This document shows positions 1-64,000 of a stretch of 64,000 bases of DNA, one piece after another. Source of the DNA: an uncultured Chloroflexia bacterium (GTDB lineage: Bacteria > Chloroflexota > Limnocylindria > Limnocylindrales > CSP1-4); the NCBI GenBank assembly GCA_963780425.1, contig CAWABZ010000008.1, positions 192,931 to 256,930 on the forward strand. Direction: 5' to 3'. The number at the start of each line of letters is the position of its first letter. Position 1 is the stretch's first letter. The notes under the pieces were generated by a model, which saw only the letters and a list, made by a program, of their open reading frames with translations, was not told where the DNA came from and made no database searches. The translations under genes and the position numbers were made by a program.

Positions 1-181
1 AGCCAGGCCGAACGATCTCGTCCGGATCGAGCGAGTGGATCAGCTCGAGCAGTTCGCGCCAGCCGGTCCGCTCGGCTTCGATCTCGGCGTCGAAGGGATG
101 TCCGTCCGGAACCGTGGGCTCATCCGCGCCCGGAGCCTCAGCCTCGAGGTCGATCGGCCTGGGGGTCGACGATGCGTTCAA
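1..181 (-). CDS. partial CDS (first ~60 codons, runs off window start); hypothetical, possibly a DinB-like helical-bundle protein
   Basis: Absent from the ORF track because no stop lies in the window. The minus frame from TTG 181..179 reads MNASSTPRPIDLEAEAPGADEPTVPDGHPFDAEIEAERTGWRELLELIHSLDPDEIVRPG without a stop. The TTG overlaps the TGA of the upstream gene (TTGA). The family guess is weak pattern recognition. Confidence 0.35.
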   Translation of the reverse strand, partial: MNASSTPRPIDLEAEAPGADEPTVPDGHPFDAEIEAERTGWRELLELIHSLDPDEIVRPG

Positions 182-642
182 GCTGGCACTGGATGGAGGT
201 GCGAGGCGTAGGCGCCGACCGGTTGTCGGAAGCCGACTGCGAGGCGGTTCCAGCCGTGGATCGCGACGATCGCGAGCGTCAACGCCACCAGCTCCTGGGG
301 CTCGAACTGTTGAGCGACCTCCTCGTAGATGTCGTCGGGCGCCCCGGTCTCGGACAGGAGCGTGAGGGCCTCGGTCCAGGCGAGTGCCGCCCGTTCCTGT
401 GGCGAGAACACCGGCGTTTCGCGCCAGACGGCGACGAGGTGGAGACGCTGGTCGTCCTCGCCCATCGCGTGGGCGTCCTTCGTGTGCATGTCGACGCAAT
501 AGGCGCAGCCGTTGATCTGCGAGGCGCGCAGCTTGATCAGCTCACGCATCTTCGGATCCAACGTGCTGGCGTCCACGACGCGCTCCAGCTGGACCATCGC
601 CCTCGATGCCTCGGTTAGTTCGTGTCGGTAGTCGAGTCGCAA
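178..642 (-). CDS. carboxymuconolactone decarboxylase / AhpD-like alkylhydroperoxidase family protein
   Basis: ORF 178..708. The CAYC (CxxC) motif in ...ASQINGCAYCVDMHTKDA... is typical of the AhpD fold. The likely start is TTG 642, preceded by GAAAGGGA; the longer track start would overlap the upstream gene. Confidence 0.8.
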   Translation of the reverse strand: MRLDYRHELTEASRAMVQLERVVDASTLDPKMRELIKLRASQINGCAYCVDMHTKDAHAMGEDDQRLHLVAVWRETPVFSPQERAALAWTEALTLLSETGAPDDIYEEVAQQFEPQELVALTLAIVAIHGWNRLAVGFRQPVGAYASHLHPVPA

Positions 643-655
643 GGCCTGATCCCTT

Positions 656-1393
656 TCAGTAGCCGGTGAACTCTTCGGTTCGAATGTCGTCCTCGTCGAC
701 CCCGGCATCGACGAGCATGGTTCGGAGCCCGTGGACCATGCCTGGAGGGCCCGTCAGGTAGTAGATGGCGTCGGTCACGCCGTCGAGGTGACGTCCGAGC
801 ATCGAGGCATCGATGTGGCCTCGCTCGCCCTTCCATGCGTCCGCAGCGTCCAGCCCCGACATCGTCGGAATGAAGGTGAGGTTCGGGTCCTGCCCGGCCA
901 ACTCGCGGAGCTCGTCGAGGAAAGCCGCGTCCTGCGGCCGACGATTGGCGTAGAAGACGACGACCCGATAGCGCAGGCCACCGGTACGGATCATCTCGAG
1001 CAGGATGCTCCGGAACGGGGTGATGCCGATGCCGCCGGTGAGTACGACGGCCGGCCGGGCGGCGTTGTGCAGGCGGAGATCGCCGAACGGCCCTTCGATC
1101 TTGACGGCGGTGCCGAGCGGCATCGCCTGGAGGACGCGTTTGAAGGCCGTGTCGCGCAGGCGCGTCGTGATCATGATCACCTGCTCGCTCGGTGCGCTGG
1201 AGATCGAGAATCCGCGCGTGTTGCCCTCCGCGTCGGTCTCCGGCGGATCGAGCAGGGTGATGTCGACGAACTGGCCAGCGCGATAGGTCCAGTCGCCGGG
1301 CATTGCGAAGCGGAACGCCATCGTTCGCTCAGCGACGAGCTCGCGGCCCACGAGGGCAGCCTCGAAGGTGGGCCAGGCTGCAATGGCAGTCAT
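656..1393 (-). CDS. ferredoxin-NADP reductase-like FAD/NAD(P)-binding oxidoreductase
   Basis: C-terminal 245 aa of ORF 656..1663. It carries RGFSISS (an RxYS-type FAD motif) and GGIGITP (NAD(P) motif). ATG 1393 overlaps the upstream stop (ATGA). Confidence 0.8.
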   Translation of the reverse strand: MTAIAAWPTFEAALVGRELVAERTMAFRFAMPGDWTYRAGQFVDITLLDPPETDAEGNTRGFSISSAPSEQVIMITTRLRDTAFKRVLQAMPLGTAVKIEGPFGDLRLHNAARPAVVLTGGIGITPFRSILLEMIRTGGLRYRVVVFYANRRPQDAAFLDELRELAGQDPNLTFIPTMSGLDAADAWKGERGHIDASMLGRHLDGVTDAIYYLTGPPGMVHGLRTMLVDAGVDEDDIRTEEFTGY

Positions 1394-1860
1394 TCGTCCC
1401 ACGTCCCGTCGAGGTAGGCACTGACGGTGATCGCAGCGCCGGCGAACAATCGCGAGATGGGGCAGAGGGCCTCGGCCTCGTGGACGATCGCCCTGAAGGT
1501 GTCGCCATCGAGGTCGACGATCTGACCGACCACCCGCAAGGCGGACGACACGACGGTCGGACGCCCATCGACGTCGGCCAGCGAGACCGTCGCGGTGACC
1601 TCGAGTCGCTGCGGCGTGACGTCGTGTTCGCCGAGACGAAGCGCGAGCGCCATCGAGAAGCAAGAGGAGTGGGCCGCAGCCGCGAGCTCTTCCGGGCTCG
1701 TCATTCCACGGGACCGCTGCGTCCGAGCCGCCCAGGTCACTGGCAGTTCTTCCAGGGCGCCGCTGCCCGAGGTGACGGAGCCCTGGCCGGTCCCCAGCGG
1801 ACCGGTCCAGATCGTCTGAGCCGAACGCTCCGCGATTGCTGATCGTTGCGCGATTGTCAT
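1390..1860 (-). CDS. osmC: OsmC family peroxiredoxin
   Basis: ORF 1390..1944, with MTIAQRSA... starting at ATG 1860. The TSPEELAAAAHSSCFSMAL and EALCPISR motifs contain the two conserved OsmC cysteines. Confidence 0.8.
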   Translation of the reverse strand: MTIAQRSAIAERSAQTIWTGPLGTGQGSVTSGSGALEELPVTWAARTQRSRGMTSPEELAAAAHSSCFSMALALRLGEHDVTPQRLEVTATVSLADVDGRPTVVSSALRVVGQIVDLDGDTFRAIVHEAEALCPISRLFAGAAITVSAYLDGTWDE

Positions 1861-1945
1861 GTCAATGGCTCCGTAGCCGGCGGTCATGTCTGATTGCGAG
1901 TCAAGACGACCGTATGGCTGCGCGATGAACTTGCCCGCTGACATG

Positions 1946-1962
1946 CGTGAACGGCGGATGAA
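1946..1962 (-). promoter_or_regulatory. 11-bp-phased direct repeat GTGAACggcggATGAAT (gene-sense ATTCAT-N5-GTTCAC) upstream of osmC
   Basis: Read directly from the sequence. It lies 86-102 nt upstream of ATG 1860 and belongs to the recurrent motif family described in the findings. Confidence 0.45.
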
Positions 1963-2012
1963 TAGCGCCCGGCGCGACCACCTGAACGTTCAAGGTCCGC
2001 GACACGGGCACA

Positions 2013-2039
2013 CGGCGAGGAGCACGTGCCTCCTCGCCG
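2013..2039 (-). terminator. putative stem-loop terminator downstream of gap
   Basis: Perfect 10-bp stem CGGCGAGGAG / CTCCTCGCCG with a 7-nt loop, 48 nt past the gap stop. There is no clear U-tract. Confidence 0.4.
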
Positions 2040-2086
2040 TCGCATGCCGCTAGATCGTCGACGGTCGGTGGGTCTGTGTCGCGATC

Positions 2087-3112
2087 TCACGCATGGCTGC
2101 CGACGGGCAACCGGGCGGCCACCAGGCCGATGAGGTCGGCGACGCGACAGCTGAAGCCCCACTCGTTGTCGTACCAAGCGAGGACCTTGATCAAGGTGCC
2201 GTCGATCACCATCGTCATCGAGGAGTCGATGATCGAGGATCGGCTGTCGCCCCGGAAGTCGGAGGAGACGAGCGGTTCGTCGCTGACGCCGAGGATGCCC
2301 TTCATCGGGCCAGCCTCAGCGGCGCGGAAGGCCGCATTGAGTTCGTCAACGGTGGTCGGGCGGGCGACGTCGGCCGTGAAGTCGACGATGCTGACCGTCG
2401 GTGTCGGGACGCGGAGGCTGAAGCCGTCGAACTTGCCCTCGAGCTCAGGCATGATCAGCCCGAGGCTTCTGGTCGCGCCGCTTGTCGTCGGGACGATGTT
2501 CTGAGCCGCCGCGCGGGCACGGCGCGGATCCTTGTGCGCCGTGTCAAGGAGACGCTGCGAGGTCGTGTACGAGTGGACGGTGTTCATCAGGCCGCGTTCG
2601 ATCTTCACGAGGTCGTGGACGACCTTGACCGCAGGTACCAGGCAGTTCGTCGTGCACGAGGCATTGCTGATGATGTGGTGGCGCTCTGGGTCGTACTGAT
2701 CCTCGTTCACGCCGATAACGACCGTGAAGTCGGCGCCGCTGGCGGGGGCGCTGATGATCACCTTCTTGGCACCGGCGTCGAGGTGCGCCTGGGACTTGCC
2801 CGGGTCGCGGAACTTGCCGGTCGACTCGAGGACGATGTCGACGCCGAGGTCGCCCCACGGCAACGCTGCGGGATCGGATTCCTTGAACACCTTGATCTCA
2901 CGACCGTCCACGATCAAGGCGTCATCCGTGTGATCGACGATGCCGGGATAGGCCCCGTAGGTCGAGTCGTGCTTGAAGAGGAGTGCGTTCATCCCGGCGT
3001 CGACGAGGTCGTTGACGGCGACCACCTCGACGTCCGGCGTGCGCTCGATGATTGCCCGGAGCGACTGACGGCCGATCCGTCCGAAGCCATTGATCCCTAC
3101 ACGAACGGTCAT
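2087..3112 (-). CDS. gap: type I glyceraldehyde-3-phosphate dehydrogenase
   Basis: 341 aa and intact. It has the N-terminal INGFGRIGR and the catalytic SNASCTTNC motif. Confidence 0.95.
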
Positions 3113-3164
3113 TGTGATTCGCTCCTATCAAGTGGCTGAGATCGATCCAAGCCTCGGTCGCACG

Positions 3165-5085
3165 CTACCGGCGGGCCGTGAACGTGCCGGGCACGGACCG
3201 TGAACGCGGGATGAATGGGCGCCCGACCGGCCTGAAGGGACGCCTGATAAGGCGGTGGGCGGCGGCGGCGATTGCCGGCGCGTCGATGCCGGCCTCAGCG
3301 AGTTGTTCTTCCGGCGTCGCCGATCCGGGCATGTTTGCGACCGCGAGCCGGCTGAGTCGCGGATGCAGGTCGGCGTCCGCCAGCGCGGCGAGGACCGCTT
3401 CCCCGAGGCCGCCCTCGGGCCGGTGATCCTCGATCGTTACGATCCGGCCTGTCTCACGCGCGGCCGCGGCGATCGTGGCCGTATCAATCGGTTTGATGGA
3501 GTAGAGGTCGATGACCCGGGCGGCGATCCCGTCCGCCTCGAGGCTCTGCGACGCGGTGATCGCCTCGTGGAGGGTGATGCCGGCGCTGATGAGCGTGACA
3601 ACGTCGGAGGGGCTCGAGCGGACGACCCGGCTGCCGCCGACCGAGAACCGCTCATCTGGGCCATAGATGACCGGAGTCTTGCCACGGGTGGTCCGCATGT
3701 AGACGACACCGGGCCGATCCGCCATCGCGACGACGAGCTGGGCGGTCTGATTCGCGTCCGACGGATAGAGGACGGTGCTTCCCCAGACTGTTCGGAAGCT
3801 GGCGATGTCCTCGAGACCCATCTGGCTGGGGCCATCCGGGCCGATGCTGACGCCGGCGTGCGAGCCGCTGAGGCGGATGTTGGCGCGGCTTACCGCGGCC
3901 ATCCGGATGAAATCGAAGGCTCGGCTCCAGAACGCCCCGTAGGTCGAGGCGAATGGCACCCAGCCGCGAACCTGGAGGCCGACCGCGGCGGAGGCCATCT
4001 GCTGTTCGGCGATGTACATCTCGAAGTAGCGCTCCGGCAGGGCGGCCTCGAACAGCTCGGTGTAGGTCGAGTTGTCGACGTCGCCGTCGAGGGCAACGAC
4101 GTCGCCACGGGCACGACCGACTGCGACAAGCGCCTCGGCGTACGCTCGCCGGGTGGCCTCCATCGAGCCGACCTCGTAGCGCGGCGAGCTCGAGCTTCCC
4201 ACCTTGGAACCGGTGCGGAACCGCCTCCCCTTCCGGTTTGTGCACGGCGACCGTGACCCGCGGATGGGCGGCCGCTCCGAGCTCGTCGAGTGCCTCGTCG
4301 AAGTCGGCGAGCGGCTTCCCGTGCATACCGTTCTGGTCGGCGACGGCGCTCACGCCACTGCCCTTGACGGTCCGGGCGACGATCGCCGTCGGGCGGCCGC
4401 TCGTGGCGATCGCCTCGGCATACGCGGCATCGATCGCACTGACGTCGTGACCGTCGACCTCGATCACGTGCCAGCCGAACGCCTGTCAGTCGACGCGAAT
4501 AGACGCCGAGGTCCCAGCTATGCATCGTCTCGCGCGTCTGGCCAAGGCGATTGACGTCGATGACCGCGGTCAGGTTGTCCAGACCGGCGAACGCTGCATG
4601 TTCGAACCCCTCCCACATCGAACCCTCGGCGAGCTCCCCGTCGCCGGTCAGCACCCAGACCCGATAGGGGAGCCGATCCAGTCGTTTGCCGGCGAGGGCG
4701 ATGCCGACGGCGATCGGCAGTCCTTGGCCGAGCGAGCCGGTGGCGACATCGACCCAAGGCAGGACGGGTGTCGGGTGACCCTCGAAGCGGCTACCGCGCT
4801 CTCGGTAGGACGGAGTGCCTCCTCGTCGATCGCACCGGCGGCGCGGTACATGGCGTACAGCAACGGCGACGCGTGACCCTTGCTGAAGACGAGGTGGTCG
4901 TTTCGTGCGTCCTCGGGCGCATCGAAGTCGTACTGGAGGTACTTTTCCAGCAGGACCGCCATCAGATCGGCGGCCGACATCGACGACGTCGGATGGCCGG
5001 ACTCGGCGGCTGAACTCGCCCGGATCGAGTCGATCCGTAGCTGCCGGCCGAGGTTGGTCCAGGTCTCTTGCGTGCGGTCGTTCAT
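3165..5085 (-). pseudogene. tkt: transketolase, reading frame broken about 3 times (or assembly indels)
   Basis: The N-terminus reads MNDRTQETW...SGHPTSSMSAADL...FSKGHASPLLYA (frame of 4648..5085). It continues as FEGHPTPVLPWVDVATGSLGQG...VLTGDGELAEGSMWEG (frame of 3890..4654), then AFGWHVIEVDGHDV...HGKPL (frame of 3652..4467). The C-terminal 345 aa (ORF 3165..4202) is one open frame: ATRRAYAEAL...EMYIAEQQMASAAVG...GPSQMGLEDIA. Shifts are at about 4800, 4487 and 4203. The total length of 1921 nt is not a multiple of 3. Whether the ancestral gene was fused or split at about 4200 is unresolved. Confidence 0.85.
3178..3216 (-). promoter_or_regulatory. four 11-bp-phased units GTGAAC / GGGCAC / GTGAAC / ATGAAT upstream of gap
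   Basis: Units start at 3178, 3189, 3200 and 3211. The site is 66-104 nt upstream of the gap ATG (3112) and lies inside the last codons of the transketolase ORF. Confidence 0.45.
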
Positions 5086-5156
5086 GAGTTCGTCCTTGTG
5101 CGCTGTCGCGGGTGCCTCGAGTGATCGCGGCCTGCCCGCTGAGGTAGGCTCATTGC

Positions 5157-5441
5157 ATGAGGTCCGTCGAGCTGGTCGTCAGCAATCCCAGCGGTCTTCA
5201 CGCTCGGCCCGCCACGCTGTTCACCGAAGCCGCGACGGGCTTCGCGTCGAAGATCACGGTCGAGAACCTCAGCCGCGGCAAGGCTCCGGTCGACGCGAAG
5301 TCGACCCTGTTGTTGTTGACGGCCGGTGTCTCGCGTGACCATCGGATCCGCCTTGCCGCGGACGGTCCGGACGAGGACGCGGCGATCGACGCCCTGGTCG
5401 GCCTGGTTTCCTCGGGGCTCGGAGAACCAGCGGCAAGCTGA
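5157..5441 (+). CDS. ptsH: HPr phosphocarrier protein
   Basis: 94 aa and intact, with the active-site motif NPSGLHARPA (His15). It is divergent from tkt. Confidence 0.9.
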   Translation: MRSVELVVSNPSGLHARPATLFTEAATGFASKITVENLSRGKAPVDAKSTLLLLTAGVSRDHRIRLAADGPDEDAAIDALVGLVSSGLGEPAAS

Positions 5442-5458
5442 TCCGGAGGCGGGGCCGA

Positions 5459-7207
5459 TCACGACAGCCCCCCTTCCGCGACGAGGGCTTCGAAGCGCGC
5501 CCGGACGGCCGCCGCGGATCGATCCTCAAGCGCCGTCATCGCCGCCGGCTCGAGGTCCGCAAGACGAACGCCGCGGATCGCCCGCCGGACGGCCGGCAGG
5601 CTCGAGCTGGCCATGCTGAGCGATCGGATCCCGAGGCCTGCGAGGGCAACCGCGGCAACTGGATCCCCCGCCATCTCGCCGCAAACCGACAGGTCGATGC
5701 CGGCACGCTCGGCGGCCTCGACGGATAGCTGGATCAGCCGCAGGACACTCGGGTGGAGTGAGTCTCGATAGCGCTCGAGGCTGGCGTTGCCTCGGTCGAC
5801 CGCGACCGTGTATTGGAGAAGGTCGTTCGTCCCGAGACTGGCAAAGGCGATCCGGTCGAAGTAGGAGTCACTAACGAGGACCGAGGACGGGATCTCGAGC
5901 ATCACACCCAGGGCGACGTCGCCCATCGCGATGTTCTCCGCCGCAAGTTCGTCCCGCGCGCGCTTGGCGAGGTTCACCAGCAGGTCCACGTCGCCGGCGT
6001 CAGCGACCATGGGCGCCATGACCTTGAGGGGGCCGGCGGCGGCGGCCCGGTAACAGGCGCGCAGCTGGGTCACGAACGGGCTCGGGTCGGCGAAGGCCAG
6101 GCGGAGCGCACGAACGCCGAGGAATGGGTTGGCCTCATCGGCGATCGGCAAGTACGGGATCGGTTTGTCTCCACCGACGTCGAGCAGCCGGATCGTGACC
6201 GGGTGGGGCGCGAACGCCCGCACGACGCCCTCGTAGGCCGCGCAATTGCTCGGCTTCCGATGGCGGGCTTGACCGTTCGAGGAACAGGAACTCGGTCCGG
6301 AAGAGGCCGACACCCTGGGCGCCAAGAGCCACTGCGCTCCTCGCTATCCTCGGGTGTGCCGATGTTGGCGAGAAGGACGATCTCGACACCGTCGAGCGTC
6401 ACGGCCGGCTGAATCGCTTCGAGCAGGTCCGCTGCGTGCTGTCGCCGCTCGTCATTGGCATCGGCGTCGAGTCGTACTCGGGCGTTCTCGTCTGGATCGA
6501 CGATGACCTCGCCCGTGTTGCCGTCGATCGCGAGCTCCGTGGCCCGCCCACTCTCCCCCTCCGTGCGAAGCGTCGCAATCAGGTCGCTCGCCCCGACGAT
6601 CGCAGGAATGCCGTATGCCCGAGCCAGGATCGCGGCGTGCGCGGTGGGCGAGGAGCCCTCGAGGGCGACACCGAGGAGTCGTTCGCGCGGCAGCGTCGCC
6701 GTCACCGATGGCGGAAGATCGTCGGCGACAACGACGGCCGGCCGGTCGAGCGCTTCGCTCGCGGTGTCTAGCGTTCCACTGAGCCTTCGGGCGATCCGCT
6801 GCCCGACATCGAGCACGTCGACTGCCCGCGCCGCCAGCAACTCGTCGTCGAGCGATCGCAGCTGTTCAGCGAAGGAGCCAGCCGCGGCCTGGATCGCGGC
6901 GACCGCATCCTCGCTGGACTGCATTGATCCGCCCGACGGCCAGATCGATGAGGGCTGGATCACGAGCGATGCTCGACTGCGCCAGGAAGATCGCTGCCTC
7001 GTCGGTGTGACCGTCGGCCGTGATGCGTTCGGCGATCGCCTCGAGCTCGTCGCCCGCGGCGTTCGAGGCTGCACTTAGGCGCTCGGCCTCGCTGGAGGCA
7101 GCCTCGGGGTCGATTCGCCCACCGGCGGGAGCCGGCGTCGGGTCGATCAAGACCCAGGCTCCGCGCACCACACCAGGTGCTGCCGCGACGCCCTGCAGAC
7201 GCTTCAT
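5459..7207 (-). pseudogene. ptsI: phosphoenolpyruvate-protein phosphotransferase (PTS enzyme I), about 3 frameshifts
   Basis: Pieces lie in three frames. MKRLQGVAAAPGVVRGAW... is in 6866..7228. ...GSSPTAHAAILARAYGIPAIVG... (phospho-His region) is in 6070..7074. GAQGVGLFRTEFLFL is in 6135..6389. ...IRLLDVGGDKP...SLGTNDLLQY...CGEMAGDP is in 5459..6325. Shifts are at about 6933, 6355 and 6245. Confidence 0.9.
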
Positions 7208-7490
7208 AGCCGAACGTCCGGATGACACACCCCGGACTCGAACAGGTCGCCCAGGACGGCCGTGATAGCGACTTCGTCGGGCCCGTCAGCAGTGATCCGG
7301 ATCCGATCGCCGTTCCGGATGCCAGAACTGATGAGTGCGAGCATGCCTCGGGCGTCGATCGATGCACCGTTGCCGTCCAGGTTCTCTAGTGACACGCTCG
7401 CGGCCAATCCTCGAGGCTCGCCTGGATCCGGCGGGCCGCCCGCGGGTGCAGGCCGTATCGGTCGCGGAACACGACGTCCCTTGAGGTCAC
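7204..7490 (-). pseudogene. second HPr-family phosphocarrier, one frameshift
   Basis: From GTG 7490 the frame reads MTSRDVVFRDRYGLHPRAARRIQASLED and then hits a stop. Shifting frame at about 7405 continues as LAASVSLENLDGNGASIDARGMLALISSGIRNGDRIRITADGPDEVAITAVLGDLFESG (ORF 7204..7503). The length of 287 nt is not a multiple of 3. It is repairable by restoring one T in GATT(T)GG. The stop overlaps the ptsI ATG (ATGA). Confidence 0.7.
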
Positions 7491-7583
7491 GCTGTCGCTC
7501 CAATCGGTATGTGGACGCGGTCTTGCGTCCGAATCGCGACCGCCCGGATCATCCCGAGCGGTCGCGAAATCCGCGGAGAGGGC

Positions 7584-9089
7584 CTAGGCGGCGCTCTGCG
7601 CTTCCTGCTTGACGCTTGACGACGAGGCCGAAGCGGGCTTCCCGCCCGGCACCCAACCCGTCAGGACGTAGTGCTTCTGGAACCAGCTCGCGATCACGAG
7701 CAGACCGGCGCAGAGGACCACGATGCCGAAGGCGGCGACGTTGCCTTCGATGCGGGCGATGTTGCCGACGATGAAGCCGAACCACTGGAAGTCAGCGTCA
7801 CCGAAGGTCGTGCCCTGGAACCCGATCGCACCCATCACGGGGATCAGGAAGGCCGCGAACAGGGTGATGATCAGCCCGTTGATGAAGCCACCCGCCACGG
7901 CGCCGCGCCGTCCGCCGGTCGCATTGCCGAACACGCCGGCGGTGCCTCCGGTGAAGAAGTGCGGGATCATGCCCGGCAGGATCAGCGGGACGACGAGCGC
8001 GGCGCCAAGCCCCGCCCACAGGACGCCGAACCCGACCATGCCGCCGGCGACGCTAGCAAGGAACCCGATCAGCACGGCGTTGGGTGCGAACGGGAAGGCG
8101 ATCGGGCAGTCGAGCGCGGGAACCGCTCCCGGGATGACGCGCTCGGCGATGCCGGCGAACGCCGGCACGATCTCACCGAGGATCGTTCGGACGCCCAGAA
8201 GGATGACCGCAACACCGCCACCGAACAGCAGCGCCTGGTTGAACATCGTGGAGAGGAAGCCGAGGAAGCCACCGGCGGCGCCCGTCGCTCCGACGAAGCC
8301 GGCGTCGGTGACCGCCTGGAATGCGGCGTCCTCCCCGACCCGCAGGGCGAAGACGGTCGCCAAACCGATGTAGATGAAGATCATGGCCACGGCCGTGCCG
8401 ACCATGGGGTCGCGCAGGAACCGAAGGCCCTGGGGGAACTCCATGTCCTCGGTGCTCTTGCTGCCACGGCCCACGATCTGTCCGGTCAGGCCGGCGGCGA
8501 TGTAGCCGAGGGACCCGAAGTGGCCCATGGCGACCGGCTGGTCGCCGGTCACCTTCTTCATCCACGGCATCGTGAATGCCGGCATGATCACCATCATCGT
8601 GGCCAGGCCGAAGGCCGCCACGAGGATCTGGACGATCGGCTCGACATGGGCGTTGTACAGGACGACGGTGAGCACCGTCGCCATGAACAGCATGTGATGT
8701 CCGGTCAGGAAGACGTATCGCAACGGTGTCAACCGGGCGATGACGAGTGACAGGATGACCCCGATGAACATCGAGAAGGCGATGTTCTGCGCGACGTCCG
8801 GGATGTCATTGACGATGGCGGTGATCGCCTCATTCGTGGGGACCACGCCTGCCACGCCGAATGAGCCGGTGATGAGCGCTCCGAGCGGGAGCAAGGCTCC
8901 GATCACGGCGCCAGCGCCGATACCAAGGATGATGAAGCCAAGGGTTGCCTTGAGCGCACCGCCGACGACATCGCCGCGGCTCTTGCGAGACGCGACCAGC
9001 GCGCTCAGGGTCATCAGTCCGACGAGATAGGCGGGAATCCCGAAGATGTCCTTCGCGATCCAGTCGACTGTGTATCCAAGTTGATCCAC
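7584..9089 (-). CDS. PTS ascorbate-family (UlaA/SgaT) EIIC permease
   Basis: 501 aa, intact and polytopic. The overall pattern (LRYVFLTGHHMLF, PGAVPALDCPIAFPFAPNAV, HFFTGGTAG) matches the UlaA/SgaT family from memory. Confidence 0.85.
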   Translation of the reverse strand: MDQLGYTVDWIAKDIFGIPAYLVGLMTLSALVASRKSRGDVVGGALKATLGFIILGIGAGAVIGALLPLGALITGSFGVAGVVPTNEAITAIVNDIPDVAQNIAFSMFIGVILSLVIARLTPLRYVFLTGHHMLFMATVLTVVLYNAHVEPIVQILVAAFGLATMMVIMPAFTMPWMKKVTGDQPVAMGHFGSLGYIAAGLTGQIVGRGSKSTEDMEFPQGLRFLRDPMVGTAVAMIFIYIGLATVFALRVGEDAAFQAVTDAGFVGATGAAGGFLGFLSTMFNQALLFGGGVAVILLGVRTILGEIVPAFAGIAERVIPGAVPALDCPIAFPFAPNAVLIGFLASVAGGMVGFGVLWAGLGAALVVPLILPGMIPHFFTGGTAGVFGNATGGRRGAVAGGFINGLIITLFAAFLIPVMGAIGFQGTTFGDADFQWFGFIVGNIARIEGNVAAFGIVVLCAGLLVIASWFQKHYVLTGWVPGGKPASASSSSVKQEAQSAA

Positions 9090-9155
9090 GACACACCTCT
9101 TTTGTTGCGGCCGCAGCAGTGCGGCCGGGAATGCGCCGGCGAGTCCGGCACGGAC

Positions 9156-9428
9156 TTATCCGATGGCCGCCTTGAGCTTCGTGACCATCTCGTTGAGGTC
9201 GATGAAGTTGGAGATCGTGATGACCCTGGGCTTCACTGGCCCGAGCTGTTCCGCGAGCTCCTCTGAGGTCAGGACCAGGTCGGCGGTGGCGGCAAGGGCA
9301 CGGGCCGAGCCCATGTCTGACACCTCGACATCGGCCTCGATGCCGAGTTGCTTCAGCGCCTTCTCGGCATTCATCCGGAGGATCAGGCTGGTGCCGAGGC
9401 CCATCCCGCAAACCGCCAGGATCTTCAC
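9156..9428 (-). CDS. PTS EIIB component (ascorbate/lactose-type)
   Basis: 90 aa, with MKILAVCGMGLGTS carrying the phospho-Cys. The GTG start overlaps the EIIA stop (GTGA). Confidence 0.85.
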   Translation of the reverse strand: MKILAVCGMGLGTSLILRMNAEKALKQLGIEADVEVSDMGSARALAATADLVLTSEELAEQLGPVKPRVITISNFIDLNEMVTKLKAAIG

Positions 9429-9980
9429 GTCGGTACCTCCGAGTCCTCGAGATCGGCGGTCGGCAACGGCGCGTCGTCTTCATGACGCCGTTCGAAGGCG
9501 CCAACCAGTCGCAGCACCTCGTCGGGACCGGTAGCTCTGAGCAGTCCGACGCGGCTCTCTTCGTCCGAGAGGAACTCGGCAAGCGTGGACAGCGCCGTGA
9601 CGTGGCCCTCCTCGTCGGGCGCCGCAAGGCCGACGACAAGACGAACCGGGTCGTTCGTGCGGTGGCCGAAATCGACCGGTCGGGCGCAGGGTCACCAGGC
9701 TGATCCCGGCGTGAAGAACGGCCGGCGACGGGCGCGAATGGGCGAGCGCGATGCCCGGGGCGATCACGATGTACGGCCCAAGCTGCTCGACGGTCGCGAT
9801 CATCTCGTCCGTGTAGGCCGGCGCAGTCGCACCGCTCGTCACGAGCGCGTCGCCTGCGAGGCGTACGGCCGCCCGCCAATCGGGTGCACTGGCTCCGATG
9901 CGGATCGCCTTGACGGTCAGCAGCTGCGACAGTCGAGGTCCGGGCGTGACGTCGACGGCGGCTCGGGTCACCCTAGGCAT
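9425..9980 (-). pseudogene. PTS EIIA (mannitol/fructose/ascorbate EIIA-2 type), one frameshift
   Basis: The N-terminal part is in ORF 9480..9980 (...GPYIVIAPGIALAHSRP, the His region). After about 9685 the correct frame reads PVDFGHRTNDPVRLVVGLAAPDEEGHVTALSTLAEFL...DSEVPT and then a stop. The length is 556 nt (a multiple of 3 plus 1). Confidence 0.8.
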
Positions 9981-10663
9981 GGGAGGCGCCCTGCTTCGGC
10001 CTTCGGTTCGGCCTGACCTGCCGCCTGCGCCGCTTCCCAGTCCCGGCGGAACTGGACGATGCCCTTGTCCGTGAGCGGGTGATGGATCATCTGCGTCAGG
10101 ACCTTGAGGGGTACCGTCGCGATATGGGCGCCGGCAAGCGCGGCCTCGGTCATGTGACGTGGGCTGCGAATCGAGGCGGCGAGCACCTCTGTGTGGAGGT
10201 CGTAGGTCTCGACGATCGCGACGAGCTCGCGGACGACCTCCATGCCGTCCTGGTTGATGTCATCGAGCCGACCGACGAAGGGCGACAGGAGCGAGGCGCC
10301 AGCCTTGGCCGCCAGGAGTCCCTGGTTGGCGCTGAAGATCAGCGTGCAGTTGGTCTTGATCCCCTCTTCGGCCAACCGGGCGATCGCCTCGAGCCCCTCC
10401 TCACTCATCGGGACCTTGACGAAGATGTTCGGTGCCAGCTTCGCGAAGTGGCGGCCCTCCCGGAGCATGCCCTCGACGTCGTCGGCCACGACTTCCGCGC
10501 TGACCGGCCCGGGCGTGATCTGACAGATCTCCCTGAGGACGTCGTCGTAGCTGCCGCCGACCTTGGCGAAGAGCGAGGGGTTGGTGGTGACCCCGTCCAG
10601 CACGCCCCAGCGGGCGGCGGTGCGGATCTCATCGATCCCGGCGGTATCCAGGAAGATCTTCAT
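9968..10663 (-). CDS. fsa: fructose-6-phosphate aldolase / type 3B transaldolase
   Basis: [13 protein letters not shown]...GVTTNPSL...KVPMSEEGL...TNCTLIFS...[12 protein letters not shown] 10663 within ORF 9968..10693 is the start. Intact. Confidence 0.9.
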
Positions 10664-10779
10664 CGTCGGTCCTTTGATGCCTGCTTCGGTCAACGTGCTT
10701 GAGAGTCGCGGGGTTGGGCCCGTCGACGGCTTCGTCGTCCAAAGTTGGGCGCAAGACTTGAAGGACCGGCCGAATTGAC

Positions 10780-10796
10780 ATGAACGCTCGGTGAAC
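10780..10796 (-). promoter_or_regulatory. direct repeat ATGAACgctcgGTGAAC upstream of the fsa/PTS operon
   Basis: Units start at 10780 and 10791 (11-bp phase), 117-133 nt upstream of ATG 10663. A further ATGAAT at 10808 is out of phase. Confidence 0.4.
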
Positions 10797-10907
10797 GTCT
10801 GGCGGCGATGAATACGAGTGGTGGCGAAGCCCGAGGGTCGCCTGGCCTTCGCTTGGCAAGGCGGTCGAGCCCCCGGCCCAGCCTCGTCGTGTCACGGACG
10901 GACCTGA

Positions 10908-11474
10908 TCAAGGCCCCGGCTTATCGACGGTCACCTGGGGCATGCCGACGTCATCCGGACGCGACATCCGGCGCTTCGTCGTCGGGCGACGATGCCCGGA
11001 GCCGCCGGAAACGCGATCGCCGCTTCGCGCCGGCCAGCTCATCGACGTTACGAGAGGGCAGGTCGATGACGACCTCCGGCATCCCGGCGGTCGACCCGGG
11101 CGAAAGCTGTGTAGCTCGCGTGGCGCGACTCGACGGAGGGTGCGCAGTCCAATGCGCGTGAGCGAGGTGGTTATACGCTCGGCGAGCAGCTCGTCGCCTT
11201 CGACCTGCAGCGCACGCGATCGGACCGGTCGCTGCGCGGGACCGCGGAGCACGGCGCCTGAGGTCACGTCGAACTGGCTGCCATGGCAAGCGCAGGTCAC
11301 GGTGGTTCCCTCGAGGTCGCCATTCGCCAGCGAGCAGCCCATGTGTGTGCAGGTGTCGTCGATCGCGTAGAGGTGTCCGCTTGAATTCGAGACGTTGACC
11401 TTCGTCCCGTCAACAACGAAGACACGCATCTCACCGTCTGCGACATCTGTCGCCGTTCCGATCCGCACCAACAT
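10908..11474 (-). CDS. Rieske [2Fe-2S] ferredoxin with an anomalous Arg-rich C-terminal extension
   Basis: The cluster ligands are CTHMGCS...CACHGSQF. The recognisable domain ends near ...LQVEGDELLAER (about 11170). The remaining ~85 codons are low-complexity, so the natural stop may have been lost. Confidence 0.7.
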   Translation of the reverse strand: MLVRIGTATDVADGEMRVFVVDGTKVNVSNSSGHLYAIDDTCTHMGCSLANGDLEGTTVTCACHGSQFDVTSGAVLRGPAQRPVRSRALQVEGDELLAERITTSLTRIGLRTLRRVAPRELHSFRPGRPPGCRRSSSTCPLVTSMSWPARSGDRVSGGSGHRRPTTKRRMSRPDDVGMPQVTVDKPGP

Positions 11475-11542
11475 GACTTGACCTCCGATCACTCTCCATG
11501 GAGATATCGGGACCCGTGGGCCCCTGGTTGAGCGGCGCGGCT

Positions 11543-12798
11543 CTACCCAACGGCCGTCGCCGATGGAGGCGTGAGCGCTTCGAGGTCGTCGATCGGGACC
11601 GTCGGGTCGATGAGCCTCTCGACGACAACCTGCTCCTGTGACGCAACCAACGCCGCGATGGCGTCGTTGACCTGCCAGACGTTGGCGTTCATGCCGGCCA
11701 CGACGCGGCCATCGAGGAGCCAGAAGGCGACGAACGCGCGACTGGCTGGTTCGCCCCGGAAGACGACGCGATCCCAGCGCGGCGCGTAGCCGGCGTACTC
11801 CATGCCGAGGTCGTACTGGTCCGAATAGAAGTACGGGATCCTGGCGTATGCCTCGGCATGACCGAGCATGTTTCGGGCCGCCGTTCGGCCTTGGCGTCGT
11901 GCGTTGTCCCAGTGCTCGACGCGCAGACGCGCGTGGAGCAATGGGTGCTAGATGGCCGCGACATCTCCAGCGGCGTAGATCCCGGGTGCGCTGGTCTTGA
12001 GGCGCTCATTGACGTTGATCCCGTTACCGACGTCCAGCCCCGCATCCCGAGCGAGGCTGGTCCGCGGCGCAGCACCAATGCCAACGACAATCAGATCGCC
12101 TCCGATCCTTGTGCCATCAGCCGTCTCTACGGCCTCGACCGCGGTCTGACCTCGGAACGCAGCGACGCGCTGGTTCATGACAAGCTCGACCCCGCGCTCG
12201 GCGTGAATCTCCACGATAGACACCGCCCACCTCGGCCCCGAGCACGCGCTCCAACGGGACGGACTCCTCGGCGATCATCGCCACAGGAAGCCCGAGCTGA
12301 CGGAGCGAGGCCGCGACCTCGGCCCCGATCCAACCTCCACCGACGACGACGACCCGGTCGCGCCACGAGTGCTGCCCGTCGGATTGCATCGGCATCTTCG
12401 AGCGATCGCAGATAGTGAACACCCGCGAGGTCGGAGCCCGGGATGTCCAGCTTCCGCGGACTGGCGCCGGTGGCGAGCAGGAGACGGTCGAATGCGACGC
12501 GGCTGCCATCGTCGAGCCGAAGCTGCATTGCTGTCGGCTCGATCGACTTGACCCGTGTCGACACGTGCAGGTCGATCCGATGCTCGTCGTACGAAGCCGG
12601 CGGACGGACGAACACCGCGTCGAGCTCGCTCTCGCCGCGGAGGTAGTCCTTCGACAGCGGTGGCCGCAGATAGGGCAGCAGCGGCTCGTCGCCGAACATC
12701 GCGATCCCGCCGTCGTAGCCGTCCTTGCGAAGCGCCTCCGCGGCCTTGGCGCCAGCCAGGCCAGCGCCGACGATCGCGATCGATTTGAGAGCAGTCAT
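11543..12798 (-). pseudogene. FAD-dependent ferredoxin/rubredoxin reductase (pyridine nucleotide-disulfide oxidoreductase), 2 frameshifts plus an in-frame TAG
   Basis: IAIVGAGLAGAKAAE (FAD) is in 12175..12798. VVVVGGGWIGAEVAA (NAD) is in 12117..12509. ...IYAAGDVAAI is in 11948..12223. A TAG at 11950..11948 in the same frame is followed by HPLLHARLRVEHWDNA... (11543..11941). Shifts are at about 12360 and 12225. Confidence 0.85.
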
Positions 12799-12813
12799 TC
12801 CGACAGTCTCCGG

Positions 12814-13187
12814 CTACTCAGAGCTCGCTTCGACCAGGACGCTGCCCTGCATGTCCTTGGGATGCAGCGAGCAGTCGTAGCGGTACAGACCGGCTCGGTA
12901 AAGGCGTGGGTGACGCTCTCGCCCGGCTTCATCATCTGGACCTCGCCGCCGTCCAGCAGGCGCACTGAGTGGGTGAAGTTGTCGTTGTTCGTCCAGGTGA
13001 CCGTGGTGCCGACCGGGACGGTGATGTCCTCGGGCGCAAACTTGTACGACCTCGGCAGGTCGACCTGGTTCGTGGCCACTGGAGCGGCGGGTGCGGCGGC
13101 CTGACACGCGGCTGCGAGCAGCACCGCGAAGAGGATGGCGAGTGCCGGGCGGAGGGGATACCCGGCACTCGCGCGGAGGAGAAGCAT
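12814..13187 (-). pseudogene. lipoprotein-type cupredoxin (amicyanin/plastocyanin-like), one frameshift
   Basis: It has the signal/lipobox MLLLRAS...LLAAAC, the cupredoxin core TVTWTNNDNFTHSV, and copper ligands in the alternative frame (GLYRYDCSLHPKDMQG, ORF 12814..13107). It is repairable by GG to GGG at about 12894. Confidence 0.7.
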
Positions 13188-13192
13188 GGTGG

Positions 13193-13489
13193 TCAGCGCC
13201 CAGCCGCGTTGGCGGTCATGCGTCGCGCCGCCCAAACGAAGATGAGGATGAACGCCAAGAGGTCGAGGACTTCGCTGATCGTGTGAGCGAACAGGAAGAC
13301 CGTCCAGTCGAGGTGGTAGGTCATGTAGCTGAGTTCGGCCAGCGCGAACAGGCTGAAACCCCAGCCGAGCAGGCTTTGCCCGGCGCCGAACGAGCGCCAG
13401 GCGAAGTAGGCTCCGATGAGGAAGGCCGTCGCATGGATCGCCAGAAAGCCCAAGGCGGGAATCTGGTTGACGAAGTCACCGAATGGCAT
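13193..13489 (-). CDS. small hydrophobic membrane protein, hypothetical
   Basis: ORF 13193..13522, with three predicted hydrophobic spans. The start at MPFGDF is a guess. Confidence 0.4.
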   Translation of the reverse strand: MPFGDFVNQIPALGFLAIHATAFLIGAYFAWRSFGAGQSLLGWGFSLFALAELSYMTYHLDWTVFLFAHTISEVLDLLAFILIFVWAARRMTANAAGR

Positions 13490-13772
13490 CGAAGTGCCTC
13501 CCTTGAGTTGCGGTCTCGCCATGACGGCGACCTGAGCGGACGCCGTCGACGACGACGCCGATGAGCACGAGGGTCATGCCGACGAAGACCACCAGGTGCG
13601 CGGACAGCTGCGGGCCTGTCATCGCTCCGTGGTCGTGATCGAGCGCTGGGTCCAGGTGGGCAAGCAGGTCTGCCGCGAATCCCAAGACCATGACGGCCAA
13701 TCCGATCTGCGATCCGATCGGGAGTTGACGGGCCACACTCGATACACGTCGGATGGCAGCGATTGCGGGCAT
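13476..13772 (-). CDS. small membrane protein with a His-rich loop (DHDHG), hypothetical
   Basis: ATG 13772 within ORF 13476..14129, with two hydrophobic spans. It is the first gene of the cupredoxin operon. Confidence 0.4.
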   Translation of the reverse strand: MPAIAAIRRVSSVARQLPIGSQIGLAVMVLGFAADLLAHLDPALDHDHGAMTGPQLSAHLVVFVGMTLVLIGVVVDGVRSGRRHGETATQGRHFDAIR

Positions 13773-13860
13773 TGGCTCTCCGTTCGGGTGGGTGGCCGAT
13801 GGCTTCCATCGGCACGTCCGTGACGCTAGGAGCCACGCCTGTACCGCGGCAGAAATCGCG

Positions 13861-13877
13861 GTGAACGGCGCGTGAAT
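13861..13877 (-). promoter_or_regulatory. direct repeat GTGAACggcgcGTGAAT upstream of the membrane-protein/cupredoxin operon
   Basis: Units start at 13861 and 13872, 89-105 nt upstream of ATG 13772. Confidence 0.45.
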
Positions 13878-13936
13878 ATCGGCGGCGCGCGCGCGTGATG
13901 AGATGCGAGCGCCCGGGCGAGCATCACCACCAGGCG

Positions 13937-14821
13937 TCAGGCGGTCAGCCGAGGCCAGTTGGCGACGGACGATGAGATGGACACCCTGCGAGTACGTCCT
14001 CGACCGCGTCGGTGGCCAGCCCGATCGAGCGTCTCGGAGTTGGGAGACCCGTCTCGCGGGAATCGAGCTGGGCGCCGTCCGCGCGGCTTGACCACACCGC
14101 GGTACTGGTGGATGACGAGCAGCGCACAAGTGAGGAGCGCAACGGCTACACCCAGTGCGACCGCGACCAGCATCAACGATCCGAGCCGCAGGGCGACGAT
14201 GCCAGCGAGGATCCCTGCGACCACGCCATTGATGACCGCAAGCATTCCGGGGGTCGTGACGAATACATGGGCGAGGCTGCCCGGACCGGGGGTCGCGCCG
14301 TACGTGGCCATGACGCCTGGTTCATCGTCGTTCGACCCGGTGATGAAGTAGTCCCGAAGCTCGGGCGCCATCTCCAGGTAGGCGTGGCGCAGCATGTTCA
14401 TGCCAACCACCCAACCCACGTCTTCACGGTTGATGGCGACAAGCCGCGCGAATGACACAACTCCAACAAACAGGACGACAGGCAGGATCAGAAGCGCGAA
14501 CGTCACGAACCCATCGCCGAACGCGGTGGCCTGGGCGACGAGGGCAAGAGCAACCACTGCGCCGGACAACACCGACAGGAACATCGACCCGCGGCTGAAT
14601 GACTCGTTCCAGGACAGCGACCGGGTCGAGAGCAGACTCCAGTGCTCGGTCGTGAGGATCTGCAGGCGCAGGGCGGGCGACGCGTGATGCCCGCCTTCGT
14701 CAAGGAGGACGGCTTTCGCACCTCCTTCGTCGGGACCGTCTACACGCTCGCCGGACACCAAATCCCTCCTTGTCACTAGGCATCGAGCATGGAAGGCCTG
14801 CGGAAACATCGGGACGAACAC
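13937..14821 (-). CDS. polytopic membrane protein, hypothetical
   Basis: 294-aa ORF with several long hydrophobic segments. No family was recognised and the start is uncertain. Confidence 0.45.
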   Translation of the reverse strand: MFVPMFPQAFHARCLVTRRDLVSGERVDGPDEGGAKAVLLDEGGHHASPALRLQILTTEHWSLLSTRSLSWNESFSRGSMFLSVLSGAVVALALVAQATAFGDGFVTFALLILPVVLFVGVVSFARLVAINREDVGWVVGMNMLRHAYLEMAPELRDYFITGSNDDEPGVMATYGATPGPGSLAHVFVTTPGMLAVINGVVAGILAGIVALRLGSLMLVAVALGVAVALLTCALLVIHQYRGVVKPRGRRPARFPRDGSPNSETLDRAGHRRGRGRTRRVSISSSVANWPRLTA

Positions 14822-15715
14822 AAATCAACAGGGCATGAATGACGCGGCAGTCCGATCGAGCGAGCTCACGACGCTCTCGGATCAGGCCGAGCTCGATGCG
14901 CCGTGGGACTTGTGCCCGATCGGGGCGGCCGGACGCCTCGCAGTGGCGCGATAGATGGCGCCGGCTCTCGCCCGTCGACAGGTTCGACTGCCGATGGTGG
15001 CTAGGTATGCGGCCAGCATCGTTCACGATCCATTCACGTGAGTTCCTCGAGTCATTCGGCCTCGCCTCTGACGATGTAGACATGAACAGCACCGTCCGGC
15101 CTACCCGTCATCGCGATCGTCCACCAGCAAATCCGATGGACTACGTCGCCAGAAGGCTCTCCTCGCTCCCGATGGTCGGGGGCGCCTTCTTAGCGATCCT
15201 GGGCGCTGGCCTCCTCGAATCGGCGGGAGTGCCCAGTCCAGGCGCGATGGCAGCGGGCTTTGTTGTCTTCTTCGTATCCGCGTTGGCGGCCGACGTGACC
15301 CTCGGCCGCCTGATCCGTCAACGCGGGAACGGTCCGTGGTGAGTACGGCGTCGATGGACCCGCATCCGAGGACGACGCTTCTGATTCGCTCGGGGCAGCC
15401 CGACCGGCAGCCGTCTGGCATTGCGCGCCACGTCTCCCGCGTTGCGGCTTGGACCCGCCTCGAGGATGAGTTGCGATCGATCGCCGTCGATCTCTTGGGG
15501 CCGAATGAGACAGACGAGCTTCCCGAAGCAATGTGCCGAGTGGGTTGCAGCGACGACCCAGAAAGCGATATCGGGTATCTGCGATGCGGCACTTGATGGG
15601 CTCGTCCGGGCCCTCGATTCGCTCCTCGTCGACGTCCCGCCCGACGTCGCGCGTCGACTCGACGAGGCCAGGATCCGGCACGACGCCGGATACACCTGAG
15701 CCAGGAGACCGTGTC

Positions 15716-16106
15716 ATGACCGTTTCGAATGTCCGCCTCCAACGTGCATACGACGAACCGGGACCGAATGACGGACGCCGCGTACTCGTGGACCGCGTCT
15801 GGCCGCGCGGAAGGTCGAAGGAGCATCTTCGGCTCGACGCGTGGGAACGAGACCTCGGCCCGAGCACCGAGCTCCGCCAATGGTTCGGCCATGACCCGGA
15901 GCGCTGGCGGGAGTTTCAGGCGCGGTACCACCTGGAGCTGGCACAACCTGATACGCGCGCAGACGCTGGACGGACTCGCTGCCGCGGCTCGCCTGGGCCC
16001 GGTCACCCTCGTCTATGGGGCCCGCGATCGCGAGCACAACCAGGCCCAGGTCATCGCCGACGAGATCGAGCGTCGGCTTGCATCGACGCCCAAGGGCGAG
16101 CGGTAG
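15716..16106 (+). pseudogene. DUF488 family protein, one frameshift
   Basis: RAYDEPGPNDGRRVLVDRVWPRGRSKE...WFGHDPERWREFQARY is in frame 15533..16171. The C-terminus LVYGARDREHNQAQVIADEIE is in frame 15729..16106. The shift is at about 15950 and the length is 391 nt. Confidence 0.75.
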
Positions 16107-16406
16107 GGACGGCGCCAGCGGTCGCGTCAATCGGGAGGCTGCACCTGCGGTTACGCGAGTGGATCTTCTGATTTTCCGTCTCGCCTCAAGTCCCAGCAAG
16201 CCGCGAGCGCGAGTGCATCACCGACGGCCGGCGACCTCCACCATGCACACGGATACCTCGAGAGCGAAGGAGGCGGTCGACCCGCGAAGCGGCCCTCGGC
16301 CCCGTAGGTCGTCAGGGCGGCGCCGATCCACGGTTCACACGCACGCTCGTACGCTGTACGAGCGCAGGGCGTCCACGGGATCGGCTCGGCGCGAACGTGC
16401 GTAGTC

Positions 16407-17102
16407 CTAGGGCGGAGCGATGAATCGGTATCCGAGGCCACGTTCGGTCTGGATGTAGCGTGGGGAGTCCGATGAGTCGCCGAGCTTGTCGCGGAGCCTG
16501 ACGGATGTAGACCCGGATGTAGTCGACCTCGTCGACATACTCGCGTCCCCAGACCTTGGCCAGGAGCGTGCCGTGCTCGAGGATATGGCCCGCGTTTCGC
16601 ACGAGGTGATAGAGGAGCTTGTACTCGGTCGGGGTCAGGTCCAGCCGCGTGCCGTCGAGTCGCGCCTCCTGCTTCGCGAAGTCGACCTCGAGATCCCCGG
16701 ATTTGAAGGATGGGACACGACTGGCGGGAGCTGGCATCTCCAGGCGCCGCAGGACCGCCTTGACCCTCGCCATCAACTCGAGATGGTTGAAGGGCTTGGT
16801 GACGTAGTCGTCAGCTCCGAGCTCGAGACCCTTGACCTTGTCCATCGCGTCATCGCGTGCCGTGAGCATCACGACCGGGACGTCGGAGAACGCCCGAATC
16901 TGCCGAAGCACCTCGATAACCATCGATGCCGGGCAGGCCCACATCAAGCAGAACGATGTCGGGATGCTCCCGCTCGACAATGTCCAGCGCGGCCTCGCCC
17001 TCGCCGGCCCCGAGGACATCGACGTCGCGCCACTGCAGCATGAAATCCAAGACGGACCGACTCGACGACATCAGGTTCGTCGTCGACAACGAGGATCCGC
17101 AT
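16407..17102 (-). pseudogene. OmpR/PhoB-family response regulator, 3 same-direction frameshifts
   Basis: MRILVVDDEPDVVESV runs from ATG 17102. HPDIVLLDVGLPGIDG is in 16850..17089. VVMLTARDD...GADDYVTKPF...LTPTEYKLLYHL is in 16312..17019. The final frame reads RLRDKLGDSSDSPRYIQTERGLGYRFIAPP and then TAG at 16409..16407. Shifts are at about 17045, 16925 and 16497. The net length of 696 nt is a multiple of 3. Confidence 0.85.
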
Positions 17103-18105
17103 CACGCCCCCTGAGGCGGTCCGGCCGCCGGAACGACCAGGGTAAACGTGCTTCCGCGACCCGGCCGGCTCCGGACCTCGATCGAGCCGCCATGCGCCTG
17201 GGCGATCGCGAGAGCTCTCGGTAGTCCGAGCCCAACGCCTTCCTGTGGGCTGTTCGGGTCATGACGCCCGACGAAGAATCGCTCGAACAGGTGTGCCTGG
17301 TCCGCAGCGGAGATGCCCGGTCCGTCGTCGGTCACCGACCAGCGGATCATGCCGTCGGTGGAACGGTTGAGTCGCACCGTGATGCGCCCTCCGTCTGGCG
17401 CGAAGTGATGGGCATTGGCGACGAGGTTCAGCAGCGCCCGATCGAGGCGCGGGCGGTCGCCGAACACGCGCAGGCGCAGGACCGCGCGGGATGCGCAGCA
17501 CAACGGTCTGCCTTCGGCCTTCAGCAAGCGGCCGGATCGTCGACACAGCTGACTCGGCGAGCTCGGTCGCGTCGAACTGGCGGAGCTGGAGCCCGATGGT
17601 CCCGGCTCGATAGCGAGCAAGGTCGAGGACTTCGCCGATGAGATGCTGCATCCGCTCCGCGTTTCGCTCCATGGTCTCGAGCATCGTGCGGCGCTGCTCG
17701 GCTGTCGGGTTGGACGCCGGGTCGAGCAATAGACCCGTACAGGGTTCGCATCACGGTGATCGGCGTTCGCAACTCATGCGCAATGATGGAAGGAAGTCGG
17801 TGCGCATCCGCTCCAGGTCCTTCATCGGACCCGCAGCCTCAGTCCAGGCACCGTGCTCGACCAGGCGCCGGCCGAGACTCGAGAGGACATACTCTCGAGC
17901 GGGTTCACCCCGAGCGATCCGAACCAGACCCAGCGAATTCAAGCTCGACCAGCAGATCCTCGGCGATGCCGGGCCGCAGGTCGGCGCCATTCTCGGAGAA
18001 TCGACTCTCGAGATCGGCGGCTGTTGCCCCGACCCGGATCAGCGCGAGCGCGGCAACAGCCAAGGGCGAAGTCCCTGTGCCGGGCGTCGTCATGTAGCTG
18101 AGCAT
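17102..18105 (-). pseudogene. cytoplasmic sensor histidine kinase, about 4 frameshifts
   Basis: The H-box IIAHELRTPITV, N-box LLNLVANAHHF, G-boxes DDGPGI and GLGLPRALAIAQAHGG are spread over four frames (ORFs 17905.., 17751.., 17521.., 17259.., 17102..). No transmembrane segment is present. Shifts are at about 17940, 17775, 17735 and 17485. Confidence 0.8.
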
Positions 18106-18113
18106 ACGACTCG

Positions 18114-18564
18114 CTACTCGACCGAGAGGACCGTGATGACTCGCGGTCCTGCTGGCGCCATGACCTCGACCCTGTCGCCGGGGGCGCAGCCCATCACAGC
18201 GGCTCCGAGGGGTGAATCGGCCGAGATCCAGCCTTGGACCGGATCGCCATCGCCAGGGAACACCAACGCGTAGGTGACCGAGTCGCCTTCCTCCTCGAGG
18301 AGCGTCACTCGCCGCCCGATCACGGCTCGGTCCGGTTCGTGAACCTTGTCGGGCGGCATCGAGCACCGCGGAAAGGACGTCCAATCGGCGGGCGGCCTTG
18401 AAGACCGGGAGATGGACGACGCCGTCGTTCGGGGCGCCGGCCTCGGCGAGCACGGCGAGGTCGATCCGTAGCTGGCCAAGCTCATCGACGAGCGTGAGCC
18501 AGGCTTCTCCGGTCATCGGCCAGCGTTGGTTGGCTGAGGCCTGTCGGATCGCCGGCTCGTTCAT
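18114..18564 (-). pseudogene. GreA/GreB-family (Rnk-like) protein, one frameshift
   Basis: The C-terminal domain AVIGRRVTLLEEEGDSVTYALVFPGDGDPVQGWISADSPLGAAVMGCAPGDRVEV is in ORF 18114..18485. The N-terminal helical part is in the frame of 17905..18570. The shift is at about 18370. Confidence 0.6.
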
Positions 18565-18566
18565 GG

Positions 18567-18722
18567 TCACATGACCTCCTCGTCATAGGAACAGATGCAC
18601 GGTCCTCCCGCGACGCAGCCAGAGCAGCAGAACGGAAGGCCGACATGGAAGACCGCGTTCCCGACGATCTCGATTTCGCAGGAAACACAGGTAAAGGGGT
18701 ATTCGGTGCTCAGGCGGCGCAT
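18567..18722 (-). CDS. 51-aa seven-cysteine metal-binding mini-protein (TRASH/YHS- or SmtA-like zinc ribbon)
   Basis: MRRLSTEYPFTCVSCEIEIVGNAVFHVGLPFCCSGCVAGGPCICSYDEEVM. ATG 18722 lies within ORF 18567..19124, and the stop is 3 nt from the GreA-like ATG. It has a paralog at 30375..30620. Confidence 0.6.
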   Translation of the reverse strand: MRRLSTEYPFTCVSCEIEIVGNAVFHVGLPFCCSGCVAGGPCICSYDEEVM

Positions 18723-18825
18723 GGGGGACCTCGTGGTGAGACGGCTCAGCGCACTGACGCGTGGCCGTCCCATGGACGTGTCCAGCGAAGCTACTGACGC
18801 GGCCTGAAGGCCCTCGGGAACTCGC

Positions 18826-18842
18826 ATGAAAAAAGCGTGAAC
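18826..18842 (-). promoter_or_regulatory. direct repeat ATGAAAaaagcGTGAAC upstream of the 7-Cys operon
   Basis: Units start at 18826 and 18837, 104-120 nt upstream of ATG 18722. Confidence 0.35.
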
Positions 18843-18863
18843 TCGGCCCGATGCCGCCCGCTC

Positions 18864-18903
18864 ATTCACACGTCCGTTCATGTGCGTCCACGTGTTCGTT
18901 CGT
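18864..18903 (+). promoter_or_regulatory. cluster of RTTCRY hexamers upstream of gdh
   Basis: The hexamers are ATTCAC at 18864, GTTCAT at 18876, GTCCAC at 18886, and GTTCGT at 18894 and 18898. They lie 58-97 nt upstream of ATG 18961, and the spacing of 10-12 bp is less regular than at the other sites. Confidence 0.35.
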
Positions 18904-18960
18904 GTGCTGACGTGACCCTTGGGCGACATCGTCAGACGATCGACGTGCGTGGAGGCAGCG

Positions 18961-20240
18961 ATGCAAACGGTCAAGACGCAGACGGCACAGTCCTCTGGGG
19001 CAGGTGCTCTGGCTGCGGCGCTCGCCCAGTTCGATGCTGCGGCCGACCACATCGCGCTCGAGTCCGGCCTCCGTGCCGTCCTGCGAGTTCCGCAGCGCGA
19101 GTACACGATCAACTTCCCCGTCAAGCGCGATGACGGCTCGGTTGAGGTGTTCCAGGGCTATCGCGTCCAGCACAACGTCGCGCGCGGGCCGGCCAAGGGC
19201 GGGCTTCGGTTCCATCCCAAGACCGATCTCGACGACGTTCGTGCGCTCGCGATGTGGATGACCTGGAAGGCAGCCCTGGTCGACGTGCCGTTCGGGGGCG
19301 CCAAGGGCGGCGTGACCTGCGACTCCGAGCACGATGAGTCAGAAGGAGCTCGAGGCGCTCACCCGTCGGTTCGCGACGGAACTCGAAGGGATCATCGGGC
19401 CGGACTCGGATATCCCGGCCCCCGACGTCGGGACGAATGCTCAGACGATGGCCTGGATCATGGACACCGTCTCGATGCACCGGGGCTACTCGGTGCCCGG
19501 CGCCGTGACCGGCAAGCCGATCGCGATCGGCGGTTCGGTCGGCCGTGCGGACGCGACGGGTCAGGGCGTCGTCTACACCATCGCGGAGGTTGCTCGCCGG
19601 GGCGGGTTCGAACTCGAAGGCTCCCGCGTGGCGGTCCAGGGCTTCGGCAACGTCGGCGAAGCGACGGCGCGTCTTGCTCCATGAGGCTGGCGCTCAAGTC
19701 GTCGCGATCACTGACGTACACGGCGGCGTCGCGAGTCCCGAGGGACTCGACGTCCCCTTCCTCCGACGCCATCTGGGTGAGCACGGCACGATCGCCGGGG
19801 CGCCCAGGACGCGGCCGATCGGCAACGAGGAGCTCTTCGGCCTCGATGTCGACGTCCTCGTCCTCGCGGCGCTCGAGGGTCAGATCACGGCGGCAAATGC
19901 CGACACGGTCCGGGCGCGGATCCTCGCCGAGGCGGCAAACGGACCGGTCGCACCTGACGCCGACCCCATCCTGCGTGCCAACGGCGTCGAAGTCCTTCCG
20001 GACATCCTGTGCAATGCGGGCGGCGTGATCGTCAGCTACTTCGAATGGGCCCAGAACCGAGCGGCTGTCGCCTGGACTCTCGAGGAGATCAACGAGCGGT
20101 TGCGCCGTCAGATCCTGACGGCCGCGGACGCTGTTTGGGCACGTTCCGCGGCAGATAGGATCGAGCCACGACTCGCTGCTCAGGCCATTGCCGTCGAGCG
20201 CGTTGCCGAGGCTACCCGGCTCCGCGGGCTGTACCCGTAG
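18961..20240 (+). pseudogene. gdhA: NAD(P)-specific glutamate dehydrogenase, 2 frameshifts
   Basis: [17 protein letters not shown]...[15 protein letters not shown] is in frame 18919... [13 protein letters not shown]...[14 protein letters not shown]...GFGNVG is in 19334..19684. ...ANGP...[17 protein letters not shown] is in 19545..20240. Shifts are at about 19330 and 19675. Confidence 0.9.
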
Positions 20241-20363
20241 CGCGGCCCTCCGCGACGTCGCGTGATACCGGGAGTCACCGGAAGGCCGCACGCACCCCGT
20301 CTACCGCTCACCGATCAGTGACGCGCCCTCGTCGGAAGTGCGGACAGCGGATCAGTAGGAATG

Positions 20364-20807
20364 TCAGCGAGCTACCGGGGCTGCAGCCATGAACCCCGCG
20401 TTCACCTCGCCCTTGTGTGCCGCAAACGCTGCCAGGACCTGACCCTTCTCCCGCTCGGGCACCTTGAAATGGTCAAGGCTGCGCCCAAGTTCAGCCGCGA
20501 CCTCATCGAACTCGTCGGGAGAGATCTTGAGCTCGCGATGGGCTTCCTCCAAACCAAGCGTCGTGCTTCCGGGCTTCGTCGCGGTGTATTCGAAGGGCCC
20601 ACCGGATACGTTGCAGACCCACAGCGTGCGCATCCATTTCAGGCCGGGGAGTCTGTCTGGTTGCTCGACGCTCCATTCGCGCAGGGCGGGGTTCTTCGAG
20701 AGCTTTCCAACGGCCGGATTCGCGACGACTGCATCGCTGAAATGGTCAACGACAGCGGCGATCGCAAAGACGCCGCCGAGCCTTTCGTACAAACTCGCCT
20801 CAGCCAT
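20364..20807 (-). CDS. truncated-haemoglobin-like globin family protein
   Basis: 147 aa and intact. The N-terminal SLYERLGGVFAIAAVVDHFSDAV is typical of the trHb/globin-coupled family. Confidence 0.75.
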   Translation of the reverse strand: MAEASLYERLGGVFAIAAVVDHFSDAVVANPAVGKLSKNPALREWSVEQPDRLPGLKWMRTLWVCNVSGGPFEYTATKPGSTTLGLEEAHRELKISPDEFDEVAAELGRSLDHFKVPEREKGQVLAAFAAHKGEVNAGFMAAAPVAR

Positions 20808-21079
20808 GGTTCAAGTACCTCTGTTGAGATTTCTGTGATGTCCTGGGTACGCAGCGGGCTGCTGGCGGAGCCGAATTCGCCTGCTCGAACATTGCGAATC
20901 CGTCAGGGGCGGAATCCGCAAACCACTCGTCCCCAAGGCCGAACCTAACCGCCGTCCTTGGCATTCGTGACCCCGATGCGCGCGACCGCGTCAGCCGCAA
21001 CACCTCCCCTGGGCGCCACGAGTCGGCGACACTCGGCTTCGAGCGTCTGAGAAGTTTGCCGGTCTAGTGCTCAGAACTC

Positions 21080-21095
21080 AGTGACCGTAGTCACG
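21080..21095. promoter_or_regulatory. CRP/FNR-type palindrome aGTGAccgtagTCACg
   Basis: GTGA-N6-TCAC was read directly. It lies 26 nt past the Crp/Fnr gene stop and 274 nt upstream of the globin start. Confidence 0.3.
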
Positions 21096-21120
21096 CACAG
21101 GCCCTGCGAGCGGGCGGACC

Positions 21121-21840
21121 CTAGAGGTTCGACCGGTCGCTGACCAGCCGGGAGAGCACCGCTTCATCGAGCACCTGAACGCGGCCGCGCGATAGATGGA
21201 TCGCGCCGGTTCGCTCGTAGTTCTCCAACAGGCGACTGACGACCTCGCGGGCCGTTCCGAGCTCGGCGGCGATGTCTTCGTGCCTCATGGAGATCACCCT
21301 TGCCGCGTCAACGTGCTGCAGCAGAAGAGCGGCGAGGCGGCTTTCCATCGTCCGGAACGCGACATCCTCTAGAAGAGTCGTGACATCGACAAGCGCCCGG
21401 CTCATCGTTTCGAAGATGAACCTGCGCATGGGGTCGCTCGTGCTCACCCACTCGCGCAGGGCGGCAGACGGAAGGACCACCGCCTCGGTTGCGACTTCAG
21501 CTTGAGCCGTCGCGATCGCCGGCTTCCCGAGCAACACGGACAGCATGCTGACCAGGCTCGACTGCTGGTCCCGCACGTGGTACAGGGTGATCTCGCGTCC
21601 TGTCCCCCCGATCCTGAAGACTCGGATGCTGCCCGTACCGACCGCGGCAAACTGGCTCGACAGATCCCCTTCGCTGAATAGCCGATCGCCCGGCGCCAGC
21701 TTCACATACCGAGCCGCTTTCGAAATGCTCGACTGCAACTCAGAGGGTGCCTCGCGATAGAAGTCGACCTGCTCCAGAATGCCCTGCTTGTCCAAAATCC
21801 TCACGCCTCCTTCTCGAGCTCTCGTGGCCCGTCGTGGCAT
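21121..21840 (-). CDS. Crp/Fnr family transcriptional regulator
   Basis: It has a cNMP-binding-like N-terminal domain (FSEGDLSSQFAAVGTGSIRVFR) and a C-terminal HTH (RHEDIAAELGTAREVVSRLL). The true start may be an internal GTG a few codons in. Confidence 0.85.
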   Translation of the reverse strand: MPRRATRAREGGVRILDKQGILEQVDFYREAPSELQSSISKAARYVKLAPGDRLFSEGDLSSQFAAVGTGSIRVFRIGGTGREITLYHVRDQQSSLVSMLSVLLGKPAIATAQAEVATEAVVLPSAALREWVSTSDPMRRFIFETMSRALVDVTTLLEDVAFRTMESRLAALLLQHVDAARVISMRHEDIAAELGTAREVVSRLLENYERTGAIHLSRGRVQVLDEAVLSRLVSDRSNL

Positions 21841-22245
21841 TCACCCAACGTCGGCCATTGCCTGTTCGATGGTCTGAACGGTGGCGCCGCCCGCTGACCC
21901 AGCGGACCTTGGTTGCCAGGGCCAGCGGCCCGTCAGCTCGACCTCCAGGGAGAAGCTCAGGAACGTCCGGATGATGACGATCATTGCCAGCAGGCCGACA
22001 CTCGTAAAGGTGGGCGCGATGGCCACCGTGCGGATGATGTCCCCTGCGACCAGGAGCTCCAGGCCAAGAAGAACGCCGCGACCGATGGACTGCCTGAGCT
22101 GACGATAGGAGTTGTCGATCGGTGCATCTCTGGTCAGCCCGCGTGCGAACGCGGCTCCAGCGATGCCGATCGAAATGACGATGACTGCAACGCCAATAGC
22201 ATCCACCGCAAGTCCGACGACATCGACGGCGCCGCGGATGTCCAT
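21841..22245 (-). CDS. DUF1622 domain membrane protein
   Basis: 134 aa. LLGLELLVAGDIIRTV is the characteristic DUF1622 motif. It abuts the Crp/Fnr start. Confidence 0.7.
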   Translation of the reverse strand: MDIRGAVDVVGLAVDAIGVAVIVISIGIAGAAFARGLTRDAPIDNSYRQLRQSIGRGVLLGLELLVAGDIIRTVAIAPTFTSVGLLAMIVIIRTFLSFSLEVELTGRWPWQPRSAGSAGGATVQTIEQAMADVG

Positions 22246-22352
22246 GGTGCTAGTCGCTCAGATCGTCTGTGGGCGGGATGGGAACGATGACCGCGCTTCT
22301 GTGCGGGCGATGGCCCCAGGCGCTGCCCAGCAGGCTGGCGATCCGATGCGAC

Positions 22353-22916
22353 TCATGCCGCCGGTCGGCTCGACTCTCGGTGTTGGCTGACCTCTTGGAC
22401 TTCGACCGCGGCGATGTCAAGTTCGACCCGGATTTCGTCGCCGACCAGCCAGCCGCCGGCCTCGAGGGCGACGTTCCAGGTCAAGCCCCAATCCTTGCGA
22501 TTGATCTTCGTCGTGGCCGAGAAGGCTGCGCGGCGTAGGCCGTCCATGCCAGCCACAACTCCGAGGCGCTCAGTTTCGAGGACGATCGGGCGAGTCGTGT
22601 CACGGATGGTCAGGTCCCCGTGGATCCTGTAGTCGGCACCAGTCCGCTCGATCTTCGTGCTCAGGAAGGTGATCTCGGGATAAGTCGCCGCGTCGAAGAA
22701 GTCGGCAGATCGCAGGTGGTCATCGCGCTGGTCGACCCCCGTGTCGATACTCGCGACGCTTACCCGCGCCTCGACGGAGGACCGCGAGAGCGCGTCCTCG
22801 TCGACGTCGATCGTTCCGACGACGTCGCGAAACCGGCCACGGACGGTTGCGATCATCGTGTGCTTGACCTTGAAGCCGACCTCGGAGTGGGTTTGATCGA
22901 TCGCCCAGCGACTCAT
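22353..22916 (-). CDS. YceI family polyisoprenoid-binding protein
   Basis: WAIDQTHSEVGFKVKHTMIATVRGRF...ASIDTGVDQRDDHLRSADFFD. ATG 22916 is within ORF 22353..23114. Confidence 0.85.
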   Translation of the reverse strand: MSRWAIDQTHSEVGFKVKHTMIATVRGRFRDVVGTIDVDEDALSRSSVEARVSVASIDTGVDQRDDHLRSADFFDAATYPEITFLSTKIERTGADYRIHGDLTIRDTTRPIVLETERLGVVAGMDGLRRAAFSATTKINRKDWGLTWNVALEAGGWLVGDEIRVELDIAAVEVQEVSQHRESSRPAA

Positions 22917-23154
22917 TGGTTGCAATCCTTCCGGTGCGCCGTCCTCGGCTGCTCCGTGCTTCGTGTTGCGGTCAGACACGGAGGACCCGGCCTGCAACGC
23001 TCCAACACTCTTTCGAACTGACGGTACGGCTGTGCGGTAAACAGGCTGGTCAACGTCCATGTACGCCAGATGAATGGGCACCCTCGGCCGTGCCAGTCGC
23101 CACGCAGCGGACACTCCGTGACGAACGCTCCGTTCGGGTCGCTACAGTCGCTCC

Positions 23155-24636
23155 ATGACGCGCGACACGATTACGACCGCGAGCCGCCGGCGGACCAAGC
23201 TCGTTTGCACGATTGGGCCTGCGACCGAACTACGGATGGACGAGATGGTCATGGCCGGGATGGACGTCGCGCAAATCAACTTTTCGCATGGCACCGCGGC
23301 CTCGCGCCAAGCGACTGCTATTGCTGCCCGCCAAGCCGAGGCAGCGAGTGGGCGACCGGTCGGGATCATGACCGATCTTGCAGGCCCCAAGATCCGGTTG
23401 GGCGACTTCGCCGATGGGTCGATCGACCTCATGCCCGGTCGCCCCTTCGCCCTTCGCGCCTTTCGAAACGGTGAGCCGCCGGGCGATGCTGCGGGTGTCC
23501 AGGTTTCGTACGCAGGGCTCGCCACGGATGTCCGGGTGGGGGATCGCGTGCTCCTTGCGGATGGGGCAGCGGAGCTGCGCGTGATCAGCGTCGGTAGTCA
23601 CGTCGAGACTGAGGTCGTGCGAGGAGGAACGGTCCGTTCTCGAACCGGGGTCGCCATCCCTGCCGACAGGCTGTCATCGCCCGCCCTCACCGCCAAGGAC
23701 CGAGCCGATCTGCCAGTGGCGATCGAACTCGGTGCCGATCTCATCGGTCAGTCGTTCGTCCGGGGACCTGATGACATCCTGGCCCTTCGGGCGCTGCTGG
23801 GGCCGGACGGGCCGCACATCGTCGCCAAGATCGAGACGCGTCCGGCAGTCGAGTCGTTTGACGCCATCCTCGACGTCGTGGACGCCGTGATGATCGCGCG
23901 TGGCGATCTCGGCGTGGAGGTGCCGTACGAAGAAGTGCCGCTGATCCAGAAGCAGCTCGTGCGCCGGGCGCTCGACCGGGGCATCCCGTCTATCGTGGCT
24001 ACGCAGATGCTCGAGTCGATGACCAGTTCGCCTCGCCCCACGCGCGCAGAGGCCAGCGACGTCGCGAACGCCGTGTTCGATGGTGCCGATGCGATCATGC
24101 TCAGCGGCGAGACAGCGATCGGTGCGTATCCGGTGCTCGCGACCGAAGCCGCCACGCGGATCGCCTTGCGGTGCGAGATCGGCGGGACTTCGCATCTGCC
24201 GGCGGGCATGGCCCCCTCACATGGTGCCGACATCGGGGCACTGGCCTTTGCAGCTGCGGCGCTGGTGACCGCGGACGCGAGCATCGAGGCGATCGCCTGC
24301 TATACGCGCACCGGCCGGACTGCACGGATCCTGTCGGCGCTCCGGCCCGGTGTGCCAATCGTCGCCTTTTCGCCGGACCCGCATGTCGCCGGGCGCCTGG
24401 CGCTCGCCCACGGCGTCTTCGCGCGGACATGCGCACTCTTCGGAGAGTCGTCGGATCGGATCGTGGAGTTGGAACGGCTGCTCCGCGACACACGGATCCT
24501 GGCTGCCGACGCGTCGGTCGTGTTCGTCACGTCAGCGGGAGCTCCGGGATCGGCGCCGGACGTCCTGGCCATTCGTCACGTGCCCGTTGATCTTGGACCG
24601 CAGCCGACCGAGCCTGGCCAACGGGCCTCGCCCTGA
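23155..24636 (+). CDS. pyk: pyruvate kinase
   Basis: 493 aa and intact. Motifs: RRTKLVCTIGP, MDVAQINFSHG, IVAKIETR, MIARGDLGVE, ATQMLESM. Confidence 0.95.
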   Translation: MTRDTITTASRRRTKLVCTIGPATELRMDEMVMAGMDVAQINFSHGTAASRQATAIAARQAEAASGRPVGIMTDLAGPKIRLGDFADGSIDLMPGRPFALRAFRNGEPPGDAAGVQVSYAGLATDVRVGDRVLLADGAAELRVISVGSHVETEVVRGGTVRSRTGVAIPADRLSSPALTAKDRADLPVAIELGADLIGQSFVRGPDDILALRALLGPDGPHIVAKIETRPAVESFDAILDVVDAVMIARGDLGVEVPYEEVPLIQKQLVRRALDRGIPSIVATQMLESMTSSPRPTRAEASDVANAVFDGADAIMLSGETAIGAYPVLATEAATRIALRCEIGGTSHLPAGMAPSHGADIGALAFAAAALVTADASIEAIACYTRTGRTARILSALRPGVPIVAFSPDPHVAGRLALAHGVFARTCALFGESSDRIVELERLLRDTRILAADASVVFVTSAGAPGSAPDVLAIRHVPVDLGPQPTEPGQRASP

Positions 24637-24645
24637 CACCGCGAC

Positions 24646-24672
24646 GTTCACGGGGCGTACATGTCAGTTCCC
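24646..24672 (+). promoter_or_regulatory. three phased hexamers GTTCAC / GTACAT / GTTCCC just after pyk, ahead of the long trpS leader
   Basis: Units start at 24646, 24657 and 24667. This would give a ~430-nt leader before ATG 25097. Confidence 0.3.
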
Positions 24673-25096
24673 ACGGGTTTCCCCGTCGGTCGTCGACCAT
24701 CGGATCATGAACACCATCGAGTCCCGGCTCCGCCGGCCCCGAACGCATGTCGCTGATACGGTCGACCTATCCCGCCGGTGGCCCTCCTTATCGCTCATCG
24801 TCGACTCCGTCCTCGGTGTCGCCCGATGGATGCGTTGGACTGCAGGCGGGTGGATCCGTGACCTCGGCTCATCGACCCAGCTGGGTCCCGATCCCGAACA
24901 GGTCACCGGACGGGCAACCGGGGCCCGAACGTAACCCAGCGGCTGCTGCAGCGGCATCTACCTGATGCGGGCAGACGTCGTTCGTGTGAGCCCCGTCCAA
25001 ATCCTGCCCGGTACTAGCGCTGCGTCTCATCTACGGTGCACGTCGTCCGCCGCGGGTGAGAAGGAATCCAGGACGCCGAATAGGCTGAGCAGGTCG

Positions 25097-26140
25097 ATGT
25101 CAAACAACAACGCAAGGAACGACCTCGAACCCGATGATACCCGCCGGCCGCGGCTGCTCACCGGTGATCGGCCGACAGGTCCGCTCCACCTCGGGCACTT
25201 CGTCGGCACGCTGCGGAACCGCCTGCGTCTTCAGGAAACGCATGACACGTTCATCCTCGTGGCAGACCAGCACATGCTGACCACCCGCCTCGACCACCTC
25301 TCGGAGATCGAGGCGAACATCCGCGAGGACGTCGTGGGCAACCTCGCGGTGGGTGTGGACTCGACCAGGGCGACGATCTACCTCCAGTCGCGTGTGCCCG
25401 AGACGGCCGAGCTGTTCCTCTACTTCGCGATGCTTGTTTCGGTGGCTCGGGCCCAGCGGATCCCCACTCTCAAGGACAAGCTCCGCGAGACACGTCTCGC
25501 TCAGCCGTCGTACGGCCTGCTCGGATACCCGGTCCTTCAGGCGGCTGACATCCTCCTCGTCAAGGGCGACGTGGTGCCTGTCGGCCCCGATCAGGCTGCC
25601 CACGTGGAACTCGCCCGCGAGATCGCCCGCAGCTTCAATGAGCGGTTCGTGCCCGTATTCCCAGTGCCTTCCGGTCTGGCCCCAGCGTCAGGCACGCTTC
25701 CAGGCATCGACGGTTCGCCGAAGATGAGCCGATCGGTCGGGAACACGATCAACCTCTTCGATGACCCGGAGGCTGTTCGCGCCAAGGTCATGTCGATGTA
25801 CACCGATCCAACCAGGCTTCGTGCAACCGACCCGGGACACGTCGAGGGGAATCCAGTGTTCGCCTACCACGACGCGTTCAACGCCGACACAGACGAGGTG
25901 GAGGATCTGAAGCAGAGGTACGTCGCCGGACGGGTTGGCGACGTAGAGGTGAAGCAGCGACTCGTCGCGACTTTGGAGTGTTTCCTCGACCCAATTCGGC
26001 AGCGTCGGCGAGACCTGCTGGCGGAGAACCCCACGATCGTCGAGGACGTGCTACGAACCGGAACGGCCCGTGCCCGCATCGAGGCCGCCGCGACGATGCG
26101 ACAAGTCCGAACGGCCATGCATCTTGACTACTTTGCCTAG
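25097..26140 (+). CDS. trpS: tryptophan-tRNA ligase
   Basis: It has the class I motifs [12 protein letters not shown] (HIGH-like) and KMSRS (KMSKS-like). ATG 25097 is within ORF 24965..26140. Confidence 0.9.
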
Positions 26141-26177
26141 ACGGCCTCGCAGCACCCCGGGGGAGCTCGCGGACCCT

Positions 26178-26859
26178 ATGCCCCCGGCCCTGTCGGAGCT
26201 GGCTGCCGAGATCGTTGTCTGTCGCCTCTGCCCGCGACTTGTCGCATGGCGCGAACGGGTCGCCTCCGAGAAGGTCGCTCGCTTCGCGGCAGAGACCTAC
26301 TGGGGTCGACCCCTGCCCGGTTTCGGCGATCCCGACGCACGGGTGTTCGTCCTTGGACTGGCGCCGGCCGCCCATGGTGGGAATCGGACGGGTCGCATCT
26401 TCACGGGCGATCGATCGGGTGACTTCCTGGTCGCCGCGCTCCACGCCACCGGATTCGCCAACCAGCCAACATCAACTCGGCCCGGAGATGGCCTCGCGCT
26501 GATCGATCTCTACGTCGCCGCCGCTGTCCGCTGCGCGCCACCGATGAACCATCCGACCGATCGGTGAGCGCGGCAACTGCGCCCCGTACCTTGTTCGCGA
26601 ACTCGCCGCGTTGCGTCGCATCCGCGTCATCGTCGCCCTCGGCGCATTCGCCTGGGATGCAGCGCTTCGCACCTTCGGTGACGCGACGGCGATCCCCAGG
26701 CCGCGACCGCGCTTTGGGCACGGCACAGAGGCCGTCATCGGCTCATACCGGCTGATCGGCTCGTTTCATCCGAGCCAAAGGAACACATTCACCGGCAGAC
26801 TCAGGCCGGCGATGCTCGAAGCCGTCCTGCGTCGCGCCGGCGAGCTGGCGCGCGACTGA
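26178..26859 (+). pseudogene. uracil-DNA glycosylase, family 5 (UdgB-like), one frameshift
   Basis: [26 protein letters not shown] (the family-5 GLAPA motif) and RCAPP are in ORF 26070..26567. The C-terminus LGAFAW...GSFHPSQRN is in 26611..26859. The shift is at about 26560 and the length is 682 nt. Confidence 0.8.
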
Positions 26860-26869
26860 GATCCTGCCG

Positions 26870-29711
26870 CTACCGTTGAGCCGCCAGGCGGCGGAGGACG
26901 GCTGGCAGGATGCCACCGTGGCGGTAGTAGTCGACGTCGATCGGGCCGTCCAGGCGGGCCACAACCTCGAACGAGCGTTCGCGACCGTCGCCATCGTGCC
27001 GGACGACCACATTGAGCCGGCAGCGCGGCGCGAGACTGTCGGCGATGCCCTCGACCGCGAACGACTCATGACCCGTGAGGCCGATCGACGCGGCGCCATC
27101 GCCGGGTAGGAACTCGAGCGGCAGGACGCCCATCCCGACCAGGTTTGAACGGTGGATCCGCTCGTAGCTCTCGGCGATGACGGCGCGGATGCCCAGGAGG
27201 GTCGTCCCCTTTGCCGCCCAGTCGCGCGACGACCCGGAGCCGTATTCGCGACCGGCGATGATGACCAGGGGGACACCTTCGTCCCGATACTTCATCGCAG
27301 CGTCGTAGATGAAGGCCTCTTCGCCATCCGGGAGATGGATCGTATACGGCCCTTCCTTGCCATCGACGAGACGGTTGCGCAGGCGGATATTGCCAAACGT
27401 GCCCCGCATCATGACCTCGTGATGGCCGCGCCGGGCGCCGTACGAGTTGAAGTCCAAAGGCGACACATCGTGCTCCTGGAGCCACTGGCCGGCCGGTGAC
27501 TTCGGGGCGATCGAACCGGCCGGCGAAATGTGGTCGGTCGTCACCGAATCGCCGAAGACCGCGAGCACCCGTGCACCCACGATGTCGGCGACGGGCGCGG
27601 GCTCGGTGGAGACGCTGTCGAAGAACGGTGGCCTGGCGACATACGTCGAGCTCGCGTTCCAGGCGTATCGATCGCCGGCTGGTGTCGGCAGCGCCCGCCA
27701 GCGATCGTCGCCATCGAACACGACGGCGTACGTTCGCCGGAACAGCTCAGGATCGATCGAATCGCTGATCACGGCCCGGATCTCGTCGGGCCCTGGCCAA
27801 AGATCCGAGAGCATCACCGGCAGCCCGTCGCGGTCGCGCCCCAGTGGCTCGGTGGTCAGGTCGATATCGACCCGCCCGGCAAGTGCAAACGCAACAACGA
27901 GCGGCGGTGAGGCGAGATAGCTCGCGCGCGCGAGGGGATGGATTCGCCCTTCAAAGTTCCGGTTTCCAGACAGCACCGCGGCTACGACAAGGTCGTTCTC
28001 TTCGATGGCCGTTGCGATCGGCTCGTCGAGCGGACCGGAGTTGCCGATACACGTCGTGCAGCCGTATCCGGCAAGCGCGAAGCCGAGCTGCTCGAGCGGC
28101 GCCATCAGCCCGGCTGTCTCGAGATAGCCGGTGACGGCCCTGGAGCCCGGGGCCAGGGACGTCTTGACGGTCGGGCTGACCGTGAGCCCGCGCGCCACGG
28201 CGTTCCTCGCCAGCAAGCCCGCTCCGACCATCACTGTCGGATTGGAGGTATTCGTGCACGAGGTGATTGCGGCAATCACCACGGACCCCATCCGGATGGA
28301 TCCTCTCGTTGCCCCGGTCTCTTGTGTGCCCTTCGCTGGAAGTGCGTCATCGACGACCGAATCGGCTATCGGCGCGGCGGAGTCGGCTTCCTGCTCGCGT
28401 TCGCCGCCGCGGGCGTACGAGGGCGGGTCACTTGCCGGGAACGAGTCGGCAGATGCCACCTCGACGACTCCCTCGATCGGTCGAGGACTCTCCGGCTCCC
28501 CTTCGAGCCCGGCAGCGTCCGCTCGGGAAGTTGGCGCGGAAGTTCTCCTTGAGCCGCATCGAGACCGACTCGATCCTGGGGACGGCGCGGCCCGGCCAGC
28601 GATGGGACGACCGACGTCGAGATCGAGCTCGATGAGCGCATCGAAGTCGAGGGCAGTACCTGGATCACGCCATAGGCCCTGTTCCTTCGCGTAGCGCTCG
28701 ACGAGGGCCACGCGATCATCGGAGCGCCCCGTCAGTCGCAGGTACTCGAGCGTCTCGTCATCGATCGGAAACAGCGTGGCCGTGGCCCCGAACTCCGGGC
28801 TCATGTTGCTGATCGTTGCCCGGTCGGCGAGCGACAGGCTGGCCAGACCGTCACCGGCGAACTCGACGAAGGAGCCGACGACACCAAACGTGCGCAGCAT
28901 CTCGGTCACCACAAGGACGAGGTCGGTCGCGGTCGAACCCTGCGGCAGCTCGCCGTGAAGACGCACGCCGACGATCCGCGGCATGGGCACGTAGAGCGGC
29001 TGGCCGAGCAACACGGCCTCGGCCTCGATCCCGCCCACCCCGTAGCCGAGCACACCGAGGCCGTTGACCATCGTCGTGTGCGAGTCGGTCCCGACAAGCG
29101 TGTCCGGGAATGCAACACGGCCGCGCTCATCCGCGCGATCGGCGACGACCGTGGCCAGATACTCCAGGTTGACCTGGTGGACGATCCCGGTTCCCGGTGG
29201 TACGACCCGCAGGCCCTGGAACGCGGTCTGGGCCCATCGAAGCAGCTGATACCGCTCACCGTTGCGCTCGTACTCGCGATCGACGTTGAATGCGAAGGCG
29301 CCTGGTGTCCCGAATCGATCGACCTGGACCGAGTGGTCGATAACGAGGTCTGCCGGCACCAGCGGATTGACCTTCGCGGGATCGCCGCCGAGGTCGGCGA
29401 TGGCGTCTCGCATCCCGGCCAGGTCCACGATCGCGGGCACGCCGGTAAAGTCCTGGAGGAGGACTCTCGACGGCATGAACGGGATCTCTGCATCGGCCAT
29501 CGCGACCGGGTCGCCAACTGGCGAGCACCTCGACGTGCGTGGGCTGCACAAGGCCGCGGCCGGCATGTCGGAGCACGTTCTCGAGCAGGATGCGCAGCGT
29601 CACCGGAGCGTGATCGAGGTCCAACCGATCGGCAAGGACGGCGAGTCGGTAGTGATCCGGATGCCCCGAACCTAGGCTCGCCCTCGCGCCGTAACGGTCA
29701 TGGTCAGGCAC
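26870..29711 (-). pseudogene. acnA: aconitate hydratase A, about 4 frameshifts
   Basis: The main ORF 26870..29566 carries VLLQDFTGVP, GTDSHTT, ITSCTNTSNP, CTTCIGNSG, SGNRNFEGR and REYGSGSSRDWAAKG. The N-terminus (GTG 29711, ...HYRLAVLADRLDLDHAPVTLRILLEN) is in another frame, with a shift at about 29515. Three more shifts lie within 28530..28630: VVPSLAGPRRPQDRV and LKENFRANFPSG appear in the two other frames. Confidence 0.95.
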
Positions 29712-29803
29712 CCGCGCACTTCTCCTGTGACGACACCTACGTCGAGTCGAACTGTACGGCCCGAGAGGACGTGAGCCTCGCGCAGCGGAAACCACCATGC
29801 CAA

Positions 29804-30214
29804 CTAGCGTGAAAGCGCACGGACAAGGTCGCTGTCCGAGATGACACCGAGTGCCGTTTCGGGGTCTTCGCCGACCACCACAAGCCGATCGACGTCGCAC
29901 TCGGTCATCATCCGCGCGGCTTCGGTCAGCGTGGCCGAACCGCGGATGGTGATGGCAGGTCGCGTCATCACGTCCCGAACCAAGACGGCGCCCCAAGCGG
30001 ACGACTGGACCGACGAAGCCGAGAGCCTGACGAGATCGGTCTGGCTGACCACTCCGACCAGGAGTCCCTCTGCGTCGACAACGGGCAGACCCCCGATGTC
30101 GTAGTCCGACAGAAGCTGGGCGACTCTGAATAGATCGACGTCTGGGGCGACGACGACTGGGTCACCCGCCGTCAGATCGACAACGAGGGCTTCGGACTCG
30201 TTCCTGTGCGCCAT
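29804..30214 (-). CDS. CBS-pair domain protein
   Basis: 136 aa and intact, with two CBS motifs (...IGGLPVVDAEGLLVGVVSQTDL... and ...VDRLVVVGEDPETALGVISDSDL...). Confidence 0.85.
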   Translation of the reverse strand: MAHRNESEALVVDLTAGDPVVVAPDVDLFRVAQLLSDYDIGGLPVVDAEGLLVGVVSQTDLVRLSASSVQSSAWGAVLVRDVMTRPAITIRGSATLTEAARMMTECDVDRLVVVGEDPETALGVISDSDLVRALSR

Positions 30215-30258
30215 GAGAGGACGCTAGAGCGTGCCCGTCGAGGTCACCGGAAACGCCC

Positions 30259-30275
30259 GTGAACAAGGCGTGAAC
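30259..30275 (-). promoter_or_regulatory. direct repeat GTGAACaaggcGTGAAC upstream of the CBS gene
   Basis: Units start at 30259 and 30270, 45-61 nt upstream of ATG 30214. Confidence 0.45.
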
Positions 30276-30374
30276 GGATGAGGGGCGGTCACCGACGTCG
30301 CCGACCGTGGCCCTGCTCGTCCGACGACTGATGTCGCTCGAAGTGGTCGCGCATCGTCGGAATCTCGTACGGCG

Positions 30375-30620
30375 CTACCGCCTGGAAAGGGCAAGGTCAC
30401 GTGACGACCGGGTCATTCGCGATGGCGTCAAGAGATCCGACACATCGTGGCAGTGTCGGACACGGGCGTTGCCCTGCACCGCGATCGAGCAGGTGCAATC
30501 TCGGCCGGCTACGCATCGGGCGCAACAGAACGGAAGCCCCGCCTGGAAGATGGGTGCGCCGGTGATGCCTACCTCGCAGGTCGCGCACGAGGGCGCCAGG
30601 TCGGCGTCAGGACGATGCAC
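30375..30620 (-). CDS. seven-cysteine mini-protein, paralog of 18567..18722, with a longer C-terminal tail
   Basis: ...LAPSCATCEVGITGAPIFQAGLPFCCARCVAGRDCTCS... is within ORF 30375..30773. The proposed start is GTG 30620, preceded by GAGGAG 6 nt upstream. The ~35-aa tail is absent from the paralog. Confidence 0.5.
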   Translation of the reverse strand: MHRPDADLAPSCATCEVGITGAPIFQAGLPFCCARCVAGRDCTCSIAVQGNARVRHCHDVSDLLTPSRMTRSSRDLALSRR

Positions 30621-30730
30621 AGCGGGCTCCTCGACATACAGCGATGGCACCGCGGACAAGCCAAAGTCCCTGCCCGCTAGTGCCACCGCCCCGAAGGTAG
30701 GTGACTGGACTGACAAGCCCGGGAATCGGC

Positions 30731-30747
30731 GTGAACGCCCGATGGAC
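30731..30747 (-). promoter_or_regulatory. direct repeat GTGAACgcccgATGGAC upstream of the second 7-Cys gene
   Basis: Units start at 30731 and 30742, 111-127 nt upstream of GTG 30620. Confidence 0.4.
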
Positions 30748-31338
30748 GACGCAGCGGGCCCGGAGTTCTTCATGCGCCGTTCACGTGACTTCCCCCGGAT
30801 CGACAGTGGCGCGATCTAGCCTCAATTCGACGCAGACGTCCTGCCTCCCCCGGTCGGGGCACATGCAGGACTGGAAATGGAGGCGATCAAGATGACGAGA
30901 CAGACAACGGCTCTCGCGGCGGGCTGGGACGCGGCAGAGTGGGCAAGCACGGAGCGGTCGGCACCCGGTCGCGACGTAAACGAAGTGGAGTCTCTGGCAG
31001 TGGGTGGGAACACCGCGGCCGGAAGGCTCAACTATCGATGGCCGCGGAGATAGTGCCCTATCGGGATTCTCGGGCCATAACCCCAGCGGTCAGCTCTCGT
31101 CTGCGGCACGAACCTTCGCCATTGCAGGCGGGCTCCTCGACGGACTCGGCGATGGCCGGCTCAGCGCGAGGCTCGATCCACAGGATGGTCTGTGCTGCGT
31201 GGCGATCTCGGACGAGCCCCCAGCCAGCGCTCAGCGATGAGGTTCCGGGGATCGCGCGTACCTGACCTGCCGGGGGACTTCGAGCCGATCGGGAGGACGG
31301 CCGGTCGGTAGTCGGCCCCGCGCGAGCGCCGGCGGGGT

Positions 31339-31355
31339 ATTCACGCCACGTTCAC
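31339..31355 (+). promoter_or_regulatory. direct repeat ATTCACgccacGTTCAC upstream of the first USP gene
   Basis: Units start at 31339 and 31350, 74-90 nt upstream of ATG 31429. A further GTTCAC lies at 31403. Confidence 0.45.
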
Positions 31356-31428
31356 TTTGTTTCGACTGTTTCGTCAATCCCACAGGTCATGTTGAACGCG
31401 TCGTTCACTAGGAACGGGAGCATGACCA

Positions 31429-31831
31429 ATGAAGAAAATCCTGGTCGCCTACGACGGCGACGAACCGGCGCATCGCGCGCTTGAACGAGGCGCTGAACTG
31501 GCGCAGGCGTTCGGGGCCGAGCTGGGTGTCGTGAGCGTCACGCCATGGCGCCGTGGCCGCTTCCCGACGGACGTCTGGGACGACGCCGAAGCCCACGCAA
31601 GGGCGCTCAAGTCAGCCGAGCGACTGGCTGAGCCAGCGCGGCCTATCAGCCACCTTGCTGTCACCCGCCGGCGACACCGGCAGGATGATCGAGAGGGTCG
31701 CTGAAGCCCATGACTTCGACACGATCGTCGTAGGGACCCGTGACCTGGGTCCGGTCGGTCGCTTCATGCAGCGAAGCGTGTCCGAGCACCTCGCCACAAA
31801 CGCAAAGGCGACGGTCGTCGTTGCCCGCTGA
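31429..31831 (+). pseudogene. universal stress protein (UspA family), one frameshift
   Basis: MKKILVAYDGDEPAHRAL is in ORF 31429..31704. The C-terminus DTIVVGTRDLGPVGRFMQRSVSEHLATNAKATVVVAR is in 31553..31831. The shift is at about 31620. Confidence 0.8.
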
Positions 31832-32095
31832 CGGTTGGACCCGAGTACTGGGGCTGACCGCGTTGCAGGTCGCCCCACCCACCACACCAGTTGACGGAGA
31901 TCGCCACATGTCTCGACGACCCCAGCGCTCTCGGCTGGTCGATCAGCTCATCTCGCCGGTCAGCGCGAAGCTGCGGCGATCGATCCCTCGTCTGCGCCGC
32001 AGCTTTCCGCCCCAGCAACCCCGATGGTCGTTGGCGCGTTTGGTTGGCCTTCGACGCGGACCCAGCGCATACCCAAGACCAGGAGACAAGAGCTG

Positions 32096-33020
32096 ATGCG
32101 AGTCATCCTTGCCTTTGACGGCTCGGCCGCCGCGACCGATGCCGTGGCTCTTGTAGAGGCGATGGCCTGGCCGAACGACTCGGTCCTGCGCGTCATCAGC
32201 GTGATCGAACCGACCTTGCCGACGGTGGGGCCGTTGTATCGCGGCGCCGCATCTGGCGCCGGAAATCGACGAAGCGATAACGGCCTACACGGACGACACC
32301 TTGCGAGGCGTCCTCGTACGCCTTCGGTCCTCCGGTCGATCGGTCGAGGGTGAGGTGCTGCGCGGCCGGGCCGCGAGCGCGATCGTCGACGATGCCCGCG
32401 ATTTCGGCGCCGACCTCCTGGTCGTCGGCTCGCGCGGTCACGGGACCATCGCATCGCTACTCCTCGGGTCCGTCTCCAGTGAAGTCGTCGATCACGCCTC
32501 ATGCCCGGTCCTCGTCGCTCGAACCACGGAGCTGGCCCGCGTCGTGTTTGCCACCGATGGATCTCCCTCGGCCCAGGCGGCCGAACTGATCCTGTCGGCG
32601 TGGCCCATATTCGCCGGGCTTCCGATCCGTGTCGTCAGCGTTGCCGACATCGTCCGTCCATGGACGATCGGGCATCGCCCCGACGATGTACGGACAGGTG
32701 CTCGACGCGTATGCGGCGGACTTCGCGAAGCGAAGGTGGAGCACGAGCGCATCGCGACCGACACCGCGACGCGACTGCGCGACGTCGGTCGCGCGGCCGA
32801 TGCCGAGGCTCGAGCCGGCGATGCCGCCGCCGAGATCATCGCCGTCGTCGAACAGCAGCGGGCCGACCTCGCCGTCCTGGGCTCGCGTGGCCACACCGGA
32901 GTGACCCGCCTCCTGCTTGGCAGTGTCGCCCGGAACGTCCTGTCGGGCAGTACCGCGTCGGTCCTCATCGTCCGCGACGGAACCGAGGAACCAGCTCAAG
33001 CCGGGGCTGCTCCGAGCTGA
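32096..33020 (+). pseudogene. tandem-domain universal stress protein, about 3 frameshifts
   Basis: MRVILAFDGS starts at ATG 32096 with an AGGAGA RBS. The two USP cores are LLVVGSRGHGTIASLLLGSVSSEVVDHASCPVLV and LAVLGSRGHTGVTRLLLGSVARNVLSGSTASVLIV. Shifts are at about 32250, plus a compensated pair at about 32670 and 32725. Confidence 0.8.
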
Positions 33021-33071
33021 CTGTCTACAGACAGGTTGGCCTTATCCAAAGACGCTTGAAGGAGACTCATC

Positions 33072-33434
33072 ATGAACCAGCGACGGATCCTGGTGGCCTA
33101 TGACGGAACCGAGGCGGCCTACTGGGCTCTCATGCATGCCGCTGACGCCGCCCTCGCAAATGACGCTGCGATCGGCGTGGTGACCGTCTCGCCCGCGCCC
33201 GCGGCGGCCGCCGCCGATGCTGAGCGGATCCTGCGCGAGCACGAGCTCGAGCCCGTCCTGCACACGCCGGTCGGAGACCCAGCGACGGAGATCGCGCGGG
33301 TCGCCGAGGAGCATGCCTATGACGCGATCTACGTCGGACGTCGTGAAGATGGCCCGTTGGCGCGGACGCTCGAACATCGTGTGTCGGAAGGCGTCGTCCA
33401 GGCGTCGTCCCGCACGACCGTGATCGCGCGATAG
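33072..33434 (+). CDS. universal stress protein (single domain)
   Basis: 120 aa and intact: RILVAYDGTEAA...AIYVGRREDGPLARTLEHRVSEGVVQASSRTTVIAR. Confidence 0.85.
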   Translation: MNQRRILVAYDGTEAAYWALMHAADAALANDAAIGVVTVSPAPAAAAADAERILREHELEPVLHTPVGDPATEIARVAEEHAYDAIYVGRREDGPLARTLEHRVSEGVVQASSRTTVIAR

Positions 33435-33501
33435 CAGCCGCCCAGATCGATCCGGTCGCCGGCCCGTCGAGGATCAGACCAATGCCAGCCTTCACGATCA
33501 C

Positions 33502-34903
33502 GTGTCCTCCAAGTCGTCGTCTTGGTTCTCTTCCTGGCTGGATGCGCGAGCAGCGGCGCCCCGACGTGGACGTTTGGGCCGACCATGGCGCCCTCGGGCG
33601 GGGCGACCGCGGCCGGGTCGTCGGCAGCCGAGCGCGCATCCGCATCCTTCGTCGGCGTCGGGTGCCCCGGCACCGAGCTCCGCAGAACCAGCTGGACATC
33701 GGGGCGTTCGACCTCGGGTTCGAGCCGTCGGCCATCACCGTGACGGCGGAGGGCACCTACGAGGTCGCCTTCAGCAACACGGGTGCCATCCCGCACGACA
33801 TCACCTTCGCGGACGGCACCACGATCCCCGCCGCGCCAGGTGCTACCAGCGTCGGCAGCGTGACGATCCCGGCAGGAGGCCTCACGTTCATCTGCTCGAT
33901 CCCGGGTCACGAACAGGCCGGGATGAAGGGATCGGTCACCGTCGCGGGGGCTGCAGCGACGCCGGACCCAGATAGCCACGGGGGTCCCGACACCGTCGAT
34001 CGACGTGGTCGCGGACCCGGACGCTCCCGAACCGGTCACCTACGACCCGATTGCGCCGCGGCTCCTGGCGGGCGACGTCCACGACATCGAGCTCGTGATG
34101 ACCGAGCAAGAGATGACCGTCGCGCCCGGGCTTCGTCCAGAAGGTCTGGACGTTCGGCGGGACCGTCCCCGGCCCGGTCATCCGGGTCAAGGTCGGCGAC
34201 ACCGTGCGGGTCCACCTCAAGAACCCGGCCACCAGCCAGATGTCCCACTCGATCGACTTCCATGCCAGCCAGGTCGCCTGGAACGACGAGATGCGGTCGA
34301 TCGCGCCCGGCGAGGAGCTGCTCTACGAGTGGACGGCCGAATACGCCGGCGTATGGATGTACCACTGCGGCACCGCCCCGACGCTGCATCACATCGCCAA
34401 CGGCATGTACGGCATGGTCATCGTCGAGCCGAGGGACGGCTGCCCAAGGTCGACAGGGAGTTCGCCCTCGTCCAGAGCGAGTGGTATCTCGGGTCCGCAG
34501 GGCGATATCACCAGCCTCGACAAGGCTGCTGCCGCGGCGCCCGCGCCCGACTTCGTCGTCTTCAACGGCGTCGCCAACCAATACATGGACGCGCCGCTCA
34601 AGGTTGAGACCGGCGAGCGCGTGCGCGATCTTCGTGCTCGATGCCGGGCCGAGCATCGACAGCTCGTTCCACATCGTCGGCACGATCTTCGACACCGTCA
34701 TCAAGGAGGGTATCGCACCTGGCGAAGGGCAACGCTGGATCTGGGGATCGCAGGCGGTCGATCTATCTCCAGCTCAGGGCGCGATCGTCGAGTTCACGAC
34801 CGCGGAGGATGGTCTGTACCCGCTGGTGACGCATGCCTTCAACTTCGTTGGGCGTGGGGCGCTCGGCATGCTGCAGGCTGGTGACGGCGATCCGACGAAC
34901 TGA
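33502..34903 (+). pseudogene. nirK: copper-containing nitrite reductase with a lipoprotein signal and an N-terminal cupredoxin extension, at least 7 frameshifts
   Basis: Reconstructed across three frames. The lipobox is LFLAGCASSG. The extra cupredoxin reads FEPSAITV...HDITF...FICSIPGHEQAGMKG. The NirK core reads VRVHLKNPATSQMSHSIDFHAS, WMYHCGTAPTLHHIANGMYGMVIVEP, FVVFNGV and IFVLDAGPSIDSSFHIVG. Shifts are at about 33520, 33640-33690 (two), 33990, 34130, 34438, 34495 and 34627. Confidence 0.85.
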
Positions 34904-35388
34904 TCGATGACCGCCAAGTCGTTGCCAGTCATCCAACCGGTAGGGATCTGCCGGATATTTATGGCATCTGCGCCCTCGAATCCCGTTGGACCGCGCGTTA
35001 GCCACCGGCCGGAATTTAGGAGCGAAAGTCCTGCACCGCATCGCGGGCTGCCTGTTAACCCGTTGCGGTAGCGTGCGGCTCCGCGCGGGCGGAGCGAACC
35101 TAGATCCAGGCGGTTAACGCGCGGAGGGGCCGGTCCCGATTGCTTGCGCGCTGGGCCGGCTCGATCCTCCTCCGCGATCTCTTTCGCCTGGCGCGCGGCC
35201 GCCTGCTTGGCCTCCCAGATGCGGAGGATCTCCATAGCCAGCGGGCGCAGCGGGAGTGGCGGCCGCGTTCCGACGCCGATGACGGTGATGCGACGGGGTC
35301 CGCGACGAGGCATCGTGCAGCAGCTCCTGGAACCTGGTACCCCGCATGCTCGCTTCGATCGGGTGAGACCAAGTGCGCGGCGTCGGCA

Positions 35389-35830
35389 GCGCTGGGCGAT
35401 CCGCCTGATGCTCGAGCATATAGCTCGATACCCATCAAGGTCGTACTGCGAGCCCACTGCGATCGCCAGGCCCGTGCGTTGGGGTCGGCCCGTCACCGGC
35501 TGACCGGCGACGACCTCATCTTCGCCGATGCCACCGGTGAGCCACTGTCGGGCCGCCACGTCACGACCCTGTCTTCAAGGCGCTCCTGCGGCGAGCCGGG
35601 CTGCCCGACATCCGCTTCCATGCCCTGCCCCACACCTTCGCGACGCTGCAACTGCGCGCCGGGACGAACCCGAAGATCGTGTCCGAGGTGCTGGGCCACA
35701 AGGAGATTGCGATCACCCTCGACCGCTACAGCCACGCCCTGCCGACGATGCAGACCGAGGCGATGGCCCGGCTCGACGCGGTCCTCGGCCGCTCGCCCCT
35801 CGACCGCGCCGAGTCGTCGTCGCCGCGGGA
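35389..35830 (+). mobile_element. degenerate tyrosine-recombinase (phage integrase) remnant
   Basis: Only the C-terminal catalytic region is recognisable: ...DLIFADATGEPLSGRHVT, a frameshift at about 35570, then FKALLRRAGLPDIRFHALPHTFATLQLRAGTNPKIVSEVLGHKEIAITLDRYSH. The HxxR arginine is replaced (HALPHT), the N-terminal domains are missing, and the open frame runs on into the tRNA gene without a stop. Confidence 0.7.
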
Positions 35831-35983
35831 ATCGGTGCCCGAGTTGTGGCTCGATCAGGACGCACCGGCCGATCACGAGGGGACGTCCGATCGGGATAAG
35901 GGTTCTGATAAGGGTTCAGCCGGCCCGCGGCGGACAAAGAAGAAGCCCGATCCGAGCGTGGATCGGGCCGAAACTGGCGATTT

Positions 35984-36060
35984 TGGTACCGCATACCGGA
36001 TTCGAACCGGTGATCTCCGCCTTGAGAGGGCGGTGTCCTGGGCCTCTAGACGAATGCGGC
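35984..36060 (-). tRNA. tRNA-Glu (anticodon CUC), CCA encoded
   Basis: The minus strand reads GCCGCATTCGTCTAGAGGCCCAGGACACCGCCCTCTCAAGGCGGAGATCACCGGTTCGAATCCGGTATGCGGTACCA. I folded the cloverleaf by hand: 7-bp acceptor stem (G1-U72 wobble), anticodon stem CCGCC/GGCGG, loop CTCTCAA, and T-loop TTCGAATC. Confidence 0.9.
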
Positions 36061-36137
36061 GCCGGCCGTCGGGCGGGGACCGCCACGACGGCCGACAGGA
36101 TACCAGAGGACCGGAGCCCGGTCGCCCGGGCTCCCGT

Positions 36138-38232
36138 TCACTGCGGGCTCAGCAGGTAGATGTGGTCGATGGCGACCGTCGGCCGCCCGCTCGTGCCCAG
36201 CGCCCGCACCCGGAGGGTATGTGGCCCTGCGGGCAGGTTGCGAGCGAACACCATGTCCCTCGCCCGGAACGTCGCGTGTCCGAGGTCGATGGTGGTCACT
36301 GCCCTGCCGTCGATCAGCACGACTGCCTTGCCGCGGGTCGGGCCGACGGGGCCGGCCCACGCGATGGATGTGCCATTGAAATCGATCGTGGCGATGTCGC
36401 CACGATGGGTCGTCGAGTGAGCCCGACGACCGAGATATCCGCTGTGCGAGGCGTATGCCCATGAACCCGACCAGCGGACGGCGCTGGACGAGTCCGACAC
36501 CGCGCTGGCACGGTACGTGGGGGAGTTGGCCCAGTCGCCGACCGTGCCCGCACGGTCGATCGCGCGGACCCGGAAGCGGAACGTCGTCCCGACGGGCACC
36601 GTGCGCCGCGAGACGCTCGAGGTCGCTGATGTGAGTCTGAGCGGAGCCCAGCTGCTGTCGCCGATGCGGACCTGGAGCTGGTAGCTCCGGATGCCCGCCT
36701 GCGTGTCGGTCAGCGCCCAGTCGACGATGACCGGCACACCCACGCTCGGCACCGCCGAGGTGTCCGAAAGCGTGACCTGCGGGCGACTCACCTCGGGCGG
36801 CCTCGCCGACTGGGGCCTCGACGGCGGCGGGGTCGGTGTCGGGGCGGCAGTCGGGGCCGGCGTCGGTGCCACCGTGGCAGCCGGCGTCGGCGTGGCAACG
36901 GGCGCCGAGGTTGCGGACTGGCGTCGGCGTCGGCTGTGCCGTGGGCACGGTCGCGCCGGTCGGCGTCGGGCCCGGCGTCGGAGCGGGGGTACTACCCGGC
37001 GTCGGAGCGGGAGTCGCCACGGGCGTCGGGACCGGTGTCGGCCCTGGCGTCGCGGTCGGCCTCGGCGTGGGTGTCGGCGTCACGGCCGGTGTCGGGGGTG
37101 GGGTCGCCGGCGCCGGCGCAGGACCGGACGTCGTGCCGGCCGGCCCGTACAGCCAGTCGGTGAAGCCGAAGTTCTTGCCTGTCCGTGCGGGGGCGGGGGC
37201 GCGGAACGACGTCCCGTACCGCTTGTCGATCAGCCACGGCTGCCATTCGTCGTCGCCCGTCGCCGGCCAGCCGGCGCGGTTGTAGAGGAACGTCGTAGCC
37301 CGCAGCAGGGCGCGATTCGACCAGGACCAGGCGTCGTAGCCCTGCACACGCAGGAGCTCGGCCTGCAGGACCGCTCCCTGCATCCCCTCCCACGGATAGC
37401 CCGTGGAGGCGGGCGGCCACTGCAGCGCGCCGCCACGACGCAGGTCGTCCGGCAGGACGCCATCGAGGTTGATGCCCGCACGCGAGCACGGCGGGTTGAT
37501 CCCGACAGGTCGCAGGGGGTCGCATTGCCAGCTGAGCTCGCCGTAGGTGAACCCGGCATAGGCTGCCCGATCGCCGAGGTAGCCCCGGAACACCTGTGCC
37601 GTCCGAGCGATCTGGGCGCTGTCGCCAAGGTACCCGGCGACCGCGGCGCGTGCGGCACCGGCATGGGTGCCCCAGTTGTTCGGACGGTCCTCGTGCGTGC
37701 TGACGAGCGTCCGCCCGTCGAGGGTCTTGGTCAGCAGCGACCGCAGCCACGGACGGAAGGTGTTCTGGTCGAACGATGGATCGGCCGACGGAAGGTCGAC
37801 GAGGTCCGCCGCGATGACGTAGCCCGGAAGGTTGCGCCCGAGGGCGAGGGTCCGTCCGCCGGTCTCGGTACCGACGGCTCTCTTCAGGGCGGAGATGACG
37901 TCGGCCCGGTAGCCGGCACCGCCGATCCGGGCATAGACCAGGCCCTTGGCGAGCGTGGTGACGTCCGCGGACTCGTCCTGATTCGAGATGTCAGGCGTGC
38001 CGATCGACGAGTCGGCGCGGGCCTTGAGGGCGGTCCAGGCGGTACCGCTGGTCGGTCGCGAGAGAAGCTCGGATCGCGACATGAGGATGGTGTCGGTGGC
38101 CGCCGAGGTCGGACTCATGCGGGCGACGATCAGGATCGTACCGAAGGCCAGCAGGAAGGCCATGACGTGCACGATCAACGCTGGGATGACTCGACGAGAC
38201 GCCCACTGGGCGCCGCTCGAGAGCGACGACAT
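36138..38232 (-). pseudogene. secreted/anchored polysaccharide-lyase-like (alginate-lyase-type) protein with a Pro/Thr linker and C-terminal Fn3-like plus beta-sandwich domains; one frameshift in the linker
   Basis: The N-terminal TM/signal and ~390-aa helical domain (...HEDRPNNWGTHAGAARAA...) are in ORF 36046..38232. The PT-rich linker spans about 36880-37130. The C-terminal 244 aa (...IRSYQLQVRIGDSSW...FRFRVRAIDRAG...RVRALGTSGRPTVAIDHIYLLSPQ) is in ORF 36138..36872. The lyase family call is tentative. Confidence 0.55.
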
Positions 38233-38516
38233 GACGCTCCTCTCTACCTGGACGCCGCTGGGGGCGGCGAACGAAGGCTGTCCGGGACGCGCCGAGGCAC
38301 GGTCCGGGATGTCACAGGGAGCTGGGGGGAACCCGCAGTGAGCGCGGGGCTTGGGGGTCGGCGACCGCTCAGTCAGCGGTAATGAGGCGGCGAACGGACG
38401 CCGGGGGACTCCCTGCTGGGGTCATTGTCTCAGACATGGCAGATGTGTGACAGCGCGCACCACGGGCATCACGCGCACGTTTCAGCCGCCCGGTGCATCC
38501 GCGCACCGCCAATCGG

Positions 38517-39434
38517 TCAGAGCCTGTGCAGCTCGAGGAAGGTGCGGACCGCCTCGGCGACCTGCTGATAGCTGTGCTCGCCGTGGATCAACCCGAAATG
38601 AGAATGCGCCCCGAAGGGCTCGAATTCCGAGTCGAGCCACTCGGCGAGCCGCTCAGCGTCGTCCAGCGTGGTCGTCCGGTCGAGCCCGCCGCCGATGACC
38701 AGCCGCGGGACCTCGGCGACGACCCGCCGGTCGACCGGGATGCCGGCCAGGACCTGACGCCGCGCAGCTCCGGATTCATGCGGTTTCTGGCCGAGCAGGT
38801 GCTGGATGCGCAGCACGTCGGCCAGGGTGAGGTCGCGATCGTCGCGCAGCAGCTTCTCGGGGAGTGTCTCCCAGCCGATCACGCTGCGCCCATAGACCTC
38901 CGGGACCTCGCGCAGCTCATACGGCCGGACCGGCGGACGAAGATCGCGGGGCAATTGCGGCGCGATCAGCACGAGGCCGGACATCGCGACCCGCTCCGCG
39001 GCCTTGAGCGCGAGAAGCCCGCCCATGCCGTGCCCGATCGCGACGGTCGAGGGTCCCAGCCGGTCGAGCGCGGCGACCACGTCCTCGACGTAGGTGTCGA
39101 ACGACAGGGTGGCCGGGTCCGCCGTCTGCGACCAATGGTGGTTGCGCAGGTTGAGGGCGTGGCCCTCCCAGCCGCGACCCGCGAAGTAGCCGAGGAACCG
39201 CTCCCACACCCACGAGCCGGCGAGCTCGCCGTGGACGAACAGCAGGGGCTTTCGTCGGGACCGCCGCTCCGGGAGCCAGGATTCGATGTAGATCCCGCGG
39301 TCGTGCAGCTCGATCTCGTCCTTGCGGACCGGCCTGCCGTTCGATGGCGGCACCTGCGCTCGAGACAGGATCTGCTCGGGGATCGGGTCGGACATCCGGT
39401 TCACCATTCGTGTGGCGTTCATCTGTGGATACAA
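38517..39434 (-). CDS. alpha/beta hydrolase fold protein with an atypical GHGMGG elbow
   Basis: 305 aa. The LLFVHG oxyanion region is present, but the nucleophile elbow reads IGHGMGG (Gly where Ser is expected; the codon is GGC). The start may be the downstream ATG at 39395. Confidence 0.75.
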   Translation of the reverse strand: MYPQMNATRMVNRMSDPIPEQILSRAQVPPSNGRPVRKDEIELHDRGIYIESWLPERRSRRKPLLFVHGELAGSWVWERFLGYFAGRGWEGHALNLRNHHWSQTADPATLSFDTYVEDVVAALDRLGPSTVAIGHGMGGLLALKAAERVAMSGLVLIAPQLPRDLRPPVRPYELREVPEVYGRSVIGWETLPEKLLRDDRDLTLADVLRIQHLLGQKPHESGAARRQVLAGIPVDRRVVAEVPRLVIGGGLDRTTTLDDAERLAEWLDSEFEPFGAHSHFGLIHGEHSYQQVAEAVRTFLELHRL

Positions 39435-39691
39435 GCGAGTCTCTGGGACTCCATCTCAGCACGGACCGAGGGTCGCGAGTCGGTCGATGCTCCCCGGCTC
39501 CGGGGGCTGCTGCTGCCGCGACTGCTGCCGTGCACGGTAACGCCCGTCGGAACCCGACGGGCATAGACGCACATTCATCGGCGGTGGAGAGACCAGTAGC
39601 CGACCGCCACAAGCAGCGTACCATCGAGGGACACATTCCTACGGCGTCGATTCCTGACGACTTCGCGAGACCACGCTATCCTCCGGCGGCC

Positions 39692-40387
39692 GTGCGACTG
39701 CTCATCGTCGAGGACGAGCTCGACCTCGCTACTGCTCTTGCCACCGGGTTGCGCCGCGAAGGCTATGCGATCGACATCGCCGTGACTGCCGCCGAGGCGC
39801 GCGAGCGCCTCCATGACACACCGTATGACGTTGTGTGCCTGGACCTCGGCCTGCCCGACGGCGACGGTCGCGAGGTCTGCCGCGAGCTTCGCGCCGGCGA
39901 GCTGGTGCTACCGGAAGCCACGCCGCCGCGCGTCCTGATGCTGACCGCCCGGGACGGTCTCGAGGATCGAGTGGGAGGTCTGGACGACGGTGCCGACGAC
40001 TACCTGGTCAAGCCGTTCAGCTTCGTGGAGCTCGCGGCACGGGTTCGGGCCCTCGCGCGTCGCCCGACGATCAACGGTGGGGCGACGATCCGGCTGGGGA
40101 GCCTCGGGCTCGACGCCGCGCGGCATGAGGCCCACCGCAACGAACATCGTCTCGACCTGACGGCCAAGGAGTTCGCGCTCCTCCGCTACTTCATGCTCCA
40201 TCCGAGCGATGTCCTGACACCGGAGCGCCTGCTCGAGCACGTCTGGGACGATCGCGCCGACCCGTTCACGAACACCGTCCGGGTCACGATCAGCAACCTC
40301 CGGCGCAAGCTTGCCGAGGCAGGCCCCGGGCAACCCATCGAGACGGTCGTCGGGGTGGGATATCGCCTCGCGGAGGGCGTCGAATGA
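39692..40387 (+). CDS. OmpR/PhoB-family response regulator (MprA/CseB-like)
   Basis: GTG 39692 lies within ORF 39344..40387. Motifs: RLLIVEDE, DVVCLDLGLPDGDG, MLTARD, ADDYLVKPF, and the winged helix LTAKEFALLRYF...GVGYRL. Intact. Confidence 0.9.
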   Translation: MRLLIVEDELDLATALATGLRREGYAIDIAVTAAEARERLHDTPYDVVCLDLGLPDGDGREVCRELRAGELVLPEATPPRVLMLTARDGLEDRVGGLDDGADDYLVKPFSFVELAARVRALARRPTINGGATIRLGSLGLDAARHEAHRNEHRLDLTAKEFALLRYFMLHPSDVLTPERLLEHVWDDRADPFTNTVRVTISNLRRKLAEAGPGQPIETVVGVGYRLAEGVE

Positions 40388-41655
40388 GTCGGAGGTCGTT
40401 CGGACGCCTCGCCGCCTCCGTTCGATCGGTCCGTTTTCGGCTCGCGATGCTGGTGACCACGTCCCTGATCGTCACGGCGGGCGTGCTCGTGCTGGGAATG
40501 AACCTGGCCCTGGATACGGTGGTCGCGACGATCCCGGAGGAACAGCCGGCGACACTCGAGGAGGAGCTGCTGCGGGTCCTCGGGATGAGCCTCGCCGAGC
40601 TCGAGGGAAGCAGCGCCACCGGGGCGACCGATGCACTCCTGAACGTAGAACAGGCCGTCCGTGAGCAGACGCTCCAGCGGGTTCGGGATCTGTCGCTCGC
40701 GGCGCTCCTCCTACTGGTGCCGGTCGGCCTCGCCATCGGGTGGGCCGTCGCAGGCCGGGTCGTGCGGCCCGTGGGCACGATCGCCAGCGTCGCACGGGAC
40801 ATCGAGGCCACCGATCTCTCGCGCCGCATCCGCCTCGGCGGTCCACACGACGAGATGCGCGACCTCGCCGACACGTTCGATGCGATGCTCGACCGGCTCG
40901 ATCGAGGGGTGCGGACCCAGCGAGGCTTCATCGAGGATGCCTCGCACGAGTTGCGGAACCCACTGGCCGTCATCCGCACGACCCTCGATGTCGCCCTCTC
41001 GGAGCCAGAGGACGCCGAGGGACTGCGCCGGGCCGCCGACGTGGCTCGCCGAACGGCGGACCGGATGTCGACCACGGTCGACGAGCTCCTGGCGTTCGCC
41101 CGGACCAGTGTCCAGCCCGAGCGACGGGTCCCCGTCGACCTGGCCGAGGTCGTGGCCGAGGTCGCCCAGGAGTACGACGCGGTGGCCTCTACCCGTGGTG
41201 TCCAGCTGTCCCGCCTCGCTCCGTCCGGTCTGGTCGTCGACGGGGACCGTTCCGCGCTGAAGCGGGCCCAGGCGAACCTGATCTCGAACGCGCTCCGCGT
41301 GGCTCCCACCGGCTCGGTCGTCCACTGCCGCGCCGGACGTACCGGTGGATTGCTGTGGTTCGGGGTCCGCGACGTCGGCCCCGGGATCCCGCCCGACGAC
41401 CAGGCCCTCGTCTTCCGACGCGCCTGGCGCGACGGTGCTCCAACGACGGAAGGTGACGGCCAGGGCCTCGGGCTGGCCCTGGTTCGCCAGATCGCCGAGG
41501 CACATGGTGGGAAGGTCAGCGTGGCGTCGCTCCCCGGGCACGGCGCAAGCTTCGTCGTCTGGCTGCCCGACCGCCGGGCGGATGCGGAGCCGGTCGCCGA
41601 GGGCGACCTCCGCGCGATGGCCGACCCGTTGTGGACGGTGGACGCGGCATCTTGA
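40384..41655 (+). CDS. membrane sensor histidine kinase (HAMP-HisKA-HATPase)
   Basis: 423 aa and intact, with two TM segments, H-box DASHELRNPLAV, N-box LISNALRV, and G-boxes RDVGPGI and GLGLALV. It overlaps the response-regulator stop (ATGA). Confidence 0.9.
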   Translation: MSRRSFGRLAASVRSVRFRLAMLVTTSLIVTAGVLVLGMNLALDTVVATIPEEQPATLEEELLRVLGMSLAELEGSSATGATDALLNVEQAVREQTLQRVRDLSLAALLLLVPVGLAIGWAVAGRVVRPVGTIASVARDIEATDLSRRIRLGGPHDEMRDLADTFDAMLDRLDRGVRTQRGFIEDASHELRNPLAVIRTTLDVALSEPEDAEGLRRAADVARRTADRMSTTVDELLAFARTSVQPERRVPVDLAEVVAEVAQEYDAVASTRGVQLSRLAPSGLVVDGDRSALKRAQANLISNALRVAPTGSVVHCRAGRTGGLLWFGVRDVGPGIPPDDQALVFRRAWRDGAPTTEGDGQGLGLALVRQIAEAHGGKVSVASLPGHGASFVVWLPDRRADAEPVAEGDLRAMADPLWTVDAAS

Positions 41656-41780
41656 CGCGCCTTTAGGTCGTCCTTACACCGTCCGAACGCCCGCGTTATC
41701 GACCATCTTCTAGCCTCCGGACCATTGGCCGGACCGGCTTCGGTCCGTGCGACCGCATCCGATTCCGGAGGCCGCTACAC

Positions 41781-43118
41781 GTGGACGATCCCTTCTCCGG
41801 CGAGGAGCGTCAGCACAAGAGCTGGCGCGACCTGCCGCCGACCCCACCGCTCGTCTGGCCCACCGCCACACCCGCATTCGCGACCGCCGCGATCGGTCCT
41901 GCGGCTTCTCCGATGCCCACCGCCGGCGCCTCGAGGCGGACCCGGCGCCGGTTCGTCGTCGGCACCGCCCTCCTGGTCGGGGCGGTGGCCGTCGTCGGCA
42001 CCGGGATGCTCGCCACCGGCAACCAGGTCGGGGCGCTGCTGGCACCGCTCGCGGCGGCCGGCGGCCCGGCCGAACCGGACAAGGCGGCCGCAGCGATACC
42101 GCCCAGCGACGAGCCGCTCGCGGACACGGCCTCGAGGCTCCTGCCCTCGGTCGTCCAGATCGAGGCCGGTGGCGCGGTCGGCTCCGGATTCGTGGCGGCC
42201 GATGGGGGCTTGATCCTCACCGCATCGCATGTCGTCGGTGGATCGGATTCGGTCACGCTCCGGCTCTCCGACGGCACGAGCGTCTCCGGGGTCGTTGTCG
42301 CGGTCGACAAGTCCGTGGACACCGCGGTCATCCGGGCCGAGGAGAGCGCTGCGACCGGGCTGAAGCCGCTCGCCCTCGGCGCACTCGCCGACGTGCAGGT
42401 TGGCGAGATGACGATCGCCGTCGGGAGCCCGTTCGGCCTGAGCCAGACGGTCACCACCGGCATCGTGAGCGCGCTCGGCCGTACGGTCCCCACGCCGATG
42501 GGCGAGCTGCACGACCTGATCCAGACGGATGCTGCGATCAACTCCGGCAACTCCGGCGGTCCGCTTGCCGACCGGGAGGGTCGCGCGATCGGCATCAACA
42601 CCGCCATCGCGAGCGCCTCGGGCGGCAGCGACGGCATCGGCTTCGCCGTGCCGATCGACCAGGCCTCCCAGATCCTGGACAAGGTCAAGGACGGCACGTG
42701 GAAGGCCGAGGACAACGACCCAGCCGACAGCATGGACCCGCTCGGTGGGCTGTTCGACCAGTTCCTGGGTCCGGACGGGCTGGACGGCCTGCGCGACCTG
42801 TTCGGATCCGGGCCCGGCGGATCGCAGACACCGAACGGCCCCTCCGGTGGCTCGGATATGGCCGACCGGATGCTCCGCCAGCTCCTCGACGAGCTCCTGC
42901 GTGAGCTCGCCCCCGCGGCCCCAGCTCCACAGCCGGCCCCGGATACCGCACCGGGTCCGGACGCGACACCCGCGCCGGACCGTCCGAATGGCCCTGCAGC
43001 CGACACCATCGATCGTCTGATGCAGCAGTTGCTGGACGAGCTCCTCCAGGGGCTGAGCCCTGACGGGACGACGGATCCATCCGCCCCGGATGGCGGCACG
43101 AACGGCACGGGAGCATGA
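41781..43118 (+). CDS. membrane-anchored S1C (HtrA/PepD-like) serine protease lacking a PDZ domain
   Basis: The catalytic triad context is TASHVV, VDTAVIR and GNSGGPL. After the protease domain there are ~130 aa of low-complexity sequence with two copies of an RMLRQLLDELLRELAP-like helix instead of a PDZ domain. Confidence 0.85.
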   Translation: MDDPFSGEERQHKSWRDLPPTPPLVWPTATPAFATAAIGPAASPMPTAGASRRTRRRFVVGTALLVGAVAVVGTGMLATGNQVGALLAPLAAAGGPAEPDKAAAAIPPSDEPLADTASRLLPSVVQIEAGGAVGSGFVAADGGLILTASHVVGGSDSVTLRLSDGTSVSGVVVAVDKSVDTAVIRAEESAATGLKPLALGALADVQVGEMTIAVGSPFGLSQTVTTGIVSALGRTVPTPMGELHDLIQTDAAINSGNSGGPLADREGRAIGINTAIASASGGSDGIGFAVPIDQASQILDKVKDGTWKAEDNDPADSMDPLGGLFDQFLGPDGLDGLRDLFGSGPGGSQTPNGPSGGSDMADRMLRQLLDELLRELAPAAPAPQPAPDTAPGPDATPAPDRPNGPAADTIDRLMQQLLDELLQGLSPDGTTDPSAPDGGTNGTGA

Positions 43119-44248
43119 CCGTGAGCATCGACCTATCTACCGCTCGCCTTGCCCAGGTCCGTCATGAGTTGGGCCGGGTCATCGTCGGCCAGGATCGGGT
43201 CGTCGATCGGCTCCTCGTCGCCGTGCTGGCGGAGGGGCACGTCCTGCTCGAGGGCGCGCCGGGCCTGGGCAAGACGCTGTTCCTCTCGACCCTGGCCCGG
43301 ATCCTCGGTGGCTCCTTCAATCGCATCCAGTTCACACCGGACCTGATCCCGTCCGACATCGTCGGGACGCGGATCTTCCGGCCCTCGTCGGAGGCGTTCG
43401 ACGTCGAGCCCGGGCCGATCATCGCCAACGTGGTCCTGGTCGACGAGATCAACCGGGCGCCCGCGCGCGTCCAGTCGGCGCTCCTGGAGGCGATGGCGGA
43501 GCGGCAGGTCACGGTCGGCGGTCGCACCTTCGCGATGCCGAAGCCGTTCCTGGTCGTTGCTACCCAGAACCCCGTCGAATCCGAGGGCGTCTATCCGCTC
43601 GCCGAGGCCCAGCGCGACCGGTTCCTGATGCGGATCCCGGTCGACTACCCGACCCCGAGCGAGGAACGGGCGATCGTCGCCCGGATGGCGGACGAGCCAC
43701 CACAGGCAGCCCGCCTGCTCGATCCGGCCGACGTCGTCGACCTTCAGCTCGCCGCGCGGCGAGTGGCGGTCGACGATGCAGCGTCCGACTACGCGATCCG
43801 TCTCGTGCTCGCGACCCGCGACCCTGCGGCGCACGGGCTGCAGAGCCTGCTCGGGCTCCTCGAGTACGGCGCCAGCCCGCGAGCATCGCTGGGGCTGGTC
43901 CGGAGCGCCAGGGCCATGGCCCTCCTGCGCGGACGCATGCGTGCCGTGGCGCAGGACGTCTACGACGTTGCGTACGACATCCTGAACGCGCGCCTCGCCC
44001 TGTCCTACCGGGCCTTGGCCGAGGGGTTCACGATCGACGACGTCCTCGTCGAGCTGCTCACGACCGTCCCGGCTCCGGGTACGACCGCGTGGCCGCTGCC
44101 GACCCAGGTGGCAGCCCCGATCCCGACGCCGCAGACCCAGTCCTGGCAGCCGATGCCGGCACCGGTCGCAGCCGCCAGCACGCCCTGGGGTGTGTCCACT
44201 CAGACACCTCCGATCGTTCTGCCGGGCGATCCGCCTGCAGCGAGGTGA
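43115..44248 (+). CDS. moxR: MoxR-family AAA+ ATPase (copy 1)
   Basis: Motifs: GAPGLGKT (Walker A), VLVDEINRA (Walker B), VVATQNP, AQRDRF. The start overlaps the protease stop (ATGA). Confidence 0.9.
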   Translation: MTVSIDLSTARLAQVRHELGRVIVGQDRVVDRLLVAVLAEGHVLLEGAPGLGKTLFLSTLARILGGSFNRIQFTPDLIPSDIVGTRIFRPSSEAFDVEPGPIIANVVLVDEINRAPARVQSALLEAMAERQVTVGGRTFAMPKPFLVVATQNPVESEGVYPLAEAQRDRFLMRIPVDYPTPSEERAIVARMADEPPQAARLLDPADVVDLQLAARRVAVDDAASDYAIRLVLATRDPAAHGLQSLLGLLEYGASPRASLGLVRSARAMALLRGRMRAVAQDVYDVAYDILNARLALSYRALAEGFTIDDVLVELLTTVPAPGTTAWPLPTQVAAPIPTPQTQSWQPMPAPVAAASTPWGVSTQTPPIVLPGDPPAAR

Positions 44249-45186
44249 CAACCCCAGCGGGTGCCGGCCTTGACCTGCCGGCTCGGCTCCGCCGCATCGA
44301 GCTCGCGGTCGGCCGCAAGGTGGTCGGCCGCCGAGACGGTCGGCACGCCTCGCTCGTGCTCGGCCATGGAGTCGAGCCCGGGGAGGCACGCCCCTACGAG
44401 CCGGGCGACGACGTCCGCCGGATGGACTGGTCGATCCTTGCCCGAACGGGCGAACCGTACGTCCGCGATGCGATCCAGGAGCGCGACCTCGATGTCGCCG
44501 TCCTGGTCGACCGATCCGGCAGCCTCGACTTCGGGACCGTGGGCTGGCGGAAGGCCGACCTGGCCGTCAACGTCGCAATGGCCGTGTCCGGGCTCGCCGT
44601 GCTCGGCGGCGACCGGATCGGGGCGGTCGTGGCGACGGCAGGCGGGCCACGGATCGTGCCGATCCGCGGAGGTCGCCGGCATCTGACAGGACTCGTAGGC
44701 AGCGTCGCACGATCACATCTCGGGGGACAGGTCGATCTCGGTCGCGCCATCGACGTCCTCGGACGCGTCCTGCGACGGGGTGGACTCGCGGTGGTGATCT
44801 CCGACTTCATCGCGGCGCCCGAGACCTGGAGCCCGGCCCTTGCGCGGCTGGGACGCGGGAGCGAGACCATCGCCGTCGAGGTCATCGATCCGCGCGAGCT
44901 CCGACTGCCCGACGTCGGCCTGCTCGTGGTCGAGGATCCCGAGACCGGCCGCCAGCGGACGATCGACACCAGCGACGAGCGCTTCCGCCTCCGGCTGGCC
45001 GAGGCCGCAGATCGCCAACGCGCCGCGCGATCGTCCGCGATCCGGCGAGCCGGGGCGACCCACCTGCCACTGCGGACGGACACGGAGTGGACAGGCCCGC
45101 TTGCGGCCTGCCTCGACCGACGCCGTCGAGGACGAGCGTTGGGTCGGCACGTGGCGTCCCATCCCACGACCGGAGCTGACCGATGA
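44245..45186 (+). CDS. DUF58 domain protein (copy 1)
   Basis: GTG 44245 lies within ORF 44089..45186 and overlaps the moxR stop (GTGA). The DUF58 signature is ARPYEPGDDVRRMDWSILARTGEPYVRD. Confidence 0.85.
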   Translation: MTTPAGAGLDLPARLRRIELAVGRKVVGRRDGRHASLVLGHGVEPGEARPYEPGDDVRRMDWSILARTGEPYVRDAIQERDLDVAVLVDRSGSLDFGTVGWRKADLAVNVAMAVSGLAVLGGDRIGAVVATAGGPRIVPIRGGRRHLTGLVGSVARSHLGGQVDLGRAIDVLGRVLRRGGLAVVISDFIAAPETWSPALARLGRGSETIAVEVIDPRELRLPDVGLLVVEDPETGRQRTIDTSDERFRLRLAEAADRQRAARSSAIRRAGATHLPLRTDTEWTGPLAACLDRRRRGRALGRHVASHPTTGADR

Positions 45187-46148
45187 CCCCGTTCGCGCCT
45201 GATCTCACGTTCCTTGCGCCCGAGCGCTTCGCTCTCCTCGTGGTGCCACTCCTGTTCGCCGGGCTATACCTCGTGAGGCAACGCCGACGCCGGTCCTACG
45301 TCGTCCGATACACCGATCTGGACCTGATCGACGCCGTGGCGCCGCGACGTCCGGGACTTCGGCGCCATCTCGTCGCCGCCGTCTACCTGACCGCGACGGC
45401 CCTGCTCGTCATCGCGGCAGCTCGCCCGGCCATGGCGACAGAGGTCCCGAATGAGCCGACGGTCGTGCTCGCGTTCGACACCTCCCTGTCGATGGAGGCG
45501 ACGGATGTCGCCCCCAGCCGGATCGTGGCCGCCCGTGACGCCGCCCACCGGTTCATGGAGGTCGTCCCGGCCGGTGTCCGAGTGGGCCTGGTCGCGTTCG
45601 ATGAGGTGGCTCGCGTCATCATCCCGCCGACGACGTCGAAGACGGTGCTCGACCGTGCGATCGACCGGCTGTCCTTGGGCCAGGGAACGGCGATCGGCGA
45701 GGCGATCTACACGTCACTGGACCTGCTCGCGTCGGACGCGCCGGCCGGTGCCGAGGAGATCGGTCCAGGGTCGATCGTGCTGATGTCGGACGGCGACACG
45801 ACGACCGGGCGACCGGAGGGAGAAGCCGCTCGTGAGGCGGAGCACCGAGGCGTGAAGGTGAGCACCGTCGCCTTCGGCACCGACCACGGGTCGGTCATGG
45901 TCGACTTCATGTCGGTCCCCGTGCCGGTCGACCGCGCGGCGCTACGCGACATCGCCGAGGCCACCGGTGGCAAGGCGTTCGAGGCCGACTCAGCCGAGAA
46001 GATCGTGTCGGTCTTCGAGGACCTCGGCGAGGGGGTCGGCACGCGGACGGAGCCGCGTGAGATCACCGACGGCCTGGCCCTAGCGGCGCTCGTGGCGGCC
46101 GCTGTCGCCGCGGCCGGCTCGCTGGCCTGGTTCGCCCGCATCCCGTGA
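45183..46148 (+). CDS. BatA-like VWA domain membrane protein
   Basis: It has two N-terminal TM segments, the MIDAS motif VVLAFDTSLSM, the remainder of the VWA fold, and a C-terminal TM. The start overlaps the DUF58 stop (ATGA). Confidence 0.85.
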   Translation: MTPFAPDLTFLAPERFALLVVPLLFAGLYLVRQRRRRSYVVRYTDLDLIDAVAPRRPGLRRHLVAAVYLTATALLVIAAARPAMATEVPNEPTVVLAFDTSLSMEATDVAPSRIVAARDAAHRFMEVVPAGVRVGLVAFDEVARVIIPPTTSKTVLDRAIDRLSLGQGTAIGEAIYTSLDLLASDAPAGAEEIGPGSIVLMSDGDTTTGRPEGEAAREAEHRGVKVSTVAFGTDHGSVMVDFMSVPVPVDRAALRDIAEATGGKAFEADSAEKIVSVFEDLGEGVGTRTEPREITDGLALAALVAAAVAAAGSLAWFARIP

Positions 46149-46151
46149 ACG

Positions 46152-46169
46152 CCGGCCCTGCCGGGCCGG
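46152..46169. terminator. GC hairpin between convergent genes
   Basis: CCGGCCC tgcc GGGCCGG: a 7-bp stem with a 4-nt loop. It lies between the VWA stop (46148) and the DUF1015 stop (46194). Confidence 0.35.
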
Positions 46170-46193
46170 AGAAGCTGCCATTTGGGGCGCTAT

Positions 46194-47576
46194 TCACCAT
46201 TCGTGCGGGTTGATGACGAGGCCTGTCAGGGCCTTGGGATAGAAATACGTCGACTTCTGGGGCATCACGTCTCCCTCGCGAGCGACGGCCTCGATCGACG
46301 CGACGGGCGTCGGCTCGAGCAGGAATGCGGCATCGACGCCGTCATCGGCGTCGACAGCGGCGATCGCGTCGGTAGCGGACTTCGTGTAGTCGACGGCACC
46401 ACCGGCGACGGCCTCGGCGTCGAGGCCCGCGAGCTGCTCGAGGGCCACACCGAGGAGGGTGACGTCGAGTGACCGGAGTGCCTCGCCACCGGCCGGAAGG
46501 TACGGCTCGAAGGCGGATCGTCGTGCCGACAGGAGCGCGCCGCCATCACGCGTCCACAGACCGAAGCGCCCGGGGTCACGAGCGCCCGCGTCGCCGTCGT
46601 CGCCGGCCATCCTCGCGAGCAGCTCGTCCGACGAGCCGACAGGCTCGACGTCGAAGAGGTCGCGCGCGCGCGCGAGGACACGGGCTGCCGCCTCGGACCC
46701 GATCCCGCGGATGAGCCGGTGGGTCGGCAGGACCGTCAAGTCCTGATGGCTCGCCTCGAGCATCAGCACCAGCAGATAATCGAACGGCGGGTCCTCCTCG
46801 CAGGACCGCGACATCCGCCGCTCATCCCGGTAGCGCAACGCCGTCTCGTATCGGTGATGCCCGTCGGCGATCGTGATCGGGCCGGCCTCGGCGGCGGCGA
46901 GCAGCTCCCCCGCGACGATGCTGGCCGGCCCGTCGCCCGAGGCGGGCAAGGCCCACAGCCGGTGACGGACACCATCGTCGTCGGTCACGTCGACGTCGGG
47001 CGGGCCCGCGGCGACGGCGGCGAGCCGATCCGCGGTGCCCTCGCTGGGGTCGTCGAACAGCCCCACGACCGGACTCGTGTTGACCCCGGTGGCACGGAGC
47101 AGCTTGTAGCGGTCCTCTTTCGGCGCGGTCAGGGTTCGCTCGTGCGGCAACACGCCCGACTCGGGGCCGAACGACTCGAGCTTCAGCCGCGCGAAGAACC
47201 CGCGCTGCGTCCGGTCGATGGCCGTGCCCGGCACGCGATAGGACTGCTCGTAGGCGTAGACGGACGGGTGCGGATCCTTGCGCAGCGTCCCGTCGGAACG
47301 CCAGGTCGCGAGCGCCCTGGCGGCGCGTCGATAGCGGTCGTCCGGCTGGTCGCCGGTCTCTTCGACCGGCATGTCGAGCCGGACGACGTTGGCGGGATGA
47401 CGGGCGATCAGCCGGGCACGCGTGGCCGCATCGATGACGTCATACGGCGGTGCGACGACCGCCCCGACGTCCCCGACGCTGGACGGCTCGAAGCGAAGCG
47501 CGCGAAAAGGACGGAGATCGGGCACGGATCCCTCGGGATGACGGCACGCGGCCTGCGGCTCATGGGACGTCCCCAT
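46194..47576 (-). CDS. DUF1015 domain protein
   Basis: ...PDLRPFRALRFEP...VVAPPYDVI... is the typical DUF1015 N-terminus. The more likely start is GTG 47525. Confidence 0.85.
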   Translation of the reverse strand: MGTSHEPQAACRHPEGSVPDLRPFRALRFEPSSVGDVGAVVAPPYDVIDAATRARLIARHPANVVRLDMPVEETGDQPDDRYRRAARALATWRSDGTLRKDPHPSVYAYEQSYRVPGTAIDRTQRGFFARLKLESFGPESGVLPHERTLTAPKEDRYKLLRATGVNTSPVVGLFDDPSEGTADRLAAVAAGPPDVDVTDDDGVRHRLWALPASGDGPASIVAGELLAAAEAGPITIADGHHRYETALRYRDERRMSRSCEEDPPFDYLLVLMLEASHQDLTVLPTHRLIRGIGSEAAARVLARARDLFDVEPVGSSDELLARMAGDDGDAGARDPGRFGLWTRDGGALLSARRSAFEPYLPAGGEALRSLDVTLLGVALEQLAGLDAEAVAGGAVDYTKSATDAIAAVDADDGVDAAFLLEPTPVASIEAVAREGDVMPQKSTYFYPKALTGLVINPHEW

Positions 47577-47745
47577 CGTACGATAGGTCCAGTCCGGACC
47601 GCGACCGAAGCGTCGGCGAGCCGACAGCTCACGGCCAGACGCAACTTTCCACGGGGGCGAGGCGTCCTTGCTGCGTCCATCCCCAACTGGCCATCGCTTC
47701 GGAGTCCGCGTGCGTCATACAGGGTTCACGAGGGTCTCACCGGTC

Positions 47746-50202
47746 ATGCGCCTGGCGCGTATCGGCGCCGTGGTGGCGCTGACGGCCGGTCTCATCGCGG
47801 CCCCGGTCGCGGCGAACGGACGGCCGATGACCGCGGTGACCCCGCCCCCCGGCCTGACGATGGAGGCCGCCGTCATGCTCGATGGGCATGCCCGTGTCGG
47901 GTCGTGGATGGCCATCGACGTCCGGCTCAAGAACGACGGCCCACCGATCGTGGGCGAGCTGCGCATCACGGGCGGGACGCAGGGGAGGACGCGCTTCGGG
48001 ACCCTCGTCCAGGCGCCGACCCAGTCCGACCAGACCCATCGCCTGTACGCGCAACCGCCGGGTTTCGGGCGTGAGCTCGAGGTCAGCCTCTACTCCGGAG
48101 AGACGACGATCGCCACCGCCAAGGCGGCGTACGCGATCCACGACGGGACCCAGATGGTGGTCGCCATCGTCGCGGAACGACCGGGCGACATCATCGGCGA
48201 CCTGGACCTGCTGCCCAACATGAACAACGTCAAGCCGTTGACTGTCGGCCTCGATGCCGCCGACCTGCCGACGCGTGTCGAGGCGTGGGGCGCGCTCGAT
48301 CGCCTGATCTGGCAGGACGTCGAATTCGACGCAGCTCAACAGCGAGCAGATCGCGGCACTGCGAGGCTGGGTCGCCGGCGGCGGTCGGCTCATCATCGCC
48401 GGCGGCACGGCCGGTCCGGCCAGCCTGTCGGCATTCCCCGACGCCATCCTGCCCTATCGGCCGACGACGACGACCGACGTCGCAGCGTCCTCGCTCGGGG
48501 CGCTCCTTGGCGAGGTGCCGGACGATGCCAAGGACCTGCCGGCACTGTCCGGGACGCTTACGGCCGGTCGGGCCCTGGCGTCGGTCGGCGACCAGACCGT
48601 GGCGGCCGAGCGACCGTACGGCACGGGCGCAGTGACGATCATCGGCTTCGACCCCACGGCCGCCTGGCTGAGCGGCACGCGCCCCGCCGAAGGCCTGTGG
48701 CGGAGGCTCATCCCGACCCGCTCCGCAGGCGGAGCCGCGATCAGCGATGACAGCCAGATCGTCCAGGCCGCATCGCAGTTGCCGACGCTGGCGCTCCCGC
48801 CGGTCGGCGGCCTGATCGCGCTGCTCGGTGGCTACATCCTGCTGATCGGGCCGGTGAACTACCTGGTCCTGCGGCGCCTCGACAAGCGCGAGTGGGCGTG
48901 GGTGACGATGCCGGCGCTGATCGCCGTATTCGCGGTCGGCGCGTACGGTTTCGGTTCCCTGCTACGCGGCAGCGACATCATCGTCAACGAGGTCGCGATC
49001 GTTCGCGGAGCCCCCGGCGCCACCGAGGGCCTCGCGCAGTCGTATCTCGGGGTCTTCTCGCCGTCGCGCGGGTCGTACCAGGTGCGGGTGCCCGGTGGCG
49101 CCCTCCTGTCCTCCCCGATCAGCGGTGACTTCATGGGCGTCGACGGAAACCAGTCCAGCCTCGACGTGCTGCAGGGCGATCCCTCGCGTGTCCGGGACCT
49201 CGGCGTCGGATTCGGCTCGTTGCGCACGATCCGCGCAGAGAGCGCGGTGACGGTGCCGCTCATCGAGGCCGACCTGCGCCTCGAGGAGGGACGGCTCAAG
49301 GGGACCGTCACCAATGCGTCGGACGAGGTGCTGAAGGCGCCGGCGGTGGTGCTGGGTGGGACCGTCGCCAAACTGTCCGATCTCGCCCCCGGCCAGACGG
49401 CCTCCGTCGATGTCGCGCTCCAGGTGGTCCAGATGGGCCAGCAGCTGTCCGACAAGATCGTCGGGCAGATCTTCTTCGGTGACCCGAGCCAGGGCGGCGA
49501 AGGCACGGCCCGGCAGTACGCACGGCACACGATCATCGACCAGCTCACGTTCGACCCGAACTGGGGCTTTACCGGCCAACTGCCGGCCGACGGCGCCGTC
49601 GTCCTCGGCTGGTCGGACCGCGAGCTACTGCCGGTCGAGATCGAGGGCCAGGTCCCCCGGCGGACCGGCAACGTCCTGTGGTTCCTGCCGGCCGACATCA
49701 CGGTCAGCGGCAAGACGACGTTCCGCCAGGACCTCCTCCGCAACACGGTCATCTCGAGCGACGCCGCGTTCTTCAACAAGGATCCGTTCAACATCGGCTT
49801 CGGCCGCGGCTCGGCGGAGCTGTCGTACCGGCCGATCTCGTTCGACGGCACGATCGACGCGACGCAGCTCGCGATCGGCTTCAACTTCGGAGAGTTCGGG
49901 CTACCCGGAGCCGAGCCGAAGCCGATCACTCCCCTCGGGACGATCCCCGTCGCCTGTGGCAATCCGCCGGTCGAGGGGTGCGTGCAGCCCGTGTTCGATG
50001 GCCTCCCCGAGGTCGAGCTGTACGACCTGACGGCGGGCACCTGGCGCCGGCTACCACACCTTGCCGGTGGGTCGCGCTACGCGGTCGCCGGGCCCGCCGA
50101 CTTCGTCGACTCGGCGACCGGCACGGTCCTCATCCGGTTCGTCAACGACTTCAGCGATGGCGTCAACTTCAACCTCGACCTCGCGATCACGGGAGACGTC
50201 AG

Positions 50203-50206
<4 letters not shown>
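47746..50206 (+). pseudogene. large secreted protein with a GATase1-like/DUF4350-like module and C-terminal TM-linked domains; one frameshift
   Basis: The signal peptide is MRLARIGAVVALTAGLIAAPVAANG (ATG 47746 in ORF 47668..48750). After the shift at about 48330 the frame of ORF 48515..50206 reads NSEQIAALRGWVAGGGRLIIAGG...YGTGAVTIIGFDP, followed by two TM helices and ~430 aa of beta-rich sequence. The family call is tentative. Confidence 0.55.
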
Positions 50207-51165
<959 letters not shown>

Positions 51166-51177
51166 GGAGGGACGACG

Positions 51178-52346
51178 ATGGCCGAGATGACCGCCCCACC
51201 GATCCAGCCGCCGGTCCCCCACCTCTCCACGTTCGCGCGGACGGTCGGTGGCATCGTCGCGATCGGCGTCAAGGAGCTGCGCGGCCGGATGCGCGGGCGT
51301 CGCGCATTCATCATCCTGACCATCTACCTCCTTCTCCTCGGCGGCTTCGCGCTGATGGTCGAGAAGGTGATGGAGAGCACCTTCAACATCGGGTTCGGCG
51401 GGACGAACGCGGCGGCCGGCCCGGCCATCGGCCAGGGCATCTTCGCGGCGCTGCTCATGCTCATGACCCTGCAGGTCGTGTTCCTGGCGCCCTCGTCGAC
51501 CGCCGGCGCGATCTCGCTCGAGCGCGAGAAGCAGACCCTCGAGCTGCTCGTCACGACCCCGATCAGCTCGCTCGCGATCGTCATCGGCAAGCTGCTCTCG
51601 GCGCTGATCTACGTCTTCCTGCTGATCGCCGCGTCGATCCCGCTGATGGCCGTCGTCTTCGTGTTCGGTGGCGTCGGTCCTGAGGACGTCGTGCGCGGCT
51701 ACATCGTGCTGATCGTGACCGCCTGGGTCTGGGCTCGTTCGGGCTGCTGTGCTCCAGCATCGTCAAGCGCACGACCGCCTCGACGGCGATCACGATCTTC
51801 GGCGTCCTGGCCATCACCATCGGGACGGTCTTCCTGCTGGTCTTCTGGCAGGCGATGGGGTCCTTCGACAACAACGGGAACCGGCGGCCTGGACCGCTCG
51901 GGATCCGGACACCGACGCCTCTCGCATGGATCAACCCGTTCATCGCCCAGGCCGACGTGCTGTGCGGCACCGAGTCCACCTTCGGCGGCGGCTGGTGCAG
52001 CTTCGTGACCGGCCTCGTCCCGGGCAACGACGGCGTCATCATCAACGGGAACAACGGCGTTCCGATGCCCGCCCCCATGCCGGCCATCCCCGAGAAGGGG
52101 TTCGTCGAGGGGGATGTCGTTGCCATCGACGAGGGCGGGGTGATCGCTCGACCGGCACCCATCAACGATGTCGTCGACCCTGCGCAGCCGTTCGGTCCGA
52201 CACGCGACACGCTGTGGACCAAGAGCGTCGCATCCTGGCTCGTCCTGTCCGTGATCTTCCTGTTCCTGTCCGTCCAGGCCGTCTCACCGACGCGCCGCTG
52301 GCACCTGCGCCGCGGCAAGCGGGTCCCGCGAGGACCCACTGCATGA
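51178..52346 (+). pseudogene. ABC-2 type permease with a large extracytoplasmic insert; one frameshift
   Basis: The N-terminal half is in ORF 51178..52008 (EREKQTLELLVTTPIS is typical of ABC-2/GldF-like permeases). After about 51725 the correct frame continues ...GLGSFGLLCSSIVKRTTAS... into ORF 51855..52346. Confidence 0.75.
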
Positions 52347-52439
52347 CCGTCCGCATCCGTCGCGCTCGGTGATCTCCGCCGGCGGGCACAACGCCCCGGA
52401 CACGAAGCGGCCGTCATCCCGCCCGATCCGCGCCAGTCG

Positions 52440-54305
52440 TTGACCGGTCCGCTCGACCCGTCGCTCGACGCGCTGCGAGCCACCCTGACGCCCCATCAGC
52501 GCCGGCTGTGGCTGCGCCGCATCGTGCGCCGCCTCTGGCTGGCAACGGCGGCGGTCGCGATCGGCGAGGCGATCCTGTGGACCATCGCGCGGTTCATCCC
52601 GCTCGAGGCGGCGCCGTTGGTCGCCGTCGCGATCCCGATCGTGGCGGTGCTGATCCTGCTCGTCGCCGTGATCCGCGCCCGTCCGTCGCTCGGCGAGACA
52701 GCGCTGGCCGTGGACGTCGAGGGCGGGCTCGGGGACCGCGTGTCGTCGGCGATGGAACTGGCAGTGGGCTTCCCCGCGTCGGCCACGCCCCCGGCCGAGG
52801 ACGTCGACCTCGACGCACCGATCGCGGCCATGGACGAAGCCGCCGAGACCGACCGGTTCGTCCGGCGTCAGCGGCGGGACGCGCTGCAGTCTCTCCGAAC
52901 GACCCCGGCGCTGTTCAAGCCGCGGTTCTCGCGGACCCCGGCGCTGGCCGCCCTTGCCGCGATGGCTCTCTTGGTGCCCGTGCTCGTGCTACCGAACCCG
53001 CAGGATGCGGTGATCGCTCAGCAGCGCGCCGTGCGTGAGACCGCCGATCGCCAGGCCGACCGGCTCGAAGATCTGGCCCGCGACCTCGAGAGCAAGGGGC
53101 GCGATGCCGAGGATCCGCGGACCCGTCTGGCCGAGGAGCTCCGCGAGCTCGCCCGCCAGCTTCGGGCCCGACCCGACGAGCTCGCCGCCAATCTGCGGCA
53201 GCTGGGAGCCGTCGAGAGCGACGTCCGAGCGCGTATCGACCCGGCGACCGAGCAGCGCGCATCGTCGATGACCTCGCTGTCGAGGTCGCTCTCCCGGGCG
53301 GCCACCGGCAAGCCGGACGCCAATCGCGACGGCGATCCCGAGCAGACGAAGGACGACCTCAAGGAGCTCGGCGACAAGCTCGACGAGATGACCGACGCGG
53401 AGCGCCGCGAGCTCGCCAAGCAGCTGGCCGAGATGCAGTCGACTGCATCGAGCGCCGACGGCGGAGCCGCGACGGCACTGCGTGACGCCGCCCAGAGCCT
53501 CGCCCAGGGCGACAACGCCGGGGCGAAGTCCGCGCTGGATCGTCTCGGCGAGTCGATGACCGGCGCGCAGGCGAACATCGACACGAACCGCGATCTCGGT
53601 GAGGCCGCGTCACGCCTCCAGGACGCGCGGCGCGAGTTGGCCGACGCAGGGCGCCAGGGTCAGGGTCAGCAGGCGCAGGGCCAAGGCCAAGGGCAAGGGC
53701 AGGGCCAGGCGCAGGGCAGCCCGCGACCGAGCGGCCAGGGTCAGGGCCAAGGTCAGGGTCAGGGCCAGGGGCAAGGCCAAGGCCAGGGTCAAGGGCCAAG
53801 GCCAGGGCCAAGGGCCAAGGTCAGGGGCAAGGGCAAGGCCAGGGGCAAGGGCCAAGGTCAGGGGCAAGGGCAAGGCCAGGGTCAAGGGCCAAGGTCAGGG
53901 TCAAGGGCCAAGGTCAGGGGCAAGGGGCAAGGCGCCATCGGTGGCGGCGGCTCGAATGCCCGCTCGCTGGGTCAGGGCACCGGCGGCAATGGCCTGCCGG
54001 CCGGACCGACCAACCCCAACAGGCCGGCGGAGCTCGGCGAGGATCTCTCGTCGGTGTTCGCCCCGTTCGATCGCGTCGGCAAGCCCGGTGATCCGTCGTA
54101 CGTCGCCGGGACCGGAGGCGACGGCCAGACCCAGCAGGGCAACCAGACCGGCTCGGGCACGAACAACGGAGTCCTGACGCCCTACGAGCAGGTGTATTCC
54201 GACTTCCTCAACTACGCGCAGACCTCGCTCGACCGCGGGTACGTGCCGCTGTCGATCAAGGACTACGTGCGCGACTACTTCAGCTCGCTCGACCCGTCCA
54301 ACTGA
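52440..54305 (+). CDS. membrane-anchored coiled-coil protein with a long Gly-Gln repeat (DUF4175-like tail)
   Basis: 621 aa. It has two N-terminal TM helices, ~250 aa of charged helical sequence, a (GQ)n tract and a conserved-looking C-terminus ...YVPLSIKDYVRDYFSSLDPSN. The start codon is uncertain. Confidence 0.6.
   Translation: MTGPLDPSLDALRATLTPHQRRLWLRRIVRRLWLATAAVAIGEAILWTIARFIPLEAAPLVAVAIPIVAVLILLVAVIRARPSLGETALAVDVEGGLGDRVSSAMELAVGFPASATPPAEDVDLDAPIAAMDEAAETDRFVRRQRRDALQSLRTTPALFKPRFSRTPALAALAAMALLVPVLVLPNPQDAVIAQQRAVRETADRQADRLEDLARDLESKGRDAEDPRTRLAEELRELARQLRARPDELAANLRQLGAVESDVRARIDPATEQRASSMTSLSRSLSRAATGKPDANRDGDPEQTKDDLKELGDKLDEMTDAERRELAKQLAEMQSTASSADGGAATALRDAAQSLAQGDNAGAKSALDRLGESMTGAQANIDTNRDLGEAASRLQDARRELADAGRQGQGQQAQGQGQGQGQGQAQGSPRPSGQGQGQGQGQGQGQGQGQGQGPRPGPRAKVRGKGKARGKGQGQGQGQGQGQGPRSGSRAKVRGKGQGAIGGGGSNARSLGQGTGGNGLPAGPTNPNRPAELGEDLSSVFAPFDRVGKPGDPSYVAGTGGDGQTQQGNQTGSGTNNGVLTPYEQVYSDFLNYAQTSLDRGYVPLSIKDYVRDYFSSLDPSN
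53655..53932 (+). repeat. hexanucleotide microsatellite (GGNCAR)n with interspersed 7-nt units
   Basis: About 45 tandem units (GGCCAA, GGTCAG, GGGCAA and others). Six 7-nt variants (five GGGCCAA, one GGGGCAA) occur in two groups of three. The reading frame therefore cycles from GQ to P/S-R-G to A/G/V-K/R and back to GQ twice. Confidence 0.85.
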
Positions 54306-54342
54306 GGGCGTCGACAGCCCTCGACGCCGCATCGGAGGCCTC

Positions 54343-55356
<1,014 letters not shown>

Positions 55357-55366
55357 CCGGGCGGTC

Positions 55367-56353
55367 ATGACCGAGCGAACGAGCCTCGACACCGGGGCCT
55401 CGCCGCCCGCGGGCGCCTCGTCGTCGGCGCCTGCGACGGCCGGCACCCGCCAGGTGTTCCTACCGAGCGAGGTCGACCCGACCGTCTTCGACGAGGCGTT
55501 CCTGCGCCAGCTCGAGCGGCTCCTGCTGCTGATGCGCTCGCCGGTCCGCGGCGGACTCAAGGGCGGTCGGCGCAGCGTCAAGCGTGGTCAGTCGGTCGAA
55601 TTCGCGGACTACCGCGAATACACGCTCGGTGACGACCTCCGCCAGCTCGATTGGAACGTCTACGCGAGGCTCGAGCGCCTGTTCGTGAAGCTCTTCGTCG
55701 AGGAGGAGGACGTCACCGTGACGTTGCTCATCGATGCGTCCGCGTCGATGGCCACGGGCAGTCCGTCCAAGCTCGTCTTCGCGAAGCGTGCCGCTGCGGC
55801 GCTCGGTTACATCGGGCTCGCCAGCGAGGATCGCATCTCCGTCAGCGCCTTGACCGGCAGGACGGCCCGTCGGCGGGCGGCGCTGCGTGGCTCAGGCCGC
55901 GTGTTCCGCCTCCTCGCGGACCTCTCGGCGATCGAGCCGGCCACGGGTCCGACCGACCTGGTGGCCGCCGCTCGCCACGCCGCCGCCCAGCTCCACGGAC
56001 GGGGCGTGATCGTGCTGCTCAGCGACCTGCTCGACCCCGGGGCCGATCGGGTGATCCGCGAGCTCGCCGCCACGGGCTCGGAGCTGATCGTCCTCCACGT
56101 GCTGTCGCCCGACGAGCTCGATCCACCCCTCGAGGGCGACCTCCGGCTCGTCGACACGGAGACCGACGAGCGGGTCGACATCACCGCAGACCTCGCCACG
56201 ATCGATGCGTACAAGGCGCGCCTGGCCGCATGGAAGGCGACCTTCGCCGACCTCGCGGCCCGACGCCGGGCGAGCTATGTCGACCTCGCCTCCGACGTCA
56301 ACCTCGCCGACCTGATGTTCGCCGAGCTGCGACGCCGGCGGGTGCTCGGCTAG
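55367..56353 (+). CDS. DUF58 domain protein (copy 2)
   Basis: ATG 55367 lies within ORF 55280..56353. The signature is FADYREYTLGDDLRQLDWNVYARLERLFVKLF. Confidence 0.85.
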   Translation: MTERTSLDTGASPPAGASSSAPATAGTRQVFLPSEVDPTVFDEAFLRQLERLLLLMRSPVRGGLKGGRRSVKRGQSVEFADYREYTLGDDLRQLDWNVYARLERLFVKLFVEEEDVTVTLLIDASASMATGSPSKLVFAKRAAAALGYIGLASEDRISVSALTGRTARRRAALRGSGRVFRLLADLSAIEPATGPTDLVAAARHAAAQLHGRGVIVLLSDLLDPGADRVIRELAATGSELIVLHVLSPDELDPPLEGDLRLVDTETDERVDITADLATIDAYKARLAAWKATFADLAARRRASYVDLASDVNLADLMFAELRRRRVLG

Positions 56354-56357
56354 GCCG

Positions 56358-58476
56358 ATGCCGTTCACGACTCCCCTCGCGCTGCTCGGCCTGCTGTTCG
56401 TGCCGGCCGTCATCGCGATGTATCTGCTCAAGCTGCGGCGGGACGAGGCGGTCGTGCCGTCGACGCTGCTGTGGACGCGACTCGTCGCCGATGTCGAGGC
56501 CAACGCTCCGTGGCAGAAGCTACGGCGCAGCCTGCTGCTCCTCCTCCAACTGCTCCTGGTCATCGCCCTCGCGTTGCTTGCCGCGCGGCCGTTCCTCGAG
56601 CGCCCGGCTGGCCTCGCCCGCGACATCGTCCTGGTCATGGATACCTCGGCCAGCATGGCCGCGACCGATGTCGTGCCCGACCGGCTGACCGCCGCCAAGC
56701 AGGTGGCAATCGAGGCACTCAAGGACCTCCCGACCGGCGGCAAGGTCAGCGTGATCGCCGCCGATCGGAGCGCACGCATCGTCGTCAACGAGTCGGGCGA
56801 TCTGGCGCGTGTCCGGCAGGCCATCGAATCCATCCCGGTGACGCGGACGCGGGGCGATCTCGGCGACGCCCTGGAGCTGGCCTCGAAGCTCGCCGCGCGC
56901 TCAGGTGACGCCCAGGTCCTGGTCGCGACGGACGCGGCGCTGGCCACGAAGCCGACCGCGCCTGTGTCAGCGCGGATCAAGGTCCTCCCGGTGGGGCGCG
57001 AGCGCAAGAACCAGGCCATCGTCGCCCTCGCCGTCCGGACCTCGCCATCCGCTGTCACCCGCTCCGTGTTCGTCAGCGTCGCCAACCTCGATCTCGATGT
57101 CGCGTCGCGCCGGCTCGAGCTGTGGGGCGATGACAGGCTCATCGAGGTGCGCGACGTGCGTCTCGACGCCCAGGCCCGCTCGGACGTCATCGTCGACGAC
57201 CTGCCACGCGACGTTCGTACAGTCGAGGTCCGCCTGGTCGCGGCCGATCCTGCGATCACCATCGCGCCGGACCAGCTCGCCGTCGACGACCGCGCCTGGG
57301 CCGTCATCCCGCCAGACCGCACGCGCCTGATCCTGATCGTCGGCGAGGGTGATCCGTACCTCGAGACCGCCCTGTCGTTCCTTCCCGACGTCGAGCTGTT
57401 CGGCGTGAGTCCGGCCGAGTACGGGCCGAAGTCCGACCGGACCGACGGACGGCCGTGGGACCTCGTCATCTTCGAGGGTTACCTCCCGGCGACGTTGCCG
57501 CGGACGCCCATCCTGGCCATCGCCCCGCCGCGAACGAGCCCGCTCGGCGACGTGGCCGGCAAGCTGACGAACCCGGGCATCGGGACGCTCGATCCGGACG
57601 AGCCGGTGCTTCGCTACGTCGACCTGTCGACCACCCACATCTCCGAGGCAGTGAAGCTCACGACGCCGACCTGGGCCCGGACGATCGTGCCGGGGCCGCG
57701 TGGCGCGCCGCTTCTCTATGCGGGCAACCGCGACGGGATCGGTGCCGCGGTGCTCGCCTTCGAACCGCGTCGCTCCGACCTCCCCCTGCAGGTCGCGTTC
57801 CCGATCCTCCTCGCGAACCTGACCGGCGAGCTGTTGGGCTCGTCGACGGCACCGACCGAGGCGGTCGATCCGGGCACGCCCGTCGAGCTGCACATCCCGG
57901 TCGGAGCGACGGGTCTGACGGTGACGCGTCCCGACGGCGCGAAGACCGATCTCGTGCCGAGCAGCACGGCCGGCGGCGCCTCGGCGGTCACCTACGCCGA
58001 CACGGACCTGCCGGGGGTCTACACGGTCAGCCCGATCGTCGGCCCGCAGGCCTCGGGGCCGCCGACGACGAGTGCCGGCCCGAGCACGGCGCCGTCTGCA
58101 TCGCCGACCGCGCAGCCCAGCTCCTCACCGGGCGCCGCGGGTCCGCCGGTGGTCGTTGACCCATTTGCGCCGGTGCGCTTCGTGGTCGACCTGTTCGACG
58201 TCAACGAATTCGACGATCGCCCCGGGCTCCGCGGCGACCATCGAAGCGCTCGGCACGACCGCAGTGGCCTCGCCCGCCCCGGGTGCGAGCGGGCAGCCGG
58301 GCGCCGGCCCCGTCACCGAGCGACCCACGACCCGCGACGAGATGTGGGTCCCGATCGTGCTGCTGATCCTCGTCGTGCTGTGCGCCGAGTGGGCGCTCTA
58401 CCACCGTGATGGCCTCGTCCGGGTGCGCCGCTCCCTGGCGACGCGCCTCGGTCGCGGCGCCGGGACGACCGCCTGA
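56358..58476 (+). pseudogene. BatA-like N-terminal TM plus VWA protein (~705 aa), one frameshift near the C-terminus
   Basis: The aerotolerance-regulator-type N-terminus is PLALLGLLFVPAVIAMYLLKLRR, and the MIDAS motif is IVLVMDTSASM. After about 58210 the frame of ORF 58072..58476 gives NESTIAPGS...MWVPIVLLILVVLCAEWALYHR (C-terminal TM). Confidence 0.8.
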
Positions 58477-61436
58477 TGGGCATCAGCTTCGACGCTCCGC
58501 TCGCGCTTCTCTTGCTGATCCCGGTCATGGCGCTGACCATCGGCCTGTACCTCAGCGCGCGCCGGCGCGTGGGGGTCGGCCGCCGCCGCGTCGCACTGCT
58601 CGTCCGCACGATCCTGTTGTCGGCGCTGGTCCTCGCGCTCGCCGGGTTCCGACTCGTCCTGCCGGTCGATCGCCTGGCGACGGTGTTCGTCGTGGACATG
58701 TCCGATTCGGTCGGGGCCGAGGGACGCGACGAGGCCCTGACGTTCCTGCGCGAGACGCTGGCCGAGATCCCGGAAGGGGACCTGGCCGGCATCGTCGCCT
58801 TCGGCAAGGAGGCGCTCGTGGAGCGGCTGCCGTCCGAGCTCGCGGAGATCGACCGGCTCGCCTCGACGCCCGTCCGCGGCGCGACCGACATCGGGGGGGC
58901 CCTGCGCCTGGCGACCGCACTCTTCCCGGACGACGCCCAGAAGCGCATCGTGCTGCTGTCAGACGGCAACGACACCACCGGCGGCGGGCAGGCCGAGGCG
59001 GCCCTCGCGGCGTCACGCGACATCCGTATCGAGACCCGCACGATCGGGCTCGGCGGCGGGAATGAGGTCTTCGTCGAGCGGGTCACGACCCCGCCGACGG
59101 CGAACCTCGGCGAGTCCATCGAGGTCGCCGCCGACATCCGCTCGTCGGTGCGGCAGCCGGCCACCGTGCGGCTGTTCGCGAGCGGCGAGAACGTCGCGAC
59201 GGAACGAGTGACCCTCGAGGAAGGGGTGACCCGCGTCACTTTCGACGTGACGCCGGAAGAGGCCCGCCTGCACACGTTCCGCGTCGTCGTCGAAGCCGCC
59301 CAGGACACCTTTAGCCAGAACGACCGGGCGGACTCGATCACGATCGTCAAGGGCGAGCCGCGAACGCTCGTGCTGGCCGGGGACGAGGTCGTCGCCGACG
59401 AGCTCGTGGAGGCACTGGTCACGCAGCGCCAGAAGGTCGACATCATGGTCCCTGAGGCCCTCCCGACGGACTTCGGTGCGCTGGCGACGTACGACAGCGT
59501 GGTGCTGGTCGATGTGCCCCGCACCCGGCTGTCGGACCGACAGCTCGCCGCATTGCAGGTCTACGTGCGGGACATCGGCCGGGGTCTGGTGATGATCGGC
59601 GGTCCCGATTCGTACGGCGCCGGCGGCTACCAGAAGACGCCTCTCGAGGAGTCCCTGCCGGTCGACATGGGTGTCCGCGATCGTCAGAAGCAACCCGATG
59701 TGGCGCTCGTCGTCGTGATCGACCAGTCCGGGTCGATGGACGCCTGCCACTGCAACACGTTCAACGGCGGCCAGGGCGGCGGCGGGGTCGGCATGGGCGG
59801 CGTCCGCAAGGTCGACATCGGCAAGGAGGCGATCCTGCGCGCCGCGGCGGCGCTGACGGAGCGGGACGAGCTCGGCGTCGTCTCCTTCAACGAGCAGGCA
59901 CATTGGGTCGTGCGGACCCAGCCGCTCGGCGGCGTCGAGGACCTGCAGGGCAAGATCGCGGGCCTCCAGCCCATCGGCCAGACCAATATCTTCGCGGGGC
60001 TCGAACAGGCCGTCGAGTCGCTCGAGGATGCGACCGCGACCCGCCGCCACATCATCCTGCTGACCGACGGCTGGTCGAGCAGCGGCCAGTACGACGCGAT
60101 CATCGAGCGGATGAAGGCCGCCGGGATCACGCTGTCGACCGTCGGCGCGGGCGGTGGCTCCAACCCGTTCCTCCAGGGCCTGGCGCAGCAGGGCGGCGGA
60201 CGGTTCTACGACGCCGCGAACCCGGCAAGCATCCCCGACATCTTCCTGAAGGAGACCCAGCAGGTCTCCGGCCAGCAGATCATCGAGGAGCCGTTCTTCC
60301 CGATCCTCACGTCGTCCTCGCCGATCCTGCGCGGCCTCGAGGACGGGCTGCCGCGGCTGCGCGGCTACAACGGCACCACGGCCAAGCCTGCCGCCCAGAC
60401 CGTGCTGGTCACGGCGCGCGACGATCCGCTCCTGGCGCAATGGCAGTACGGGCTCGGCCGGTCCGTGGCGTGGACGTCGGACTCGACCGGTCGCTGGGCG
60501 CGCGACTGGCTGGGTTGGGACGGGTTCTCGCGGTTCTTCAGCCAGCTCGTGTCGTGGACGTTCCCGGGCGAGGAGACCGGCGGCATCGAAGCCGCCTTTG
60601 ACGTCCGCGGCGGGCAGACGACGCTCCATGTCGAGAGCGTCGACGCGGATGGCTCACCGCGCGACTTCTATTCGACGTCGGCGGTCGTGGTCGGCCCCGA
60701 TTTCAGCTCGACCGAGGTCAAGCTCGTGCAGATCGCGCCAGGCGTGTACGAGGTGCCGCTCGGCGAGATCGAGTCGGGCGCGTACGGCCTGCGCATCACG
60801 CAGACGAGACCGGGCTCGACCCCGCTCGGCAGGACGGTCGGCCTGGTCGCACAGACCGCCGCCGAGTATCGGCTGCTCGGAGCGAACGAGCCGTTCCTGA
60901 CAGCCCTGCGGACAGCGACCGGCGGGGCCGAGGTCGTCACGCCGCTCGACCCCTGGGTCCACGACCTGCGCACCACGTCGCGCTCGACGGACCTGTGGCC
61001 GTTGCTGCTGGTGATCGCGCTGCTGCTGTGGCCGCTCGATATCGCGCTGCGGCGCGTGTCCATCGGCCGACGGGAGTTCGCCGCGGCCGGGGCGTGGGTC
61101 CGAGAGTTGCCGCGACGCCGGCGAGTGACGGCCGCGAGGACGGCCACGGGCGAAAGCATGCTCGCGACGCGCGGGCGCGCGACCTCGGCCGAGACCCGGG
61201 CGGCGCTGCTGCGCCCGCCCGAGGCGACGCCCGTGGCCGCGGTCCCGACCCCGACGGCTCCATCCGCGGGACCCGCGCCGGCAACCCAGCCACCGGTCGC
61301 CCGGGCCGCATCGTCCGCCGCCACGCCGAGCGCGAGCGCCGAGACCGCCGCATCTCCGCCAGCCGCCCCGGAGCCAGCCGCGCCCGACACGATGGCCCGG
61401 CTCCGCGACGCGAAACGGCGCGCCCGCGAGCGCTAG
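58476..61436 (+). CDS. 986-aa BatA-N-terminal / double-VWA / GATase1-like membrane protein
   Basis: Intact. The N-terminal TM pair is followed by VWA1 (VFVVDMSDSVG), a GATase1-like block (LVLAGDE...GRGLVMIGGPDSYGAGGY), VWA2 (VVVIDQSGSMD with a Gly-rich insert), a C-terminal TM and an Ala/Pro tail. The start overlaps the upstream stop (TGATG). Confidence 0.85.
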   Translation: MGISFDAPLALLLLIPVMALTIGLYLSARRRVGVGRRRVALLVRTILLSALVLALAGFRLVLPVDRLATVFVVDMSDSVGAEGRDEALTFLRETLAEIPEGDLAGIVAFGKEALVERLPSELAEIDRLASTPVRGATDIGGALRLATALFPDDAQKRIVLLSDGNDTTGGGQAEAALAASRDIRIETRTIGLGGGNEVFVERVTTPPTANLGESIEVAADIRSSVRQPATVRLFASGENVATERVTLEEGVTRVTFDVTPEEARLHTFRVVVEAAQDTFSQNDRADSITIVKGEPRTLVLAGDEVVADELVEALVTQRQKVDIMVPEALPTDFGALATYDSVVLVDVPRTRLSDRQLAALQVYVRDIGRGLVMIGGPDSYGAGGYQKTPLEESLPVDMGVRDRQKQPDVALVVVIDQSGSMDACHCNTFNGGQGGGGVGMGGVRKVDIGKEAILRAAAALTERDELGVVSFNEQAHWVVRTQPLGGVEDLQGKIAGLQPIGQTNIFAGLEQAVESLEDATATRRHIILLTDGWSSSGQYDAIIERMKAAGITLSTVGAGGGSNPFLQGLAQQGGGRFYDAANPASIPDIFLKETQQVSGQQIIEEPFFPILTSSSPILRGLEDGLPRLRGYNGTTAKPAAQTVLVTARDDPLLAQWQYGLGRSVAWTSDSTGRWARDWLGWDGFSRFFSQLVSWTFPGEETGGIEAAFDVRGGQTTLHVESVDADGSPRDFYSTSAVVVGPDFSSTEVKLVQIAPGVYEVPLGEIESGAYGLRITQTRPGSTPLGRTVGLVAQTAAEYRLLGANEPFLTALRTATGGAEVVTPLDPWVHDLRTTSRSTDLWPLLLVIALLLWPLDIALRRVSIGRREFAAAGAWVRELPRRRRVTAARTATGESMLATRGRATSAETRAALLRPPEATPVAAVPTPTAPSAGPAPATQPPVARAASSAATPSASAETAASPPAAPEPAAPDTMARLRDAKRRARER

Positions 61437-63802
61437 TCCCGCCGCGAGCGTCCGTCAGCGGGCGCGAGTCCGCTGCCCGGCGGAAGGTCCTCGATCTCCG
61501 GCATCGACCCTTCGTCAAGCGTCCCGGTCGACCACCGCGTCGCTTCGACTGCGCCGGACCGGGTCCGACCGGCGGTCGCAAGGCCCCTCGCGGCGACGAT
61601 CCCGAGAAGCGCCAGCGCCGCGATCAGCGCCCACGGGAACCTCCGATAGTCGACACCACCGACGATCGAGAACTCCGCGGTCGAGGCATTGCCCGATGAG
61701 TCGGTCGCGGTGAGCCGGATCGTCTGGGGCCACGGAGCGAGGTGGGTCACGACCGTGAACCGTCCGCGCTCGTCGACCGGGATCTCCCCGCCGCCGTCGA
61801 TGCTGACCGACGAACCGGGCTCGGACCGTCCGGGGAGCCGCGCCTGGAACGGCCAAACCGGACTCGTGAAAGGTTCTTCCATGTTGAGGGTCGGGCCGAC
61901 CGCGTCACGCACGATCGTGCGGACGACCGGGAAGCCGACTTCGCCCCAATCGTTGATCGGCACGACCTGAAGCGCCCAGCGCGTTGTCCGTTCGGCGCCA
62001 GGCTGACGCACGTCACCCAGCGCCAGCGTCGCGTACGAGCCATCCCGGCCGGACTCGTTGCCCGGTGGGATCGGAACCCGGACGACCGTTGCGATCCCAT
62101 TCGTGCCTGCGCCGGTTGTGAGCCCTTCCAGCCGGCTCGGCGCGACGTCCGGACCAGATTCCTCATCCGCCAGGGGGACCACGGTGACGAACAGCCGCGT
62201 GCCCGTGAAACCTGGGAGCAGCGTCGTTCCATCGGCGGCCGTCATCTTCTCGATCGTCGCCGCCGGGCTGGGGAAATCCTGGAAGTAGGTGACGTTGTCG
62301 GCTCGGACCTCCGAGACAGCGAAGGGCGTCGAGGGGCCGCGCCGCCACCAACCAGCCGGCCCGGCGGCCCACGGGGATGGCGACACAGGAAGCCCCCGGT
62401 CCGGATCCCAGCCGAGTCCTGCGGCGATCAGCAGGCTGCGCCGTCCCTCGATGGGCATGGCCGCGATCGGACGCGTGGCGAGCCATGCTGCGCCCGGCCG
62501 CAGGTCGGCCGAGCCGCACGGCAGGATCGCACCCGGCAGGATCAGGTCCGGACAGCCCTCGTCGACGATGTCGCCGAGCCATGCACTCGACGACCCGTGG
62601 GCGAGGATGTCGCCAAGGGTCGCTCGCAACAGCAGCTGCCACCGGCTGCCGTCGATCGAGTCCTGCGCGATGACGTCCGTCCGTGCAGATCTGACGATCA
62701 GTCCGCTGGATCCAACCAGGACCCGCTCGGCGTGTAGGCCCGACCCATCGATCCAGGCGATCCGCATCGCCGGGCCCTGGGCGTCCGGGTCCGGCCCGGC
62801 CACCAGCGGAACACCGGATTCCATGCCGACCTTGACCGGGTCGCCTCCCATGGCATCGACGATCGCGACGCCGTCGGCGAGCGAGACCACGGCGTGGTCA
62901 TGGGCCATCCCTTCCAGGTGGATGCGGAGGGGCGGCGGGTGGACATCGACGTCCAGCCCCGTGTCCGGAGCGGACAAGGTCGAAATCGTCCCGTCCCGTA
63001 GTCGCAGGGCCAACAGACGCACGCCGCCCGGGCCACCAGGCGGACAGTCGAGCGAGGCGTAGACCAGAAGGTCATCGCCCGGCGCTTCGTCCCAGTCGCC
63101 GAGCACGCCACCACCGAGGCGACCGGGCAGGTCGATCGACCGCCGGACATCCAGGGTCACGCCGTCGAGCACGCGCAGCGACGTCGTCCCACACGAGCCC
63201 GACGCGTCGATGACAGGCCGCGGGCCTATGACCAGTTCGGCCGTCCCGAAACCGTCGACGTCGGCCGGGCCGGCCGACTCGATCGCGTGATCGAAGCGGG
63301 TCCGAGCCGTCTCCACGATCGTCGGCGAACCGACCTGATCCAGGACATCGAACCCGATGACGACGGCGTGTCCCGTTCCTGGGGCGTCTGTCGGCGTCGT
63401 TGCGATCAATGCGAAATGTCGGGCGCTCAGCGCGACGAACCAGCGCGCGGACAGGTCCGCCCGCTCGACGTCGACGTCGACCCCGAAGGCGGGTGTCCAC
63501 TCGTGCGTTCGCTCGAGGATGGAGAGGTGTGCGAGGTTCGGGGCGGGTGCGGCCGAATCGAGCACGAGCAGCATCGGCGTCGCGGGGTCCGCGTCGGACG
63601 GGATCAGTGGGTCGAGCACGAGGAGGTCGGCCATCGGCGTGTCGAGCCGGCTCAGTGGCGCCGTCTCAGCCGCGGTGGCGGTCGCGGCCAGACCGGCCAG
63701 GAGGGCCGTCACGAGTCCGGCGGCCCCTAATGCGTTACGTCGCCCTCGGTTCGCAGCTGTCACGTGCGCCTCGCTCGGGCGGCCATCGTACCCCCGGTGC
63801 AC
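61433..63802 (-). CDS. large secreted, C-terminally anchored protein with FG-GAP-like repeats and an Ig-like domain
   Basis: 789 aa with a signal peptide (...LLAGLAATATAAE). FG-GAP-like segments include ADVDGFGTAELVIGP and GDWDEAPGDDLLVY. An Ig-like block (...RFTVVTHLAPWPQTIRLTATDSSGNAST) and a TM helix lie near the C-terminus. Its stop overlaps the stop of the convergent 986-aa gene. Confidence 0.5.
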   Translation of the reverse strand: MHRGYDGRPSEAHVTAANRGRRNALGAAGLVTALLAGLAATATAAETAPLSRLDTPMADLLVLDPLIPSDADPATPMLLVLDSAAPAPNLAHLSILERTHEWTPAFGVDVDVERADLSARWFVALSARHFALIATTPTDAPGTGHAVVIGFDVLDQVGSPTIVETARTRFDHAIESAGPADVDGFGTAELVIGPRPVIDASGSCGTTSLRVLDGVTLDVRRSIDLPGRLGGGVLGDWDEAPGDDLLVYASLDCPPGGPGGVRLLALRLRDGTISTLSAPDTGLDVDVHPPPLRIHLEGMAHDHAVVSLADGVAIVDAMGGDPVKVGMESGVPLVAGPDPDAQGPAMRIAWIDGSGLHAERVLVGSSGLIVRSARTDVIAQDSIDGSRWQLLLRATLGDILAHGSSSAWLGDIVDEGCPDLILPGAILPCGSADLRPGAAWLATRPIAAMPIEGRRSLLIAAGLGWDPDRGLPVSPSPWAAGPAGWWRRGPSTPFAVSEVRADNVTYFQDFPSPAATIEKMTAADGTTLLPGFTGTRLFVTVVPLADEESGPDVAPSRLEGLTTGAGTNGIATVVRVPIPPGNESGRDGSYATLALGDVRQPGAERTTRWALQVVPINDWGEVGFPVVRTIVRDAVGPTLNMEEPFTSPVWPFQARLPGRSEPGSSVSIDGGGEIPVDERGRFTVVTHLAPWPQTIRLTATDSSGNASTAEFSIVGGVDYRRFPWALIAALALLGIVAARGLATAGRTRSGAVEATRWSTGTLDEGSMPEIEDLPPGSGLAPADGRSRRD

Positions 63803-63834
63803 GCGTTTCCATGCCCGGTGCTAGCCTGCCGCGC

Positions 63835-64000
63835 GTGCCGACCATCCGATCGATCGCCGCGACCGTGGCGGTCGCGCTGCTGGTCTCGGCGTGCGGCTCG
63901 ATCTCGACCTCACCCCCGGCGCCCACGCCGGCCGACTTCCAGGGCATCGCGTCCGAGATCGTGACGCGATCGGTGGTCATCGACGACATCGTGTCGGGCG
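63835..64000 (+). CDS. partial CDS: lipoprotein N-terminus (runs off window end)
   Basis: Absent from the ORF track. GTG 63835 opens MPTIRSIAATVAVALLVSACGSISTSPPAPTPADFQGIASEIV..., with a lipobox LVSAC and no stop to the window end. Confidence 0.5.
   Translation, partial: MPTIRSIAATVAVALLVSACGSISTSPPAPTPADFQGIASEIVTRSVVIDDIVSG

Follow-up and report, generated by a model that had tools for sequence, protein, structure and literature searches.

Regulator Operon and Promoter Sites in the Window

The window, meaning the whole stretch of 64,000 nucleotides analysed here, comes from the MAG of an uncultured Limnocylindria-type Chloroflexota bacterium and not from an actinomycete, has a G+C content of 68% and carries many assembly indels. 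Its minus strand encodes an operon of four genes that includes a two-component system:

18567..18722 (-), 7-Cys protein, first gene of the regulator operon; seven invariant cysteines, no Pfam family
18114..18570 (-), GreA/GreB C-terminal-domain protein; frameshifted; adjoins the regulator in 24 of 82 related loci
17102..18105 (-), cognate histidine kinase; frameshifted; HisKA and HATPase_c domains
16407..17102 (-), RR1, OmpR-family response regulator and candidate regulator; three frameshifts in the assembly

The reconstructed RR1 has 230 aa and is 99% identical to intact metagenome proteins. It is an OmpR-family winged-helix protein; among solved structures, RegX3, MtrA, M. tuberculosis PhoP, and KdpE match it best. 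Pfam recognised no sensor domain in the kinase, where the first ~95 residues fall into no Pfam family, and no obvious membrane span was seen when the sequence was read by eye.

A preliminary description of this DNA had listed ten instances of GTTCAC-like direct repeats ahead of genes. All ten could be located, although the first begins at 1947 and not 1946, and four additional sites were found (14824-14840(-), 15021-15037(+), 23059-23075(-), and 30768-30784(+)). With their -10 hexamers the 14 sites are as follows, orthologous sites being given by locus (L) and position:

S1, 1909..1963 (-), ahead of an osmC / NAD_binding_1 oxidoreductase / CMD operon (Pfam OsmC, NAD_binding_1, CMD); ATTCAT-ccgcc-GTTCAC-gcat-GTCAGC-gggcaa-GTTCAT-N10-TACGGT
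S2, 3162..3216 (-), ahead of gap (2087-3112); -10 TAGCGT, ATG 49 nt after it; gap sites also in at least 6 further loci
S3, 10742..10796 (-), ahead of fsa/transaldolase (9968-10663), with PTS IIB, PTS IIC (EIIC-GAT), enzyme I and a split transketolase beyond on the same strand; fsa sites also in L023, L050, L068, L073
S4, 13823..13877 (-), ahead of two small membrane proteins, cupredoxin (12806-13190) and a frameshifted ferredoxin-reductase-like gene (11543-12798); orthologous site L002 11092+
S5, 14786..14840 (-), additional site; ahead of a 273-aa membrane protein of unknown family (13937-14758); orthologues L050 10819+, L068 4518+
S6, 15021..15075 (+), additional site; ATG 15082, 6 nt past the -10, of a small membrane ORF (mRNA probably leaderless), then a 119-aa protein and a DUF488 protein; orthologue L002 11075-
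S7, 18788..18842 (-), ahead of the regulator operon (7-Cys, GreA-like, histidine kinase, response regulator)
S8, 18864..18919 (+), ahead of gdh (18961-20240, frameshifted); -10 GACCCT
S9, 23021..23075 (-), additional site; ahead of yceI (22353-22916), further downstream DUF1622 (21841-22245) and a Crp/Fnr-family regulator (21121-21705); orthologue L073 892+
S10, 24646..24700 (+), ATG 24707, 6 nt past the -10, opening a predicted leaderless 75-aa ORF, then trpS (25097-26140) and a UDG-family gene; orthologues L002 7500-, L004 6996-
S11, 30221..30275 (-), ahead of a CBS-domain gene (29804-30214), probably leaderless; -10 TAGCGT, ATG 6 nt after it; aconitase (26870-29566) next on the same strand
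S12, 30694..30747 (-), ahead of a second 7-Cys paralogue (about 30471-30620); unit 4 to -10 is 9 nt rather than 10
S13, 30768..30822 (+), additional site, divergent from S12; ahead of a small conserved ORF (30877-31053); orthologue L002 2640-
S14, 31339..31393 (+), ahead of a universal-stress-protein gene run (31429 to about 33434), then a cupredoxin/multicopper-oxidase (NirK-like) gene on the same strand; orthologues L002 1531-, L007 7888-

Seven exact RTTCAY-N5-RTTCAY matches are present in the window against an expectation of 0.02 from 100 dinucleotide-preserving shuffles, none of which gave seven, an excess of ~350-fold. When one mismatch was permitted, or a position weight matrix (PWM) was used, 13 sites with 11-bp phasing were found. 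This first PWM had been derived from the sites of the window itself, a circularity lessened by the features left out of the selection and by the reversed-sequence controls; the 13 training sites scored at least 26.8 bits, the next-best window match 12.7 bits, and the reversed window gave no match. A PWM built from other genomes alone found exactly the 14 sites of the window and nothing else at or above 10 bits. The fourteenth, at gdh (18864), has a first spacer of 6 nt instead of 5 in this assembly, but its units 2-4 and -10 align with orthologous gdh sites elsewhere. All 14 lie within 1.9-31.4 kb of the window, and the PWM scan detected none in the 32-64 kb part.

The placement described earlier was largely borne out. 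Every window site lies outside confidently coding DNA and faces a gene downstream of it on its own strand; the gap site overlaps a transketolase ORF (3165-4202) in its non-domain tail only, the Pfam transketolase domains stopping at residue 311 of 345. The reported distance of 45-130 nt to the start codon applies to most sites but not to trpS: there a small leaderless ORF comes first, and the annotated start follows only after ~400 nt. What had been called the trpS leader is this predicted ORF; neither a T-box nor any other Rfam match was found in it. The GCGCC flank said to be common to several instances is in fact the spacer, conserved in part, within the 11-nt unit GTTCAyG-nnn-C.

Conservation in Related Loci

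In 82 related loci (1.37 Mb), selected for containing RR1, the PWM uncovered 172 more sites, and none in the reversed-sequence control of the same loci. Of the 172 sites, 169 are intergenic where 78% of the DNA is called coding (P about 6e-105), 161 face a gene in the same orientation, and about 70 related species keep sites ahead of orthologous genes. Among the 72 loci whose RR1 is at least 65% identical, a site is found no more than 2.6 kb upstream of RR1 in 69 and is directed toward the regulator operon in 54. The same architecture stands beside RR1 in two Thermomicrobiales MAGs with homologues 71-72% identical, and none of four loci with homologues 56-60% identical has a site upstream of RR1.

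At the centre of this conservation stand two divergent promoters, with gdh on one side and the 7-Cys, sometimes GreA-like, histidine kinase and OmpR-family regulator genes on the other. Glutamate dehydrogenase (gdh) is downstream of 54 sites in 52 loci, and near RR1 the 7-Cys gene is present in 67 of the 82 loci and gdh in 61. Other species carry sites at gap, osmC, fsa, the universal-stress-protein gene, trpS, and the cupredoxin operon.

Architecture of the Sites

The sites consist of four direct units at offsets 0/11/21/33 (RTTCAY, GTTCAY, RTTCCC, and gTTCa), the first two strong and the last two weaker, followed after 10 nt by a -10 hexamer (TAnnnT-like, with A2 and T6 conserved). The two to four hexamers at 11-bp spacing described before were real as direct repeats; the actual layout is four units plus a -10. 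Across 143 non-redundant sites picked on units 1-3 only, with the -10 not used, NAnnnT occurs at offset 49 in 91%, and positions T34, T35, and C36 of unit 4 are conserved in 72-81%. A -35 hexamer is absent, the columns 17 nt upstream of the -10 holding little information.

ATG is in excess at offsets 61-62 (17 sites against ~3 per other offset), that is, 6-7 nt past the -10. Some of these are 7-Cys gene starts, and in three genes of the window the ATG falls exactly 6 nt past the -10. This indicates that mRNAs from promoters of this kind would be leaderless. A putative transcription start ~7 nt after the -10, deduced from the -10 and the leaderless ATGs, would place the units at roughly -61 to -23. 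Judged from its sequence, each site is a complete promoter, probably one that depends on an activator, and the 14 are similarly built. Given the 11/10/12-bp spacings and the weakness of units 3 and 4, specific binding may be limited to a single dimer.

In DNA of 68% G+C with many assembly indels, hexamers are easily over-read by hand, and three trivial sources had to be considered: chance, low sequence complexity, and a mobile repeat dispersed through the DNA. The likelihood of any of these is close to nil. Against them stand the ~350-fold enrichment, the empty reversed-sequence controls, spacers that differ from site to site while units and -10 stay constant, and sites kept at orthologous promoters in dozens of species. 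These explanations were rejected on the enrichment, the varying spacers and the cross-species conservation.

Recognition by an alternative (ECF-type) sigma factor is very improbable. Unit 3 read on the opposite strand is GGGAAC, which resembles the -35 element of ECF promoter consensus sequences; that strand, however, is directed away from the genes, which 161 of the 172 sites face in the TTCAC orientation. Moreover, units 3 and 4 lie 22 and 10 nt from the -10, where a sigma-70-family spacer is 16-19 nt, and four phased direct repeats are not part of a sigma signature. Direct repeats with one-helical-turn phasing, locked to the -10, agree with the OmpR/PhoB-type regulator proposed earlier.

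RR1 as Candidate Regulator

Two OmpR-family regulators in the window had been put forward. The one at 16407-17102, RR1, is implicated, its operon bearing a conserved site of its own, but the one at 39692 is without a site: the best match nearby, at 12.7 bits, has neither units 3 and 4 nor a -10. From co-localisation and conservation we infer that RR1 is the candidate regulator of the sites.

The sites resemble PHO boxes. The GTTCAC-N5-GTTCAC core is identical to the footprinted site of Microlunatus PolR and to the 11-nt direct-repeat unit of Streptomyces PhoP (PMC6754071), which also share the phasing and the multi-unit arrays, and TTnAC-type half-sites are often common to OmpR-family paralogues. 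A phosphate PhoP/PhoB-type regulator or another paralogue might bind, the RR1 operon being one target. We consider this unlikely. No phosphate-uptake or -scavenging gene is present among the 14 window targets or the recurrent targets elsewhere, as expected from the earlier view of a stress or energy rather than a phosphate regulon, whereas the actinobacterial regulators serve phosphate transport and polyphosphate genes and the present sites are in Chloroflexota. In the PhoB equivalog model RR1 reaches 185 bits where the cutoff is 296, its kinase is short and without a recognised sensor domain, and no site position is better conserved than the one at RR1's own operon (69/72 loci). In contrast to the known PHO boxes, the array is a fixed four-unit 11/10/12 arrangement locked to the -10.

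In the activator-dependent promoters of E. coli PhoB (pho box) and B. subtilis PhoP (core binding region), tandem direct repeats with one-turn phasing stand in for the -35 element, and B. subtilis PhoP uses four TTAACA-like repeats at about -60 to -20. Both differ from the present case in half-site sequence, regulon content, and phylum.

The GlnR activation complex of actinobacteria offers a structural parallel: four OmpR-family protomers occupy, head-to-tail, four sites with an 11-bp period around the -35, the proximal one, downstream of the -35, touching sigma region 4 and the beta flap (PMC10235972). Head-to-tail binding on direct repeats is documented for PhoB, PmrA, and GlnR, the subfamily of RR1 (PMC10235972). 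The four-site layout with ~11-bp spacing is shared, and the most conserved of the present targets, gdh, belongs to nitrogen metabolism. However, GlnR recognises gTnAc and GaAAC rather than TTCAC and acts as an orphan regulator, while a kinase is co-transcribed with RR1, and RR1 is not nearer GlnR than other OmpR-family members. This layout also bears on the possibility that the array serves repression, with RR1 or a different protein bound to it and covering the -35 region. Dual action as activator and repressor is frequent in the OmpR family, and an array at roughly -61 to -23, overlapping the -35 region, would obstruct RNA polymerase. We nevertheless hold repression to be quite improbable: the promoters have no -35 hexamer that could be covered, 91% of sites keep the same distance and helical register to the -10, which recruitment expects and occlusion does not need, and the arrangement fits the GlnR activation complex.

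The named regulator with the DNA-binding domain closest to that of RR1 in a PDB search was KdpE (3zq7, E 7e-17), with an unnamed response-regulator entry (6cqg) slightly above it. The recognition helices are similar (DYIRVYIRQLRDKL in RR1, HYLRIYMGHLRQKL in KdpE). RR1 homologues are labelled “KdpE” in JGI annotation. However, neither a KdpD-type kinase nor kdp genes are found near RR1, which scores 165 bits against a cutoff of 325 in the KdpE equivalog model. In mycobacteria, DosR controls a clustered regulon of universal stress, CBS-domain and redox proteins and metabolic enzymes through an autoregulated two-component system. The likeness is a functional analogy only, since DosR is a NarL/LuxR-type regulator acting on a palindrome, unlike the OmpR-type regulator and direct repeats described here.

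We favour, as the probable explanation of these sequence features, a model in which RR1, itself autoregulated, sits head-to-tail on the repeats and switches on a regulon for stress, redox and central metabolism. Phosphorylated RR1 would occupy the four-unit array, probably as two tandem dimers, and, like activators of the PhoB and GlnR types, would bring in RNA polymerase where a -35 contact is missing. Its targets would be the operon that encodes it (with the 7-Cys protein, the GreA-like protein and the soluble histidine kinase), the glutamate dehydrogenase gene on the divergent side, and other operons that vary between loci. Among the latter would be those for GAPDH, Fsa/PTS/transketolase, OsmC/AhpD-like/NAD_binding_1 oxidoreductase, universal stress proteins, the CBS protein, cupredoxin/Rieske/ferredoxin reductase, YceI, a second TrpRS, and, in a relative, Dps. 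Our guess is that redox, metal or energy limitation could be the signal, perceived through the Cys-rich partner and the kinase. Most likely a single two-component response regulator of this uncultured Chloroflexota lineage from soil controls all 14 promoters as its regulon, and this promoter set would be a new instance of a well-known type of gene control.

A phased promoter element in the window

Our analysis, computational throughout, confirmed a recurrent promoter element in the window, which has a G+C content of 68%. The pattern RTTCAY-N5-RTTCAY had seven exact matches on the two strands, against 0.02 expected from 100 dinucleotide-preserving shuffles, none of which reached seven. GTTCAC alone was only mildly enriched (36 occurrences against 22.6), so that the signal resides in the pairing and phasing of the units. 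The ten instances quoted in a preliminary description of this DNA were all present, although the first starts at 1947 and not at 1946. More sites appeared when one mismatch was allowed, and those beyond that list lie at 14824-14840(-), 15021-15037(+), 23059-23075(-) and 30768-30784(+).

A position weight matrix (PWM) of units 1-3, trained on the window's own sites, gave 13 regularly spaced sites at 26.8 bits or more, and the next-best match in the 64 kb reached 12.7 bits. A PWM built from other genomes only recovered all 14 sites of the window and nothing else at or above 10 bits, with no match in the reversed window sequence as a control; the site of gdh (glutamate dehydrogenase) at 18864 scored 11.8 bits with this matrix. 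Every one of the 14 sites falls within 1.9-31.4 kb. A match at 39406-39422, upstream of a second regulator gene, scored 12.7 bits and was rejected as spurious, having neither unit 3 or 4 nor the -10 hexamer.

The array begins with unit 1 (RTTCAY), followed after 5 nt by unit 2 (GTTCAY), after a further 4 nt by the RTTCCC-like unit 3 and after 6 nt by unit 4, a weaker nTTCAn; in the window sites, a -10-like hexamer stands 10 nt further on. All units point in the same direction, with the consensus gTTCACG...cGTTCAyG...gTTCCC......gTTC, and are thus direct and not inverted repeats. Unit starts at 0, 11, 21 and 33, found in 13 of the 14 window sites and in 143 non-redundant sites of other genomes, bear out the proposal of direct repeats phased at about one helical turn (10-12 bp). 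The hexamer, at offsets 49-54, is of the types TAGCGT, TACGGT and GACGAT, and its second base is A and its sixth T in 12-13 of 13 window sites. No -35 hexamer was apparent in the aligned sites, where the columns expected to hold it, 17 nt ahead of the -10, are almost devoid of information. The gdh site has a first spacer of 6 nt, and its units 2-4 and -10 (GACCCT) match the gdh promoters of other genomes column by column. At three window sites, those of the CBS gene (30214), ORF 15082 and ORF 24707, an ATG stands exactly 6 nt after the -10 hexamer, the pattern expected of leaderless mRNAs starting ~7 nt after the -10.

The RR1 module and its conservation

The window features on which the following sections draw are:

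16407-17102 (-), gene of RR1, a candidate OmpR-family response regulator
18567-18722, gene of 7-Cys, a small protein with seven invariant cysteines, first in the RR1 operon
about 30471-30620, second 7-Cys paralogue
24707-24934, conserved leaderless 75-aa ORF preceding trpS
within 35140-36060, remnant of a tyrosine-recombinase (phage integrase) gene
35984-36060 (-), tRNA-Glu(ctc)
39692-43118, second two-component system and the protease-like gene that follows it

The RR1 gene contains three frameshifts, and joining its frames yields a protein of 230 aa with 99% identity to intact metagenome proteins, some of them named Candidatus Limnocylindrales or Chloroflexota. Frameshifts break many genes between ~3 and 35 kb (3165-35900), for example at 17102-18105, 18961-20240, 11543-12798 and 5459-7207. 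Because the intact, 99% identical RR1 proteins exist and close relatives stem from long-read MAG projects, these frameshifts are read as most likely assembly errors (indels) rather than decay or pseudogenes.

Scanning species-representative genomes for the regulator gave 80 loci, and two further loci from metagenome contigs brought the set to 82 loci and 1.37 Mb. The RR1-bearing records retrieved in the scan were all MAGs, with RR1 identities of 74-98% in Limnocylindria and "uncultured Chloroflexia", 69-72% in Thermomicrobiales and 56-60% in Dehalococcoidia. With the units-1-3 PWM at a cutoff of 18 bits or more, 172 sites were found in these loci and none in the same loci reversed. According to a crude gene caller, 169 of the 172 are intergenic in DNA that is 78% called coding (binomial P ~6e-105), and in 161 the next downstream gene shares the orientation of the site. 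The repeats therefore stand against the objection that they might be just as frequent in coding DNA or on the wrong strand.

Conservation at orthologous promoters, the other check put forward in the preliminary description, was seen as well, since the sites, the -10 and unit 4 are kept across the related loci. In 143 non-redundant sites, features that had played no part in selection were retained: NAnnnT lies at offset 49 in 91% of them and one position further on, at 50, in 8%, and unit 4 keeps T34 in 81%, T35 in 72% and C36 in 78%. ATG codons peak at offsets 61-62 (17 sites, against ~3 at other offsets), and some of them open the 7-Cys gene.

Of the 72 loci in which the regulator shows 65% identity or more and is preceded by sufficient sequence, 69 have a site no more than 2.6 kb upstream of its gene, pointing toward the RR1 operon in 54 of these, whereas none of the four loci with 56-60% homologues has one. 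Usually two sites diverge from each other there, with 5-60 bp between their unit-1 starts. One of them is directed at gdh (54 sites in 52 loci), the other at an operon encoding 7-Cys, sometimes a GreA/GreB C-terminal-domain protein, a 333-aa histidine kinase and the regulator. Exactly this arrangement is found at 16407-20240. By tblastn, 67 of the 82 loci have the 7-Cys gene near the regulator, 61 have gdh there and 24 the GreA-like gene. Three MAGs (L007/L016, L024/L040 and L027/L048) each carry two copies of the module on separate contigs, with separate sites at every copy, suggesting that the system was duplicated as a whole.

HisKA and HATPase_c are the sole recognised domains of the kinase; no sensor domain was matched in Pfam even at E<=1, and the first ~95 residues have no family match. 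Viewed by eye, this N-terminus (17800-18105; 8257-8560 in the related locus L002) has a winged-helix-like order of helix-helix-helix-strand-strand. The two 7-Cys paralogues are lineage-restricted and carry the motif TCxxC...FHVGLPFCCxGCxAGGPCxCSYD, with no Pfam or NCBIfam match. An AlphaFold2 model of the protein was unusable (mean pLDDT 45), perhaps, at a guess, from a fold that depends on a bound metal or cluster.

Targets and genomic setting

For the target survey, downstream ORFs were clustered with a coding-score filter, as the unfiltered set was swamped by out-of-frame high-GC ORFs. The non-core targets that recur in other species, as annotated with Pfam, are the same as those of the window:

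osmC, NAD_binding_1 oxidoreductase, CMD (AhpD-like) protein
fsa; universal stress proteins; the small-membrane-protein/cupredoxin operon
trpS; a DUF488 operon
YceI, CBS and Rieske proteins, and Dps

The gap gene is also among them, with a site in at least six loci, in some of which the regulator identity is just 78-86%. Several small regulon proteins had no Pfam match, and two small membrane proteins and a 273-aa protein had no NCBIfam match either. No phosphate gene (pst, phoU, pit, ppk or phosphatases) is a target at any of the 14 window sites or recurs as a target in the 82 loci; this survey covered the surroundings of the regulator gene, through which the loci were chosen. Among the targets sampled, the gene set is thus of the stress or energy type rather than the phosphate type, as had been proposed.

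No T-box was found ahead of trpS, with no Rfam match at gathering score in the window nor at E<=1 in 24600-25150. Part of the interval is filled by the 75-aa ORF, which has a counterpart in L002 (7500-). The motif at its C-terminus, QLGPDPEQV.GR.TGART, is found again in a second small protein of the regulon (locus L005, 7359+) and appears characteristic of a family of small proteins with leaderless mRNAs. Positions 1-33000 of the window share ~90-93% DNA identity with loci L002 and L068, which carry the same regulated operons arranged differently; in L002, for example, it is trpS and not gdh that diverges from the regulator operon. Promoter-gene cassettes appear, on this sequence comparison, to have been reshuffled between close relatives.

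The integrase remnant (PF00589, E 1.3e-12 when joined over one frameshift) adjoins the tRNA-Glu gene, and at this point the G+C content steps from ~0.66 to ~0.71. Because these three features coincide, the regulon cluster may lie on a genomic island. A search of the window for a direct repeat of the 3' end of tRNA-Glu, expected at the other boundary of an island, found none. ARAGORN also placed a tRNA-Arg(cct) at 42104-42179, inside ORF 41781-43118; it was not reported by Rfam at gathering score and may be a false positive.

Comparison with known systems and a model of activation

RR1 has Response_reg and Trans_reg_C domains, the latter an OmpR-family winged helix, and its best solved relatives are RegX3, MtrA, Mycobacterium tuberculosis PhoP, PrrA and KdpE. 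An operator of the OmpR/PhoB type had been suggested for the repeats, and its features were recovered: direct phased repeats, a fixed position by the -35 and a nearby winged-helix regulator with a site upstream. RR1 reaches no NCBIfam equivalog cutoff.

The core sequence recalls the Pho regulon, since the footprinted site of Microlunatus PolR (GTTCACnnnnnGTTCaC) has the same core and Streptomyces PhoP the same GTTCAC-type 11-nt direct repeat unit (PMC6754071). However, gene set, kinase and family scores all disagree with a Pho system: RR1 scores 185 bits with TIGR02154 against a cutoff of 296 and is not a PhoB equivalog, and its partner, with HisKA, HATPase_c and the unmatched 95-aa N-terminal region, is not a PhoR-type kinase. 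Among named regulators, the DNA-binding domain is nearest to KdpE, with a similar recognition helix. Against KdpDE stand a score of 165 bits with NF007820 (cutoff 325) and the absence of kdp genes from the window, L001 and L002. DosR governs a dormancy-type regulon similar in function but belongs to a different regulator family. The second two-component system of the window pairs an RppA/PmrA-like regulator with a kinase, has no TTCAC array and is followed by what looks, from its sequence, like a trypsin/HtrA-type protease; this order recalls MprAB-PepD.

PhoB, PmrA and GlnR bind direct repeats head-to-tail, and in the activation complex of actinobacterial GlnR four protomers occupy four sites with an 11-bp period around the -35, the promoter-proximal one lying downstream of the -35, in contact with the beta flap and with sigma region 4 (PMC10235972). 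The array described here likewise has four head-to-tail sites ~11 bp apart across the -35 with the proximal one downstream of it, spanning about -61 to -23 without a -35 hexamer. The regulator is nevertheless not GlnR, because the half-sites differ (gTnAc at the a-site and GaAAC at the b-site of GlnR, against TTCAC and TTCCC here) and because GlnR is an orphan regulator, whereas RR1 is co-transcribed with a kinase. From the shared geometry we infer activation by two tandem dimers: phosphorylated RR1 would bind in this form and activate the promoters, with positive autoregulation. Which regulator binds, whether it activates and what it senses are all proposals of this model.

One may speculate about a redox, metal or energy-limitation input, which is suggested by a kinase without a recognised sensor domain in an operon that opens with an invariant-cysteine protein, and by targets in peroxide defence, USP/CBS proteins, copper and Rieske carriers, and central carbon and glutamate metabolism. 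A wider reading, possible but rather improbable in our estimate, is that 7-Cys, the GreA/Rnk-like factor, the sensor-less soluble kinase and the KdpE-like regulator form a master switch, not described before, in Limnocylindria and Thermomicrobiales, linking redox or metal sensing to a dormancy-like programme that is largely island-borne here. Sensing would occur through the Cys-rich partner, possibly at an Fe-S or Zn site, and the programme would comprise glutamate catabolism, lower glycolysis, the pentose shunt, peroxide defence, USP/CBS proteins and copper electron carriers. Much of it would travel with the regulator on the tRNA-Glu-linked island of this genome, so that a lineage could acquire or lose the whole regulon in one step.

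Almost all that is known of Limnocylindria, Chloroflexota that abound in soil and freshwater, comes from MAGs, and a literature search yielded no paper on their transcriptional regulation. As this is another instance of four OmpR-family sites replacing the -35, the understanding of such systems is unchanged. The lineage gains a concrete regulatory code, in which a promoter model of 55 nt is joined by a candidate for the regulator and a core set of targets, together with predicted -10 elements and leaderless starts for a phylum with poorly described promoters. The 55-nt model can be used for scanning MAGs and for comparison with soil metatranscriptomes.

Follow-up and report, generated by a model that had tools for sequence, protein, structure and literature searches.

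Known sources of frame-breaking lesions

Indel artefacts are described for assemblies made from long reads (Nanopore or PacBio CLR), in which single-base indels split conserved genes (Sereika et al. 2022, PMC9262707; proovframe, 10.1101/2021.08.23.457338), and Nanopore bins with less than about 40x coverage retain frame-breaking indels (PMC9262707). A second known source is reductive decay, as in Mycobacterium leprae and in leaf-nodule Burkholderia (Danneels et al. 2018, PMC6054270), in which many multiply-hit genes stand amid intact ones. Real decay is deletion-biased, with broad indel sizes and neutral substitutions; in real bacterial pseudogenes there are 0.76 insertions for each deletion, and the mean length is about 19 nt for deletions and about 4.5 nt for insertions (PMC6054270).

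The 64,000-nucleotide stretch of DNA analysed here (the window) has features of both. As in the long-read artefacts, its lesions are single-base indels in conserved genes, they are found genome-wide in an assembly that is highly contiguous yet lowered in marker-gene completeness (19 contigs, 85.7% complete), their density would depend on coverage, and different genes are affected in further few-contig genomes of the genus. Unlike the classical Nanopore error, which is a homopolymer deletion, about three quarters of them are insertions, mostly outside homopolymers, and this counts against reading them as artefacts. With reductive decay they share the multiply-hit genes amid intact ones, whereas they are 1 nt long and insertion-biased, come without extra substitutions and affect gyrA and conserved core genes. 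On the whole, comparison of the sequences points with high confidence to consensus errors with blockwise quality, very probably from a long-read-only or poorly polished metagenome assembly, and not to mutations.

Broken and untouched genes of the window

Lesions were located by tblastn with intact ORFs of relatives, by nucleotide alignments against up to six relatives, and by the Pfam profile coordinates of adjacent frame pieces, Pfam scanning being done on stop-free pieces of frames. A sequence-only reading of the window had counted about 45 frame-breaking lesions, and these approaches together confirm them where it saw them: about 44 lie between 4186 and 35570, and one more at 36911, within the genes it had named, including the aconitase gene.

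The transketolase gene (tkt, 3245..5155, minus strand) carries three single-base lesions, inserted at 4186 and 4484 and missing at 4812, as shown by alignment with the relative G048, by the frame changes and by the Pfam profiles Transket_pyr and Transketolase_C. In the gene of PTS enzyme I (ptsI, 5342..7429, minus) three single-base insertions (6243, 6336 and 6921) appear in the nucleotide alignment, and the 717-aa ORF of G033, a many-contig (short-read-like) genome, matches across frames -1/-2/-3/-1. The second HPr gene (HPr-2, 7207..7548, minus) has one base missing at 7411 (tblastn and alignment), its frame matching the PTS-HPr profile at positions 29-80 only, and the PTS EIIA gene of the EIIA_2 type (9443..9995, minus) has one inserted base at 9687, with profile positions 2-80 and 80-141 in two frames and the G033 alignment in agreement. 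The ferredoxin reductase gene (11546..12813, minus) shows two frame breaks (about 12223 and 12420), with Pyr_redox_2 positions 2-140 and 142-190 divided between frames and a third piece matching Reductase_C, together with an in-frame TAG at 11948-11950, seen in the translation across it. One base is missing at 12898 in the cupredoxin gene (12817..13307, minus; tblastn, alignments, Pfam Cupredoxin_1), and one is inserted at 15951 in the DUF488 gene (15710..16097, plus; profile positions 2-87 and 86-119 in two frames, and alignments).

The block 16413..20234 holds the response regulator, histidine kinase and GreA-like genes (all minus) and gdh (plus), and a five-genome alignment shows 11 inserted and two missing single bases there that are unique to the studied genome. 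The response regulator has insertions at 16500, 16916 and 17043; the histidine kinase has insertions at 17472, 17740, 17936 and 18351 and a deletion at 17791; the GreA-like gene, identified by its GreA_GreB Pfam match, has an insertion at 18570 (and a deletion at 18728); and gdh, which five relatives match across frames 1/2/3 by tblastn, has insertions at 18872, 19323 and 19674.

Further to the right, the UDG-family gene (26079..26850, plus) has one inserted base at 26557, as indicated by the alignment and by UDG profile positions 1-64 and 70-138 in two frames. The second aconitase copy (26876..29699, minus) might be taken as intact, a view that we rejected: its 898-aa ORF conceals an inserted base at 29505, which severs ~75 residues from the start of the protein, and at 28515-28617 a garbled cluster of lesions that compensate one another and restore the frame, as an alignment also shows. 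When four intact aconitases are compared with it by tblastn, frame -2 matches their N-terminus and frame -3 their body, with a short match in frame -1 at 28522-28599. Among the three USP genes (31429..33431, plus), the first is broken at about 31660 (Usp profile positions 1-79 and 88-141 in two frames, the other USP genes being full matches; alignments), the tandem-domain one has an insertion at 32670 and a deletion at 32721, a count that rises if an error-prone relative is trusted, and the third is intact. The copper nitrite reductase gene with an N-terminal cupredoxin domain (nirK, 33482..34903, plus; Pfam Copper-bind, Cu-oxidase_3 and Cu-oxidase_2) carries seven single-base lesions in 0.75 kb, namely five insertions (33986, 34125, 34494, 34626 and 34715) and two deletions (34440 and 34739), all unique to the studied genome in a seven-genome alignment. 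Finally, the core gene that had been read as lyase-like (36141..38421, minus) has one inserted base at 36911-36914, an extra base with respect to the closest relative, G132.

The sequence-only reading was also right about the interleaved genes, for gap, ptsH, EIIC, EIIB, fsa, the globin gene, crp, DUF1622, yceI, pyk, trpS, CBS and USP-3 are without lesions. Six of them (globin, crp, DUF1622, yceI, pyk and trpS) lie in a lesion-free block of 6.9 kb (19675..26556), with single-frame matches to relatives and full-length Pfam matches.

Spectrum, spread and origin of the lesions

All lesions that could be placed at base level are 1 nt long and unique to the studied genome in alignments with one to six relatives, as expected for artefacts; a few sites that align as 2-3 nt, for example 13200-13206, are left uncounted. 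In the genomic island that fills the left part of the window there are about 26 insertions and 10 deletions, and genome-wide the ratio of insertions to deletions is 579:222, so that neither the deletion bias nor the broad indel sizes of decay are seen. Homopolymer slippage was rejected as a general cause, because the inserted base seldom copies its neighbour (12 of 49 placed +1 insertions); the homopolymer repairs that had been cited in favour of poor consensus are therefore not the general pattern.

The earlier suggestion that the lesions are confined to about 20 genes stands only in part. The block 19675-26556 is significantly clean in a largest-gap test (P = 0.002), but confinement by gene is barely beyond chance: with 39 lesions in 33 genes, 16 genes are untouched where 12.6 are expected at a uniform rate (P = 0.07), and the dispersion among genes gives P = 0.19. 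That a single rate fits poorly is borne out on the genome scale, the density being about 1.3/kb in the island, 0.3/kb in the adjacent core and 1.1/kb in a core hot spot on contig C5.

The lesions are limited neither to this region nor to dispensable genes. Core genes of the window (47742..63820) have the same lesions, inserted at 48323, 51165, 52364, 58209 and 63798 and missing at 51723, and ORFs that are whole in G132 are split in the studied genome. Five of these sites (48323, 51165, 51723, 52364 and 58209) are unique 1-nt indels in a seven-genome alignment, 36911 is an indel relative to G132, and 63798 is placed by the comparison with G132 only. Beyond 48.3 kb, where the stretch previously read as lesion-free (38.5-48.3 kb) ends, the core part of the window is not clean. 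The only copy of gyrA is split into two frames by a +1 insertion at C12:449432 that four relatives lack. At C5:200-216 kb, 15 unique +1 insertions and one deletion fall within 14 kb of syntenic conserved core, and the idea that hot spots are always accessory DNA was accordingly rejected. No lesion is found in rpoB, rpoC, dnaE and secA (~14 kb), which is somewhat below the expectation at 0.3/kb.

A reference-free scan of the genome by a simple GC3 hidden Markov model, a lower bound that was run with a control, gives 817 frameshift-like junctions, 72% of them +1, at 0.17-0.55/kb on each of the 19 contigs. In the control, loci of many-contig (short-read-like) relatives have 0.077/kb and few-contig loci 0.24/kb; the few-contig, low-completeness relatives G037 and G023 reach 0.5-0.6/kb, and a third, G048 (71% complete), 0.1/kb. 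The model overlooks many island lesions due to atypical codon use, and with this lower sensitivity none of the 25 densest 30-kb segments of the genome falls in the island. From about 540 calls above background and a sensitivity of about 40% against alignment-placed lesions in the window, we extrapolate roughly to a genome total of some 1,000 lesions or more, or about 0.3-0.4/kb. The lesions are thus genome-wide and reach essential single-copy genes, as artefacts would (gyrA, all 19 contigs, C5), whereas decay should strike only dispensable genes and not gyrA or conserved syntenic core genes.

Relatives lack the lesions of the studied genome. Breaks are reciprocal: over a shared core of 67 kb, 12 ORFs that are whole in G132 are split in the studied genome, and 10 that are whole in the latter are split in G132 (a megablast comparison with G132 gave 236 raw one-base gaps, a number inflated by cheap gaps and netted to 78 non-3n clusters). 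Elsewhere in the genus, few-contig genomes have their breaks in other genes, and pyk, whole in the studied genome, is split in G037 only. At 18873, 26561 and 36914 the extra base is missing from short-read contigs of soil metagenomes, and the one at 36911-36914 is missing in all four runs, in contigs of a soil strain about 98% identical; these soil runs contain other strains, which match the core at ~98% identity but the island merely in thin fragments of 90-95%. Assemblies of the same type are therefore broken elsewhere and short-read ones are not, which is the behaviour of an artefact.

Relaxed selection, with its excess of lineage-specific and non-synonymous substitutions, is not seen. In the 16.4-20.2 kb block, which has 13 unique indels in the studied genome, the histidine kinase and gdh genes have 51 lineage-specific substitutions against 74-160 in the others, the fewest of five genomes. 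The dN/dS comparison proposed for detecting decay gives no elevation either, with 0.09-0.27 for broken genes overlapping 0.05-0.27 for intact ones.

Because the lesions are genome-wide including gyrA, have one non-biological spectrum, are absent from relatives and short-read contigs and bring no extra substitutions, we regard them as consensus errors in intact genes. Of the two origins left open by the sequence-only reading, poor consensus of a long-read or low-coverage assembly is thereby favoured over ongoing gene decay. Where few reads or reads of mixed strains back the consensus, spurious single bases, mostly insertions, would stay in, and each would break one reading frame. Read support would shift in blocks of several kb and error density with it, giving about 0.3/kb in typical core, 1-1.3/kb in the island and at least one core hot spot, and clean blocks between. 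Low or uneven read depth is the presumed local cause of the unevenness, and perhaps not all of the population carries the island.

Three other readings have a small probability. It is unlikely, though the best of the three, that most lesions are assembly errors and a minority in the island real, the candidates being the integrase truncation, the TAG of the ferredoxin reductase and, in some of the multiply-hit genes, perhaps a single lesion. Single-base errors cannot account for the loss of the N-terminal two thirds of the integrase, and a stop made by substitution is another kind of change than an indel, so both could be genuine; however, no single island indel can be told from the genome-wide artefact class, and a substitution error can equally make a TAG. 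Still less likely is a real, ongoing pseudogenisation of the horizontally acquired island, with its cargo under relaxed selection and a few useful genes kept. An accessory location with a degenerate integrase, several cargo genes duplicated elsewhere in the genome and one in-frame TAG would suit it, as would two observations that count against artefacts, a mean density about four times as high as in the adjacent core and the significantly clean 6.9-kb block. Yet the same spectrum at similar density occurs in conserved core DNA and gyrA; the lesions placed at base level are all 1 nt, with insertions 3:1 and not of slippage type, the opposite of known pseudogene spectra; lineage-specific substitutions are not in surplus and dN/dS is at most 0.27; IS insertions and large deletions are absent from the broken genes; and confinement by gene is not beyond chance. 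Least credible of all is an insertion-biased +1 mutational process (e.g. error-prone repair synthesis) on recently silenced accessory DNA of this soil bacterium, in which case the genome-wide lookalikes would have to be real population variants too.

The main value of the lesions is a warning. Annotation of this genome, or of the many few-contig genomes of low completeness in the genus, would yield false pseudogenes by the hundred and the wrong conclusion that the PTS, nirK, gdh, tkt or the second aconitase has been lost, whereas these genes should be read through the breaks.

The tRNA-Glu island and its genes

What remains as real biology is modest, a 50-kb island at tRNA-Glu with genes for sugar uptake, central carbon metabolism, stress and denitrification. 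This low-GC genomic island of 50,048 bp occupies C8:178826-228873 (window -14104 to 35943), and window 1..35943 is its right-hand 36 kb, with the PTS operon, tkt, gap, fsa, gdh, pyk, trpS, the second aconitase, the USP genes and nirK. Next to it lies a tRNA-Glu(CTC) gene (35984..36060, minus; ARAGORN), with its 3' end towards the island and 40 nt from the junction, in a stretch that many members of the genus conserve at 82-94%.

Like tRNA-associated islands with a tyrosine integrase, this is a 50-kb block of lower GC at a tRNA 3' end (0.65-0.68 versus 0.70-0.72 in the flanks), with an integrase-family remnant at the same end. It is missing from the closest relative, G132, which runs directly from C8:228874 to C8:178825, and is patchy in the genus, pieces occurring in only a few species at 79-88% identity. 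Unlike such islands, it has neither an intact integrase nor flanking att repeats. The tyrosine-recombinase remnant (35541..35890, plus) has just the C-terminal portion of its domain left, matching positions 113-169 of the 172 in the Phage_integrase profile. The two junctions share no repeat of more than 12 nt, and no direct repeat of the tRNA 3' end is present at the far one. The island is real and tRNA-Glu-associated, and its cargo genes are to be treated as intact; since the far junction has no direct repeat and the integrase is a fragment, it is probably old and immobile. Elsewhere in the genome, another copy of acn is located on C17 and a partial match to nirK on C13.

Frame-breaking indels in the window

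Aligned to the window, the intact ORFs of relatives switch from one reading frame to the next within the genes that the sequence-only reading had named as damaged, and nucleotide alignments place the lesions at base level; for the split genes with no counterpart in a relative (ferredoxin reductase, DUF488, USP, UDG, EIIA and HPr-2), Pfam profile coordinates confirm the breaks. On the whole, about 44 lesions are counted from 4186 to 35570, with one more at 36911. The damage noticed from the sequence is thus present, the genes listed as untouched are indeed so, and the in-frame TAG of ferredoxin reductase is real in the sequence. In aconitase, the open 898-aa ORF suggests an intact gene, but tblastn with four intact aconitases confirms compensating shifts: +1 at 29505 puts the first ~75 residues in another frame, and ~35 residues are garbled around 28515-28617.

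The same reading held that lesions are confined to certain genes and that a single uniform rate fits poorly. Based on 39 lesions in 33 genes (28.7 kb), confinement exceeds chance only in part: 16 genes are untouched against a mean of 12.6 under a uniform rate (P = 0.07), the dispersion test gives P = 0.19, and the untouched genes are mostly just short. What stands is the lesion-free block of 6.9 kb (19675-26556; P = 0.002), the sole significant feature of the lesion distribution.

Lesions in the rest of the genome

Lesions occur beyond this region. In the core part of the window, one-base indels found in no other of seven aligned genomes lie at 48323, 51165, 51723, 52364 and 58209, and comparison with the closest relative, G132, places further core lesions at 36911 and 63798. 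Among the ORFs in 67 kb of core common to both genomes, 12 are whole in G132 but split in the window genome, and for 10 the reverse is true. The single-copy gyrA is broken into two frames by +1 at C12:449432 (on another contig of the assembly), an insertion that four relatives do not have; rpoB, rpoC, dnaE and secA are intact.

A reference-free frame-switch scan of the source assembly (3.6 Mb, 19 contigs, completeness rated 85.7%) detects 817 frameshift-like junctions in all, spread over every contig at 0.17-0.55 per kb. By the same scan, loci of many-contig relatives have 0.077 junctions per kb, and the few-contig, low-completeness G037 and G023 have 0.5-0.6 per kb, with 0.1 per kb in a third, G048. 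Junction density is over-dispersed across the genome, and the island at the left of the window falls outside the 25 densest 30-kb windows, the scan being less sensitive there. The densest interval of the scan, C5:200-230 kb, lies in syntenic core DNA and, with 15 unique insertions of +1 plus a single deletion over 14 kb, equals the island in lesion density. Many few-contig genomes of the genus are rated at 55-80% complete, with 0.5-0.6 junctions per kb in two sampled at 68-72%; their low completeness probably reflects broken marker genes rather than absent DNA.

Short-read contigs from four soil runs, which hold the core of a ~98%-identical strain and thin fragments of related islands, do not have the extra bases at 18873 and 26561, and that at 36914 is absent in all four runs. 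They agree with the comparison to relatives, though coming from other strains they give no same-population test.

Origin of the lesions

Between the two explanations offered from the sequence, poor consensus quality is favoured over gene decay by the genome-wide lesions including gyrA, by the indel spectrum, and by the substitutions. We are thus highly confident that the lesions are real letters of the record and not a real biological feature. The best explanation is residual consensus error in a bin assembled from a long-read metagenome; such bins under ~40x coverage retain frame-breaking indels (PMC9262707). With long reads starting and stopping kilobases apart, low-depth support, and hence the error rate, would shift in multi-kb blocks, which fits the alternating clean and damaged stretches, and depth would be lower still over an accessory island that only a fraction of the population carries. 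However, the lesions are insertion-biased outside homopolymers, unlike textbook Nanopore error, and the platform is therefore left unnamed. The truncation of the integrase may be genuine, and perhaps also the TAG of ferredoxin reductase.

Gene decay under relaxed selection finds no signature in the substitutions. The dN/dS against relatives is 0.09-0.27 in broken genes and 0.05-0.27 in intact ones. In the block 16.4-20.2 kb, which has 13 indels unique to this genome, histidine kinase and gdh show 51 lineage-specific substitutions, the fewest of five genomes (74-160 in the others); in nirK, the dozens of neutral substitutions expected beside seven neutral indels in 0.75 kb are not seen. The spectrum is not biological either. 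All lesions placed at base level are of one base, with insertions to deletions of ~26:10 in the island and 579 +1 against 222 -1 shifts in the genome-wide scan, whereas in curated bacterial pseudogenes the ratio of insertions to deletions is 0.76, with mean lengths of ~19 nt for deletions and ~4.5 nt for insertions (PMC6054270). Slippage is excluded as the origin of the insertions, since the inserted base copies its neighbour in only 12 of 49.

The island and the adjacent core

G+C content is 0.65-0.68 in the first 36 kb of the window against 0.70-0.72 in the remainder. G132, with a core identity of ~93%, joins C8:228874 (window 35944; C8 being the contig of the window) straight to C8:178825, showing that the low-GC block is a 50,048-bp insertion. 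This 50-kb island (window 1-35943, extending left to C8:178826) lies at tRNA-Glu(CTC) (35984-36060), whose 3' end faces it, with a tyrosine integrase fragment just within its edge; a search for an att repeat at the island ends found none. The island is an ordinary tRNA-associated genomic island, probably immobile. Its cargo includes a complete-looking PTS (EI, two HPr, EIIA, EIIB and EIIC) with tkt, gap and fsa, as well as a second aconitase and a second nirK that has an N-terminal cupredoxin domain fused to it. PTS operons are reportedly unusual in Chloroflexota, the phylum to which this genome is assigned. The genus is large and made up of soil genomes, yet only a few of its species share pieces of the island, with identities of 79-88%. 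A segment at 20240-25068 (globin, crp, DUF1622, yceI and pyk), which overlaps most of the lesion-free block, does not occur in the related islands that G034 and G037 have; there, gdh directly adjoins trpS. Low-depth soil contigs likewise connect 20254 to 25141. The island is thus mosaic.

At the left junction, ~1 kb (C8:177771-178825; L080:1771-2825) containing a MOSC-domain ORF is 99% identical to G132 within core of 92-94%, and G132 bears its own 23-kb insert at the same spot; the two genomes may share a hot spot for recombination or insertion here. On the other side, single-base length differences at 38405 and 38512 fall within runs of G or C close to the end of a gene, at the edge of or outside the coding sequence. 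At 38405 the short-read contigs have no indel and appear to side with the window genome against G132, and at 38512 all four soil runs have an extra C. For the core stretch 39419-46193 (6.8 kb), which includes tRNA-Arg(CCT) at 42104-42179, G132 has nothing equivalent at that place. Finally, intergenic 53791-53900 differs from G132 by several multi-base length differences with GCCCTT-like units, and resembles a short tandem repeat of variable length more than an error.
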